Assembly: GCA_963711305.1 (NCBI GenBank)
Contig: CAVQDT010000007.1
Span: 589,246-653,245, forward strand
DNA length: 64,000 nt
From: an uncultured Pseudomonadota bacterium
GTDB taxonomy: Bacteria > Myxococcota_A > Polyangia > Fen-1088
Direction of reading: 5' to 3'
Part shown: piece by piece, positions 1 to 64,000 of the stretch
Numbering within the stretch: the first letter of the stretch is position 1
How the letters are laid out: the number at the start of each line of letters is the position of its first letter
Notes under the pieces: generated by a model
The model's input: only the letters and a program-made list of their open reading frames with translations
What the model was told of the DNA's origin: nothing
Databases searched by the model: none
Program-made: the position numbers and the translations under genes

Positions 1-1106
1 TCGCCGTAGTCACCGCTCGGCGACATGCACGAGTGCTCGATCTCCGGGTGCGGCTCGGGCGCGTTCATTTCCTGGACCATGTGGACGCTGTAGTCGGTTG
101 GCAGCCCGGTGATCGCCGCGACGACGATCCGCGACTGGTCGGCCTTCAGCCCCTTCAGGAACGCCACCTCGTCGCCGACCTTGGTGAGCAGGCCGCTCGG
201 CGCGGTCGCCGTGGGCGTCTGGATCTCGTTGGAGACGCAGCCCTGCAGGTGGTCGGCGGGACCGCGCGGCGGCGGCTGCATCTTGCCGTTGATGTTGCAC
301 AGGTGGCCGAACTCGTTGCAGCGGTACGAATCCAGCGGCCCGAGCGGATCGACCAAGCGCGTCTGGGTCGGATCGGCCAGGTCGGAGTCGTCGGGGACCG
401 AGCAATCGTCCTCGTTGGTGATGAGCACGACCGCAAGCGCTGCGTCGTCGCGCAGAAACCCTTCGTTGCCTTGCGGAACGTTGAACGGATCCAGCGCCCA
501 GCGGATCGATTTGAGCTGCCCTTCGAAGCCGCAACCACTCTCACCGAGCGCGGCGATGCAGCCAAACGCGTCGCTGATGTCGCCATCGTAGTTGGTCACC
601 GTCTGGTTCATCGACGCCGACAGGTACGTCTGCTGGCTCGGCGTGGTGTGCAGCGGTGACTTCGTGCAGGGGCCGCGTGGCTGAAACTGGAATTGCCCGT
701 AGTCGCCACCGAAGTTACAGCCGGCCGCTTTGTCGAACTTGCCGGGACCGGTGTCCGACGAGACCACCGCAACGTGGATGTTGGGCAACGCCACGCCCGA
801 CCCGTCGGGGGTCGGCACCATCTTCAACGGCTCCATGAACGACGGGAATTGCGCGACCAGCTTCGTCTGCAACTTGGCCATCGACTGCGAGTTGTCGACC
901 ATGAACAAGACGTCGAGCTTGTTCTCCGACGACGACGGAAAGACGTTGTTCCCGCTGCGCGACGGATCCGGCGTCGGCGCAACCAACGGGTTGGCGTTGC
1001 ACGCCCAGATGAGCGGCAATCCCGCACCGACCAGCGCCCAGCGCAGCCGCGACCACACGCGACGCGCGCACGCGCCCACTCTGCGCCCCTTGCTGTAAGA
1101 AATCAT
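1..1106 (-). CDS. von Willebrand factor A (VWA) domain secreted protein, 5-prime part only (runs off the left edge)
   Basis: Absent from the ORF track because it has no stop inside the window. Minus-strand ATG at 1106-1104 is preceded by GGAGGGG. Translation reads MISYSKGRRVGACARRVWSRLRWALVGAGLPLIWACNANP (signal-like), then DVLFMVDNSQSM (DxSxS MIDAS-type motif of VWA domains). The frame stays open to position 1. Confidence 0.7.
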   Translation of the reverse strand, partial: MISYSKGRRVGACARRVWSRLRWALVGAGLPLIWACNANPLVAPTPDPSRSGNNVFPSSSENKLDVLFMVDNSQSMAKLQTKLVAQFPSFMEPLKMVPTPDGSGVALPNIHVAVVSSDTGPGKFDKAAGCNFGGDYGQFQFQPRGPCTKSPLHTTPSQQTYLSASMNQTVTNYDGDISDAFGCIAALGESGCGFEGQLKSIRWALDPFNVPQGNEGFLRDDAALAVVLITNEDDCSVPDDSDLADPTQTRLVDPLGPLDSYRCNEFGHLCNINGKMQPPPRGPADHLQGCVSNEIQTPTATAPSGLLTKVGDEVAFLKGLKADQSRIVVAAITGLPTDYSVHMVQEMNAPEPHPEIEHSCMSPSGDYG

Positions 1107-1266
1107 GAGCCCCTCCTGGAGGGACGCATTGAGCAAGGGCGAGGCCAGCGCTCGCGCGACGTCAAAAGGCCGCGAGAAGGCGGGCTCCGACGGAGGCGAG
1201 GGCGTGACGCCGGCAACTAGGTTGCCAGCCTTTCTTCAACGGTTGGCGGCGATCACGCCGGGCGGT

Positions 1267-1351
1267 GCGGCTCGCAAGGTCTGCCCTCTCCCTAACCCTC
1301 CCCCCGCAGACGGGGGAGCGGACCGGAAAAGATTGGGCGGAGGGACCGGAT

Positions 1352-1352
<1 letters not shown>
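1267..1352. repeat. Single-arm copy (A) of the intergenic G/C hairpin element family
   Basis: gcggctcgcaaggtctgccctctccctaaccctccccccgcagacggggg... is the near-exact reverse complement of 53650-53710. It abuts the acnA stop codon (1352-1354). Confidence 0.75.
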
Positions 1353-4081
<2,729 letters not shown>

Positions 4082-4197
4082 GTCGTGCATTCTTAGGTTC
4101 GGGCGGGTGCGATGTCGACAGGAAAACGGCACCGAACCGGCGCGCGCTGCGACCTTGTGGTACCTGAAAAAATGCGGTTACCTGGCGGACACTCTCG

Positions 4198-4988
4198 ATG
4201 ATTGACGGAAAAAAGATCGTCGTGGTCATGCCCGCCTACAACGCGGCGCAGACCCTGGAACGGACCGTGTCCGAGGTGCCCGCCCTGGTCGACGAGATCA
4301 TCCTGGTCGACGACCGCTCGTCGGACGACACCGCCGAGATCGCGCGCCGGCTGGGGCTGCACACGCTGGTCCACGAGAAGAACCGCGGCTACGGCGGCAA
4401 CCAGAAGACCTGCTACACGGCGGCGCTCGAGCGCGGGCGCCGACATCGTGGTCATGGTCCACCCCGACTACCAGTACACACCCAAGCTGGTCCCGGCGCT
4501 GGCGCACTGTGTGGCCAGCGGCCTCTACGACGTGGCGCTGGGCTCACGCATCCTGGGCGGCGGCAGCCTGAAGGGCGGCATGCCCATGTACAAGTACGTC
4601 GCCAACCGGTTCCTCACGCTCGGTCGAGAACCTGCTGCTCGGCGAGAAGCTCTCCGAGTACCACACCGGCTATCGGGCCTTCTCCCGAAAGCTCCTGCTG
4701 ACGCTGCCGCTGCAAGAGAACTCCGACGACTTCGTCTTCGACAACCAGATGCTGGTGCAGGCGGTCCACTTCGGCTTCCGGATCGCCGAAGTGACCTGCC
4801 CCACGAAGTACTTCGAAGAAGCGTCGTCGATCGGCTTCGCCAAGAGCGTCCGCTATGGGTTCGGCGTGCTCGGCGCGGCGGCGCAGTTCCGCCTCGCAGC
4901 GCCTGGGGATCGGGCACCCGCGCTTCCTCGCCGCCGACGGGCAGCGCCTCACAGACCCGGGGCGCGGCCCGCAGGCTCGAACGGATAG
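4198..4988 (+). CDS. Family-2 glycosyltransferase, Dpm1/polyprenyl-phosphate sugar synthase-like (two frame breaks)
   Basis: [46 protein letters not shown]. After breaks near 4436 and about 4625 it continues [44 protein letters not shown]. The 3-prime end is taken from ORF 4749-4988; an alternative frame ending at 4998 reads [10 protein letters not shown]. Confidence 0.75.
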
Positions 4989-6654
4989 TCGATCGTGACC
5001 GCGTCGTTGACCTGACGCGGCTGGTAGGACGCGCCGGGCTCGCGGTGTTCGAGGAAGTACACCGCCTGGTTGAGCGCGGGCAACATCACGCGCCCCGAGA
5101 CGAAGCCGCGCGAGAAGTCCATGTAGCGGCCGATGGTGTCGGTCTGCCAGACCGAGGAGACGACCTCGAGGTGGCTGTGAAACGCGGCCAGGTCGCGCAC
5201 GATCGGCACCATCACGTGAAAGAACTGGGGAGCGAGCGCGGGATAGCACTCGGGGCAGGTGCGGCCGTAGATCGGGTTCACGCGCTCGGTGCCGCCGCGC
5301 GTGGCGATCGCGGCGTTGCACAGGCCCCACATCTCGATCGGCGCGGCGTCGGTGTAGTACGCGAAGACGCCGCCATAGTCGGTGACCAGGCGTGCGCCCG
5401 GCGACAGCGCCCAGGTCAGGATGCGCGCGGCCGACTTCAGATTCTTGACGTGGCTCCCCTGGTCGGCGGCGATCGCCAGCTTGGTCAGTTGCAGCGGCTC
5501 GGTGGTGATGTGCCGCTCGGTCCGGTGCACGACGAACGCCATCGCGGCCAGCGGCAGTAGCAGACAACACCAGCGACGCGCGCCCGAGCCAGCGACGGAG
5601 CGCGCCGGCGATCCACTGGCCGCCCCACGCCGCCAGCACCAGCGCCACCGGCAGCAAGCGGCAGCAGGAAGCGACCGTAGGGCATCCAGTCGCCGCCGGC
5701 GCGCACGACGTAAGCCAGGTGCAGCGCCACGAACGCCAGCAGCAGCAGCGCCGCGATCCGCTTGCGCGCCGCCAGCGCCAGCAGCGCGAGCGGCGCCAGC
5801 GCCAGCGAGCCGTTGGCCTCATCTCGTCGCGCACGTACTCCCAGCCGCGGTGGGGCAGGAGCTTGGGGATCAGCGCCTTGGCGTAGTAGGTCGTCGGCAG
5901 CGGCAGCCCGTAGTAGCGCCAGCGCCAGAGGAACCAGAGCCCGTAGACCAGCACGCCGGGCGCGGCCCAGACGACGTAGTCGCGGACGGTGCCTTCGCGG
6001 CGCCACAGCCGCCGGAAGAGCTCGAAGCCGAGGATGAACCCCAGCGGAATGAAACCGTCGATGCGCGAGAGCGCGACGCCGACGAACGCCGGCACGACCC
6101 AGCGTTGGCTCGCGAGCGCGGAGTCGCCGGCGCCGACGGAGGTCGCCCACGCCCACAGGGGCCTCGATCGAGCGCACGTAGAGCCAGAAGCCGAGCATCA
6201 GGAACGCCATCGCGGGCAGCGTCTCGAGGCCCATCAGGAACGCGGTCCCCATGTCGGCGGCCAGCGCCAGCACGACGAGCACCGCGATCGCCAGCGGCCG
6301 CGACGCGCGCGCGCGCGCCAGCCGGTAGGTCGCGAATCCCAGCAGCGCGACGAACGGGATCGCGGTGGCGCGCGCGACCAGCAGCGGATCGGCGCCGCGC
6401 GGGCTGACCAGCAGGCCGATCGCGACCGCCACCATCCACAGAAAGTTCGAGTAGCCCTCGACGCGCTCGCCGTGGCCGTAGACCGGCCCGTGCCCGGTCG
6501 CCAGGTTCTTCGAATACGAGAACGTGATGTACGCGTCGTCGATCGCGATCGGCGTGAGGATCCGCGTCTCCCAGATGAACAGCGCCGCGACGGCGAGCGC
6601 CGCCAGCAGCACCACCACCGTGGCGGGCTTTATGTTCACGCGCCCCGGCGACAT
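4949..6654 (-). CDS. Polytopic membrane protein, GT-C-type glycosyltransferase candidate (several frame breaks)
   Basis: Pieces of ORFs 5485-7710, 4614-6095 and 4949-5542. Start ATG 6654 gives [26 protein letters not shown] (TM1), then [23 protein letters not shown] in the first outside loop. Many further hydrophobic segments follow, then a soluble C-terminal domain (4949-5542). An acidic DD motif right after TM1 is typical of ArnT/PMT/arabinofuranosyltransferase-like GT-C enzymes. Confidence 0.6.
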
Positions 6655-8935
6655 GCGCGTCGGATCAGGGCGGCGGCGGGTTCGGCGGACCGCCGGCTGA
6701 TCTGCCGCGGGTGCGTCATGCGCAACCCCCAGCTCATCAGCACGCGGTCGTTCTGCGCCGTCGAGAACCCGCGCTTGGCGACCGCGAACGGCGGCTTCAT
6801 GTCGACGACGCCGAACTGGCCCGAGAGCAGCGCGTCGGTGACCTTCTGCCGCTCGCTGCCGTCGATGCGCGTCGGATCGCTGAAGAACAGGATGTACTCG
6901 GCGTCGAACACCGAGAACCGCAGCGTGTAGGCGACCGGCCGGTTCGAGATCTGCGGCACCAGGTTGTCCGACGCCGACACCGTCGCGCGCGGCGGGATCA
7001 ATTTGACGATCTCGGCGAACGTCTTGCGGTCGTTGAGATCGCGCGCCGTGGTCTCGAAGTTGTAGAGCGAGAAGCCGCCCTTGGCGGTGTTGCGCTGGAA
7101 GATCGCGCCCGACTGATAGCTGACCGGCACCATCGCGCACACGAGCGCGAACAGCGCCGCGCGCTTGTTCACCAGATACTCGCTGTCGGTGAGGCGCGGC
7201 GAATTCTTGCGATCGAGCACGTAGATGAGCCCGATCATCAGGAAGACGGTCCAGTAGAACGTGTACTGGAACGAGGTCTGGATGAGCGGCATGTAGCCGG
7301 TCGACAGCACCGTGAAGAAGAAGCCGGGGACGATCAGCAGCAGCACGATCGGCCGCTTGAGCGGGATGAACGCCAGCGGCACGAGGTACTGCAGCATGTA
7401 GAGCAGCTTCTCGCGCTCGAGCAGCGTGTGCAGCGTGTAGAACGGGTTGCCGAAGACCGTCTTGATGACGCCGCCGAAGTTCTGCTGCCCGACCGGCTCC
7501 AGATCCTTGTAGAAGGTGATGAAGCTTTCGCCGCCCAGCACCAGCGGCATGAAGACCATCTTCAGCAGGCAGAAGTGCAGCCCGCCCGACGATGGCCAGC
7601 GCCAGACCGACGCGCGGCCGCTCGCCCGACATCAGCAGGAACGCGCCCAGCGTCGCGACGCCGGCGCCGCCGATGTCCTCGCGCACCGAGAGCGCGAGGA
7701 TCGTGAACACGATGCCCCAGCGATCGTGGTGCGTCTCGAACAGGTAGAGCGTGGTCCACAGGAAGAACGCGCCAAACGGGATGTAGTGGAACTCGTACAG
7801 GTTGGCGCCGTGGTTCGGCGGATAGAGCAGGTAGCAGAGCGCGATCAGACACGCCGGCCCACGCGCCCAGGTGCCGGCGCGCGACGAGAAACAGCGGGAT
7901 CGCCGCGACGCCGATCATCAGCGACTGGATGAACAGCAGCGTCGCCGCGCCCTGCGACAGCGCGTAGAACGGCGCGATCACGTACGAGAAGAAGGTCGCG
8001 TGGTTGCCGAAGTGCGAGCCGGTCGGCCCGCTGAACGGCGTCGAGCGGAAGAAGCCGATCCCGTGCAGGACGTTGTAGACCAGGTTGTCTTCCAGCCCCA
8101 GGTCGTAGGCCGCCGTGCGCAGGTTGTGGTGGAACGTGATCGTGTAGGTCGCGAAGAGCGCGGCGTAGGCAGCGCTGGCGACGACGACGATCACCAGCGG
8201 CAGGCGCGGCCAGCGCCGGCCGGCGAAGATGTCTCGCGAGCGGAGCGCAAGCGGCGACGCCAGGCCTGGGCGCGCGGGCCGGTAAAGAGCGGCGGGGTCG
8301 ACAGGTACGCGCGCATCGCGGTGCGCGCGCACAGGCTGAAGATCGCCACCATGAACAGGAACGTGAAGTCGCGCCCGTTCCAGGTGCGCCACCGAAACAG
8401 AAACGGCACGAAACCGACAAGAGCGACGGGCGACACGCGCTTCGCGACCTGGAACAGGCGCTCGGCGCCGCCGGTCGTGCGGATCTTCCGGTAGTAGAGC
8501 AGCGACGCCAGCGCCGCGATCCCCGCGCAGCCCGCCATGACGCCCAGCAGGAACATGCGGCCGGTGTTGCCGAAGAAGTTGCTGAGCAGGAAGGGCTCGG
8601 TGTTGCCCTTGATCGCCAGGAGGCCGAGGACCATGCCGACCGACCAGCCGACGAGCGCGAGCAGCCCGAGCGCGCGGCAGAGCAACGTCAGCTCCGGCAC
8701 CGCGGGCGCCGCTGCGGCGCGGCGTCGCGACCAGCGCCTGACCGGCACAGCTTCGGGCGGGCGGATCGGCGTGATTGGCTCGCCGCCGCCGACGTGCTCG
8801 CTGACTCGGTGCGGCGACCGACGAGCTCACCAGCGACGGTGACGGAGCAGCGGCGGTCTCGCCGGCAGGCGCCGCGGCGAGCTCCTCGCCGGGGATGGCG
8901 CCCTCGGCGCCTTTCGGGATCAGGGGTCCGGTCAT
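6636..8935 (-). CDS. DUF2079-type polytopic membrane protein (several frame breaks)
   Basis: Start ATG 8935 overlaps the upstream stop (ATGA at 8935-8932). Pieces of ORFs 7562-9562, 8191-8748 and 5485-7710, plus intact 6636-7559. Motifs [45 protein letters not shown] and the C-terminal [30 protein letters not shown] match my memory of the DUF2079 family. Confidence 0.65.
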
Positions 8936-9938
8936 GTCGTTCGTCCTGCCTGGTCGGTGGGGTGGGCCGACCCTAGCAGATTTTCCCCCTCCGCTCGGAA
9001 GTTGAGCAGCTCCGAGATCGCATACAGCGGCCGGCGCTTGACCTCTTCGTAGATGCGCCCGACGTACTCGCCCAGGATGCCCATCACCAGCAGCTGCGCC
9101 GACGATCCGAGCGCGACCAGGATCATCAGCGTGGTCCAGCCCGGCACGGCGCGCTGCCGAACACCTTGACGTAGAACGCCCAGATACCGACGCCGATCGC
9201 GGCGAAGCCCGACAGTACGCCCAGCCAGGTCGCGAAGCGCAGCGGGATGATCGAGAACGACGTGATGCCGTCGATGGCGAAGCGCAGCATCTTGCGGAAG
9301 GGGTACTTGGTCTCGCCGGCGAAGCGGCCGGGCGCTCGTACATCACCGCGATCTGCTTGAAGCCGACCCAGGCGACCATGCCGCGCACGAACCGGTGCTG
9401 CTCGCGCAGCGCGCGCAGCGTCAGCACGACCGGACGGCTCATCAGTCGGAAGTCGCCGGCGTCGACCGGGATCTTCACGCCCAGCATCGCGCGCAGGAAG
9501 CGATAGAAGAGCGCGGCCGTGAGCCGCTTGAACCAGGTCTCGCCGTGGCGCTTGGCGCGCACGCCGTAGACGACGTCGTAGCCCTCGCGCCAGCGCGCCG
9601 AGCATGTCGCGCACGACCTCGGGCGGGTCTTGCAGGTCGGCGTCCATCACCACCACCGCCTCGCCGTCGGCGCGGTCGATCCCGGCGGTGATCGCCAGCT
9701 GGTGGCCGAAGTTGCGCGACAGGCCGATCACCCGGTAGCGCGGCTCGCGCGCCGCCAGCTCGCGCAGCATCTCGCGCGAGCGATCGCGCGAGCCGTCGTC
9801 GATGAAGACGACCTCCCACGACTCGCCGACGCCCTGCCCGACATCCGCCAGGAAGGCGCGGAGGCGGCGGTCGAGCTCGGGGATGATCTGCTCTTCGTTG
9901 AAGATCGGGATCACCAGCGACAGCGTCGGGCGGGCCAT
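8932..9938 (-). CDS. Polyprenyl-phosphate glycosyltransferase, GtrB/ArnC/CsbB-like GT2 (three frame breaks)
   Basis: [64 protein letters not shown]. After a break at about 9598 it reads [66 protein letters not shown], followed by two C-terminal TM segments ending [20 protein letters not shown]. Confidence 0.85.
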
Positions 9939-9982
9939 GAATTGGCGGCGGATACTACCTCAGGCCGGGTAGCGAGAGCGTG

Positions 9983-11895
9983 TCAGCCCGGTTGCGAGAG
10001 GCGCGCGGCGACCCAGGCCCGCCCGCGGGCCATCCGGTCGGGCGTCAGCCAGCGCAGGGCGGCGATCGCCAGCCCGATCCCCAGCAGCATCGCGACCACG
10101 CCGGCCGCCAGCGCCGGCGGCCGGTGGCGCAGCACCAGCCGGTTGTGGCCCGCCGGCATCGCCACCGACAGCAGGCCGACCGGCGGGGTCGGGACCTCGC
10201 CGATGACGCCCGACGACCTCTGCCATTGGTGGTGCGCGCCGACGAGATAGGCGCCGATCTGCGCCGTGGTCGGGCCGGCCACGATCTGCCAGCCGCTCTC
10301 GTAGTTCTGGTTGACGATCACCACGCCGGGCGCGTTCAGCTTCACGTCGAGCTCGACCCGGTTGGGCGTCCAGCGCAGCGGCGCCACCTGCCCGGCCGCG
10401 GCCGGCTCGAGCCACTGCTGCGGCACCTTGCCGTCGACGATGCCGGGCGCCGGCTTCCAATCCAGCGGCACGTAGCACTGCCGCGTGCCGATGCCGCGCA
10501 CCGGGTGGGTGGGGAAGCGCCCGTAGTCGGTGGCCGCCTGATAGAAGTCGGCCGACGCGCGCTCGCGCGTGAGCGGCGGGTCCATCCCCTGCTGCAGCCG
10601 CACCTGGTTGGTGGTGCAGACGTCGACGGCGATCACCACCACCAGCAGCACCTGGACGAGCTCGAACGCGCGCTGCAGCCCCGGCCGCAGCCCGGCCTCG
10701 GCCATGCGCGCGCGCGCCGCCATCAGCGCCGACGTCACCACCAGCGCGAAGCCGACCATCGCCGGGCCCAGGAACCGCGAGGGCACGCGCAGCGACGTGT
10801 AGATCGGCAGCTCGTGCAGCAGGCCGAACGCCGACGGACCCGGGATGTTGCCGAGCGCGCACCAGATCAGCCCGGCGAGCAGCAGCGAGATCGATGCGCC
10901 GCTGGCGCGATTCACCGTCGCGGCGCGACCAGGAAACGACGGCGACCAGGATGCCGGCGGCGAGCAGCGCCGACCGGAATGACCCCGACGTAGTCGGCGA
11001 ACTCGTCCCAGACGTAGGGGTGGCCGGCGAAGGCGCGCTCGTGCATGCGCAAGGTCCAGGTGCGCAGCACCTCGCCCAGCGTCATCTGGTCGTCGAGCGG
11101 CACCAGGCGCGGGTGCTCGCGCAGGTAGCGCAGCACGGGCAGCAGGCGCGCGCCCGCCAGCAGCGGGAAGAGCACGCCGAAGATCGCCAGCGACGGCAGC
11201 ATGCGCGCGCCGGTCGTCCGCCGAGCCGAGCCGCGCGAGCACCTCGATCGCCAAGCCCGACCAGCATGAGCGGGATCGGATAGGTCGCGCCCTCGTAGAA
11301 CGCGACGCGCGAACAGCGCCGCGACCAGCACCGCCCAGCGCGCGTCGGCGAGCGAGCGGCGAAACGCCCACAGGATCGTCGGGAAGAAGAGAAAGGGCGT
11401 GAACGACAGGTGGCCGCCGCCGGTGTGCCAGGCCACGAAGCCGCAGGCCGCGATGATCACCGCGCCCAGCAGCTGCTCGGCGCCGTTGCCGCCGCGGTCG
11501 CGGATCAACGCGCGCGCGCCCAGCGCGCCGGCGATGAAGTGGGTGAGGATCCAGACCTTGATCGCCGCTCCCGTCGGCAGCCACCAGAACGTCAGCAGGA
11601 AGATCGGCCCGGGGAACGGCGACTGCGGGTCCTGGTACAGCACCAGCCCGCCGCAGTGGTAGGGGTTCCACGACGGGAACTGGTGAAAGTCGGCCAGCGC
11701 CACGCGCGCCGCTTCCCAGGCTTCGCCGAAGTAGCGCCAGTCGCTGGTCGAGCCGAGACGATTGAACGACCACTGGCAGGTGGCGCGGCTGATGTGGCCC
11801 ACCGGGCAGTCGACGATCGCGGGCGCGGCCAGGCCCAGCGCGACGGCGACGCACGCCAGCGCGACCAGCCAGGACCACCCACGGCCGACGTGCAT
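9983..11895 (-). CDS. YfhO-like polytopic membrane protein (GT-C candidate; about two frame breaks)
   Basis: ORF pieces 10912-12048 and 9983-12271. Start ATG 11895 gives MHVGRGWSWLVALACVAVAL. FPSWNPYHCGGLVLYQDPQSPFPGPIFLL resembles the YfhO N-terminal motif. The C-terminal NQNYESGWQIVAG...AMPAGHNRLVLRHRP followed by a final TM is the usual YfhO-type ending. Confidence 0.5.
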
Positions 11896-12010
11896 CGCCG
11901 TCGAATATCCCGAATCGCGCCGATGTTCCAGGACTACGATGCGGCGCTTCGTTCGCGGTGCCGACGGACCGTGATGGCGACGCACTCCGGACAGGTTCGT
12001 CGCACGGGGG

Positions 12011-12397
12011 TTGGGTCGACGACGCGTTGGTCCTGGGCGCGCAGCCAAAATCCACCGGAGGATTGGCTCGGTCGTTGCTACAACCGAAATTCATGCGATC
12101 TCGACCACGCGGGTGAGCCGCCCTATTCGCTCCTTGGCCATCGCCGACTTCGACGGCGACGGCCAGCCCGACCTGGCAACGTCCGTCGACGGCCCGAGCG
12201 TCAGCCTGCTTCTGAACCGCGGCGCCGGGTCGTTCGGCGCCGCCACGAGCTACCTCGTCGGAGGCGGCCATTCATCTACCGCGCACCCGAACACCGCGAC
12301 CTCGGTCGCAGCGGGAGACCTCGACGGCGATGGCAAACCCGATCTTGCGGTCGCTCACGGCTCGAGCCACAGCTGCGGCGGCTTCGTGAGCACCTGA
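12011..12397 (+). pseudogene. FG-GAP/VCBS repeat protein fragment (two repeats only)
   Basis: LAIADFDGDGQPDLATSVDGPSVSLLLNRGAGSFG and VAAGDLDGDGKPDLAVAHG are FG-GAP-type repeats. There is no signal peptide and no convincing start, only 128 codons are open, and non-coding-looking sequence follows. Confidence 0.35.
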
Positions 12398-12551
12398 ATC
12401 GAGACGGAAAACTCGATGTGACAACTGTGTCGCCGGCGTTCTACGCCGCCAGCGTCATGCTCAACACCATCTCATTGACCTCCCGAGCGACCCAGATCCA
12501 TCGGCTGCACTGACCGCAAAGGGGAAGATTTCCGCTACACCGAAGGATAGG

Positions 12552-15014
12552 ATGCGGCGGTTTGAACGCCCGATGATCGAAGCCGCCGACAGCGCCCAGC
12601 ATCCCCCGAACGCGTCATCCGGTTCATCGGCGCAGCCGGGCGTCGATCAACCGCGATCGTCGCTGCGCGCGCTGCTGCGCTTCTGGCGGCCGGTCCTGCT
12701 GGCCCTGTTGTGCCTGGGCGCCACGTTCGAGCTCGCGCCGTTCCTCGGTCGATTCACGCCCGTCGCGAGCTGGATGGCCTGGAAATTGGGGCTGATCTGG
12801 TTCTGGGCGCTGGTGCTGGCGGCGGCGTGCCTGGGCCTGGGCAACGCGATCTGCAGGCGACTCTGGGGCGACGCCGCCGAGGGCTCCGCGCTGGAGCGCC
12901 AGGCGCTGGCGATCCCGCTCGGCGCGATCGCGTTCGGCACGATGATGTACGCGGCGGGGGCGCTGCACCTGTTCCACGCGCCACTTGCGGTGCTGCTGCC
13001 GTTGCTGGGGATCGCCGTGGGGCTCGGGCGCTCGCCCGCGCAGCGACTGGCGCGCTTGAGGGTGGCGCGCTTCGTGGTGAACGCGCGAGATCTGCCGGTG
13101 ATCGTGTTCGGCCTGCTCTCGCTGGCGCTGATCCTGCTGCACGTGTTCAACCCCGACGCGCCCAACCACGACGCGCACTGGACCCACGTCGTGATCGCGC
13201 AGGACTACGCGCGCGAAGGCCACGTGATCGAGCAGCGCGCCGAGTGGGCGAGGAACTTCCCCCACTTCGCCAGCCTCTTTTACACCTGGGCGTTTCTGGT
13301 GCCGGGTCTGAGCTTCCCGCTCCGGATGCTGCTGGTGATGCATATCGAGCTCCTCTTCTTGATGGGAACGCTGGTCGGCGTGAGCGCGGGCGCGCGCTGG
13401 CTGGCGCACGCGTCCGACGGTGAGCAAGCGAAAGACCCGGGCGAGTCCGGCGCGACCACGGCCTGGGTGTCGTTCTTTCTGTTCCCGAGCATCTTCGTCT
13501 ACGACAGCGATCTCGGCGGCTCCGCGGATCACGTCGCCGCGCTGTTCGCCGTGCCCATGTTCTTGGCGATCGTGCGCGGCACCGAACGGTTCTCACCGGC
13601 CCTGTGCGCGGTGGGCGGCGCGCTGGCAGGCGCGGCGTTCATCACCAAGTACCAGTCAGCCTATCTGACGGCGCCGCTCGCGGCGCTGGTCGCGTTCCGC
13701 CTGGGACGGGAGGCGTGGCGCCGCTGGCGCGGGGGCGCGCAGCGAGTCGAGGACTGGCGGCGCGCCTGGCTCGCGACGAGGTGGATGCTGCTCGCAGGCA
13801 TCCTCGCGGCCAGTCCGTTCTTCCTGGAGAACCTCTACTTCCACCACAACCCGGTCTACCCGTTCCTGCAGCAGGTTTTCACCGGCAGCCGGCCCACCTT
13901 TGCCAATGCGCCCTTCCTGGTGTCCCACGTGCTCACGCCCGGCGGCTTGCGCGGCGACGGACTGACTCTCGGTCACAGATTGCTCGATTCGCTGGGGATG
14001 GTCTTTGCCTTCTCTTTCAATCCCCACTACTCGTTTCTGGGCCAGCGGCCCTACGTCGGATTCCTGTTCACGTTGTTGTCGCCGTTGGCCGTGCTGCTGG
14101 CGCGCGGCCAGCGCCTGCGCATCGGTGCGCTCATGGCGGGCGGCGCTCTGTTCGCCTGGGCGATGACCTATCTCGTAGACCGCAATCTTCAGATCATCAT
14201 GCCGATGCTGGTCGCGGTGACGGCGGGGATCATCATCGCGGTTTGGCGCACGGGGTGGATAGCACGCGTGGGCCTGGTGCCGTTGCTCTTGCTCCAGGTC
14301 GCCTGGGGCGGCGACCTGATGTTCCAGGGCTACCTCGGCGGCGCGATCGAGCACATTCGCAACGGAATCGCGGGCAAGGTCGATGTGCGCGAGACCTTCG
14401 CGCGCAAGGCCATGAATCGGCTCATCCCCAGGGACGGCAAGGTGGTGCTGCACGCCGGTCATGTCTCGCTCGGGCTCGATCGCGAGGTTTTGAGCGACGA
14501 GATCGGCTTTCAGGGCCTCATCGACTACTCGAGCCTGCGCACGCCGCGCGAGCTCTACGACCGGTTCCGCGCATTGGGGGTGACCCACGTAGTATGGGTC
14601 GAGGGAGCCGATCCGGGACCGCACCTCCAGCGCGACATCGTGTTCTACGCGCTGGTGAACGCGCTGCCCTCCAGCAGCCACGGCCCCTACTCGATGGTCG
14701 AGCTGCCGGCGACGCCCCCACCGGCGACGCCCCCTTACCGTGTGCTCTCGCTGGGAATCGGCGGGCACGCCGACGGCATCTACCGGGTCGACGAGATCAG
14801 CCGGTGCGAGCTACAGCCCCCGGGCTGTAGCCCCGCCGCGCCGGCCGTCGGGGTTCAAGGCCCGGCCACGGCCGCGATCCTCGATGCAGGCATCGACGCA
14901 GCAATTGTGGCGCCGAGCTATCTACTGGACCCGGCGGTCGCGGCGGTGCTCGACCAGCGGTTCGTGCGCGCGCGTGCGGGCGCTCCCTATGGGCTCTACT
15001 TGCGACGCCGATAA
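12552..15014 (+). CDS. 820-aa polytopic membrane protein with soluble C-terminal domain (paralogue A; GT-C-like candidate)
   Basis: Intact ORF. More than 10 hydrophobic segments, acidic loop FNPDAPNHDAHWTHVVIAQDYAREGHV, FLFPSIFVYDSDLGGSADHVAALFAVPMFLAIVR, NPVYPFLQQVFTGSRP, FSFNPHY. It is collinear along its whole length with the gene at 15098-17537. Confidence 0.8.
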   Translation: MRRFERPMIEAADSAQHPPNASSGSSAQPGVDQPRSSLRALLRFWRPVLLALLCLGATFELAPFLGRFTPVASWMAWKLGLIWFWALVLAAACLGLGNAICRRLWGDAAEGSALERQALAIPLGAIAFGTMMYAAGALHLFHAPLAVLLPLLGIAVGLGRSPAQRLARLRVARFVVNARDLPVIVFGLLSLALILLHVFNPDAPNHDAHWTHVVIAQDYAREGHVIEQRAEWARNFPHFASLFYTWAFLVPGLSFPLRMLLVMHIELLFLMGTLVGVSAGARWLAHASDGEQAKDPGESGATTAWVSFFLFPSIFVYDSDLGGSADHVAALFAVPMFLAIVRGTERFSPALCAVGGALAGAAFITKYQSAYLTAPLAALVAFRLGREAWRRWRGGAQRVEDWRRAWLATRWMLLAGILAASPFFLENLYFHHNPVYPFLQQVFTGSRPTFANAPFLVSHVLTPGGLRGDGLTLGHRLLDSLGMVFAFSFNPHYSFLGQRPYVGFLFTLLSPLAVLLARGQRLRIGALMAGGALFAWAMTYLVDRNLQIIMPMLVAVTAGIIIAVWRTGWIARVGLVPLLLLQVAWGGDLMFQGYLGGAIEHIRNGIAGKVDVRETFARKAMNRLIPRDGKVVLHAGHVSLGLDREVLSDEIGFQGLIDYSSLRTPRELYDRFRALGVTHVVWVEGADPGPHLQRDIVFYALVNALPSSSHGPYSMVELPATPPPATPPYRVLSLGIGGHADGIYRVDEISRCELQPPGCSPAAPAVGVQGPATAAILDAGIDAAIVAPSYLLDPAVAAVLDQRFVRARAGAPYGLYLRRR

Positions 15015-15097
15015 CGCGGAGTCAGTTCAGACGGGCTGATCAGGGCGGCGTGGACAACAGCGGACGCCCGTTCACCGGCACGATTTGGCCGACATGA

Positions 15098-17537
15098 CTA
15101 ACGACGCAAGTAAACGGTGAGCTTGCTGTTACCGTTATATGTTAGCTCCCTCTGAAATTTTTGACTCAGAGCCGCGTCGAGCGCCGCCGGAGGGTTGACG
15201 CCCGGCCCGACCAGGACGGCGTTCACGTGATCGATGATGTCCGGCTCTGCGGCCGAGGCAGGGGTTGCCGATATCGCGGGCGGTGGAAACCGACTGTAAA
15301 AGGGCTCGATCACACCCATCGCCTCTATGGGATAGACGCCATCGGAGTATCCGCCAAGCCCCAGGCTGAGCACCCGATACGGCGCCTCGACGGGAGGCGG
15401 ATCGCTCGGCATCTCGATCACCTCATATCCCCCTTCGTGAATGACGTTCTTCCCGAAGCGATCGATCAACGCGAGGAACAAGACTTCCTCCTCTTTCGAG
15501 AAGGCCACCCATACGCCACGCTCATGAACAACATGAGTTATGCCGTGCGACCGGTAGAGGTCGTAGACGTCGCGCGGCGTCTTTAGGCCGCGATAGCTGA
15601 TGAGGCCCTGAAATCCGGCCAGATCTTGCAGCACTTTTCGCTTCACGCCCAAGCTAAGGCGCGTGTTGTGAAACAGCAGGACGGCATTGGGCGGGAGAAC
15701 CTTGCTGAGCGCCGTCTCCGCGGCCATGTACCCGCTAAAGCGAGTCTTGGCTCTCCCCTCGTAACCGCTCTTGATCATGTTGACGGCGTCGAACGAGCCG
15801 CTCGTACCCCGAGAAGAAGAATGCGTCGCCGGTCGAGACCACCTGCATGCCCACGAGCGCGATCAATCCCGCACGGGCAACCCACCCGAGCTCCCAAGCC
15901 CAGACAATGATCGCCGCCGTGACCGTCGCGAGAAGCGGCACGAAGGTCTGTGCTTGGCGGTCAATGATGTACAGCCACGCCCAGGTGAACACCGACGCCA
16001 GGCTCATCAATGCGAACACCAACAGCCGCTTTCGTCCCTTCAGGAAGGGAATCGTTGGCAGTAGCAGCGTGAACAGCGAGCCGATGACTCCGACGTTTTT
16101 GGACGAAGCGTAGTGTGGATTGAAAGAGAACGTGAAGGTGGTCTGGAGGGCCATCCACACCCTGACCAAAAACGGACCTTCGGGATGAAAAGGTCCCGCT
16201 ACCGAAAGCTGATTCGGAATATCGGGCATGGGCCGACTGCCCGAAAACAGTTCGAGCATGAACGGGTAGACCGGGTTTCTGTAGAAAATCCAGTTCTTGA
16301 GGAAGTGGGGCGCGCTGACCAAGGCCCCCACCGCGAGCACGGTCGCTGGACCGCGCCAAAGGCGCGACCTCTGCACAGAGCCCTCGCGGTCGAGCCCGGT
16401 GCCGAGAAGGAACCAGCGGATCCCCAGCAGGGCAGCGATGGGGACGAAGAAATACAAACTCTGATATCGGGTCAAAAGCGCGCCGGCTGCGAGGATCCCA
16501 ACCAGGACGCAGCGTCGCGGAGACAAGTCGACCGACGCGCGCAATGCGGCCAGGAAGAGCGGCACCGCGAAGAACGCCACCACGTGATCCGCGCCGCCTG
16601 TCAGGTTGCTGTCGTAGACGTAGATGCCCGGGAAGAGAAAGAACGCGGCCCATGCCCCCTTGACCTGGGTCCGTTCGAGCAGCCAAGCCACACCCGCCGC
16701 AACGCCGACCAGTGTCCAGATGAACAGGCAAAACTCGTTGTGCAGGGCCAGCATCCAACGCAGCGGCTCATTGAGCCCAGGGACCAACCAACCCCAGGTG
16801 TAAATGAGGCTCGCAAGGTGCGGATAGCACTTCGGATAGTCGGCTGGAAAAGGGACGATCCTTCCCTCACGCGCGTAGTCTTGCGCGACAGTTAGATGGT
16901 ACCAGCGCGGATCGTAGTCGATCGCAGCGGGCGTCAAGCTCTGCAAATAAAGCAAAAAGAGACAGATGGCACCGGCGACGACGGCAACGTTCGACAAAGA
17001 GATCAAAGGCGACGGCGGCACCGGATCGGTCGCCCCTTTGACGCGCGCATCGCGCGCGAACCGTATCAGCTCGGGCCCGCCCACGAGGATCATGACTACG
17101 GGCAACCCGATTGCGAAGGGTGCTCGGTAAAGGGACAGCGCCCCCCCGGCGTACATTCCCATCGTGAAGGCGACGACTCCGATCGCCGCGCTGGCAGCCA
17201 GCGTTTCGAGCACCGGGAGGCCGCTCACCTTCAACCAGCGCGCGAGCACGTAGTGCCCAAACGCCAGATAAGCAGCGTTGAGCAACGCGCACCAACACCA
17301 CAGGACCAGGAGCCTCCAGAACAGCCAGTCACTGATGGCGTAGACGGAATTGACCGAAGCGGCGAAAATTGCCACGCCCACCAGGCACAGAACCGCCACG
17401 ATGGCCGCTCGAACCGTGCGACGCGACAGCGCGGCAGCCAGCGATTGACCCAACATGGTCGGCACCATACCCAACATTCCTGCGTAGGTTAAGTCCGAGG
17501 AGGAGACCGTTCGACTGCGTGGCGACGGCTCGGCCAC
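15098..17537 (-). CDS. Polytopic membrane protein, paralogue B of 12552-15014 (one frame break near 15785)
   Basis: ORFs 15735-17537 and 15098-15778 join. Motifs: IDYDPRWYHLTVAQDYAREGRIV, FLFPGIYVYDSNLTGGADHVVAFFAVPLFLAALR, NPVYPFMLELFSGSRP, FSFNPHY, and the C-terminal LQDLAGFQGLISYRGLKTPRDVYDLYRSHGITHVV...YRVLSLGLGGYSDGVY...YLRR, which matches paralogue A. Confidence 0.75.
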
Positions 17538-17561
17538 GGAATGTTCCGGTGCCGTGAGCCG

Positions 17562-18197
17562 TCAGGCTGGCGCGCGGGCCCACGAGATCAGGGCGAGCCG
17601 CGTCGCGGTCGGCTTGACCGTGATCTGCTCGAACCCAGCGCGCGAAAGTCCGCGCATCAGGGATTCGCGGGAGAACCGCGTGGGGTGGATGTCGCGCCGG
17701 GAGAACCCCGACCGCCGGGCTATCAACTCGAGCACGGTCGACTCGAGCGCCGGCAGCCACGGCTCACCGTAGTTGGGCGTCGACAACCAGAGCCGGCCCC
17801 CCGCCACGAGAGCGCTGCGCAGCCCGGTCAGCCACGCCGGCCACGCCAGCACGTGCTCGATCACCTCCTTGGCGTAGATCGCGGCGAAGCGGCGCCCCAG
17901 ATCGATCGGGGCCTCTGGCACCACCACGGTCCCACCGGTGATCCGGGAATCACCGCGCGCCAGCACGGCGTCGACGGCGCGCTCATCGATGTCGGCGACG
18001 TGAAACGAAAGGCCGCTCGGCGCCGCATCGATCTCGTGGAGCAGGCCACAACCGACGATCAACACCTCGCCAGCCGGGTGCTCGGCCGCGACCCGGTCGA
18101 GGAACGCGCCGAGATCGCGCTCGAGCGGCTGGTGATACAACGTCCAGGGAAATCGCCGGGCGCGCGCGTGGTTCGCGAAGTAATCGGTCGTGCTCAC
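17562..18197 (-). CDS. Class I SAM-dependent methyltransferase
   Basis: Intact ORF. VLIVGCGLLHE (motif I-like), FAAIYAKEVIEHV, GGRLWLSTPN. Confidence 0.8.
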   Translation of the reverse strand: MSTTDYFANHARARRFPWTLYHQPLERDLGAFLDRVAAEHPAGEVLIVGCGLLHEIDAAPSGLSFHVADIDERAVDAVLARGDSRITGGTVVVPEAPIDLGRRFAAIYAKEVIEHVLAWPAWLTGLRSALVAGGRLWLSTPNYGEPWLPALESTVLELIARRSGFSRRDIHPTRFSRESLMRGLSRAGFEQITVKPTATRLALISWARAPA

Positions 18198-18198
18198 C

Positions 18199-19131
18199 CT
18201 AACCCTTGGTTGGCCTTTCGGCTATGGAAGGTCGGTTGCCTCTGCGATGATCAGGTACTCGTACGCGGTCGGCGAATCGGCCGGAACCAGTGGATCCGAT
18301 AGCGCCCAGCGCACCAGCTTGACCGCGGGCTCCAGCATCGCGGCCGGAAGAAAGCGCGCCAACCGGGATGGATAGAATCCGGTCACCTGTCTTCGCGAGG
18401 AACTCGGCGAACGCCGGCGGCATGAACGCGCGGAACAAGAACTCCGAGCGCGCCGAGCCGAGCCCGTGGATCGCCCGGACGCGCCAACCATTGTGCGTCA
18501 GTAATCCGGTCCAGACCTTGGCGTCGTAGAGGTGCCAGTGCTGGAAGAAGCCGTTGAGCGCACCGGCAATCGTCATCGCGAGCCGCGGCGCGTGGTTCAG
18601 CAACCAAGACTGTACGTGGCCCTGGAACGCCCACCGCGGCGTCGGCACGAACATCAATAGGCGCGCATTGGGCGCCGCGGCTCGGCGAAGGTTGATCAAC
18701 GCGGCGTCGATGTCGGGCACGTGCTCGAGCGAGCAGTTGCCGATGATCTCGCGAAACGAGACCTCGGGAAATGGCTGCTCGCGCGAGACATCGGTGAGGT
18801 CGGCTTGAATTCGCGTCTTGGCCTGGGCGATCTCGACCGCCGAGATGTCGACCCCGTAGACCTGGCGATGATCCGCGTCGCGCAGCGTCCACCAGAAGCC
18901 GTCTCCGCAGCCGACGTCGAGCACCGGGCCGCCCCTGCTTCCCAGGGCCTCGATCGCGATCAGCCGGTTGATCTCGCGCAGCGTGAGCGACAGCGGCGCG
19001 TGCTTGAGATACTCGCGGATCCAGCGATCGAGATCGTCGCTGTTGACTTCTTGGGCGTGACCAGACGGCTCGGTCGCCATCCCCATGACCTGGTCGGTAT
19101 CCGCGAGTGCCATGCCCCCTTTCAATAGCAC
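18199..19131 (-). CDS. Class I SAM-dependent methyltransferase (C-terminal frame break near 18400)
   Basis: PVLDVGCGDGFWW (motif I), REIIGNCSLEHVPD, NARLLMFVPT. The tail continues more plausibly in the frame of ORF 18222-18491. Confidence 0.75.
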   Translation of the reverse strand: MLLKGGMALADTDQVMGMATEPSGHAQEVNSDDLDRWIREYLKHAPLSLTLREINRLIAIEALGSRGGPVLDVGCGDGFWWTLRDADHRQVYGVDISAVEIAQAKTRIQADLTDVSREQPFPEVSFREIIGNCSLEHVPDIDAALINLRRAAAPNARLLMFVPTPRWAFQGHVQSWLLNHAPRLAMTIAGALNGFFQHWHLYDAKVWTGLLTHNGWRVRAIHGLGSARSEFLFRAFMPPAFAEFLAKTGDRILSIPVGALSSGRDAGARGQAGALGAIGSTGSGRFADRVRVPDHRRGNRPSIAERPTKG

Positions 19132-19175
19132 GCCCGGTTCTGACGAGGGCGAAACTCTCTGCGACTGCGAGCGCG

Positions 19176-20828
19176 TCAGCCGCTGCAGCCGAGGACGCGC
19201 AGGATCTTGATCTTGGTCGTCGACGAGCCGGGCGCCGGGTAAGCGACGCTACCGTCGGGGAACGAGCGAAAGTCCTGGTAGCGGCTGCCGAGCACGTTGG
19301 GCGTGAGCTTGAGCGGGCCCGCGGTGGTCGCGTTCGCGCCCGCCGGCATCATGCCGGTGGTGCCGTCGAGGATCTGGATCGACATCTGCCGGGCCGCGTT
19401 CTGCGCGAAGTCGCCGAGCGCCGTCGAGCTCTCCCACGCCGCGAGCATCTGCGTTCCGGTGGTGCCGTACGGCGCCAGGTGCGGCGCGCGATCGTTCTGG
19501 CCGTCGCTGACGGCGATGATGTCTTTGTCCGGCATCGGCGTCGATACCTTGGTCACGTGCAACAGGTGAATGTCGGCCATGCCGTTCGCGTTCGCCGGCT
19601 GCCCGGCGCGGATGTCGCTGGCGAAGATCCAGTAGCCGCCGCCCATCGCGTTGATGACATTGCCGATCTGGTCGTAGTTGAGGTCGATCGGATCGATCGC
19701 CGCTCCGTTGGGCGCGAACGCGATCTTCCCCGACTTGCCGCCGGTCGGCGCGTCGTTCTTGCAGACGTTGACGAAGACCTTGCTCGTCGGATCCCAGACG
19801 ATGCGCTCGTAACCGCTGTGGCTGCAGCCGAAGCTGAAGCCCGGCGTGGTGAGCAGCGCGCCGGTGCCGCCATTCACGGCCTGCATGCGATCGCCCTGGT
19901 GAATGTTCACGCCGGTGGTCATCGTGCTCGCGCCCACGCACGCCTGCCCGGGGACGGTGATCGCCGCGCCGAAGTAGCTCGCGTAATTCGTGCCGTCGAA
20001 CGCGATGCGGCCGTTGTGCGCGTACTCCGACCAGATGAAGATCACGTTGCCGCCACCGGTCGGCCCGGTGCCATACGCAGGCACGGTCGCGGACGTCTGA
20101 GTGAGCTTGGTCGCCCACGCCTCGGTGGTGCCGTTGAAGCGCACGATATAGAGGTCGTAGCAGGAGGCCGCCGTCGGATAGTTGGCGACCAGTCCGCAGA
20201 GGTTGTTGATGTTGCCGCAGTTGTGGTTGTCGGTGGAGCCGAGCGCGTTGCGGCTGAGCAGCATCACGCCGCCGGTGGCGTCGGCGTAGATGTCCTGAAA
20301 GTCGAACGCCGGCAGCGCGAACGCCGCGCCCGGGACCGGCTGATCGTTCGCGTCGAGCGTCACCACGTGCGCCATGCTGTCGGTCTTGCCGAGGAACGCG
20401 AGGCGCGAGCCGCCTCCGGGAATCGGAGAGATCGCGAGCGGCGTCAGACCCAGCGCCGCGCCGTTGTTGTCGACCTCGTTGTAGGCGTAGGTCACGCCGA
20501 CGTCGATCTCGGTGACGCGCACGCGATCGGCGAGCGCGGTCGAGCACCCGGTCGTGCCGCCCGGGCCAAGGCTACCGCCGACGCCCGTCGCGCCGCCGCC
20601 GCCGGTCACACCGCCGCCGCCCGTCGTCGTGCTGCCACCGAGCCCGCCGTTGTTCCCTGCGGTTCCGGTCGAGCCGCCACCGCCTCCCTGACCACCGTTG
20701 GTCGTCGAGCCACCGCCTTCGCCGCCGGTCGGAAGACCGCCGACGTTGCCGGGACAGCCGGTCCCGAGCGCGACACCGGACGCGAGAAGCAGGAGCACGG
20801 ACACATTCGACCAGACAGCTCGGCACAT
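19176..20828 (-). CDS. Lipoprotein with Gly-rich linker and a domain I cannot assign
   Basis: Intact ORF 19176-20909. I prefer the start ATG at 20828, preceded by GGAGG (20841-20837). MCRAVWSNVSVLLLLASGVALGTGC is a lipobox, followed by about 75 residues of G/S/T-rich linker and an approximately 450-aa domain (NHNCGNINNLCGLV, IFIWSEYAHNGRIAFDG, FGCSHSGYERIVWDP). Confidence 0.75.
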   Translation of the reverse strand: MCRAVWSNVSVLLLLASGVALGTGCPGNVGGLPTGGEGGGSTTNGGQGGGGGSTGTAGNNGGLGGSTTTGGGGVTGGGGATGVGGSLGPGGTTGCSTALADRVRVTEIDVGVTYAYNEVDNNGAALGLTPLAISPIPGGGSRLAFLGKTDSMAHVVTLDANDQPVPGAAFALPAFDFQDIYADATGGVMLLSRNALGSTDNHNCGNINNLCGLVANYPTAASCYDLYIVRFNGTTEAWATKLTQTSATVPAYGTGPTGGGNVIFIWSEYAHNGRIAFDGTNYASYFGAAITVPGQACVGASTMTTGVNIHQGDRMQAVNGGTGALLTTPGFSFGCSHSGYERIVWDPTSKVFVNVCKNDAPTGGKSGKIAFAPNGAAIDPIDLNYDQIGNVINAMGGGYWIFASDIRAGQPANANGMADIHLLHVTKVSTPMPDKDIIAVSDGQNDRAPHLAPYGTTGTQMLAAWESSTALGDFAQNAARQMSIQILDGTTGMMPAGANATTAGPLKLTPNVLGSRYQDFRSFPDGSVAYPAPGSSTTKIKILRVLGCSG

Positions 20829-21019
20829 CGGGACAACCTCCGAAAGAAAAGACTCGCTCGGCGCGACGGGCAACGTGACTTCCCCCTCAGGAACACACAC
20901 CTTCCCCATCCTACGCCGGTGGGCACTCCCGAAGTCACTCGCGCCGTCGGCGCCAGCTCAAGATTGAGGTCTTCGAGCGGCGCGTCTGCGCGACGGAAGT
21001 GATGTAGGGTCTTGGCCAA

Positions 21020-21794
21020 ATGGACCTGAACGAAGTCCCGACGACGCCGTTTCGGCGGCACCCCTGGGAGGTCGCGCGCGCGCGATTTTTCGGAAAAGTC
21101 GTCGCGGAAGCGCTCCCGGCCGGCGCGCCGGCGCGCGTGCTCGACGTCGGAGCCGGCGACGGATACCTCGCGCGCTCGCTGCTGGGCGGGATTCCTGTCG
21201 GCAGCTCGGTCACATGCGTCGATTCGAACTACACCGACGCCGAGCTCCAGCGGTTCGCGTCGCCACCGACAGCCGGCTTGTCGTTCACGCGCGCACGGCC
21301 CGCTGGACGCTTCGATGTGATCTTGCTCCTGGATGTGATCGAGCACATCGCCGACGACCGCGCCTTCCTCGACGACATCCTCGGCGCCAGCCTCGACGCG
21401 AACGGCCTGGTGGTCGTCAGCGTGCCGGCCTGGGACCTGCTCTACGGGCAGCACGACCTGGCGCTGAAGCACTTCCGCCGCTACCAGCCGGCGCAATGCC
21501 GCGCGCTGCTGCAGGCCGCGGGCCTGGAGATCGTGCACGACGGCGGGCTGTTCCACAGCCTGCTGCTGCCGCGCGTGGCGCAGCGAATCGGCGAGGCCGC
21601 GCGCGGCGCGCTGCGCTTCGGGAACGGCGACGAAGCCCGCCAACCTCGGCGAATGGCACGGCGGCGAGCTGCTGTCGTCGCTGGTGACGCTGGCGCTCGA
21701 GGCCGACACGCGGCTGTCGACGCGGCTCGCGCGCGGCGGGCGCGATGTGCCGGGCCTGAGCTACTTCGCGCTGTGCCGGAAAGGATCCGCGTGA
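21020..21794 (+). CDS. Class I SAM-dependent methyltransferase (one frame break near 21620-21650)
   Basis: RVLDVGAGDGYLARSL (motif I), FDVILLLDVIEHIADD. After the break it reads EWHGGELLSSLVTLALEADTRLS...FALCRKGSA, with stop TGA at 21792-21794. ORF-track entry 21020-22645 is a read-through fusion with the next gene. Confidence 0.7.
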
Positions 21795-22645
21795 CCGATC
21801 GACCCGACGCGCGGCACACCGTGCCGCAGGCTTCGCTCGACGAAGGGGATGCGGATGCGCGCCGCACGGACGGCCTACGGTCGATCCTGGTCGTCCCCTG
21901 CTACAACGAGGCCGCGCGGCTCGACGACGACGCGTTGCTTTCGCTCGCGGGCGGCGAGTTCCCGGCGACGCGGCTCTTGCTGGTCGACGACGGATCGCGC
22001 GACGACACCGGCGCGCGCCTGACCGCGCTCGCGCATCGCGCGCCCGGGCGGATCGAGACCCTCGCGCTCGACCGCAACCGCGGCAAGGCCGAGGCCGTGC
22101 GCCAGGGAATCCTCGCCGCGCTCGCGAGCGGCGCCGACGTCGTCGGCTACTTCGACGCCGACCTCTCGACGCCCGCGTCGGAGATCCGACGCCTGCTGTC
22201 CCTCCTCGACGAGCGGCCCCAGATCGCCGTCGTGATCGGCGCGCGCATCTCGCTGCTCGGCAACGACATCCAGCGCAGCCACACGCGCCACTACCTCGGC
22301 CGCGTGTTCGCGACGCTGGCGTCGCTGATCCTGCGCGCGCGCGTCTACGACACCCAGTGCGGCGCCAAGCTGTTCCGGCGCTCCGACGCGCTCGCGGCCG
22401 CGCTGCGCGAACCCTTCCTCTCGCGCTGGTCGTTCGACGTCGAGCTCCTCGGCCGCCTGCTGGTCGGCGACGCGAGCACGCCCGCGATCTTCGAGCGCCA
22501 GGTCCTCGAGGTCCCGCTGCGCTCCTGGCGCGACGTCCCCGGCTCGAAGCTGCGCCTCGGCGCCATGGCCGGCGCGCTCAAGGACCTGGCGGAGATCGCG
22601 GGGGATCTGTCGCGGAGGCGAAGAGAGGCCGAGCGCCGGGGGTAG
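21791..22645 (+). CDS. Family-2 glycosyltransferase, dolichyl/polyprenyl-phosphate beta-glucosyltransferase (ALG5)-like
   Basis: GTG 21791 overlaps the upstream stop (GTGA). ILVVPCYNEAARL, LLLVDDGSRDDT, DRNRGKAEAVRQG, GYFDADLSTP, YDTQCGAKLFR, SRWSFDVELL. Confidence 0.8.
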   Translation: MTDRPDARHTVPQASLDEGDADARRTDGLRSILVVPCYNEAARLDDDALLSLAGGEFPATRLLLVDDGSRDDTGARLTALAHRAPGRIETLALDRNRGKAEAVRQGILAALASGADVVGYFDADLSTPASEIRRLLSLLDERPQIAVVIGARISLLGNDIQRSHTRHYLGRVFATLASLILRARVYDTQCGAKLFRRSDALAAALREPFLSRWSFDVELLGRLLVGDASTPAIFERQVLEVPLRSWRDVPGSKLRLGAMAGALKDLAEIAGDLSRRRREAERRG

Positions 22646-22699
22646 GGGGGACGGTGATAGCCTGACCCGAGTGGTCGGTGGTAGGCGGAGCAACATTCC

Positions 22700-23992
22700 G
22701 TGCGTGGTACCGACAACTCTGTTGTTGTCCTCAGGAGGGGTCCCGTGCAGCAATCGCTCAAACCAGCTCACTCTCGTTTTCTGCGACCAGCTTCGGTTGT
22801 CCTGGGGGTGTCGGCCATCACGTTGGTGGCGTGCACTCAGTACCGAGTGGCAGAGAGCGACGGAGGTAGCGAACACGTTGGGAGCGGCGGCGCTGCGGGA
22901 TCCGTCATGGCTGGCATGGACGGCGGAGCAGGAACTACCACGACTGGAAAGGGCGGCGCTGGAGGCTTCGGTGGTTTGGGTGGCGCCGGCGGAATAGTGA
23001 CGACGGTCGACGGATCGGTCCACGACACGTCAGTTGACTCTGCGGTGGACAAGCCGGGGGTAGACGCCCCGAGTGACGCATGCAATCCCTCCACGAGTTG
23101 CTGCGGTAGCACGTGCGTTGCGCCTCCCTCCGCGATCTGGACCATTGGCGCTCTGGTGGGGACAAGCACAGCATGCCCGGCGGGATACTCATCGACGGTT
23201 ACTACGATTCACACGGGCGTCAGCGTAGGTTGCGCCTCGGGTTGCGGTTGCTCTTCGCCTGTCACGGGTTCGTGTTTCATGAGCTTCAGCATGAGCTTTC
23301 CGCTCAGCACTGGAAACACTACGGTTTTCGGCGAGATGCAATGCACGGCGGCCTGGGGGATCGGATCGGACATTGCGACCCAAATCTCCGCTAACCAGCC
23401 GGCATCGTTCAATGCCTGCTCGGACGGGACGTCCTGCCCCTGCGACGGCAGAGTGTGCCCGAACTGCAGCCCGACCGGTGCGACGGCGCCACTCTCGGTC
23501 TGGCAAACGTCGATGAACTTTTGTCCGCTCGCGTCCGGCGCGGCGACATGCCCGTCAGGCCAGTGTGCGCCGAGTGCGACGAAGATCTGCTTAATGGCCG
23601 CGGGCACCCAGCCATGCCCGGCGGGATTCACTGCGATGGGCGCCAGTGGCAGCTGGGCAACGGGTGCGACGCCTGCGGGCGCAGCTTGTACTTGCAGCGG
23701 ATGCGGCGTCGCCTCCGGAGAGAGCTGTACCGGCACCTTGATGACCGTTGGGTACGGTGTGTGTCATCCGGACCCAGTCATGCCCGGAAGCTCTCTGGCC
23801 GGCCAGTTCAAGGGCGACGGCACAAGTCCCCCGATCGTTCCCGATGCGAGCAATACGCTGGGTGGCTGGCTCGCTTCGGAACTCTTCCCCGCGCTCACGG
23901 GTACCCCGACGCCTGGGGTCTGCGCCGCGCCGAAAGCAATACCCTCGGGCGGGTACACGCCGACCGGTCCGCAGACGGTCTGCTGCCTCTAA
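22700..23992 (+). CDS. Cys-rich lipoprotein 1 (Gly-rich linker, about 40 Cys, unassigned fold)
   Basis: Intact ORF (GTG start; alternative GTG at 22745). The lipobox region VVLGVSAITLVAC is followed by TQYRVAESDGGSEHVGSGGAAG, homologous to the N-terminus of the gene at 25247-26354. Two CPAG(Y/F) modules; ends with CCL. Confidence 0.75.
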   Translation: MRGTDNSVVVLRRGPVQQSLKPAHSRFLRPASVVLGVSAITLVACTQYRVAESDGGSEHVGSGGAAGSVMAGMDGGAGTTTTGKGGAGGFGGLGGAGGIVTTVDGSVHDTSVDSAVDKPGVDAPSDACNPSTSCCGSTCVAPPSAIWTIGALVGTSTACPAGYSSTVTTIHTGVSVGCASGCGCSSPVTGSCFMSFSMSFPLSTGNTTVFGEMQCTAAWGIGSDIATQISANQPASFNACSDGTSCPCDGRVCPNCSPTGATAPLSVWQTSMNFCPLASGAATCPSGQCAPSATKICLMAAGTQPCPAGFTAMGASGSWATGATPAGAACTCSGCGVASGESCTGTLMTVGYGVCHPDPVMPGSSLAGQFKGDGTSPPIVPDASNTLGGWLASELFPALTGTPTPGVCAAPKAIPSGGYTPTGPQTVCCL

Positions 23993-24021
23993 CCGATCGC
24001 CGACTGAGCCCGATGATCAGG

Positions 24022-25065
24022 TCAGGACGACGTTCTCTTGCGGCGGCGACGCTTGAAGCGCGAGCAATGCGACGAGCAGAACACTGCTCGAGGCCCCACC
24101 GACACCATGCCGCCGCAGCGGCGCAGCTGCATCCGCTGTCGGATCCCGTGCGTCCCGCCGGTGCCGCTATCCTGACCGCCGCCCGACGAGCCGCCCTCGC
24201 CGGCCCTCCGCGTCGGTGCTGCCGCCGGCGCCGGCCGTCGTGCTCCCTCCGGTGCCGCCCGACGGCGCGCCACCGGTACCGGTCACGGAAGCCCCACCCG
24301 TCCCAGTCACCGTCGAGCCGCCCGCGCCGGTAGCGCCCCGCCCGCGCCGGTCCTGCCGCCCGTGCCCGCGCTCGCATCGCGCGTGCCGGCGTCGACGGTA
24401 CCGGTCAGCCGCCACTCCCGGTGGCGCTACCGGGCGAGCGGCCATGTCGGCGCAGTGGTGATAGTTGCACTGTCCCGGAACGTGTGGTCGGTCATGATCA
24501 TCAGGACCTGCAGCGTGCAGGGACTCGCCATGCTGCAGTGAGCAGCTGGCGGGAATTATCACCTGATAGTTCTGCGTTCCGCTTTGAATCGTCGCCATGC
24601 CTGCGGCGGTTGACCCGGCTGGCAGTCCGAGCTTGTCAGCGATCACTGGTTGCGTCGGTGACCAGACCGGGTTGTCAATGAACGGCGGCGTGCAGGATCC
24701 ATTGTTCGGTCGCCCCCAACTCCGGCGGGTCAGGAAGATTCGTCGCGGTCTGGAGTCGAAGCTCGCACCCTCACGAAGCGAGATGCGCCACCAACCCGGG
24801 TGAGCGACCGTTGAGGTCACGGTTACCGTCACCGGTTGCCCTGACTGGTATACGTTCACGACGTTGGTCGCCATCGTCGTGGTTGGCGCCTCGCTCGGAC
24901 TGCCGCAAGGAGGAGTCTTCTGCGGGGCCCCCTGCAGGGTTGGGCTGAGGTCCTGCGTCCACCAGTTGGTGGGCGCTTCGAGTATGTAGTGAGCGTCCGC
25001 GAGTGCGGGCGCGAGGAGGCTAGGCTCCGAAGGAGAACGGTGGCGGCGCGGTTCAGTCTAGACAT
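24022..25065 (-). CDS. Histidine-brace (LPMO-like) secreted protein 1 with MYXO-CTERM-type tail (about five frame breaks)
   Basis: Hand translation from ATG 25065 gives MSRLNRAATVLLRSLA, a break at about 25020, then LLAPALADA/HYILEAPTNW...PPCGSP...VAHPGWWRISL...CTLQVLMIMTDH...NYHHCADM, a Gly-rich spacer, DSGCSC, a hydrophobic stretch VLLVALLAL, and RRRRKRTSS with the stop at 24022. It is collinear with the gene at 26416-27187. Confidence 0.6.
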
Positions 25066-25246
25066 GTCGACTCCCTTTGACTTTTCGAAGGCGCTCGGGC
25101 AAGCAGCGTCAGATTGCGGCGGATCGTCGCGCCCGCTCTCGAGCGCTCGCGGGAACGCCGCAGGCGCCATGTATAGCGCCAAACCCTCGGCTCGTCCATC
25201 GGAGGAGCTGCGATTTCAAGGCGTTGCCGCGACGAGCCCACGTCGC

Positions 25247-26354
25247 ATGCGTCATGTCCGGAAAGGCATGGCACTTCGTCCAATCGGAATGCGCGGCAAG
25301 GGACTCGTGACGACGGTAACGAAAAAGTGGCTGCGGTCATGGCTGCCGCTGCTCAGTTCGGTCGCGTGCACGAAATACACTGTCGCGCCCTCGGATGGTG
25401 GTGACGGTCACCTCGCGAGCGGCGGCGGCGCCGGGGCGATGGCGGGGGCGGGCGGCGCTGGTGGCGCGGGACCGAAGCTCGACGCATCGCCGGGACTGGG
25501 CGGCGCGGCGGGCTCGGGAACCGGCACAGGTGGTGCGGGCGGGATGGGTGGCAGCGCCGGGTCGGGAGTGGGAGTCGACGCGTCAACAAAGGACGCGCTC
25601 GCGGACGTGAAAGACGCTGTGGCGGATCTGCCCCTCGACACTGGGGGGGCCCTGCTCGCGAACGGCGCAAGTTGTCAGATAGGAAACGCCTGCCAGTCGG
25701 GAAAATGTGTCGACTCGTTCTGCTGTGATTCGGACTGTACGGGCCAGTGTCAGTCGTGCGGCGAATCGTCGTCACCGGGAAAATGCGTCACGATCAGCGG
25801 CACTGTGCGCGGGCAGATCCGACCAACTTGCACCGGTTCGGGCACATGCGCGGCCACGTGCAACGGGACGGATCCCGCTCAGTGTCACTTCCCCGGTTCA
25901 GAGAAACCCTGCGCTTCGGCTACCTGCACAGCCGGCGTCGCGAAGGCTGCCGCATCCTGCGATGGAGCCGGCAACTGTCCCCCGGGCGCGACGAGCAGCT
26001 GCGATCCGTTCATCTGCGGCGACCACAGCCTGCAAGACCACTTGCACCACATCGGCGGACTGCACCGGCAGCAGCTATTGCGTGGCCCCGAACTGTGTCG
26101 CCAAGAAAGGGCTCGGCGCCGTCTGTGGCGGCGGCGAGCAATGTACGACCGGCATCTGCGGCGGGCGGTGCTGCACGGCTCCGTGCACGTACCCGCAACC
26201 GAGCCCAGGACACGTGTTCAACAATCCCGGTTTTGACTCCGACGTGACCTCGTGGGAGCGCCTCAGATCCTCCGTTGACCAAACCAGTGGCATTCAATGG
26301 AGTAGTCAGGATGTCGACGGCTGCCCCTTCTCCGGCTCGGGCTCGCGTCACTAG
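25247..26354 (+). CDS. Cys-rich lipoprotein 2 (Gly-rich linker, CxSGxC-type Cys repeats; one frame break near 26030)
   Basis: ORFs 24989-26236 and 25707-26354 join. Candidate starts are ATG 25247, 25268 and 25289. LPLLSSVACTKYTVAPSDGGDGHLASGGGAG, then ASCQIGNACQSGKCVDSFCCDSDCTGQCQSC..., CVAKKGLGAVCGGGEQCTTGICGGRCC. The tail FNNPGFDSDVTSWE ends abruptly. Confidence 0.65.
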
Positions 26355-26415
26355 TTCTTGCGTGCCCTTGATGTAGAGTCTTGAAAGCGACTTTCAGAAT
26401 TTACGGAGATTCGTA

Positions 26416-27187
26416 ATGCACACGCGAGCGCAATTCCGACTCATCGCCTCGACGATCCTCGTGACGATCGCGTCCTTCTCGGGCGCTGCTCACGCGCACT
26501 TCAATCTGATCATGCCGCCGCCGGCCGATAGCGCGACCGACGGAGGCAAGGGCGCGCCGCCGTGCGGACCGACGACGGCGTCCGGCGTGGTGACGGCGGT
26601 CCAGGGTGGACATGCCCTCACGGTGTCACTCAACGAGACGGTCCTGCACCCGGGGCACTATCGCATCGCCCTGTCGATCAACTCACGCAGCGAATTGCCG
26701 GCGGATCCGGTCGCCGTCATCGACGCCAACGGCAACTCGGTTTCGGCGCCGTTCGAAGATCCGGCGGTGTTTCCGGTGCTGGCCGACGACGTCTTCGATC
26801 ACACGACGGGCACGACACCCATCCCGTTTTCGACCCAGGTCATGCTACCCAACGTCACCTGCAGCAAATGCACGCTGCAGGTGATCGAGTTCATGGCGAG
26901 GCACGGAGCCAATCCCGGCGGCGGTTTCTACTATCACCACTGCGCCGATCTCGCGATCACCGCCGATCCGAGCCATGCCGATCTTCGACCCGAATGCGAC
27001 GTCCGGCAGCGGTGGCGCGACGGGACCGCGGGCGCGACCGGAAACACCGACGGTGGAAGCAACCCCAAGGACTCCGGCAGCGGCTGCACGCTCGCGGGAC
27101 GGAGCGCGCACGCTGTCGGGCGGTACAGCCACCGCCCTGCTCGCGCTCGGTCTGACGCTCGCGCTGCGCCGCCGGCGCCGTCGCTGA
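26416..27187 (+). CDS. Histidine-brace (LPMO-like) secreted protein 2 with MYXO-CTERM-type tail (at least one frame break)
   Basis: MHTRAQFRLIASTILVTIASFSGAAHA/HFNLIMPPP places His directly after an AxA cleavage site. Also PPCGP, LHPGHYRIALS, VTCSKCTLQVIEFMA, GGFYYHHCADLAI. After the break (ORF 26975-27187) it reads DSGSGCTLAG...TATALLALGLTLALRRRRRR. Confidence 0.7.
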
Positions 27188-27232
27188 GCAGCGCGCTCTA
27201 CGGCAACCGCGGGTGCGGCAGCTCGGGCGGCT

Positions 27233-27867
27233 TCATCTGATCGAACGGAAGCCGCATGAGCGGCGACGGCATCTGTGACGCCGCGACAACGGATGGTGGA
27301 GCAGATGGTAGTGCCAGGCCCAGAAGCCGGTCGCGGCGGTCGCGCTGAGCAGCACCGCCGCGGTCCCGAGCGCCCACGGCAACAGCGCCGGCCCGATGCC
27401 CGGCGTCGGCACGCGCAGCGTCGGATCCAGCAGCTCCGGACCGTGCGCCGTGCTGCGAAACGGCCCTTCGGCGGCGCCCGCGTCGTCGAGGAAGCCCTCG
27501 GCGGCGATCTCGTCGCCCTGGTGCAGCATCACCTCCTCGACGCGCAGCGCGCCGTCGAGGTCGAACTGCTTGCCGGCGGCGAGCGCGCCCGGCGTCCCCT
27601 CGCGGTGCAGCACCGGCGCCGCGTGAATGCGCGCCGACTCCGGATCCAGCCGCAGCCGCAGCGGCGGCAATGACTGCCCGTCGCCGCCCGCACGCAGCCA
27701 GTGGATCTCGAACGCGTCGGGCGACGCGACCTCGTGCACCAGCTGCATGCGCGGCGCGATGTGTTGCGTGATGCGCAGCCGCCAGTGCACGCATGCGAGA
27801 CCCGACACCGGCGAGCGCAGGAGCTCACTGCCAGCGTGAACCGTGCCCTGAAAAGCAACCGCCTTGG

Positions 27868-27871
<4 letters not shown>
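27233..27871 (-). CDS. Hypothetical protein with C-terminal TM segment (weak GIDE-like resemblance)
   Basis: Intact ORF. The start overlaps the stop of the upstream regulator (ATGA at 27871-27868). [31 protein letters not shown] is reminiscent of GIDE-family proteins (from memory, weak). TM segment: [25 protein letters not shown]. Confidence 0.6.
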
Positions 27872-29392
<1,521 letters not shown>

Positions 29393-29464
29393 ATGAGACG
29401 TCGATCAATCCTTGCCCATTCGATACTCTTCGGCAAGACCGCGTTTCGGCGGCCGGTCGGAGAG

Positions 29465-30343
29465 TCAGCATTCGGCGAGCAGGGCCTCGATTGCCGCGCG
29501 CATCGCCCGTGCCGACGTCGCGCGAAAGCGGCGTCCGTGTCCCGGCAACACCCACTCGAACCGATGGTCGCAGCAGCCGGCGCAGCGATGCGATCTGCTC
29601 GCGCCACAGAATACCAACAGACCGACCGCGACATCCCCAGTCGTCCGGTGTCTTCGTCGCCCCACAGGTGATCGCCGGTGAACAGGAAGGTCTCGCCGTA
29701 GCAGCAGCGCGGTGCTGCCGCGCGTGTGGCCGGGCACGGGAATGGCCAGCAGATCGACGTCGAGGCGGATCGGATCAGCGCCGTGGAGCCGGCGCTCGAC
29801 GTCGCGCGTGCCGGCGCCGACGTCGGCGGCGTGCATGATCCGCACGCAGCCGAAGACCGCGTGGAAACGCGCATGGTCGGCGACGTCGTCGCGGTGGGTG
29901 AGGAACATCCGGCGCACGCCGCCCAGCTCATGCCAGGCGCGCGAACAGCGGCCGCGCGGCGCGCGGCGAATCGACGAGCAAGTTGTCGGCGCCGGCGCGG
30001 CGCACGAGGTACGACGACGCGCCGTACGACGACGGCGAGCGCGTAGCCGCAGGCATAGACGCCGCCGGCGATCTCCTCGGGGAACGCACGCGCCGCATCC
30101 GATGGGATCGCGCTTACTCGCGCTGCCGATCGACGCCGTCGGGCACGCGACCATCGCCATCAGCGCGCGGCGCTCGTCGGCGGGCGAGACCGGCTGCTCG
30201 CTGACCACCGACTGCCCCGCGCGTCCGTCGCGCGCGAAGACCGACGGCGCGATCTGGCGGCAGGTCTCACAATCGATGCACGTGTCGTCGACGTAGAGAT
30301 CGCCGGCCGCGTTCTCGGGCAGACGTCTCGCCAGCCGCGCCAT
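29465..30343 (-). CDS. Ferredoxin-domain / MBL-fold metallo-hydrolase fusion protein (about three frame breaks)
   Basis: ATG 30343 lies 2 nt after the kinase stop. N-terminus MARLARRLPENAAGDLYVDDTCIDCETCRQIAPSVF...ACPTASIG (single Fe-S cluster ferredoxin pattern). Then RMFLTHRDDVADHARF, LLAIPVPGHTRGS, FTGDHLW (MBL-fold motifs) spread over the frames of ORFs 29465-31291 and 29365-29931. Confidence 0.7.
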   Translation of the reverse strand: MARLARRLPENAAGDLYVDDTCIDCETCRQIAPSVFARDGRAGQSVVSEQPVSPADERRALMAMVACPTASIGSASKRDPIGCGACVPRGDRRRRLCLRLRARRRRTARRRTSCAAPAPTTCSSIRRAPRGRCSRAWHELGGVRRMFLTHRDDVADHARFHAVFGCVRIMHAADVGAGTRDVERRLHGADPIRLDVDLLAIPVPGHTRGSTALLLRRDLPVHRRSPVGRRRHRTTGDVAVGLLVFCGASRSHRCAGCCDHRFEWVLPGHGRRFRATSARAMRAAIEALLAEC

Positions 30344-30345
30344 CG

Positions 30346-31944
30346 CTACCCCTTGTCGCTGCCGTCGCCCACGGCGCGCGGCAGCCCCGGCGACGTCTCC
30401 TCGGGCGCGGCGGCGCGCCAGCCTTCCGCCACCGCGACGCTGGCCGCGCACGGCAGGAAGACGCGGAAGACGGCGCCGCCCTCGGCGGGGCTGTCGACCT
30501 CGATCCAGCCGTCGTGGTCCTTGACGATGCCGTGGCTCACCGCGAGGCCGAGCCCGGTCCCCTGCCCTTCGTCCTTGGTGGTGAAGAACGGCTCGAAGAT
30601 CTTGCCGCGGTTCTCGGCGCGGAATGCCGGGGCCGGTGTCGGCGATCTCGAGCATGGCGTAGGGCGCGGGCGACGCCAGGTCCAGCCCCTCCTTGCGCCG
30701 CGTGACCCGCTCGGCGGTGATGCGCAGCGTGCCGCCGCTCGGCATGGCGTGGATCGCGTTCATGAGCAGGTTCAGGCAGACCTGCTGGATCTGATCGGGA
30801 TCGCCCGGCACCTCGGGCGGCGACGGCAGCACGCGCACGTCGGTCTTGATCTGCTGGCGATCGACGATCTCGCGCAGGAACTCCAGCGCCTCGGCGACCA
30901 CCGAGCCGAGGTGCACCGACGTGATGGTCGGCCCGCGCTGGCGCGAGAAATCCAGCACCTGGCGGATGATCTTCGCGATGCGATCGACCTCGCCGGTGAT
31001 GATGCCGGCGTTGCGCGTGACCTCGGCCGGATCGCTCGCGCGGTGGCTCTTGCCGAGCGCTCGCGCGCGCCCGCCGATCACGTTCAGCGGCGTGCCGACC
31101 TCGTGCGCGATCTCGGCGGCCATCTGACCGATCGTCGCCAGCTTCTCCGACTGGCGCAGGCGCGTCTCCAGCGACAGGCGCGCCTGCACGCCGCGCTCGC
31201 CGTCCTCGCGCGCCTCGCGCAGCGATCCGGTCATGGCGTTGAACCGGCCGGCGATGGTGCCGATCTCGTCGTCGCGATCGGCGAGCAGCACGCGCGACAG
31301 GTCGCCCTTGCCGACCGCCGTCGATGCCGTCGAGCAGCCGGCGCAGCGGCAGCGCGACGACGGTGCGCATCGCGAGCTCGACGCCGATCGCGACGAACAC
31401 CAGCGCGCCCAGGAACAGCGAGAAGATCCGCCCCGCCGTCGCCGCGACCGCGTCCTTGACGTAGCGCGCGTCGCGCCGCATGCCCAGCATCGCCTTGGGC
31501 CGGCGCGCCGGGTGGTGCTGCGGCAGCGCCATGCCGGCCGTGTCTTGCAGACGGCACCGCCATCGCGAACGCCGGCTCGCGGCCCGGTGCCTCGAGCAGA
31601 TTCCCGACGGGGCCGTCCTCGATCTCGGCCGCCTGCGCGAGGATCAGCCAGGACTGGTCGGTGGTCTGCCAGCGGTCGCCGACGCGCAGGACTTCGAGCT
31701 TGAAGGCGTCGTCGCGCTCGCGTGACATCCAGGCGCGCTCGGTCAGCACGCGCGTCGTCGCCTCGGTGTCGTCGGAGACCGGCTCGAGCCCGCTGCGCAG
31801 GGTCTCGGCGACCTCGCGCGCCTGGCGATCGAGATCCGCTTCCAGATCGGCGCGCCGCAGCTTGAGCGCCGCGTAACCGGAGGCGGCGAGCACCGGGGCC
31901 ACCAGCACGGTGGTCACGACGGTGACGCGGGTGCCGAGCTTCAT
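30346..31944 (-). CDS. Sensor histidine kinase (TM, HAMP, HisKA, HATPase; about three frame breaks)
   Basis: [27 protein letters not shown] (TM1), second [46 protein letters not shown]-box [23 protein letters not shown]-box [11 protein letters not shown]-boxes IADTGPGIP and [13 protein letters not shown] (last part in ORF 30346-30540). Confidence 0.85.
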
Positions 31945-32017
31945 CGTTGGCCCAGTATACCCCCGGGGCTGCAGCCGGCTCCCCGCCGGCCGCGGCGTGC
32001 TATACGATCCGCACCGA

Positions 32018-32257
32018 ATGGCCATCACCGCGGACGAGATTCGCACCAAGATCGCAGCGGCAATCCCCGGCGCCGAGGTCACCGTTCAGGACCTGACCGG
32101 CGGCGGGGACCATTACGCCGCGACCGTGGTTGCCGCGGCGTTCCGCGGGCAAGGCCCGGTCGATCGGCACCGCATGGTGTACGCCGCGCTCGGCGCCGCC
32201 ATGAACGGCCCCATCCACGCGCTGGCGCTGACCACGCGCACGCCCGAAGAATCGTAA
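32018..32257 (+). CDS. BolA family protein
   Basis: MAITADEIRTKIAAAIPGAEVTVQDLTGGGDHYAATVVAAAFRGQGPVDRHRMVYAAL...IHALALTT: BolA-type length and pattern. Lies immediately upstream of a CGFS glutaredoxin. Confidence 0.8.
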   Translation: MAITADEIRTKIAAAIPGAEVTVQDLTGGGDHYAATVVAAAFRGQGPVDRHRMVYAALGAAMNGPIHALALTTRTPEES

Positions 32258-32293
32258 CCAACGACCCCGCAACCAGCAGGAGACGACAGGACC

Positions 32294-32617
32294 ATGGACG
32301 ACCAGCTTCGCAATCGGATAACCGAGACGATTTCCCGCGACCGGGTCATGTTGTTCATGAAGGGCAACCCGTCGATGCCCCAGTGCGGGTTCTCCGCCGC
32401 GGTGGTCGGCATCCTCAAGGAGGTCGGCGTGCCCTACGGCTCGTTCAACATCCTGGCCGATCAGGAGATCCGCGAAGGCCTCAAGGAGTACTCGAGCTGG
32501 CCGACGTTCCCGCAGCTCTACCTGGACGGCAAGCTCATCGGCGGCTGCGACATCGTGCGCGACCTGCACGCGCGCGGTGAGCTCACCAAGCTGCTCGCGC
32601 CCGCGCCGACCGCCTGA
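32294..32617 (+). CDS. grxD: Monothiol (CGFS) glutaredoxin, Grx4 family
   Basis: Intact ORF. VMLFMKGNPSMPQCGFS, WPTFPQLYLDGKLIGGCDI. AGGAGA lies 8 nt upstream of the ATG. Confidence 0.9.
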   Translation: MDDQLRNRITETISRDRVMLFMKGNPSMPQCGFSAAVVGILKEVGVPYGSFNILADQEIREGLKEYSSWPTFPQLYLDGKLIGGCDIVRDLHARGELTKLLAPAPTA

Positions 32618-32801
32618 CTCGCGCGGCCGAGATCGCGCAGCGCCGCTGATTTCCAGCGTCCGTCAATATCGTGTTTCGCGATTACGGGCGCTGGAAACCA
32701 TCTTTTGACGCGAAATCGGCGGCGGCGAAAGATTCTCGAAACACGCGCGGCCTTATACCGGGTGGGTGATTCAACGGCCCACCAACGAAAGGCATACGCG
32801 C

Positions 32802-33881
32802 GTGAAAACCACTCGACGATTCCGCAACCCGATCAGCAGTCCCACGCGGCTCGCGCTGTCGGCGGCCATGCTCTCCCTCGCGTTTGCGGGGCGAGCCATC
32901 GCGGACGAGGCGCCCGCGCCACCGGCGGCAGCGCCGCCCCCCGCCGCCGCGCCGCCCCCCGCTGCAGCGCCGCCATCCGCCACGACGACAGCAGCCGCGC
33001 CCGCGGCCGACGGTCACCGTCGTCGCCACCGCGCCCGCAGTCGCGCTTCCACCCGCACCACCACCGCCGCCCTACTCGCTGCCCTGGCAGCTGCGGCCGG
33101 CCACGGTCGCCACCGTCGTGCGCTCCGACAGCACCGTGGCCTTCTATGACGGCGCGAACGGCACCTCGGGCAGCACGGTGGCCACGACCTTGCTCGGCAG
33201 CTACAAGGTGCACGCCAACCTGGCGCCGCTCGTGCGCCTGGGCTTCGTGCAGAACACCGCGCCCGGCGCCGCGCCCGACGGGCAGTCGTTCATCAACCCG
33301 CATCGTCGGCGGCACCTACGCGCGTCCCGTCGGTCCGATCCGGCTGGCCGCGACGATCGCCGCCACCGTGCCGATCGGCCAGGGCGGCACCGGTACGCCG
33401 GCCAACAGCGGCTCCGCCGGCGCCAACGCCGCCGGGATCGCGGCGCGGTCCGGAATGGACAACGCGATGTTCGCGGTCAACTACCTCACGTTCCTGGGCG
33501 GCATCGACGCGGCCTACATCGCGCACGGCTTCACCGCGCAGATCGAGGCCACGATCCTTCAGCTGACGCGCGTTCGCACCAGCACCGGCGACAGCTCGCG
33601 CACCAACGGCACCGCGGGGCTGCACCTCGGCTACTTCCTGATCCCGCAGCTCTCGCTCGGCGGCGAGCTCCGCTACCAGCGCTGGCTCAGCGACGCCGCG
33701 CCGGTGAAGGCGGCCGCGGTCAATCGCGACACCGTCACGATGGCGATCGGCCCGCGCGTGCACTTCAAGATGGGCAAGACCTGGTTCCGCCCCGGGATCT
33801 CGTACTCGCGCGGCCTCGACAAACCGCTCACGACCGTCGAGCTACAACATGGTGCAGGTGGACCTGCCGTTCGCGTTCTAG
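32802..33881 (+). CDS. Outer-membrane beta-barrel-like protein with (AAPPP)3 linker (three to four frame breaks)
   Basis: GTG 32802 gives VKTTRRFRNPISSPTRLALSAAMLSLAFAGRAIA/DEAP (signal peptide). Alternating-hydrophobic strands follow in the frames of ORFs 32884-34095 and 32705-34807. The ending YNMVQVDLPFAF with stop TAG at 33879-33881 has the terminal Phe typical of OMPs. Confidence 0.55.
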
Positions 33882-34695
33882 CCGAGCTTCTCCGCGATCA
33901 GCCCGACCAGGTGCTTCATCACGAACGGCTTGCTGGTCGCGATGTCGACGCGCACGCCGCGCTCGCCGAGGGCGGCCTCGACGACGGGGCCGATCGCGGC
34001 GACGCGCGTCGACGACAGCGCCGCGGCCAGCATCGGCTCGACGCCGGCGGTGCGCGCGACGCCCCACAACCGATCGATCTGCGACGCGCTGGTGAAGGCG
34101 ATGGCGTCGATGCGGCGCGATTGCATCGCGTCGATCAATTCGCGCACGCGCTGGTCGTCGATCGCGGGCGCGTAGACGTACGGCGACACCGTCGACACCG
34201 CGGCGCCGGCGCCGGTCAGGAACGCGACCAGCTCGGCGCCCGGATCGGTGCCGTAGAGCTGCAGTCCGACGCGCCGGTCCTTCAGATCCAGCGCCCGCAA
34301 GCTGTCGATCACGCCGCGCGAGGTCGGCACGCTGGCCGGCAGATCCGAGGCGAGCCCGATCTCGTGCAGCGCGCGCGCCGGCTTGGGACCGCGCGTGATG
34401 CGTCGGACGCGCCCGAGCGCCGCGACCACCGCGTCGCGCGTGCCGGTGCGCTCCGCGCGCGCGAGCAGGCGCCGCAGGCCCTCGCCGGTGAGAAAGATGA
34501 CGTCGTCGAACGCGCCCGCGACCAGGCGCCGCAGCCAATCGTCGATCGGGCGCGGGATCGGGCGCATCGAGGATCGCGACCAGCGGGCAGCGCCAGGTGG
34601 TCGCGCCCTGCTCCTCGAGCAGCCGCGACAGCTGATCCAGCTCGCGCGACTCGGGCAGCGCCACGGTCTTGCCGGTCGAGCGGCCCGGCCGTCAT
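33878..34695 (-). CDS. hemD: Uroporphyrinogen-III synthase (about two frame breaks at the N-terminus)
   Basis: ORF 33878-34567 plus N-terminal pieces (MTAG..., then VALPESRELDQLSRLLEEQGATTWRCPLVAI). FLTGEGLRRLL, RITRGPKPARAL, IDAIAFTSASQI. The start overlaps the upstream stop (ATGA at 34695-34692). Confidence 0.8.
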
Positions 34696-36622
34696 GGCTT
34701 GCTCCCCGCGGAATCGGTCGCGGCGCTCGCGGCGCCGAACTTCACCTTCAAGCTCTGGGTGGCGCCGTCGCGCCGGATCTGAACCACCGTCTGATCGCCG
34801 ACCTTGAACAACGCCATGGCCTCCATGTACGACTCGATGTCGCCGACCGATTTTTCGCCGATGCGGTCGATGATGTCACCCGCCTTGAGCCCGGCCTCGG
34901 CGCCGGCGCCGCCGGCCATCACCGCGCTCACGCGCAGCCCGTTCTCCGACTGATAGTCGGGCATCACGCCGAGCCGCACGGTGATCCCGTGCGTGCCGCC
35001 GACGGCGCCCATCCGCGTCCACTGCGGCGCCACGAACGCCAGACGCTGGTCGCGGTTCGCGACCGCGACGACGATGCGCCGGGCCAGCCGCGCGGTCCGC
35101 GCGATTCCGTCGGCGTCGATCTTGTCCCAGGTGTCGCTGGCGCGGTGGTAGTCGCCGTGCAGCCCGGTGAACAGGAACAGCGACGGGATCTCCTTGTTCA
35201 GGAACGGCGCGTGGTCGCTGTTGGGCGCGACGCGCTTGGGGAACGTCAGCGCCAGCTTCTCGTCGTTGGCGGCGTTGGCGATCGCCTCCCATTCGCGCGC
35301 GGTCGTCGACGCGCCGACCTCGACCGCGCCGGCGCGCATGCGCCCGACCATGTCCAGGTTCAGCATCGCGACGACGTGTCGCCGGGTCGCCTGCTCGGCG
35401 AGCGCGAGCGAGCCAATCAGTCCCCTCTCCTCGCCGGTGAAGGCGACGAACAGGATCGATCGCCTGGGCGCCACGCGCTCGGCGGCCAGCGCCTCGGCGA
35501 CCTCGAGCATGGCCGCGGTCCCCGACGCGTTGTCGTCGGCGCCGGGGTGGATCTGGCCCGCCGCGCCGAACGCGCTGCCCTCGTCGCCGCGCCCGAGGTG
35601 ATCGTAGTGCGCACCGATGAGCACCGCCTCTTGCCGCAGCGTCGGATCCGAGCCCGGCGAGCACCGCGACGACGTTGCGGGCGGCGATCGACGGCGTCTG
35701 CCACTCGACGGCCAGATTCGGCCGCGAGCGGAAGCGCAAACGACGCCGGGCGGCCGCTGTCGTCGATCCGACGCTGCAGCGCCGCCACGCCGTCCGCTCC
35801 CGCCGCCGCCAGCAACTGATCGGCCGCCGCGCGCGCGAGATGAAACGAAGCGATGTTGGTCGCGCCCGGCGCTCCCACCGGCAGCGGCGCCGCATCGACG
35901 TCGACGCCGCCGTCGACTCGCACGGTAGCGGCGGCGGCGGGCACGGGCGGATCGACGATGGCGATCGCGACCGCGCCGTGGCGGATCGCGTTCTCGATCT
36001 TCGCGCGCAACGCCGCGCCGGCGCTGAACGCCGGATCGGCGGCGTGACCGGCGGCGACATCGTAGTGGGGCGCGTAGCGCAGGCAGATCACCAGCTGGCC
36101 GCGCGCATCGATCGCGGCGTAGTCGTCGTACCCGCCGGCGATCGAGATGCCGTACCCCGCGAAGACCACGCCGGCCTGCGCGCTGGCCGCCGCGGCGCCG
36201 AGGTTGGGCGCGAAGTCACGGCCGAGCGCCGAGCGCGCGCCCGCCGATCCGCAGCGCCGTGCGCGGCCCCGCCCGGCGCGGCAGCGGCAGATCGACTGCT
36301 TCGAAGAATGTGCCACCGTCGCCCGGCGCCCGCGAGCCCCATCGCGCGAAATCGTGCGGCGATGTAAGCCGCCGCGCGATCGAGGCCGGGCGTCAGCGCG
36401 CCGCGGCCCTCCATCTCGGGCGCGGTCAGAGCCTTGACGTGCAGGAGCGCATCGCGCTGCGGCGATCGCCGGCGTCGTGGAGATCACCGCGGCGGTAGGA
36501 GCTGCCGCAACGGCCGCCGCTGAGCTGGCGGGGGCGACATTGGCGGATATCGTCCCACTGGCGCTGGCGATGAGCGGCCACGCCCCGACGGCAACGGCCA
36601 GCGCCCACAGCGACCTTCTCAT
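34692..36622 (-). CDS. M28 family aminopeptidase with PA-like insert and C-terminal PDZ domain (four to five frame breaks)
   Basis: Start ATG 36622 gives MRRSLWALAVAVGAWPLIASA (signal). GAHYDHLG, ADDNASGTAAMLE, FTGEERGLIGS, NLDMVG, SDHAPF. PDZ: GLRVSAVMAGGAGAEAGLKAGDIIDRIG. Confidence 0.8.
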
Positions 36623-36674
36623 GATCCTCGCAGCCGTTTTACGGTATGGTCCTCGCCCCAGCAAGGACCAAGCA

Positions 36675-37712
36675 ATGGCCAAGACCAAGACCACGACTGA
36701 CAAAGCCCCCGAAAGTGCCTCGGTGAAATCCGAAACAAATGAAGCCGACGCGAAGGCGGCCGACGCGGCCTCCGACGAGAAGCGGATCGAAGCCGCGCGC
36801 GCCCGACTGGGAGCGGCGGGCCGCAACGATCCCTGTCATTGCGGCTCGGGGAAGAAGTACAAGAAGTGCCACCTGCGCGACGACGAAGCGGCGGCGGTGC
36901 CGCCGGTGGTCGCGCCCGATCCCCAGGAGATGCTGGCGGCCGCGTGGCGTCTCTTCGAGCAGCGCCGCCCCGGCGCCGCCGAGCGCGAGTTCCGCGCCGC
37001 GCTGGACCTCAAGCCCGACATGCTCGACGCGCGCGTCGGCATCGGCATGGCGCGGCTGTCGGCCGGCAACGCCGACGGCGCCAAGGAAGAGCTGAGCGTG
37101 GTGATCGAGGCCGGCGAGAAGCTGGCCGGCGACCTGCGCGCGCAGAACGTCAAGGACGCGTTCAGCAAGCCCGAGGCTCAGCCGTACATTCGCGCCTGCC
37201 ACGCGGTCGGGTGCCTGGCGTACGATCAGGATCGCTTCGCCGATGCGGTGACCGATCTCGAGAAGGTGTACGCGATCGACGAGGGAACGGTCGGCACCGA
37301 GGCGCGGCTCATCGCCGCCAAGGCGCTGATGAAGCTCGAGAAGGCGGCCGACGCGGCCGTGGTGCTCGAGCCGGCGGTGAAGTCCGAGAGCGCCGGCAGC
37401 CGCGCGCAGCTCGGCCTCGCGCTGGCGCACTTCGTGGCGGGCGCCGAGGACAAGGCGCGCACCGCGCTGGGCGCAGCGCTGGACGCCAACCCGCACTTCG
37501 GCAAGACGCTGCTCGGCCGCATCCGCCGGCGCGTCGAGAACGTCGCCGGCTCGCAGCCGGGCTCCGTCGAGGAAGCGCTGGTCTACAGCCAGACCTACGG
37601 CGACGTCTGGACCGACGCCGCGAAGGAGTTCCTCGAGAAGGTGCTCGACGAGCGAAGCGCCGCGCCGAAGGCGGCCGCGCCCGCTGCAGAAGAAGCGTCG
37701 GCCGCGACCTGA
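36675..37712 (+). CDS. SEC-C motif / TPR-like repeat protein
   Basis: ATG 36675 inside ORF 36477-37712. MAKTKTTTDKAPES..., SEC-C metal-binding motif NDPCHCGSGKKYKKCH, then helical repeats. Confidence 0.8.
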   Translation: MAKTKTTTDKAPESASVKSETNEADAKAADAASDEKRIEAARARLGAAGRNDPCHCGSGKKYKKCHLRDDEAAAVPPVVAPDPQEMLAAAWRLFEQRRPGAAEREFRAALDLKPDMLDARVGIGMARLSAGNADGAKEELSVVIEAGEKLAGDLRAQNVKDAFSKPEAQPYIRACHAVGCLAYDQDRFADAVTDLEKVYAIDEGTVGTEARLIAAKALMKLEKAADAAVVLEPAVKSESAGSRAQLGLALAHFVAGAEDKARTALGAALDANPHFGKTLLGRIRRRVENVAGSQPGSVEEALVYSQTYGDVWTDAAKEFLEKVLDERSAAPKAAAPAAEEASAAT

Positions 37713-37713
37713 G

Positions 37714-37769
37714 TCCGATCCGCCTCTCCCATCTGCGACATCTGCGGGGGGAGAGGACCGGACCGGATC
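37714..37769. repeat. Degenerate copy (B) of the hairpin element, between convergent stops
   Basis: cctctccc (37723-37730) pairs with gggagagg (37749-37756). The flank gagaggaccggaccggatc resembles the arm end gaggggaccgga of copies C and D. Confidence 0.4.
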
Positions 37770-37773
37770 TGCG

Positions 37774-38795
37774 TCACGGGCACGAGCTCGCGTCCGCGAT
37801 CGACGTGTGGATCGCGAACGTCGAGCCGATCGTGTGGCGCTCGGCGAAGAAGATGTCGAGCGGGTAGCTCTGCCCCTTGATCATGCCGAGCGCGCTCGCG
37901 GCGGCGTCGAGCTGGACGCTGCCGCTCAGCGTCTGGTGAGTGCCGCCGAGATCGATGACCAGCGTGCGGTTGATGAAGACCCAGCAGTCGTCGTCGCCGG
38001 AGAACGAGAAGACTTCGCCGCCGCGGTACTGGAAGTGGGTGTGCGCCTCGAGCGTGAAGTGATAGTTGTGGGGATTGCCTTCGTTACCGAACAGCTGATT
38101 GTCGATCGGGAAGAAGGACGGGTTGTCGTAGACGTAGAAGTCGGGCTCGGCCGCGCTGGCCATCAACGGCAAAGCGATCATCGTCGCCGAATTGACGCCG
38201 GGAACGTCGTGGTACCACTCGTTGAAGTTGGCGGCGCCGGTCGTCGTCAGTGTCGTGGGATTGCCAGCGTAGACCGGCGTTCCGTCCGCGCCCAGCATCG
38301 ACTGCGACGATGCCCTGGTCGGCGTGGTTGCCGCCGCCGACGTCGTCCAGCTCGAAGTCGGGCGGATTGTGGGCGTGAAAGTCGCGCACCTTCGTCGTGA
38401 GGATCGGCGGCTTGGGCTGAGGCGCGTCGCAGCCGGCCCACGTCCCGTCGGTGCAGGTCTGGTTGCCGCTGCCGCAGGCACTGGAGCAGCTGCGCGTCAC
38501 CGGCGCGACCTCGCATCCCTGCCACTTGGCATCGACGCAGGTCTCGGTGCCGGCGCCGCAGTCGTTGCTGCACGACGCGGGTCACCGGCGGGATCATGCA
38601 CGACTGCCAGACGTAGTCGACGCAGCTTCGCGTGCCCGGGCCGCAGAACCCGCTGCACGGACGGGTCGTGTCGATCGCGGGATCGCACGGATCCACGTCG
38701 TCGAGCTCCGTGCGGCCGCAACCGAGACAAGCGGCGACCGCTACCACCACCAGCAGCGCGCGCGCGAACACACGATCACCCATAGACCAAGCCAT
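37774..38795 (-). CDS. Fibro-slime (PA14-like) domain lipoprotein (about three frame breaks)
   Basis: MAWSMGDRVFARALLVVVAVAACLGCG (lipobox), a Cys-rich N-terminal region, then FFPIDNQLFGNEGNPHNYHFTLEAHTHFQYRGGEVFSFSGDDDCWVFINRTLVIDLGGTH...LDIFFAERHTIGSTFAIHTSI, the fibro-slime domain signature. Confidence 0.75.
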
Positions 38796-38923
38796 GCGGG
38801 CAGCCTACCTCAGACGCATTCCGCCGGAATGCCGCTTTGCCGTGACATAACGACCTTTTGATCCCCGGCAGGCCGCGGCTGATCACATGCGTGATCGCAG
38901 TCGCCTCGGCGGTGCCGCGGCGA

Positions 38924-39589
38924 TCACTTCTTCTTCTTCTTCGCGCTCTTGAGCTCGGCGAGCCAGTCCTCGACCTTCTTCGTGCGCTTGTCGAGCTCCG
39001 CGGTCTGGTCGGCCAGCGGCTGCTTGTCGCCGTCGAATGACGCGTCGATCGCCTCCGGGTAGTCGTTGGCGAGGGCGTTCAGCATCACGTCGTAGTCGGT
39101 GGTGACGTTCGAGTTGCCACCCTTGGGATCGATCGTCGCCATCTTCTTGCCCATCGCGACGATGGGCTTGTTCAGCGACTCGCGCAGCTTGTCGACCTTG
39201 ACCTTGTCGCCGGTCTTTTCGCGCGCTTCGTCGTACTGGTCGCGGGTCTTCACGATGAACGCGAACACCTGCTTGTGCAGGGGCAGCTTGCCGCGATCGT
39301 ACTCGAGCAGCCGCTCCTTCTCCTGCCCCGCCAGCTCGGCCGCCACCTTGGCCTCGGCGGCCTGACGCTTCGCCACGCGGTCGGCCAGGCTGAGCCCGTC
39401 GTTGTTGGCGACCATCTTCGGCTTCACCGCGGCGTCGGCCGCCGACGGCGGCGCGGGCGGCGGCGCCTTGACCGGCTCGGCCGCGGCGACCGGCGCGGGC
39501 GGCGCCTTGGGCGCTTCTTTGTCGCAGGCGACCGCGAGCAGCGCGAACATCGTGGCGAAACCCAGGGTCGTCCCTTTGATCGATCGCAT
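38924..39589 (-). CDS. Lipoprotein, function unknown (Pro/Ala linker, Lys-rich tail)
   Basis: Intact ORF. MRSIKGTTLGFATMFALLAVAC is a lipobox. Helical, charged body, ending KSAKKKKK. Confidence 0.75.
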   Translation of the reverse strand: MRSIKGTTLGFATMFALLAVACDKEAPKAPPAPVAAAEPVKAPPPAPPSAADAAVKPKMVANNDGLSLADRVAKRQAAEAKVAAELAGQEKERLLEYDRGKLPLHKQVFAFIVKTRDQYDEAREKTGDKVKVDKLRESLNKPIVAMGKKMATIDPKGGNSNVTTDYDVMLNALANDYPEAIDASFDGDKQPLADQTAELDKRTKKVEDWLAELKSAKKKKK

Positions 39590-39660
39590 GCGGACCTCCT
39601 GCCCGGTCGGGCGTGGAGGCGCAGTATTGACAACCTGGTGGGGCGAAGCAACCCTGACCT

Positions 39661-40068
39661 ATGCCGCTGTCCGGTGAGAAAGCTCGTGCGCTGGCCGCGC
39701 GGTTCGCGCGCCTCGGGATCCGCGAGGAGGACCTCGACGAGAGCTTCGTGCACTCGGGCGGCAAGGGCGGCCAGAACGTCAACAAGGTCGCGACCTGCGT
39801 CGTGCTGGTGCACCGGCCGAGCGGCATGGCGGTGAAGTGCCAGCGCGAGCGCACGCAGGGCGCGAACCGCCTCATCGCGCGCCAGATGCTCGCCGACAAG
39901 ATCGAAGAGCAGCGGCTGGGCCGAGAGAGCGCCCGCGCGCAGGCGGCCGAGAAGATCCGCCGGCAGAAGCGCCGGCGATCGCGGCGCGCCAAGGAGAAGA
40001 TGCTGCGCGCCAAGCACGCGCAGTCGCACCGCAAGTCGCTGCGCGCGCCGGTGCGCCGCGACGACTGA
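39661..40068 (+). CDS. Stand-alone GGQ (RF-1 domain) protein, ArfB/peptidyl-tRNA hydrolase-like
   Basis: Intact ORF, 135 aa. SGGKGGQNVNKVATCVVLVH...VKCQRERTQGANR plus a basic C-terminal tail. Confidence 0.8.
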   Translation: MPLSGEKARALAARFARLGIREEDLDESFVHSGGKGGQNVNKVATCVVLVHRPSGMAVKCQRERTQGANRLIARQMLADKIEEQRLGRESARAQAAEKIRRQKRRRSRRAKEKMLRAKHAQSHRKSLRAPVRRDD

Positions 40069-40087
40069 CCGGCCGCAGGATCCGACG

Positions 40088-40889
40088 ATGGAAGCACGCC
40101 CGCCCACGATTCCGCCCGTTCCGACGTCGGCGCTCTACGACGCGCTGGCGCCGGTCTACGACCGCTGGCAGGCGGCGGGCGGCACCCGGCCGTTCTCGCA
40201 CGTGGTGCTGGCAAAGCTGCTGCCGGCGCTGGCGCGCCACGCGCGCCAACCAGAGTCGGCGCCGGTCGCCTCGTTCGTCGACCTGGGCTGCGGCACCGGC
40301 GAGCTGCTGCTCGGCCTGCATCGCGCGCACCCGACCTGGCGCCTGCTGCGGGATCGACGGCAGCGCCGCCATGCTCGAGGTCGCTCGCGCCAAGCCGGCC
40401 GCCGATCGCGTGCAATGGCTCGAGGGCGCGATGGCCGCCCCGCCCGCGATCGCGCCGCCGCCGATCGACGCCGCCGGCTGCTTCTACGATGCGCTCAATC
40501 ACCTGACCAGCGCCGCCGAGCTGCACGCGGCGATGCGCGCGGTCGCCGGCCTGCTGCGGCCTGGCGGGCTCTTCGTCTTCGACGCCACCAACGAGCTGGG
40601 CTTCGAGCGCTGGTGGCGCGGCAACCGGACGTGGCGCGAGCCGGGCTGGGCCGTCGCGATCGAGACCCACTACGACGCCGTCCGCCGCGTCGCGCAGGCC
40701 GAGGTCACCATCGACGACGGCAGCCGCCAAACCCACGCCACGCTGACCGAGCGCTGCTTCACCGACGTCGAGATCCGCTCGGCGCTCGCCGCGGCCGGAT
40801 TCAGCGAGCTTCTGAGCGAGCCCTGGAGCCCCTTCGACCTGGATGCCCCAGGAAAGACGTGGTGGATCGGGCGAAAACGACGCCTCTGA
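40088..40889 (+). CDS. Class I SAM-dependent methyltransferase (one frame break near 40340)
   Basis: [13 protein letters not shown] (motif I), then in the frame of ORF 39837-40889: [24 protein letters not shown]. Confidence 0.75.
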
Positions 40890-40965
40890 GCCGGGATGGC
40901 TCCAGATCAGCGCGTCAAAACGGTTCATTCTGCCAAGTCGACACCGATCTGACCCCAAGATCTGG

Positions 40966-40994
40966 TTGACCAGAGGGCCATTCCGCCCTAGCTT
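40966..40994 (+). promoter_or_regulatory. Candidate sigma70-type promoter upstream of ilvB
   Basis: TTGACC (40966-40971), 17-nt spacer, TAGCTT (40989-40994). About 40 nt upstream of the GTG start, with AAGGAGA at 41022-41028. Hexamer match only. Confidence 0.25.
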
Positions 40995-41034
40995 TGTCGA
41001 CCTCAGTCCGAAACCTTCGAAAAGGAGACCTACC

Positions 41035-42832
41035 GTGGCAACCCGTTCGCTCAAGACCGCCCCGTCATCGACCCCGTCGAAAAAATCGACCGAGAAGACC
41101 GAGAAGGCAGCCCCGCAGCTGCACAAGGTCACCAGCGGCGCCGAGAAGTTGATCCGGTGCCTGGAGCGCGAGGGTGTCGAGTACGTATTCGGTCTGTCGG
41201 GCGGCGCCGCGATGCCGATCTTCGACGCGCTGGTCGACTCCAAGATCAAGTTGATCCTGGTCCGCCACGAGCAGGGCGCGACCCACATGGCCGACGGCTA
41301 CGCGCGCGCGACCGGCAAGCCCGGCGTGGTGCTGGTGACGTCCGGCCCGGGCGCGACCAACACCGTGACCGGCCTGCTGACCGCGCTCATGGACTCGGTG
41401 CCGATGATCGTGCTCACCGGCCAGACCATCTCGCCGATGCTCGGCAAGGACGCCTTTCAGGAAGCCGACGTCACCGGCATCACCTACCCGGTGGTCAAGC
41501 ACTCGTACCTGGTCAAGGACCCGAACGACATCCCGCGCATCACGCGTGAGGCGTTCTACCTGGCGTCGACCGGCCGGCCCGGGCCGGTGCTGATCGATCT
41601 GCCCAAGGACGTGACCTCGGGGCCGTGCACCGCCGACTTCGTTCGAGACCGTCGACCTGCCCGGCTACATCGTGCCCGGCCGCCCCGAGGCTGATCTGGT
41701 CAAGAAGGCGGCGGCGCTGATCAACCGGAGCAAGAAGCCGGTGCTGTACGTCGGCCACGGCGCGGTGATCTCGGGCGCGGGCCCGGCGATCATGAAGCTC
41801 GCCGAGAAGCTCAACGCGCCGATCGTCAACACGCTGCTCGGCAAGGGCGCGTGTCCCGAGGATCACCCGCTGCACCAGGGGATGCTCGGCATGCACGGCA
41901 CCGCCTACGCCAACAAGGCGGTCACCCACTGCGACATGATCATGGCGATCGGCGCGCGCTGGGACGACCGCATCACCGGCAAGCTGTCGGAGTTCTGCGT
42001 CGGCGCGACCAAGATCCACATCGACATCGACAAGGCCGAGTTCAACAAGATCGTGCGTCCCGACGTCAGCCTGGCCGCCGACGCGCGTCTGGCCGTCGAG
42101 GATCTGATCCCGCACGTGCAGAAGCTCGACACCGACGAGTGGCTCGAGCAGATCGCGGCGTGGCGCAAGCAGTTCCCGCTCAAGTACCCGAAGAAGGGCG
42201 GCCTGCGCGCGCAGCACGTGCTCGACCGGCTCGACGCGCTCGGCGGGCGCGACGCGATCCTCACCACCGACGTGGGCCAGCACCAGATGTGGGCGGCGCA
42301 GTTCTGCAGGACCACCAAGAACCGCCACTGGCTGTCGTCGGGCGGCGCCGGAACCATGGGTTACGGCTTCCCGGCGGCGATCGGCGCGCAGTTCGCTCAC
42401 CCGAAAAAGATGGTCTGGGCGATCGCCGGTGACGGCGGTTTCCAGATGACGATGGCGGAGCTGGCGACGGCGGCGATCCACAAGCTGCCGGTCAAGGTGC
42501 TGATCATCAACAACTCGTACCTGGGGATGGTGCGCCAGTGGCAGGAGCTGTTCTTCGAGAACCGCTTGTCGGGCGTGGATCTCGAGGGCAACCCCGACTT
42601 CGTCAAGCTCGCCGGCGCCTACGGCATCAAGGGCTGGCACATCAAGCGGCCGTCCGAGGTCGATCGGATCCTGAAAGCCGCGATCGCCTACAACGACGGC
42701 CCGTGCGTCGTGGAAGCCGAAGTCATCAAGGAGGACAACGTCTTCCCGATGATCCCCGCCGGTGCCCCGCTGCGCGACATGATCATCGAACGCCCGAAGC
42801 AAAAGATGGCCAAGCCCGAAGGGAGCACCTAG
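41035..42832 (+). CDS. ilvB: Acetolactate synthase large subunit (one frame break at about 41641)
   Basis: [52 protein letters not shown]. After the break: [36 protein letters not shown]. Confidence 0.9.
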
Positions 42833-42834
42833 TC

Positions 42835-43383
42835 ATGTCCGCTTCACCGATCACCGCCATGCCCCTTCCGTCGTCGATCCCGGCACCGAGCGCGCCGCTG
42901 CATACCATCTCGCTGCTGGTGCGCAACAAGCCGGGCGTGCTGGTCCGGGTCGCGCTGGTCTTCTCGCGGCGCGGGTACAACATCGAGAGCCTGGTCGTGA
43001 GCACCGACGTCACCAACGGGCAGTTCTCGCGCATGACGATCACCTGCAGCGGTGACCCCGAAACGCTGGAGCAGATCATCAAGCAGCTCACCAAGCTGAT
43101 CGACGTCGTGCACGCGTTCGACCACACGGGCGCGGCAGTGATCGAGACCGAGATCGCGCTGGTCAAGATCGAGAGCGCGGTCAATCAGCGCACGGAGGTC
43201 CTGCAGGTGGCGGCGCAGTTCGGCGCCAAGGTCGTCGACTCGGGCGCGACGTCGATGATCGTGAGGATCTACGGGACGAGCGACAAGGTGGATGCGTGCT
43301 TGTCGTTGCTCAGCCACTACAAGATCGTCGAGCTGGTGCGGTCGGGGAAGATCCTCATGACGCGCGGGCTGGCGCAGACGTAA
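42835..43383 (+). CDS. ilvN: Acetolactate synthase small (regulatory) subunit
   Basis: ATG 42835 lies 2 nt after the ilvB stop. HTISLLVRNKPGVLVRVALVFSRRGYNIESL (ACT domain). Confidence 0.9.
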   Translation: MSASPITAMPLPSSIPAPSAPLHTISLLVRNKPGVLVRVALVFSRRGYNIESLVVSTDVTNGQFSRMTITCSGDPETLEQIIKQLTKLIDVVHAFDHTGAAVIETEIALVKIESAVNQRTEVLQVAAQFGAKVVDSGATSMIVRIYGTSDKVDACLSLLSHYKIVELVRSGKILMTRGLAQT

Positions 43384-43398
43384 GGGCGCGGAGAAGCG

Positions 43399-43519
43399 CG
43401 GACCCCTCTCCCTAACCCTCCCCCCGCAGACGGGGGGAGGGGACCGGACATGATACGCGCCACGATCGATTCAGATCCGGTTCCGATCCCCTCGCCCCGT
43501 CTGCGGGGAGAGGGGTCCG
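43399..43519. repeat. Two-arm inverted copy (C) of the hairpin element
   Basis: Outer 13-bp perfect inverted repeat: cggacccctctcc (43399-43411) and ggagaggggtccg (43507-43519). The left arm holds an internal hairpin, ccctcccccc (43416-43425), gcagac, ggggggaggg (43432-43441). Located between the convergent stops of ilvN and def. Confidence 0.85.
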
Positions 43520-43546
43520 ACGTCACTCTGCGGCGCGCGACTTCAA

Positions 43547-44104
43547 TCAGCCAGCGCTCGAGGCGTCTTCCGCCTCTTCTGCTTCCTCGCGCTCGGCCTC
43601 GGCGTCCCGGCGCAGCTTGCGCTTGATCAGCTCGCGTTTGACCGGTCCGACCTGGTCGATGAGCAGGCGGCCATTCAGGTGATCCGTTTCGTGCTGCATC
43701 GCACGCGCGTAGAGCTCTTCGCCCTCCGCCTCGAACATATTGCCGTCCAGGTCCATCGCACGCACGCGCGCGCGCATGCCCCGCTTGACCGGCACGAAGA
43801 TGTTCGGGAACGACAGGCAGCCCTCGTCGCCGGTCTGCGACTCCTTGGAGATCTCGACGATCTCAGGGTTGATGAAGACCTTGGGCGGAGACTGCTCGGG
43901 GCCGCCGGCTACCTCACCGTCGACGATGAAGATCCGCAACGGAAAGCCGATCTGGATGGCCGCCAGCCCAGCGCCATTCTGCGCGTTCATCGAATCGGTC
44001 ATGTCCTCGACCACGCGCCGCACGTCGTCGTCGACGGCGTTCACGGGGGCGGAGCTCTGACGCAACCGCGAATCGGGAAATCGTACGATCGGCCGGACCG
44101 CCAT
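43547..44104 (-). CDS. def: Peptide deformylase
   Basis: ATG 44104 inside ORF 43547-44329. GAGLAAIQIG, EGCLSFP, HETDHLNG. Confidence 0.9.
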   Translation of the reverse strand: MAVRPIVRFPDSRLRQSSAPVNAVDDDVRRVVEDMTDSMNAQNGAGLAAIQIGFPLRIFIVDGEVAGGPEQSPPKVFINPEIVEISKESQTGDEGCLSFPNIFVPVKRGMRARVRAMDLDGNMFEAEGEELYARAMQHETDHLNGRLLIDQVGPVKRELIKRKLRRDAEAEREEAEEAEDASSAG

Positions 44105-44196
44105 TGTGGCGTCTAAGATGACATTCGCCCCTCGGTGAATCAAGCTAGAGAGGCTTGGTTTTGCTGTGCTTTCCCTCGGTTTGGATCGCCGTTCCG

Positions 44197-44225
44197 TTGA
44201 CTTTCTCGACGGCGGCTCGTAACTT
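44197..44225 (+). promoter_or_regulatory. Candidate sigma70-type promoter upstream of ribA
   Basis: TTGACT (44197-44202), 17-nt spacer, TAACTT (44220-44225). The -10 lies inside a 9-nt direct repeat, CGTAACTTG (44218-44226 and 44254-44262). Hexamer match only. Confidence 0.25.
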
Positions 44226-44291
44226 GCGGCCCAGCTTGAGCCGGCCCCTGCGGCGTAACTTGTCGGCACCCGGCCCCATCTAATCCTCGCG

Positions 44292-44937
44292 ATGAAGCTC
44301 ACCCGGTACGCAGAAGCTGATCTCCCCACGAGTCACGGACCGTTTCGCGTGTTCGTTTTCCGCGACGCCGACGCGCCGCCCGACGTGCCCGCCGAAGAGC
44401 ACATGGCGATCGTGCGCGGCGATCTCAACGGCGCGTCGAACGTCCTCTGCCGCGTGCACTCGGAGTGCTGGACCTCGGAGGTCCTCGGCTCGATGAAGTG
44501 CGACTGCCGCGACCAGCTCGACGCCGCGCTCGAGCGCATCGCGAGCGAGGGCACCGGCGTCGTCGTCTACCTTCGCCAGGAGGGACGCGGCATCGGGCTC
44601 GGCAACAAGATCCGCGCCTACGCGCTGCAGAACGGCGGCGCCGACACCGTCGAGGCAAACCTGGCGCTGGGCTTCGTCGCCGACGCGCGGACCTACGACC
44701 TGGCGGCGGCGATCCTGGCCGACCTGGGCGTGCGTTCGGTTCGGCTGCTGACCAACAACCCGCTCAAGGTGGCGGGGCTCAAAGCCGACAGGCGTGGTCG
44801 TCGCCGACCGCATCTCGCACTGGGTCGGCGAGAACCAGTACAACGCCGGGTATCTTGCGGTGAAACGTCGAAAGATGGGGCACCACCCGGACAATCCGGT
44901 CAAGCTTCGGGCGATCTCGTCCGCGCGCAAGGGCTGA
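44292..44937 (+). CDS. ribA: GTP cyclohydrolase II (one frame break near 44790)
   Basis: [41 protein letters not shown]. After the break: [30 protein letters not shown]...ARKG, stop at 44935-44937. Confidence 0.85.
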
Positions 44938-45075
44938 CCGCAGAGCTGATACGCGCGCGGGCCTCACGCCGTACAGAAGCAACGGAGCCCTGCCATCACA
45001 ACTGTCGACGAAATCCGCGCCGTACTCGATCAGGTTCAAGACCCCGCGCTCAAGGTCGGCTTCGTCACCGCCGGC

Positions 45076-46089
45076 ATGGTGAGCGCGGTCGCCCTCGAAG
45101 GCGGTCGCGCGGTCATCGACATCGAGCTGACCACGCCGGCCTGCCCGTCGAAGGACGTCATCACGTCGTCGATCCAGGCCGCGGTCGGCAAGCTGTCCGG
45201 CATCAGCGCCGTCGACGTGCGCTTCAAGGCCACGGTCGCGGGGCGACCCAACCACCCGTCGAACCCGCGGCTGCCCGGCGTGAAGAACATCATCGCGGTC
45301 GCCGCCGGCAAGGGCGGCGTCGGCAAGTCCACGGTCAGCACCAACCTGGCGGCGGCGCTGTCGCGCCTCGGCGCCAGCGTCGGCATCCTCGACGCCGACG
45401 TCTACGGCCCGTCGATCCCGCAGATGATGGGCCCACCCGAGGAGCCGGCCGGCACCGAGGCCGGCAACCGGATCGTCCCCGCGATCCACTACGACATGAA
45501 GGTGATCTCGATCGGCTTCTTCGTCGAGCGCGGCGGCGCGGTCATCTGGCGCGGGCCGATGGTGCACAAGCTGCTGCAGCAGTTCATCGAGGACGTCGAG
45601 TGGGGCGAGCTCGACTACCTGATCGTCGACCTGCCGCCCGGCACCGGCGACGCGCAGCTGTCGCTGTCGCAGCTGCTCCCGATCACGGGCGCGGTGATGG
45701 TGACGACGCCGCAGGAAGTGTCGGTCATCGACGTCGAGAAGGCGCTCGGTATGTGGAAGCGCGTCGAGGTACCGGTACTGGGCCTGATCGAGAACATGAG
45801 CGGCTTCGTCTGCCCGAGCTGCGGCCACCACGAGGAGATCTTCCTGCGCGGCGGCGGGCGCAAGCTGGCCGAGCGTGAGGGGATCCCCTTCCTCGGCGAG
45901 ATCCCGCTCGAGGTCGCGGTGAGCCGCGGCGGCGACGCCGGCATGCCGGTCACCCTGTCCGCCCCCGACTCCGCGATCGCCAAGAGCTTCCTCTCGATCG
46001 CCACCAACATCGCCTGCAAGCTCTCCGTCCGGAACATCCCCGAGCCGGGAAGTGGTAAGCGCAGCTCGAAGCTGGCCCTGATCCGCTAG
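45076..46089 (+). CDS. Mrp/ApbC-type Fe-S cluster carrier ATPase
   Basis: Intact [16 protein letters not shown] (deviant Walker A), [15 protein letters not shown]. The in-frame upstream sequence back to about 44995 ([27 protein letters not shown]) looks like the usual N-terminal domain but has no start codon there, so the true 5-prime end is unresolved. Confidence 0.85.
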
Positions 46090-46258
46090 CGCCGTTTCGC
46101 GCCGTCCCAACCTCCCCCATCTTCTGGTTCCGAATCTGATGTTCACCGGATTGCCACAGCCGGGGGACGTTGCACGTTTAGGGGGTGGCCTCGCGCTCCG
46201 AATCCGGCAGGTCCGGCGGGGCCGACCGCCGCGCTGGACCTTCGACATGGGGGTGGTC

Positions 46259-47140
46259 ATGAGCTTGCAATCGGATCGAGACAGCGGCGGCGATAGGGAG
46301 AACCCTCGGCTCTGGACGGTGTTGAGCCGCGGCCTGATCAAGGCGTCGTTCACCAAGATCAACCTGTTGCTGATCGGTGCCGCCGCCACCGGTGCGGCGC
46401 TCGCCGAATCCTGGTCGGTGCTGCTGTTCGCCACCGCTGGCTTCGTGATGCTGACGGCGATCAAGCTCGCCAACGGCCGCTTCTGGAACGGGATCCTCGC
46501 TGACGTGCGCAATCAACCAATCGCGCTGCCCGAGACGTCGAGCTTGCTCGAGGCGCAGGCGCGCAGCTGCATCGAGCGGATCGTGAACGCGCGCCAGGTC
46601 ATGCGCCAGGTCGTCGAGGACGTGCCCCCGTCGATCCGCGAACACTTCAGCGCGGCGATCGGGCACATCCCGCACCTCGAATCGCGCGCCGTCGCGCTGG
46701 CGACGCGGATCGAGGAGCTGTCGCGCTATCTGTCGAACATCAGCTACGAGGCGATCCGCCTGCAGATGCAGACGCTGGAGTCGCGGCGGCGCAACACCTC
46801 CGACAACGACAGCCTGGAGCAGTACTCCAGCGCCCACGCGGTGCGCGCGCAGCACCTGGCGGCGCTCGACGAGATCGGCGCCGCGCGCGAGCGCAGCTGC
46901 GCCGCGCTCGACCACGTCGTCGGCGTGCTGGAGCGGCTGCCGAGCCACATGATGATGATCCGCGCGCTGGAAGCCGAGGCCACTGACCGCGCGAGCGGCG
47001 ACAGCCTGGGCAGCGTGGCCTGGTTCGAGGACGAGCTCACGCGCATCGAGGAGGAGTGGCGCGACGTCGTCGACGGCAGCCGCGTCGTGAGCCTGATCGA
47101 CTCCGAGCCCGAGCTGGAGATCGAGATCCGCCCGCAGTGA
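46259..47140 (+). CDS. Hypothetical membrane-anchored coiled-coil protein
   Basis: ORF 46139-47140. I prefer the internal ATG 46259 (alternative 46247). Two TM segments (INLLLIGAAATGAALAE, WSVLLFATAGFVMLTAI), then a helical body. Confidence 0.6.
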   Translation: MSLQSDRDSGGDRENPRLWTVLSRGLIKASFTKINLLLIGAAATGAALAESWSVLLFATAGFVMLTAIKLANGRFWNGILADVRNQPIALPETSSLLEAQARSCIERIVNARQVMRQVVEDVPPSIREHFSAAIGHIPHLESRAVALATRIEELSRYLSNISYEAIRLQMQTLESRRRNTSDNDSLEQYSSAHAVRAQHLAALDEIGAARERSCAALDHVVGVLERLPSHMMMIRALEAEATDRASGDSLGSVAWFEDELTRIEEEWRDVVDGSRVVSLIDSEPELEIEIRPQ

Positions 47141-47144
47141 CAGA

Positions 47145-49230
<2,086 letters not shown>

Positions 49231-49447
49231 TCACCTCAACGGACGCTGAACATAGCGCGGCCCCGTCGCATTGACGCGCCTCTCCACAGGTGAGCGACCA
49301 CGGCCCGTTGGACGACACCTATTTCGAGTGGAACGACGCGAGCTGCCTCGACAACAACGACGGGCCGCCGCTGGCGGCGACGATGATGCTATCGTACCGC
49401 TGCTGCAAATGACGGCGGGCACGACCGCCGGCAATCCGTAGCCAACG

Positions 49448-50825
49448 ATGAGCACGACTCCTCCCGCCGCCAAACCGCTGCCGCCTCCCGCCCGGACGCA
49501 TCGGCTGGCCGTTGTTCGGTGAGACCCACCTCCTGCTGCGCGACGGCTTCGGCTTCGTCGACGAGCGCGCGCGGCGCTTCGGCCCGATCTTCCGCACGCG
49601 CATCCTCGGCCGCAAGACCGCGGTGATCACCGGCCCCGACGCGACCGCGCTGTTCATCGACAGCCGCAAGGTGCAGCGCGAGGGCGCGATGCCCAGCCAC
49701 ATCCAGACGCTGTTCGGCGGGCACGCGCTGCCGGTGCTCGACGGCGACACGCACCGCGAGCGCAAGCACTTCATCATGGCGGGCTTCACGCGCGAGGCGA
49801 TCGCCTGGTACGTGCCGACGCTGCACCGCCTGACCGCCGACTATTTCCTGCGCTGGTCGCGCGCCGAGGAGGTGCGCTGGGCGGACCAGATGGAAAAGCT
49901 CGCGCTCGAATCGATCGGCGAGACGCTGATGGGGATCCCGCCCGGGCCGCTCATGGACGAACTGCGCGGCCTGTACGCGATCTTCTTCCGCGGCTTCGCG
50001 GCGCTGCCGATCCCGCTGCCCGGCACGGCGTTCTCGCGCGCCAAGCGCGCCCTGCGCCGCATCCTGGCGATCCACCGCAAGAACGTCGACGCCCACCTGG
50101 CCGAGCCGCGCGGCGACGGCCTGTCGCGCATCCTGGCCGCGAAGTCGCCGCTGTCGGGCGGACCGCCCGCGCCCGAGGACATCGCGCGCGAGCTGCACCA
50201 CCTGGTGATCGCGGGCCTCATCGTGCGCGGCTGGTTCGCGACGCTGGTGCTGGAGCTGCAGAACAATCCCGCGATCCGCAAGCGCCTCACCGACGAGATC
50301 ATGAGCGCCGCGCCCGACGGCCCGCTCTCGCTCGAGCGCCTCGAGGCGATGCCCTACCTCGAACAGGTCGCCAGCGAGGTGCGCCGCCTGTCGCCGGTGG
50401 TGCACGTCTTCTTCGGCAAGGCGCGCGAGACGATCGAGTTCGCCGGCCACACCATCCCCGAGGGCTGGGCGGTCTTCTGGGGCATCCGGACTTCGCACCT
50501 CACCGCCGACGTCTATCCCGAGCCGCTGCGCTTCGATCCCGAGCGCTTCTCGGCGGCGCGCGCCGAGCATCAGCGCCACCCGTACGCGTTCGCGCCCAAC
50601 GGCGCCGGCGGACCGATGGGCCACAAGTGCGCCGGCTACGAGCTGGCGCCGCAGATGCTCAAGGTGTTCGCGGTCGAGCTGCTGCGCGGTTACAACTGGC
50701 AGCTCGCCGAGGGGCAAGACCTGACGCCGGCCTGGAATCAGGTGCCGCCGCTGCCCAAGGATGGGCTGCGCGTCCAGGTGACACCGCTCCCCGCAGAGCG
50801 GGCCAGAGCCGCCCGCAGTCCGTAA
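49448..50825 (+). CDS. Cytochrome P450 (one frame break at about 49490)
   Basis: ATG 49448 gives MSTTPPAAKPLPPP, then (after removing one base) PGRIGWPLFGETH, joining ORF 49512-50825. EVRRLSP (ExxR), haem loop FAPNGAGGPMGHKCAGYELA. Confidence 0.85.
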
Positions 50826-50956
50826 CACTCCGCAGGGGAACCCCGCATCGGGCCTGGGCCCTGGGTGGCGCCGCCCTTGCACAACTCCCCTGCGACAGCT
50901 CTGCAGGTGCGGAATGCGGAACCGATAAAGCACACTCTATCCCAGAGCGCTGGAGC

Positions 50957-51528
50957 GTGATCGCGCTCGCCTTGACGATGGCGGAGCCTGTTCTTGACGC
51001 TGGCGCGCCCCGCGCGCGCCGACGTGATCGCCGGCTTCGTGCAGGGACAGGGAGGCCTGTCGAGCACCGACACGACGACGTCGACGCGCACATCGTCGTT
51101 GTCGGCGAGCTCGGGGCTCGTGCCGGGCCTGGGATTCCAGGTCGGCGCGCGATTGCTCTTCGTCGAGGGCTACTACGACCGCACGGCGTTCGGCTCGGGC
51201 GCGTCGGTCCAGCGCGGCATCGTCGGCGTGCGCGGCAAGATCGGCCTGGGCGACTTCCGCCTGGTGCTGCGCGCGGGCGCCGGCATCCTGACCGAGCACG
51301 GCGGCGCGATCAGCGGCTCCGCGCAGGGCGGCGATCGGCGCGGCGCCGTGGGCCGCGTCGGGCGTGGCGCTGGAGAAGCGCCTCACGCGCGGCGAGCTCA
51401 TCGCCGGCATCGGTCTCGACGGCGAGGTCTTCAGCCTGGAGACGCCCTCCACGCCCAACGCCGCCGACACCACCTTCGGCGGCGACCTGTTCCTGTCGCT
51501 ACACCTCAGGTTCGAGCTGGGGATTTGA
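50957..51528 (+). CDS. Small secreted beta-strand-rich (OMP-like) protein (two to three frame breaks)
   Basis: GTG 50957 gives VIALALTMA..., then LARPARA/DVIAGFVQGQGG in ORF 50994-51692. The tail in a third frame reads GLDGEVFSLETPSTPNAADTTFGGDLFLSLHLRFELGI, stop at 51526-51528. Weakly supported. Confidence 0.4.
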
Positions 51529-51560
51529 CCGGAGGGTTTGGGACCCTCCCAGGGTGCCCG

Positions 51561-52203
51561 CTATTTAAATGTCGGACAGGAGACGCCGGTGCCGCCGATG
51601 CCGCAATAGCCGTCGGGGTTCTTCGCCAGGTACTGCTGGTGATAGTCCTCGGCGTAGTAGAGCTCGGGCGCGGGCGCGATCTCGCGTGGTGATGTCGCCG
51701 TAGCCAGCCTCGGCCAGCATGGCTTGATACGTGCCGCGCGAGATCTCGGCGGCGTGCGCCTGGGCCGGCGTGGTCGTGTAGATCGCCGAGCGGTACTGCG
51801 TGCCCGCGTCATTTCCCTGACGCATCCCCTGCGTCGGGTCGTGGTTCTCCCAGAAGACCTTGAGCAGATTGTCGTAGCTGATCTTCCCGGGATCGAAGAC
51901 CACGCGCACGACCTCGGTGTGGCCGGTCAGCCCCGAGCAGACCTCGCGATAGGTCGGGTTCGGCGTGAAGCCGCCGGCGTAGCCGACCGACGTCGAGTAC
52001 ACGCCCTCGAGCTTCCAGAACATCTTCTCCGCGCCCCAGAAGCAGCCCATCCCGAACAGCGCCAGCTCCATCCCCGACGGGAACGGCGGCTCGAGCGGCG
52101 TACCGAGCACGAAGTGCTTGGACGGCACCGCCATGCGCTCGGCGCGGCCCGGCAAGGCTTCCTTCTGCGTGGGCATCTTCAGCTTCAGGCTGTTCATCCA
52201 CAT
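51561..52203 (-). CDS. msrA: Peptide-methionine (S)-S-oxide reductase (one frame break near 51680)
   Basis: [45 protein letters not shown]. The tail in ORF 51561-51812 reads [17 protein letters not shown]. Confidence 0.85.
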
Positions 52204-52334
52204 GAAGCGATCTTGACCGGCATCGGGCGCCCTGACCAGTGCAAGTGGCACCAACAAGAGTGGCGACGACGCAGACCAGGCACGGGGCCGCCGGAACCAA
52301 CGCGCGAGACCTACCGGGCCAGAGGTGGCTATGG

Positions 52335-53550
52335 TTGACGCGGGTGCTGCTCCCGCGCCTTCGTACCGACCTCGATTTCATGGCCTCGCCGTTCCTGGAG
52401 CGGCCGGGTGTGCTCATTCGCGACCCGCATCGCTACACCGACGCGACGCTGATCGTGCCGCCGGTGCTGGTCGGCTGCCTCAGCTGCTTCGACGGGACCA
52501 AGGACGACATCGAGCTGCATCAGGTGCTGATGCGCGCGACCGGCCTCGCCGCCGTCGGCGACATCGCCGCCGATCTCGTGCGCAACCTGCACGAGGCGGG
52601 AATGCTCGACGACGCGGTCTACGCGCGACTGAAGGCGGACCGCCACCGCGCGTTCGCCGACGCGCCTCACCGCGCCGCCGTGCACGCGGGCGGCGGCTAC
52701 CCCGACGATCCCGCAGACGCTGCGCGAGATGCTCGGCGACTACCTGGCCGGCGGCGGCGCGCCGTCGCGCGAGCCGCTGATCGGCATCGCCGCGCCGCAC
52801 GTCAGCCCGGAGGGCGGCATCGGCTGCTACGGCACCGCCTACGCCGCGCTCGGCGCCGGGCTGCGCGATCGGACCTTCGTGATCCTCGGCACCTCGCACT
52901 ACGGCGAGCCCAACCGCTTCGGGCTCACGCGCAAGCCGTTCGCGACGCCGCTCGGCGAGGCGCAGACCGACGGCGCGCTGGTCGACGCGCTCGCGCAGCG
53001 CGCCGGCGACGGCGTCAAGATCGAGGACTACTGTCACGCGGTCGAGCACTCGATCGAGTTCCAGGTGCTGTTCCTGCAGCGGCTCTACGGCCCGCGCGTG
53101 CGCATCCTGCCGATCCTGTGCGGACCGCTGGGCAACGGCGCGCGCGACGCGCGGCCCGAGCGTCACGCGCCGGTCGCGCGGTTTCTGGGCGCGCTCGGCG
53201 AGATGGCGGCGCGCGAGCGCCCGCGCCTGTTCTGGGTGCTCGGCGTCGACATGGCGCACGTCGGCCGCCGCTACGGCGATCGCTACCCCGCGACCGCGCA
53301 CGAGGGGCCGCTCGAGGTGGTGACCGAGCGCGACCGCCGGCGCATCGATCGCATCGGCTCCGGTGACGCCGACGGTTTCTGGGACCTGGTGCACGAGAAC
53401 CAGCGCGACGATCTCAAGTGGTGCGGCTCGTCGCCGATCTACACCTTCCTGCGCGCCGTGCCCGAGGCGCGCGGCAAGATGCTGCGCTACGACCAGTGGA
53501 ACATCGACGAGGCGAGCGTGGTCAGCTTCGCGGCGCTGTCGTTCCGGTGA
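52335..53550 (+). CDS. Memo1 / AmmeMemoRadiSam system protein B family protein with about 120-aa N-terminal extension (one frame break near 52700)
   Basis: ORF 52729-53550: [54 protein letters not shown]. The N-terminal part lies in the frame of ORF 52239-53366 ([26 protein letters not shown]...). Start TTG 52335 or GTG 52344, after GAGGTGG. Confidence 0.75.
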
Positions 53551-53555
53551 GGGGG

Positions 53556-53710
53556 CGGACCCCTCTCCCTCACCCTCCCCCCGCAGACGGGGGGAGGGGA
53601 TCGGATCGGATCGGATCGGCGCGAAGCGGAGCGGAGGGGATCGGATCGGATCCGGTCCCCTCGCCCCGTCTGCGGGGAGGGTTAGGGAGAGGGCAGACCT
53701 TGCGAGCCGC
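53556..53710. repeat. Two-arm inverted copy (D) of the hairpin element, the most complete copy, with internal (GGATC)n
   Basis: Left arm cggacccctctccctcaccctccccccgcagacggggggagggga (53556-53600). Right arm tccggtcccctcgccccgtctgcggggagggttagggagagggcagaccttgcgagccgc (53651-53710). GGATC x4 at 53598-53617 and x3 at 53638-53652. Located between convergent stops at 53550 and 53725. Confidence 0.85.
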
Positions 53711-53724
53711 GTCGCCCGCCGGCC

Positions 53725-54252
53725 TCAGTGCCGCTTCTCGAGGTCAGCCCCAACCTGATCCGGCGCGCCTACTGTCGACGGCAAACCCGGTGTGCCCGCG
53801 TCGCCGAACAGCAGCGGGCCTTCGCCCACCGAGCGCTTGTGCGCGATCTCGGCGAGCGCGGTCCGCGCGCTGTCGGCCAGCGGCTTGCTCGGGTCGGTGC
53901 TCCAGCGCGTGAGCAGCACCTCGGCGGCGTCGCGGATCTCGGGCGTGACGTCGTAGACCGCCACGTGGCGCAGCACCCAGGCCGACTCCGGCTCGCCGAT
54001 CTTCTCGAGCGCCGTGATCAAGTGCAGGCGGCCGAACGGCGCCGCGGTGTGCATCGCCGTCTCGATCTGCGCGACCGCCTTGCGCCCGTAGCCCGCGAGC
54101 CGCTCGGTCGCCGGCGGCACCAGCGCGTCGTTGCGACGCGTGAGGATGTTGATCTCGTCACCGATGTCGGTGTGCGAGTGGTCGTCGCAGGACGTTGCGC
54201 CGACCAGCGCCATGAAAGCCATCGCGACCGCCGCGATCCGGATCCGCTTCAA
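53725..54252 (-). CDS. Lipoprotein with HEAT-like helical repeats
   Basis: TTG 54252 overlaps the stop of the upstream dus gene (TTGA). KRIRIAAVAMAFMALVGATSC is a lipobox; the body is helical. C-terminal part of ORF 53725-55173. Confidence 0.65.
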   Translation of the reverse strand: MKRIRIAAVAMAFMALVGATSCDDHSHTDIGDEINILTRRNDALVPPATERLAGYGRKAVAQIETAMHTAAPFGRLHLITALEKIGEPESAWVLRHVAVYDVTPEIRDAAEVLLTRWSTDPSKPLADSARTALAEIAHKRSVGEGPLLFGDAGTPGLPSTVGAPDQVGADLEKRH

Positions 54253-55345
54253 ACCGCGCCGTCCTCCAGCACGAGCGGCCCGCCACGGCGCCCGTTGCGT
54301 GCGATCGACTTGGTGATCGGATCGTCGGGCGGCGTTTCGATCACCGCGTCGGGCCGCGCCGCCGAAGCGTCGAGGCCGGCGAAGAACGCCTCGCCCAGGT
54401 CGAGCAGCGCCGCCGGATCGGGCGTGGTGAACGTGCGCTGGCGCAGGTGCGAGCCGCCGTACAGCCCGCGCGAGTACCAGGCCAGCGTCTTGCGCAGCTC
54501 GTGCACGCGCATCTTCTCCGGACTGTGCTCGCCGACGAGATCGGCGTGCCGCCGCCACACGCGACGCCGCTCGGCCAGCGACGGCGGGCCCGGATCCGGC
54601 TCGCCCTTTTCGAGCGCGACCAGCGTCTGGAACAGCCAGGGGTTGCCCATGGCGCCGCGGCCGATCATCACGCCGTCGCAACCGGTCTCGGCCTTCATGC
54701 GCTGGTAGGCGGCGACGTCCTTCACGTCGCCGTTGCCGATGACCGGCACCGACGACGGCAGCGCGGCGCGCACCTCGGCGATCGGCTCCATACGCGCCGA
54801 ACCCGAGAATCCCTGCGCGCGCGTGCGCCCGTGCACGGTGATCATCGCCGCGCCCTCGTCCACCAGCGCGCGCGCGAACTCGGCGGCGTTGAGCGAACAC
54901 TCGTCCCAGCCGGCGCGATGCTTGACGGTGACCGGGATCTGCGACGGAACCGCGGCGCGCACTGCCCTCACCAGCGACGCGGCCAGCGCCGGCTCGCGCA
55001 TCAGCGCCGAACCGCACGCGCCCGCGGTCACCTTCTTCGCCGGGCAGCCCATGTTGATGTCGACGATCGACGCGCCGACGTCGACCGCCATGCGCGCCGC
55101 GTTCGCCAGTGCCGGCGATCTCGCGCCCGAAGATCTGCACCGCGAACCGGCGGCCGCCGAGGCTGGGCCACATGCGACCCGACCGCCTTGGCGGCGCCGC
55201 GGGTCAGCGCCTCCGCCGACAGGAACTCGGTGAACGACAGCGCGGCGCCCAGCTCCTCGCACACCGTGCGGAAGGGCAGATCGGTGACCGCCTCCATCGG
55301 GGCGAGGAGGACGGCGGGCCAGAATTCCAGGGCGCCGACGCGCAT
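54249..55345 (-). CDS. tRNA-dihydrouridine synthase (about three frame breaks)
   Basis: MRVGALEFWPAVLLAPMEAVTDLPFR (ORF 55028-55345), VQIFG, then ORF 54249-55583: IVDINMGCPAKKV, AGACGSALM, PVTVKHRAGW, ITVHGRT, IGNGDV, DGVMIGRGA. Confidence 0.85.
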
Positions 55346-55414
55346 GCGGCCCGGAGGATACCAGAGCGCCGGCGCCCGTGGCGGCGGCGGCGGCGTGCAT
55401 TAGAATGCCGCGGC

Positions 55415-57284
55415 GTGAAAAACTGGGGGCTGCGCGGCGCGACCGCGCTGATTCTAGTCTCTGGCGGGCTGCGCGACCGCGCGGTGGCCGCCGGCGCCGC
55501 AGCCGGGCGCCGACGGCGACGCCCATGTCCACGCCCACGCCCACGCCCACGCCCACGCCCACGACACACGGCGCCTCGTGCACCTCTGCGCGCGCTGGTG
55601 ACCATCGTCGTGGATCAGCTTGCCGCCTGGATCGCCTCGGAGCGCTGGCCCGAGCTGCCGGCCGACGGTGGCTTCGCTCGGCTGCGGCGCGAGGGGCTGT
55701 ACGTCCGCGAGCTGCGCTACGACCACGCGTCGACCGACACCGCGCCCGGCCACAGCGCGCTCTACACCGGCGAGGTCCCGCGCGAGAGCGGCATCGTCAC
55801 CAACGACCTCGTCGTCAGCGACAAGGGCGACACCGTGTCGATCCTCGCGGATGAGCAGAACGACCTGCTGGTCGCGGGCGGGATGACCAAGCCGAAGCAC
55901 GGCGCGTCGCTGGCGCGGCTACAGGGCGACACGCTCGCAGACGTGCTGCGCGCCCGCGATCCCGACGCGGCGATCTACGGCCTGTCGCTCAAAGATCGCG
56001 GCGCGCTGTTCGGCGCCGGGCGGACGCCGACGCTCGCGCTGTGGTTCGACCCCGGCGAGGAGGCGTTCGTCAGCTCGACCGCGTTCGCGCAGGCGCTGCC
56101 GGAGTGGGTGGTTCCGGTCGGCGGGCGCGACGCCGTGCGCGCCGCGTACACGAGCGTGGGACAAGCCACTCGATCGCGAGCTGGGTCGAGGCACACGCGT
56201 TCGACGCCGGATCCGCAACCGGGCGAAGGCGACCTGGGAAAGGTCGGCGCTCAGCCGGGGCTGGGGATCGCATTTCCACACGCGATGCCCAACGCCAAGA
56301 CGATGCGCGCGACGCCGGTCGGCGATCGGCTGCTGCTGCAAGTGGCGCTCGCTGCGATCGCGCACGCCGCACCCGCGCCGCACCCGACGCTGCTGGCGAT
56401 CTCGTTCTCGTCGAACGACTACGTCGGTCACACCTTCGGGCCCGACTCGTGGGAGGCATGGGACGAGCTTCGCCAGCTCGACCGCCGCCTGGCCGAGCTG
56501 CTGTCCGCGCTCGACGCCGCGTTCGGCAAGGACAGCTACGCGGTGATGCTCACCGGCGATCACGGCATCGGCGCGATCCCCGAGCTCGGGGATCGGGCGC
56601 GGGCGGCGGCGTGCAAGCGCACCGCGGTGCCGGGCCTGGATCGCGGCGGTTCGGGGGACGACTGCAAGCTCGGCCCGCGCTCCGCCCCCGCCGGCGGTGA
56701 TCGCCGCGCTCGAGGCGGCGTGGCAGCGGTGAGCTGGGACCGGCGCACCACGGCCCGTTCATCGCCGGCATCGCCGACGCGATGGTGTTCCTGAACACGG
56801 CGGGGCGCGCCCTCGGTCCGGCCGAGCGCGCGCGAATGGCGCGCGCCGGGACCGGCGGCGTTGCACGACACGCTTCAACATCGACGAGGTCGTCGACGTC
56901 CGCACCGCCGCCGCGCCCTGCCCGCCCGCTTCCGACGAATCGCGCGACGCGCTGGTCTGCCGGTCGGTGCGACGCAACGGCCCGGGCGATTTCGACCTCG
57001 TGGTCGCGCCGCGCGCCTTCTTCGAGGTCTACGTGCCGGACGCCGGCGCGAACCACGGCTCGCCGTATCTCTACGATCGCGCGGTGCCGCTGCTGGTGCG
57101 CGCGCCCGGACGCGTGGCGGCGGGCGCGGTGCGCGAGCAGCCGGTGCATTTCACGACGTTCGTACGCACGGCGGCGTCGCTGCTGGGCATCCCGGCGCCC
57201 ACGACGGCGGGCGCAGGCGAAAATCTGGCGGCGCCGTCGAGCGCAGCGGCTGCTCGCCTAACCCTCCCCCCGCAGACGGGGTGA
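55415..57284 (+). CDS. Alkaline phosphatase superfamily (nucleotide pyrophosphatase/phosphodiesterase-like) lipoprotein (about four frame breaks)
   Basis: GTG 55415 (alternative ATG 55405 in another frame). A LAGC lipobox is visible one frame over at about 55462-55473. IVVDQLAAW, DTAPGHSALYTGEVP, SSNDYVGHTFGPDS, VMLTGDHG. The C-terminal part is in ORF 56967-57284 (GSPYLYDRAVPLLVRAPG). The last codons run into repeat E. Confidence 0.75.
55521..55563 (+). repeat. Hexanucleotide microsatellite (CCACGC)n inside the phosphatase N-terminal linker
   Basis: gcccatgtcc, then ccacgc x5 plus ccacg (55529-55563). Depending on frame it encodes (HA)n, (TP)n or (PR)n. Confidence 0.8.
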
Positions 57285-57377
57285 GGGAACCGGACGGCCA
57301 GACCCGATCTGACCGGTCAGATCGACTGATCCGATCCCCTCCCCTCGTCTGCGGCGGACGGTCAGGGAGAGGGGTCT
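57257..57377. repeat. Two-arm inverted copy (E) of the hairpin element
   Basis: cctaaccctccccccgcagacggggtgagggaaccgga (left arm) and tccgatcccctcccctcgtctgcggcggacggtcagggagaggggtc (right arm). Both convergent ORFs (ending 57284 and 57362) terminate inside it. Confidence 0.8.
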
Positions 57378-58276
57378 CGCGACGTTAGTCGAGCGGAGTG
57401 GCGCGCGACGATCTCGGGATCGCACGCGGCGAGCTCGATCTGCCGCGGGCCCAGCTTGACGCGGATCAGGCTGCCGAGCGTCTCGTCGAACGCGACGTAC
57501 AACCAGGCGCGGATCGCGTCGCCGACGCTGACCTTCAACCGCGCCGCGTAGCTCGCGAAGCCGCGGATGTCCTTGAACTGATCCATCGCCAGCATCATCT
57601 GCGCGTCCTCGACCAGCCCGGTCGGGATCGGGCGCGCGGCGATGAACGGGTCGGCGCGGATCGCGGCGATCTCGCGCGGCAGGCGCGCGTGATACGAGCC
57701 GTCCTCGATCAACGACGCCAGCGCGCGCTGATGCGGGTGGGTGCCGGCGACGATCTGGTCCGCCTGGCGCGCCATCTCTTCCACGCCCTGCTCGTGCGCG
57801 CGCAGCAGCACCAGGTCGTAGACCGGGTGGCGGTGGAACGTCTGCAGCACGTGCTCGACGATCGCGTCGCGCGGCAGGAACAGCCCGACCGGATCGAGCA
57901 TGGTCGCCGGCGCGGCGATGAAGCGCCGCAGGTTGTGAAAGATCCAGGGGATGCCCTGGCTGCGATAGAAGATCTTGGTCTCCTCGCTGGCGCTGACCAT
58001 GATCTGGTCGCGCCCCGCGACCAGCAGCTGCGACCAGCTCGGAAGCGCGTCGATGTGGCCGAGCCCGCGCAGCCGCTCGAGCCGGCGGCGCACCAGCCCC
58101 GGCCGCAAGAACGCCGCCACCAGCGACGCCAGCTGCGCGAGCTTCGCCAGGTTCTCGCGGACGCCCCCGACGACGTCGGCGAGCAGGCGCCACCACGGAC
58201 CGTCCGAGCCAGGCCGGCGGCGTCGCCCCCTGAATCTCGGCCATGGACGGCCGCCCCGACGGGACGGCCGACGCAT
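57362..58276 (-). CDS. Hypothetical protein (N-terminus uncertain)
   Basis: ORF 57362-58276. Coding-looking from about WWRLLADVVGGVRENLAKLAQL onward. No motif recognised. The first 25 or so codons are Arg-rich and may be out of frame. Confidence 0.55.
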   Translation of the reverse strand: MRRPSRRGGRPWPRFRGRRRRPGSDGPWWRLLADVVGGVRENLAKLAQLASLVAAFLRPGLVRRRLERLRGLGHIDALPSWSQLLVAGRDQIMVSASEETKIFYRSQGIPWIFHNLRRFIAAPATMLDPVGLFLPRDAIVEHVLQTFHRHPVYDLVLLRAHEQGVEEMARQADQIVAGTHPHQRALASLIEDGSYHARLPREIAAIRADPFIAARPIPTGLVEDAQMMLAMDQFKDIRGFASYAARLKVSVGDAIRAWLYVAFDETLGSLIRVKLGPRQIELAACDPEIVARHSARLTSRDPSP

Positions 58277-58337
58277 TCAACGACTGCACCGGCGAAGCTT
58301 ACCGCCGGTGCGGCCCGCCGTCAGTGACTGGCTCGAA

Positions 58338-59530
58338 TCAGGGCGCGTCGATCAGGTGGTGCGCCTCGACGCGCGCGAACCCACCCGGGTAGTGCGCCAG
58401 GTAGTCGGTCGCCGCGCGCCGCGCCGCGACCGTGTCGATCAACGCGAGCAGCTTCATGCGCTGCGCGGCCGCGCTCTCGGTGAGCGGGCTGTTCGGATAC
58501 TGGCGCGAGAAGCGCTCGAAGATCCGGATCGCCTTCGAGCCCTGCCCGCTCCGCTTCGCCCGCACCGCCGACGCGAACATGTCGTTCTGCGCCGCCAGCT
58601 CGGACTTCGTCAGTGGAGGCGACGGCGGAGCCGCCGCGGGCGGCGCCTCGGCCGGAGCCGGCGCCTCGGCCGGAGCCTCGGCGACGGCCGGCGCGCTGAC
58701 GCGCATCGCATTGGTGCGAGCCCTACCGCCGCGGACGTGAACGCGAGCGCTCGGGCTCGGAGCCGCGGCAGCCGCCTCCGGAGCCGCCTGCGCCTCCACG
58801 CACTTCTCCGGCCAGACGTGTCCCGGCGTGACTCGCACCTCGGTGCCGTCGCGCCGCACGCTGACCACGCCCTCGGTGACCGCGACGCGCGTGATGGTGC
58901 CGCCGCCGCACGCGGGATCGACCGGAACCACCGCGACCCGGAACGCCGTGCCGTGAACCTCGACCTCGGCGTCAGCCGTGGCGATGATGAAGCGCTCGCC
59001 GGTGACCAGCTTGGCGACCTTCGCGCGGATCGCGCCTTCCTTCAGCTCGTAGCGCTGGATGTTGCTCGCGTCCTTGACCGCGACCTCGCCGCCACCCTCG
59101 AGCGTCAGCGTCGTGCCGTTCGCGGCGCGCCGAAGCGCACCTCGCCCGCGGGCGGAGCGACCAGGCGGAAGCCTTGCGGCAGCGCCATCCCCTCGACCAC
59201 CGGGACCGGCGCCGCGTCGGTGCCGACCATCATGCCCGACGGGTGCTGCGGGGTGCTGATGATGTGCAGGCGCGGCCCCTCTGCGACCGTCGCGATCGGC
59301 ACCGGCTTGTACGGATTCAGCAGAGTCTTGCCACCGATGACCAGCACCAGGGCGGCGGCGGCGGCGCTCGCGGTCATCGTCCAGCGCACCATCTGCTGGC
59401 GGCGACGACGCATGCGCAGACCACGCTCGACCGCCTGCACCAGACGCTCGCGGTCGGTGGGAAAGCGGGGCGACGGCTGCGATTCGTTTCGCAGCGCGGT
59501 CGTGATCATATCGGCATAGGACCGGGACAT
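58338..59530 (-). CDS. Anti-sigma factor, FecR domain with C-terminal helical-repeat domain (one frame break near 59140)
   Basis: ATG 59530 lies 1 nt after the sigma-factor stop. MSRSYADMITTALRN..., single TM ASAAAAALVLVIGG. FecR-like EVEVHGTAFRVAV...TITRVAVTEGVVSV. Pro/Ala linker. Tail SAVRAKRSGQGSKAIRIFERFSRQYPNSPL. Confidence 0.75.
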
Positions 59531-59531
59531 T

Positions 59532-60170
59532 TTACCCACCCCCTTCGCTAAGCTTGAGAAGGTCCGCCAGCTCCGGATCGCAGGCGACACGTTGGTGCAG
59601 ATCGCGCCGCCCCCGCGCCAAACGACTTTGCGCGGCCGCCAGACTCACATTGGTCATTTCTGCAATTTCTTTAAGTTCGTAGCCCATGAGCTCATGCATG
59701 ACGAACGTCCAGGCTCTTCCCTCGTTCATCTTTTCCAGGTGATTGGCCACGCGCGCGAGGATGTCGCGCGTGAGCGACCGGCGTTCGCCCGCGACCGGAG
59801 CCGCGGGCATGTCTTCTTCGGCGAGCGCGTCGGCGAAGATCCGCCGCTCGGTCCGCCGCCGCCGGATGTACTTGAACACCACATGCGCCGTGACTGTTTG
59901 CGCCCAGGTGTCGAGCGAACAATCGCCGCGATAGCGATCGATCGTTCGCACGATCTCGAACAGCGCGAGTTGCGAGAGATCTTCGTGATCGGTGTCGCGC
60001 CGGCCGAGCAGCTTGCGGATGGTGCGGTCGACCTGCGGCCACAACCGGTTGCACAGCGCGGAGGCAATGGCGGAGTTCCCGGACCGCGCTCCCGCGATCA
60101 GGGCATGGTCATCGAGCGCACGCGACGCCGGCGTCGCGGCCCCAGGCGCCCGGTCGGCCGGCGGGGGCAC
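59532..60170 (-). CDS. ECF-type RNA polymerase sigma-70 family factor
   Basis: Intact ORF. Region 2: HEDLSQLALFEIVRTIDRYRGDCSLDTWAQTVTAHVVF. Region 4: ELMGYELKEIAEMTNVSLAAAQSRLARGRRDL. Confidence 0.85.
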   Translation of the reverse strand: MPPPADRAPGAATPASRALDDHALIAGARSGNSAIASALCNRLWPQVDRTIRKLLGRRDTDHEDLSQLALFEIVRTIDRYRGDCSLDTWAQTVTAHVVFKYIRRRRTERRIFADALAEEDMPAAPVAGERRSLTRDILARVANHLEKMNEGRAWTFVMHELMGYELKEIAEMTNVSLAAAQSRLARGRRDLHQRVACDPELADLLKLSEGGG

Positions 60171-60329
60171 CAGCCGGAGGGTCCCAGCCTGACCTATTTT
60201 GACTTCCGAAAGCCACGGTACATGGGAAGAGTACCTCGACCTCGCCCAGAGCAGGCGGCCTGTGGAAAATCAGTCACACAAAGTTTGTGGGCCACCGCGG
60301 CAGCGTCCGCGCCCACCGAGCTTAAACTA

Positions 60330-61310
60330 CTAAAATGATATACGAATCCCGACCTCACCCGTACCACGCAACATCGGGATCGTGTCGCGATGACGCTGAG
60401 TCGAATCGTCCGGGTTGATCGATTTCGATGTCGGTATCCCCCAGCGCCGCCTCGATTCCCAGGCTGGTCACGATGTCGAGCGCCGAGCTGACGCTGAGCG
60501 CAATCTCGGCCAGCGCGTCGATCCCCGGCATCCACTTCGAAATCTGCCTCGGGAGTTGCCCAGGTCGCGCGTGACGTAGTGATTCAGAACCAAAGCATCC
60601 ATCCGAATCCCGACAGCGATCCGGCGGTCAGACGACGGACGCCGCGGCCAGATGCAAACGCCGAGCGCGGCGGACGACGCCAGGTCATGGCCGCTGATCT
60701 TGGGCATCTCTCCCTGCCAGGCGGCGAAGCCAAGCCGCGCGGCGATCGTCGGCGTCACGAAGAATTCGCCCGAGATCGAGCCGCCGTAACCTCTCGCGGT
60801 CCCGGTACTGCTGAACGCGGTGTGCCCCAGCGCGACCAGGCGAATCGCCGTGCGCAGCTCCGGCGTGTCGGCGGGCCGCTTCACGCCGCGGTACGGGTTC
60901 GCCGCCAGCGTCTCCTCGGGCAGCATCGACGTCACCGCGAAACCGAGGGCCCGCCCGCGCTCGGTCGGGGTATCGACGACCGCGAACTCGATGGTGCGCT
61001 CGGTCCAGCGGTTGCCCTCGGCCACGTGGACCCGGACCCGCGCGCGGGTGTGCGTGTCGTCGAGCCAGAGGATCTGCGCCGCCGTCTGCGCGTGCACGAG
61101 CCGCTCGATGCGCAGCGTCTCGTCGTCGCCGGTCTCGTCGACCTCGCGAACCACGACCGCGTCCTCGCTGCCCAGCGCCTCGACGGCGGTCGCGCGCATC
61201 GAGTCGGTGGCCTGGTCGTCGACGTTCTGCGTGGCGATGACGATTGCCAGCACGACCACGGGCGACATTAAGCGACCTGCCCAAAATGCCGTGGCCGCGC
61301 TGCCATGCAA
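60330..61310 (-). CDS. Hypothetical secreted, beta-barrel-like protein (two to three frame breaks)
   Basis: ORF 60468-61310 (possible start at MSPVVVLAIVIATQ, 61268). The tail rebuilt by hand across two more frames ends LRGTGEVGIRISF, stop TAG at 60332-60330. A terminal Phe is typical of OMPs. Weak. Confidence 0.45.
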
Positions 61311-61420
61311 TCACTCTGATTACCACGGGACGTTCGTGACCGTCAGCGCAGATTCGGTGCGCGCCGCGCCGACAGCGATTTCCCGGTAACATCGGTCCGT
61401 GACGGCCCGGAAAAACCCGC

Positions 61421-63577
61421 TTGCGTGTGGCGACAGCGGCCCTGTGCGGGCTGGCGGGCCTCGCGGCGACCGGTTGCCACCGGCGGGAGGCGGCGCCGCC
61501 GGAAGCGAGCTCGACCGCAACGACCCGAGGAGCGCGAGCCAGCGCGCCAACGCCCGGTTGCTGGAACGCGTGGTCGACCCCTGGCAGTGGCCGCGCGCCG
61601 CAGGAGCGACCACGCGCGAGCGGGCCGTGGAAGACATCGGCCCCTACGAGATCCCGCCCGGCGGCCACGGCGCCGGCGACGCGATCAACACCAACGCCGA
61701 CTACTGGACCCGCCTGGCCGGCATCGCCTGGGATCGCGACGTCGACATCGACTTCCGCGACGAGCCGGTCGACCTCGACGGCGACGGCGTCCCCGACGCG
61801 CGCGTCACGCGGCGGGTGCACGCGCCCGGCGGCATCCTCGCCAACCCGGAGCTCTTCGGCCTCACGCGCACGCCCGACGACCCGCGCGGCCGCGTCGGTC
61901 GCATCTCGGTCTCGACCGGCGTGCTGGGCCTGCGCGAGGCGCTGCGCCCCGACGGGCGGCCGAGCGGCCAGATCGGCATGACCTGCTTCGTCTGTCACGG
62001 CGGCACCGACCCGGTCGACGGCCGCGTCGTGCTCGGGTTGCCGGGCACGCGCTTCGACTACGGCCTCTTGCTGGCGACGTCGGCGCTGCTGTCCGATGAC
62101 GAGCGCGCGGTGGCGGCTCGGCGCGCGCGCGGCTTTCCGCCCGGCCGCGTCGTGCGCGCGCGCCTGCTGTTCGCGGGCCCGGGCCGCCAGGACCTGACCG
62201 GCGAGTTCGGTCTGGACGTCACGGTGCCGGGCTACCACTCGGCGCGCTACGCCGGCACCAAGCGCGTGCGGCAGGGGACGCGCGGCATCGTGAATCCGAT
62301 CAGCGTCCCCGCCGCGTTCGGCACCGCCGGGTTGCTGCTGCAGAACTGGTCGGGATCGGAAGACGCCGCGGGCCCCTGGCTCGATCGGCTGCTCGCGCTC
62401 GCGGGCGGCGCGCCGGCGCGCGACGGCCAGCCGATCGGCGCTCCGACGCTGGCCGCGTTCGGCCTGCCGGCGACCGATCCTGCCGCGACCCGGCGCGCGC
62501 TGCTGCTCGACCTGCGCAACCTGGGAACGCTCGGCTTGCAGCAGGATTCGTTCCCCGGCCTGCTGTGGGCCGACGCGATCTACGGGCATACCGACCTCGA
62601 TCCGCGCGCGCTCGCGGCGGTCCCGCCCATGTACGCGGCAACCGCCGTGCGCCAGGTGCTGGAGGGCGCGGCGTCGGCCGAGGCGCTGCCCCGGCCGCCG
62701 GTCACCGACGCGGCGGCGGTCGCGCGCGGGCGCGCGCTGTTCAGCGATCGGATCGTCGGCGCGATCGCCAATCGACAGATCCTGAAGTCGGGACCGCGCG
62801 CCTACGCGGCCGCGCGCCTCGGCGGACCGATCCTGGCGCCGATCGATGCGAGCCAGCCGCTCGACGCCAAGCTGCCGGTCCGCTGCGCCGACTGCCACAG
62901 CGGGGCGCCGCTCGAGCAGGTGGTGCCGCTGGCGGCGAATCCGCCGCCGCTCGGGCGCTGCACCCACTGCCACCTCACGCATCCGGAACCGCCGGGCTAC
63001 GCCAGCTGGGGATCGATCCGGACCCTCGCGGCGCCGGCCGACGCGCCCGCCGAGGTCGCCTTCTGCGCGCGCTGCCACGCCGAGCACCGCGCGTTCGGCC
63101 CGTTCGTGGCGACGTCGAGCCGCCTGTTCCCGTTCGACGCCGACGGCGACGGCAACGCGCAGGGCGACGAGGCCGATGACGCGCGCGCCGGCGGCATCGG
63201 CACCGAGCCGCTGCTGGCGTTCGACGTGCCCCGCCGGGATCGCCCGAACGGGCGCTTCGGGATCGACGTGCCGCGTGATCGGCGATCCGGTGCACGCCGG
63301 CCCGATTCGCCACACCCAGATCGGCGTCGCCTGGGTGCGCACGGCGCCGCTGGTGGCGGTGTTCGCGACCGCGCCCTATCTGCACAACGGCTCGGTGCCG
63401 ACCTTGCGGGCGCTGCTCGAGCCGGCGCGCCGCCGGCCGGTGACGTTCCCGCTGGGCGAGACCGGGTTCGTCTTCGACACGCGCCTGCCCGGCAACCGCA
63501 ACATCGGCCACGAGTTCGGTACCGCGCTCAGCGACGGCGACAAGAACGACCTGATCGCGTTTCTGAAAACGCTTTGA
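61421..63577 (+). CDS. Four-haem cytochrome c peroxidase (CCP/MauG)-like lipoprotein (two frame breaks, about 61500 and about 63290)
   Basis: TTG 61421 gives MRVATAALCGLAGLAATGC (lipobox; ORF 61421-61981), then the frame of ORF 61399-63687 with four CxxCH motifs: CFVCH 61984-61998, CADCH 62884-62898, CTHCH 62959-62973, CARCH 63064-63078. The tail in ORF 62846-63577 reads APYLHNGSVPTLRALL...LSDGDKNDLIAFLKTL, typical of CCP-family C-termini. Confidence 0.75.
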
Positions 63578-63721
63578 CGAACCGGCATCGCCGGCCCGCT
63601 GTCCGGCGACAAAGTCAAGGATTTGCGCGCACCTCCGGGCCGGAGGGTCTGACGCGCTTGCTAGCAGGGACCCCGGGTGATAGCTAGACTGCCCAACTTC
63701 ATCCACTACTGAGGACAATCC

Positions 63722-64000
63722 ATGCAATCAACCAAGAGAATGACGTTTCTGATCGTCTCGGCGCTCATGACGCTGGGTGCGGTCACCGGCTGTGACCAGT
63801 CGAAGGCAGAGCTCGATACGACCAAGCAGCAGTTGACGGCGATCACGGCCGAGCGCGACGGCCTGAAGTCGCAGCTCGACGCGGCGAAGCAGCAGGTGAC
63901 GACGCTGACCGCCCAGGTGACCGACCTGCAGGCGAAGCTCGCGGCCGCGCAGACGCCGCCGCCGCCCCCGCCGCCCGTGGTCGAGGAGAAGGGCGCAAAG
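63722..64000 (+). CDS. Coiled-coil lipoprotein, 5-prime part only (runs off the right edge)
   Basis: Absent from the ORF track (no stop in the window). ATG 63722 gives MQSTKRMTFLIVSALMTLGAVTGC (lipobox), heptad-like QLTAITAERDGLKSQLDAAKQQVTTLTAQVTDLQAKL, then a poly-Pro run. Confidence 0.6.
   Translation, partial: MQSTKRMTFLIVSALMTLGAVTGCDQSKAELDTTKQQLTAITAERDGLKSQLDAAKQQVTTLTAQVTDLQAKLAAAQTPPPPPPPVVEEKGAK

Follow-up and report, generated by a model that had tools for sequence, protein, structure and literature searches.

Gene content and reading frames

What could be made by an 18-kb cluster in which glycosyltransferases, large membrane proteins, methyltransferases and a lipoprotein are encoded side by side? 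The question is raised by a locus of an uncultured soil myxobacterium of the class Polyangia, analysed here within a 64-kb stretch of DNA (the window; GC content approximately 69%). An earlier note had listed three GT2 genes, five genes for polytopic proteins, three for class I methyltransferases and one for a Gly-rich lipoprotein, and all 12 were recovered, with coordinates agreeing within a few codons, by a codon-usage Viterbi trace and by tblastn alignment of the window with intact orthologues (Table 1). The five large proteins (567–820 aa) are all polytopic by hydropathy. The Pfam comparison that had been called for placed Glycos_transf_2 in G1, G4 and G12, Methyltransf_23 in G8, G9 and G11, and DUF2079 in G3, while G2, G5, G6, G7 and G10 themselves gave no Pfam match. 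G1 and G2 are convergent with overlapping 3' ends, and operon-like coupling is seen where the stop of G4 overlaps the start of G3 and, in intact relatives, where G11 and G12 share 4 bp. A 541-aa open reading frame at 21020–22645 was rejected as an artefactual fusion of the latter two, which in the related locus L005 are separate genes (7211–7990 and 6375–7214, respectively) with the same 4-bp overlap.

Reading frames are broken in eight of the 12 genes in the window sequence as given, as had been suspected, and tblastn of intact orthologues mapped the breaks to 1-nt insertions spread along the entire window, which are equally present in housekeeping genes outside the cluster. Since relatives approximately 92% identical at the DNA level keep every gene intact, sequence errors most likely account for the breaks; orthologues in short-read assemblies are likewise all intact. 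The presence of an intact orthologue of every gene in relatives also indicates that the genes are under selection.

Table 1. Predicted features of the locus, with positions in the window
Feature	Predicted type	Position	Strand	Length and state
G1	GT2 of the Dpm1/PpgS/AglJ type, soluble	4198–4995	+	265 aa in relatives; 3 frame breaks
G2	AftB-like GT-C glycosyltransferase	4952–6654	-	567–572 aa; at least 3 frame breaks
G3	DUF2079 polytopic protein	6708 to ~8935	-	750–764 aa; 3 frame breaks
G4	GtrB/ArnC/PgfS-type polyprenyl-phosphate glycosyltransferase	8935–9938	-	339 aa; C-terminal TM hairpin; 3 frame breaks
G5	Divergent YfhO-type GT-C	9986–11895	-	632–635 aa; at least 2 frame breaks
FG-GAP	FG-GAP/VCBS lipoprotein gene remnant	12131–12468	+	C-terminal part, ~140 aa (tblastn, blastn vs L002)
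G6	GT-C family member without annotation	12552–15014	+	820 aa; intact
G7	G6 paralogue	15101–17537	-	~811 aa; single frame break near 15790
G8	Class I SAM methyltransferase; slot cassette member	17565–18197	-	211 aa; intact
G9	Class I SAM methyltransferase; slot cassette member	18213–19113	-	L003 orthologue 302 aa; single frame break near 18390
G10	Conserved lipoprotein	19176–20909	-	Lipoprotein-type signal, lipobox-like ...GTGC
G11	Class I SAM methyltransferase	21020–21791	+	259 aa; one frame break
G12	GT2	~21791–22645	+	279 aa; without TM

Candidate donor synthases

All three GT2 proteins had been described as resembling polyprenyl-phosphate-sugar synthases, a description that fits G4 fully, G1 likely and G12 not specifically. 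By homology, G4 is a full-length polyprenyl-phosphate glycosyltransferase of the GtrB/ArnC/PgfS type, with matches to Glycos_transf_2 (3e-34), to GtrB 5ekp across residues 5–316 (2.5e-83) and ArnC (~1e-45) in the PDB, and to PgfS (3.6e-77) and ArnC (2.7e-48) in NCBIfam; hydropathy places its TM segments at residues 234–295. For G1, a role as polyprenyl-phosphate-sugar synthase is likely, judging from its matches to Glycos_transf_2 (1e-21), Dol-P-Man synthase 5mlz (3.5e-9) and the NCBIfam models AglJ and PpgS (~2e-18) and Dol-P-hexose transferase (2e-17), the NCBIfam scores all lying under the curated cut-offs; hydropathy revealed no TM segment. G12 appears to be a generic, weakly ArnC-like GT2 (Glycos_transf_2 6e-20; in the PDB, ArnC ~6e-8 over the N-terminal half only and GpgS 1e-4; in NCBIfam, PpgS 2e-10 and ArnC 3e-10), for which a donor-synthase role is uncertain and another GT2 role equally compatible. 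At a threshold of E ≤ 1e-20, it had no match in L013.

The polytopic proteins

The proposal that the five polytopic proteins are of the GT-C type was borne out, and they fall into four unrelated sequence families; the assignment comes from predicted structures for G6 and G5 and from sequence relationships for G2, G3 and G7. G6 had no match in Pfam, NCBIfam or the PDB sequences, and its 90 homologues, restricted to Polyangia, are without exception labelled 'hypothetical'. In its confident AF2 model (pLDDT 89.5, pTM 0.90), the GT-C core is preceded by four additional N-terminal helices and followed by an alpha/beta domain at the C terminus, and the best 19 Foldseek matches in the PDB were all GT-C enzymes (STT3 first; also AftA, ArnT, PglB, DPY19 and Emb). 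G7 is 38–39% identical to G6, and the two constitute a new GT-C sequence family. G7 has a low GC content (0.613) and is 52% identical to the product of a 780-aa gene of L008. Weak PMT_2 matches occur in some G6/G7 relatives, that of the L008 member of the G7 family (6e-4) being sub-threshold.

The model of the G5 orthologue P0091 was similarly confident (pLDDT 86.2, pTM 0.90), with GT-C enzymes as the best 10 PDB matches, again headed by STT3; Pfam YfhO was matched by 25 of 54 G5-family members, G5 itself not being one of them. The G2 family profile aligned with AftB 9dlf (E 5.9e-9) including the DD...GxGPV...E motif block. G2 also matched the NCBIfam AftB model (3e-6), with a score of 25 bits against a cut-off of 1050, and so is not regarded as an AftB orthologue. 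Homologues of G2 carry the JGI label 'arabinofuranosyltransferase'. G3, intact in L002, L005 and L008, had no PDB match by sequence search and is assigned through DUF2079 (2.9e-49), to which an N-terminal membrane segment of ~220 aa is added. Acidic residues, expected by the earlier note in the first outside loop, are conserved in three of the families, on the C-terminal side of the first core TM helix: D39/D40 (the invariant DD just after TM1) in G2, the invariant first-loop D51/E60 in G5, and D207/D218 in G6, where D207 and W210 are invariant.

Methyltransferases and lipoproteins

The methyltransferases gave generic matches and none to a sugar-specific family: G8 to Methyltransf_23 (8e-11), G9 to Methyltransf_23 (6e-16) and Methyltransf_11 (4e-11), with generic matches only in NCBIfam, and G11 to Methyltransf_23 (8.5e-17). 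G8 is 92% identical to its L003 orthologue and missing in L005, L008 and L010.

G10, found in every related locus reaching its position, combines a disordered linker of ~80 aa (46% Gly and 24% Ser/Thr over an 84-aa region) with a ~450-aa domain containing invariant His, Asp, Arg, Cys and Trp residues. In L005, the linker has diverged in sequence but kept its composition. No match was found in Pfam or the PDB; the family has 200 representatives in 1.84 billion proteins, some of them fused to RicinB or CBM modules. The gene for the FG-GAP lipoprotein is intact in L002 and L003 (458 aa; FG-GAP_3 4e-64 for the L002 protein). Cys-rich lipoproteins are encoded beside the locus at 22700–26236.

A conserved core and a variable slot

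Comparison with ten related loci indicates that the locus is a composite of a conserved core and a variable slot, which is new here. The core, G1–G4, G10 and G11, usually together with G5 (absent from L011, L013 and L018) and G12, adjoins aconitase across a clade of uncultured Polyangia, and the gene set is always flanked by aconitase and a two-component system. The slot between G5 and G10 is filled by cassettes that differ from relative to relative, even where core proteins are 84–92% identical; they are built from genes for GT-C proteins, for lectin or FG-GAP proteins, and for methyltransferases. The cassette of the window consists of the FG-GAP remnant as first element, G6, G7 and the methyltransferases G8 and G9, whereas RicinB lectin genes also occupy the slot in relatives. 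At the G7 position, L002 has a 40%-identical paralogue on the opposite strand, a sign that the gene at this position is swapped among close relatives. The description of the locus as accessory thus applies to the block from FG-GAP to G9 and not to G1–G5 and G10–G12, which are conserved across the clade.

Genes for Wzx/Wzy, an ABC exporter, an initiating phosphoglycosyl transferase or nucleotide-sugar synthesis were found neither in the stitched translations of the whole window nor in the ten related loci, extending an absence reported earlier for the cluster. Nor did the neighbourhood comparison place the gene set inside a characterised polysaccharide locus in any of the ten, and neither the locus nor its relatives encode a flippase of the GtrA, SMR or MATE type.

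Proposed function and alternatives

We consider it probable that the locus encodes a multi-branch, extracytoplasmic glycosylation system that depends on a lipid carrier, and that a cell-surface molecule is thereby decorated beyond the inner membrane. This reading, which includes methylation, had been advanced from the gene content, and neither the fold comparisons nor the locus context spoke against it. In the cytoplasm, G4, likely G1 and perhaps G12 would use nucleotide sugars to load polyprenyl (undecaprenyl) phosphate with single sugars. G8, G9 and G11, as cytoplasmic enzymes, may O-methylate the sugar before export, since SAM is available only there. A flippase presumably encoded elsewhere would bring the sugar-bearing lipids across to the periplasmic side, where the five GT-C proteins would each add one sugar to a cell-envelope acceptor, which could be a glycan chain or the Gly/Ser/Thr-rich lipoprotein linkers. 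Because the slot cassettes are strain-specific, a strain-variable, partly methylated surface glycoconjugate is expected as product.

The scheme resembles Gtr O-antigen glucosylation (GtrA flippase, GtrB synthase, GT-C Gtr*) and ArnC/ArnT lipid A modification in its full-length GtrB/ArnC homologue and predicted periplasmic transferases, and Gtr also in that the synthase is constant while strain-specific GT-C genes vary, as in serotype-converting gtr cassettes. Unlike these systems, which have one of each component, it comprises five GT-C proteins of four families, up to three synthases and three methyltransferases, without GtrA or ArnE/F; unlike Gtr, it is chromosomal, anchored beside aconitase and not phage-borne. 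Further precedents are three-component GT2/flippase/GT-C systems (PMC11127046) and protein O-glycosylation by GtrB/PgfS together with YfhO-family proteins (PMC11092751). Pentofuranose is added by three-component systems of a polyprenyl-phosphoribose synthase, a MATE flippase and a GT136 GT-C (PMC11127046). With these the proposed scheme would share a lipid-linked monosaccharide donor and a periplasmic GT-C acting post-polymerisation, whereas the synthase here is a GT2 and not PRPP-dependent, and the locus lacks a MATE flippase and lies outside any O-antigen cluster.

The proposed methylation step has a precedent in archaeal Agl N-glycosylation (AglJ/AglD Dol-P-hexose synthases), where AglP, a SAM methyltransferase, acts on a lipid-linked sugar at the cytoplasmic face. 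AglJ is also the best NCBIfam match of G1, but all locus scores are far under the equivalog cut-offs, no AglB/STT3 orthologue was found in the locus by sequence, and the host is bacterial.

A possible, though on balance doubtful, alternative is protein O-glycosylation, as implied by the candidate lipoprotein acceptors of the earlier note; the GT-C proteins would then transfer sugars from polyprenyl-P-sugars onto the Gly/Ser/Thr-rich linkers of G10, the FG-GAP lipoprotein and the 22700–26236 lipoproteins, in the manner of streptococcal Pgf/PgtC2 or actinobacterial Ppm1/Pmt. The CsbB/GtcA/YfhO (teichoic acid), GtrB/PgtC2 and PgfS/PgfM1/PgfM2 systems (PMC11092751, PMC5836110) likewise pair a synthase with a YfhO-family protein, as G4 adjoins the YfhO-like G5; in streptococci such a pairing glycosylates Ser/Thr-rich disordered regions, with acceptors, the adhesins, co-encoded in the Pgf cluster (PMC11092751), much as the present locus contains genes for candidate acceptors with disordered Gly/Ser/Thr linkers. 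The similarity of G4 to PgfS, the maintained G10 linker composition, the pairing of secreted proteins with GT-C genes in the slot cassettes, the STT3 matches of both models and the weak PMT_2 matches point the same way. However, the linkers are Gly-rich and not poly-Ser/Thr, and several other secreted proteins in the window carry similar ones, which makes adjacency of the lipoproteins weak evidence. The invariant His, Asp, Arg and Cys of G10 are of a kind usual in enzymes or binding proteins and not in a passive acceptor, the glycan- and lipid-modifying AftA, ArnT and Emb match structurally at similar scores, and the RicinB lectins of the slot are glycan-binding. The locus also differs in lacking PgfE epimerase and GtcA, in having a Gram-negative host without teichoic acids, and in that YfhO is matched by relatives of G5 and not by G5 itself.

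Rather unlikely is an assembly line making a periplasmic glycan or lipoglycan de novo, as in mycobacterial lipomannan and arabinan synthesis, with GT-C proteins acting sequentially on a lipid or glycan primer, polyprenyl-P-monosaccharides as sole donors and methylated-sugar caps. A single side-chain modification would not need five GT-C proteins from four families, nor as many as three donor synthases, a Wzx/Wzy or ABC route is absent from the window, and G2-like, G7-like and PMT_2-like GT-C genes cluster again in the distant L019. As among the mycobacterial GT-C enzymes (AftA–D, Emb, PimE, MptA/B), several are encoded together; G2 shares the N-terminal motif block of AftB, and G1, which resembles PpgS, forms with G2 a pair reminiscent of PpgS/Rv3779, a donor synthase/GT-C pairing. 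On the other hand, a primer-forming enzyme and export or anchoring machinery are absent nearby, and relatives can do without G5 and the slot genes, which better fits optional decorations. The window also lacks the decaprenyl-phosphoribose pathway (UbiA-type synthase, DprE1/E2), so the donor is probably a GT2-made hexose or HexNAc and not arabinofuranose.

That independent envelope enzymes are neighbours by chance, or that the locus is decaying to pseudogenes in the source organism, is very improbable: the broken frames, the truncated FG-GAP gene, the loss of part of G1 in L002 and the solitary G5- and G6-family genes of other genomes are in keeping with it, but nine related contigs, with G2 identities as low as 62%, preserve gene order and coupled genes, the frame breaks affect housekeeping genes equally and are missing from short-read orthologues, and one biochemical scheme accommodates all components. 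For the preferred glycosylation system, the solitary G5 and G6 homologues of more distant genomes, set in unrelated surroundings, imply that clustering is lineage-specific and coupling not obligatory.

Gene content and reading frames of the locus

With a GC content of approximately 69% across the window, raw ORF lists were full of spurious frames. Genes were called from a GC3 frame plot and a codon-usage Viterbi trace, frame segments were stitched, and intact orthologues were mapped back onto the window. All twelve genes of the glycosylation locus proposed in the earlier note (G1-G12) were borne out, at coordinates agreeing with those of the note, by the stitched frames and the orthologue mapping, including its three GT2 and three class I methyltransferase genes, for which Pfam found three GT2 and three Methyltransf_23 domains. 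A 541-aa ORF at 21020-22645 was rejected as a single gene, being an artefactual G11-G12 fusion.

Features of the locus and its surroundings (window positions; entries marked "frame break" are housekeeping examples)
Feature	Coordinates	Strand	Description
Aconitase	1355-4090	-	upstream of locus; frame break
G1	4198-4995	+	GT2
G2	4952-6654	-	polytopic
G3	6708 to about 8935	-	polytopic, DUF2079
G4	8935-9938	-	GT2
G5	9986-11895	-	polytopic
FG-GAP/VCBS lipoprotein	12131-12468		C-terminal remnant, ~140 aa
G6	12552-15014	+	polytopic, intact
G7	15101-17537	-	polytopic
G8	17565-18197	-	methyltransferase
G9	18213-19113	-	methyltransferase
G10	19176-20909	-	lipoprotein
G11	21020-21791	+	methyltransferase
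G12	about 21791-22645	+	GT2
Cys-rich lipoprotein-like gene	22700-23992		Gly-rich linker, no Pfam match
Secreted protein	24167-24874	-	'YHHCAD' motif
Cys-rich lipoprotein-like gene	about 25300-26236		Gly-rich linker, no Pfam match
Secreted protein, BIM1-like	26416-27240	+	'YHHCAD' motif
NtrC-type sigma-54 activator and histidine kinase	27872-31939		flank locus; frame break
Cys-rich lipoprotein	37781-38769		PA14/'fibro-slime'-like C-terminal domain (by eye)
Housekeeping example	41084-43378		frame break

Both the frame plot and the Viterbi trace showed the coding frame switching repeatedly inside single genes, all along the 64 kb. The locus genes are intact (567, 750, 339, 634, 820, 211 and 302 aa) in L002 and L003, short-read contigs of one close relative with approximately 92% DNA identity to the window, and those of more distant relatives are intact too. 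Where the window differs from its relatives, it mostly carries a 1-nt insertion; since these indels do not lie in homopolymer runs, homopolymer error was dropped as their cause. Frame-breaking insertions are dense at 4.2-12.5 kb, 12.5-18.2 kb being nearly free of them, and single-base insertions also break aconitase, the NtrC-type regulator, the histidine kinase, acetolactate synthase and other housekeeping genes. Because housekeeping genes are affected as well and the orthologues are all intact, sequence or assembly errors are the favoured explanation for the frame breaks, rather than pseudogenisation of the locus.

GT2 enzymes

The GT2 (GT-A) domain of G4 matched Pfam Glycos_transf_2 at 2.9e-34 (118.8 bits, cut-off 23.3), and the protein aligned over residues 5-316 of 339 with GtrB (5ekp, E 2.5e-83) and also matched ArnC (E about 1e-45), with TM-like segments at 234-295 in the hydropathy profile corresponding to a C-terminal transmembrane hairpin. 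In NCBIfam, the scores for PgfS (3.6e-77, 259.6 bits) and ArnC (164.6 bits) fall under the respective equivalog cut-offs of 500 and 529, so that no sugar specificity is assigned to G4; its predicted type, a GtrB/ArnC-type polyprenyl-phosphate glycosyltransferase, is secure. G1 is a soluble GT2 nearest to AglJ, PpgS, Dol-P-hexose transferases and Dol-P-Man synthase. Its best NCBIfam matches, AglJ and PpgS, reached about 2e-18 (66 bits against cut-offs of 325-370), under every curated cut-off, and the DPMS structure 5mlz was matched at E 3.5e-9; G1 is likely a polyprenyl-P-sugar synthase of the Dpm1/PpgS type. For G12, NCBIfam gave PpgS at 2e-10, with no equivalog cut-off reached, and the PDB search gave similarity to ArnC in the N-terminal half alone (6e-8) and a weak match to GpgS (1e-4). 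Of the three synthase-like GT2 genes originally proposed, G4 stands on its full-length GtrB match, G1 is likely and G12 is a possible one.

Membrane proteins with a predicted GT-C fold

G2, G3, G5, G6 and G7 are all polytopic, with the about 7-13 or more TM helices characteristic of GT-C enzymes (hydropathy, with AF2 helix maps for G6 and the G5 orthologue). G6 had no match in Pfam, NCBIfam or PDB sequences, the last searched with the single sequence and with a 65-sequence profile. Its 90 homologues (90%-identity clusters), all hypothetical or unnamed, come from Polyangia or Myxococcales metagenomes, and a scan of a genome collection yielded one locus, which was non-syntenic. The AlphaFold model of G6 (pLDDT 89.5, pTM 0.90) had GT-C proteins as all of its best 19 PDB structural matches (probability 0.94-1.0), namely STT3, AftA, ArnT, PglB, DPY19 and EmbA/B/C, the next being unrelated transporters at a probability around 0.1. 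Within the G6 family, D207 is invariant and D218 is present in at least 90% of members, both after the helix at 178-199. G7 is a paralogue of G6 (38-39% identity), and the predicted GT-C fold extends to it by this paralogy with the modelled protein. Neither G6 nor G7 matched the PMT_2/ArnT-like family (PF13231) in Pfam; this domain is precomputed on 3 of the 90 G6 homologues, and a 780-aa G7-like member in the related locus L008 scored 20.4 bits against a cut-off of 26.1. G6 and G7 are best described as a separate, previously unannotated GT-C family, not as PMT_2.

The G2 family profile matched the solved structure of AftB, a terminal beta-(1->2)-arabinofuranosyltransferase, at E 5.9e-9, pairing 'DDayItfs..GhGPv..EGYSnFLW' with 'DDGLIVL..GNGPV..ERVEANTSTVW' of AftB. 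D39/D40 are invariant across the family, many members of which are named 'arabinofuranosyltransferase' by JGI. On this comparison, G2 is AftB-like in predicted fold and in motif. An AftB orthologue is ruled out by a score of 25.5 bits, from the N-terminal 250 residues only, against a cut-off of 1050 for the NCBIfam AftB model NF041481, together with the lack of an arabinose-donor pathway in the window, the translations of which contained no UbiA-type or DprE1/E2 genes. G3 matched DUF2079 (PF09852) with 168.8 bits (cut-off 28.2) over profile positions 2-421 of 459, which makes it a DUF2079 member by sequence; we take this family to belong to Pfam's GT-C clan. The predicted GT-C assignment of G2 rests on the AftB profile match and that of G3 on DUF2079. 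A metagenome scan with G3 returned close relatives only, its profile found nothing meaningful in the PDB, and a literature search on DUF2079 found nothing. A GtrA-like flippase fused as the N-terminal 220 aa of G3 was considered; Pfam gives it no support.

For G5, neither the stitched window protein nor its intact orthologue P0091 matched YfhO (PF09586) in Pfam, and the sequence found nothing meaningful in the PDB. YfhO was matched at E <= 0.01 by 25 of the 54 G5 family members (best 1.2e-7), by which G5 is classed as a putative divergent branch or relative of YfhO. The AlphaFold model of P0091 (pLDDT 86.2) had GT-C proteins as all of its best 10 PDB structural matches, and D51 and E60 are invariant across the family. 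The GT-C fold suggested in the earlier note for the membrane proteins was accordingly recovered by model structure comparison for G6 and the G5 orthologue. Conserved acidic residues after the first core TM helix, also anticipated there, were present in the G2, G5 and G6 families, in which they would lie in the first loop, outside the membrane; for G3, D290/E294/D295 are conserved across the four close orthologues compared. In hhalign comparisons, G3 showed no relationship to the G2 and G5 profiles, nor did the G6 profile to those of G2 and G5, and the four GT-C families of the locus, linked by fold alone, share no similarity between their sequence profiles. No specific NCBIfam assignment was obtained for G3, G5, the methyltransferases or slot509, a further polytopic family found in related loci.

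Conserved core and variable slot

All locus proteins were mapped onto ten related loci, a neighbourhood comparison that had been proposed at the outset. It revealed a core that is anchored at aconitase and ordered G1, G2, G3, G4, (G5), slot, G10, G11, (G12), which is kept down to 62% G2 identity, and a slot between G5 and G10 that varies. G5 falls outside the invariant core, since L011, L013 and L018 lack it yet keep G1-G4, G10 and G11. The core proteins are 84-92% identical among strains whose slot cassettes differ.

Content of the slot in the window and in related loci (slot509 is the ~509-aa polytopic protein)
Locus	G5	Slot content	slot509 coordinates in locus
L011, L013	absent	empty
L005	present	empty
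L015	present	slot509	5363-6874
L018	absent	slot509, RicinB lectin	3026-4549
L010	present	slot509, RicinB lectin	3165-4727
L008	present	slot509, RicinB lectin, G7-like 780-aa gene	3170-4699
L014	present	slot509, RicinB lectin, G7-like 780-aa gene
Window, L002/L003	present	FG-GAP lipoprotein, G6, G7-position gene, two methyltransferases

The slot509 proteins (507-520 aa at the coordinates listed) had no Pfam or NCBIfam match; they carry an invariant D33/D42/E46 after the first TM helix and are probably a further GT-C family. They accompany the RicinB lectin in L008, L010 and L018 and stand alone in L015. The FG-GAP/VCBS gene, reduced to a remnant in the window, is intact in L002/L003 (458 aa), approximately 900 bp being gone from the window. 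G7 has a GC content of 0.613 compared with 0.68-0.73 in its neighbours, and at its position the 92%-identical relative carries a 40%-identical paralogue on the opposite strand (L002 12065-14479), a sign of recent gene replacement. Around the slot, a repeat search turned up neither direct nor inverted flanking repeats suggestive of a mobile element; the long inverted repeats there are the G6/G7 paralogy. In distant genomes, G5- and G6-family genes are solitary, and in L019 a G2-like gene is again found beside a PMT_2-like GT-C and a G7-like gene. L002 lacks approximately 330 bp of G1 (L002 about 350-830, corresponding to window 4311-4638), and what is left is a truncated gene of 157 aa; this is either a misassembly of the contig or a sign that this relative can dispense with G1.

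Methyltransferases and the lipoprotein G10

G8, G9 and G11 are generic class I methyltransferases without TM segments or signal peptides. G10 is the single Gly-rich lipoprotein noticed at first reading: a lipoprotein-type signal is followed by a disordered linker of ~80 aa (46% Gly, 24% Ser/Thr) and then by a ~450-aa domain in which His, Asp, Arg and Cys residues are invariant. No Pfam relative was found, and its profile gave nothing meaningful in the PDB. The family comprises 200 representatives among 1.84 billion proteins, some of them fused to RicinB or CBM modules.

Proposed mechanism and acceptor

Wzx/Wzy, ABC exporter, initiating phosphoglycosyl transferase and nucleotide-sugar genes were absent from the translations of the 64-kb window, and neither the gene calls nor the Pfam results for the related loci included any classical polysaccharide-assembly gene, so that their absence, as first reported, holds for both. 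The hallmark genes of a classical Wzx/Wzy-, ABC- or synthase-dependent polysaccharide locus are thus not found here. Gtr-type three-component loci are defined by a dedicated flippase; in contrast, the window locus lacks one, no small 4-TM (GtrA, SMR) or MATE gene being found in it or among the genes called in L005, L008 and L002, nor any flippase gene in its surroundings in the window. Taken with the type of G4 and the GT-C folds, the lack of classical assembly genes supports the original interpretation as a multi-branch extracytoplasmic glycosylation locus.

GT2/GT-C glycosylation via a lipid carrier is well documented: in O-antigen seroconversion, in the modification of lipid A, in the glycosylation of teichoic acid and of streptococcal proteins, and in the mycobacterial cell wall. 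To our knowledge, no such system has been characterised in Myxococcota, and a literature search yielded no specific account of GT-C systems in myxobacteria, Myxococcus included. In the three-component logic, a GT2 loads a sugar on polyprenyl phosphate, a flippase exports it and a GT-C transfers it outside (PMC11127046), and this logic, with several donors and five transferases, is the best-supported reading. Cytoplasmic GT2 enzymes would load the sugars on polyprenyl phosphate, a flippase would carry them across the membrane and the five GT-Cs would transfer them outside; co-location with the GT2 synthases suggests that the GT-Cs use lipid-phosphate-linked donors. The stop of G4 overlaps the start of G3, a coupling which supports G4 as the supplier of G3, G5 and G2, and the 4-bp overlap of G11 with G12 supports a joint function of these two. 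Since the methyltransferases are cytoplasmic, G8, G9 and G11 would methylate before export. Archaeal AglP, which acts on lipid-linked glycans, is a precedent for such methylation.

As to the acceptor, three features speak for a glycan: G2 is AftB-like, the slot holds RicinB lectins, and some members of the G10 family are fused to carbohydrate modules. The lipoproteins encoded at the locus, proposed in the earlier note, are by analogy still candidate acceptors: streptococcal GtrB/PgfS and YfhO-family enzymes glycosylate Ser/Thr-rich disordered regions, and the cluster encodes the acceptors (PMC11092751). From the variability of the slot, the product would seem to be a surface structure on which diversifying selection acts.

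Systems of this kind are known; what is new is the G6/G7 family, an unannotated GT-C family with a confident fold assignment, and the architecture, which combines five GT-Cs drawn from four families with three methyltransferases, as many as three synthases, a conserved lipoprotein of unknown function and a hypervariable slot for cassettes. The occurrence of divergent GT-Cs resembling AftB and YfhO in a Gram-negative organism is a further feature. A bolder and rather unlikely proposal is that this uncultured Polyangia clade builds or decorates a surface glycoconjugate wholly periplasmically from polyprenyl-P-linked, partly O-methylated monosaccharides, and that closely related strains come to differ in its structure through the exchange of cassettes (GT-C paralogue, methyltransferases, secreted lectin or beta-propeller protein) at a single hot spot on the chromosome. 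If true, Myxococcota would have a type of serotype-like or kin/phage-recognition determinant so far undescribed in them, and at least one of the GT-C families involved would be new (G6/G7), probably two (with slot509). With its different GT-C, methyltransferase and lectin cassettes beside closely similar core proteins, the slot is a natural experiment. Should the product prove to be a surface glycan or glycoprotein, the slot would give compact genetic access to surface differences between strains of soil myxobacteria, which bear on phage, predation and kin recognition. With methyltransferases in the same locus, methylation of sugars on the lipid carrier would also be open to testing.

Surroundings of the locus

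Downstream of the locus lie Cys-rich lipoproteins, BIM1-like copper proteins and an NtrC-type regulator with a histidine kinase. The two lipoprotein-like genes, whose linkers are Gly-rich and whose domains are Cys-rich, sit between G12 and the BIM1-like gene. Both are missing in L005 and one is kept in L013 (74% identity), which marks a second variable spot. The two secreted proteins share an N-terminal His after the signal peptide and the 'YHHCAD' motif, and may be LPMO-like or copper-binding; the plus-strand one had a sub-threshold Pfam match to BIM1-like copper acquisition (1.4e-4) and adjoins the locus in L005 too. The NtrC-type activator and the histidine kinase, which is followed by ferredoxin-like and metallo-beta-lactamase-like segments, occupy the same position in L005 and are possible regulators of the locus. 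In the other 35 kb, translations read by eye gave housekeeping genes, namely ilvBN, def, ribA, mrp, ligA, a P450, msrA, dusB and an ECF sigma factor, and the PA14-like Cys-rich lipoprotein there is unrelated to the locus.
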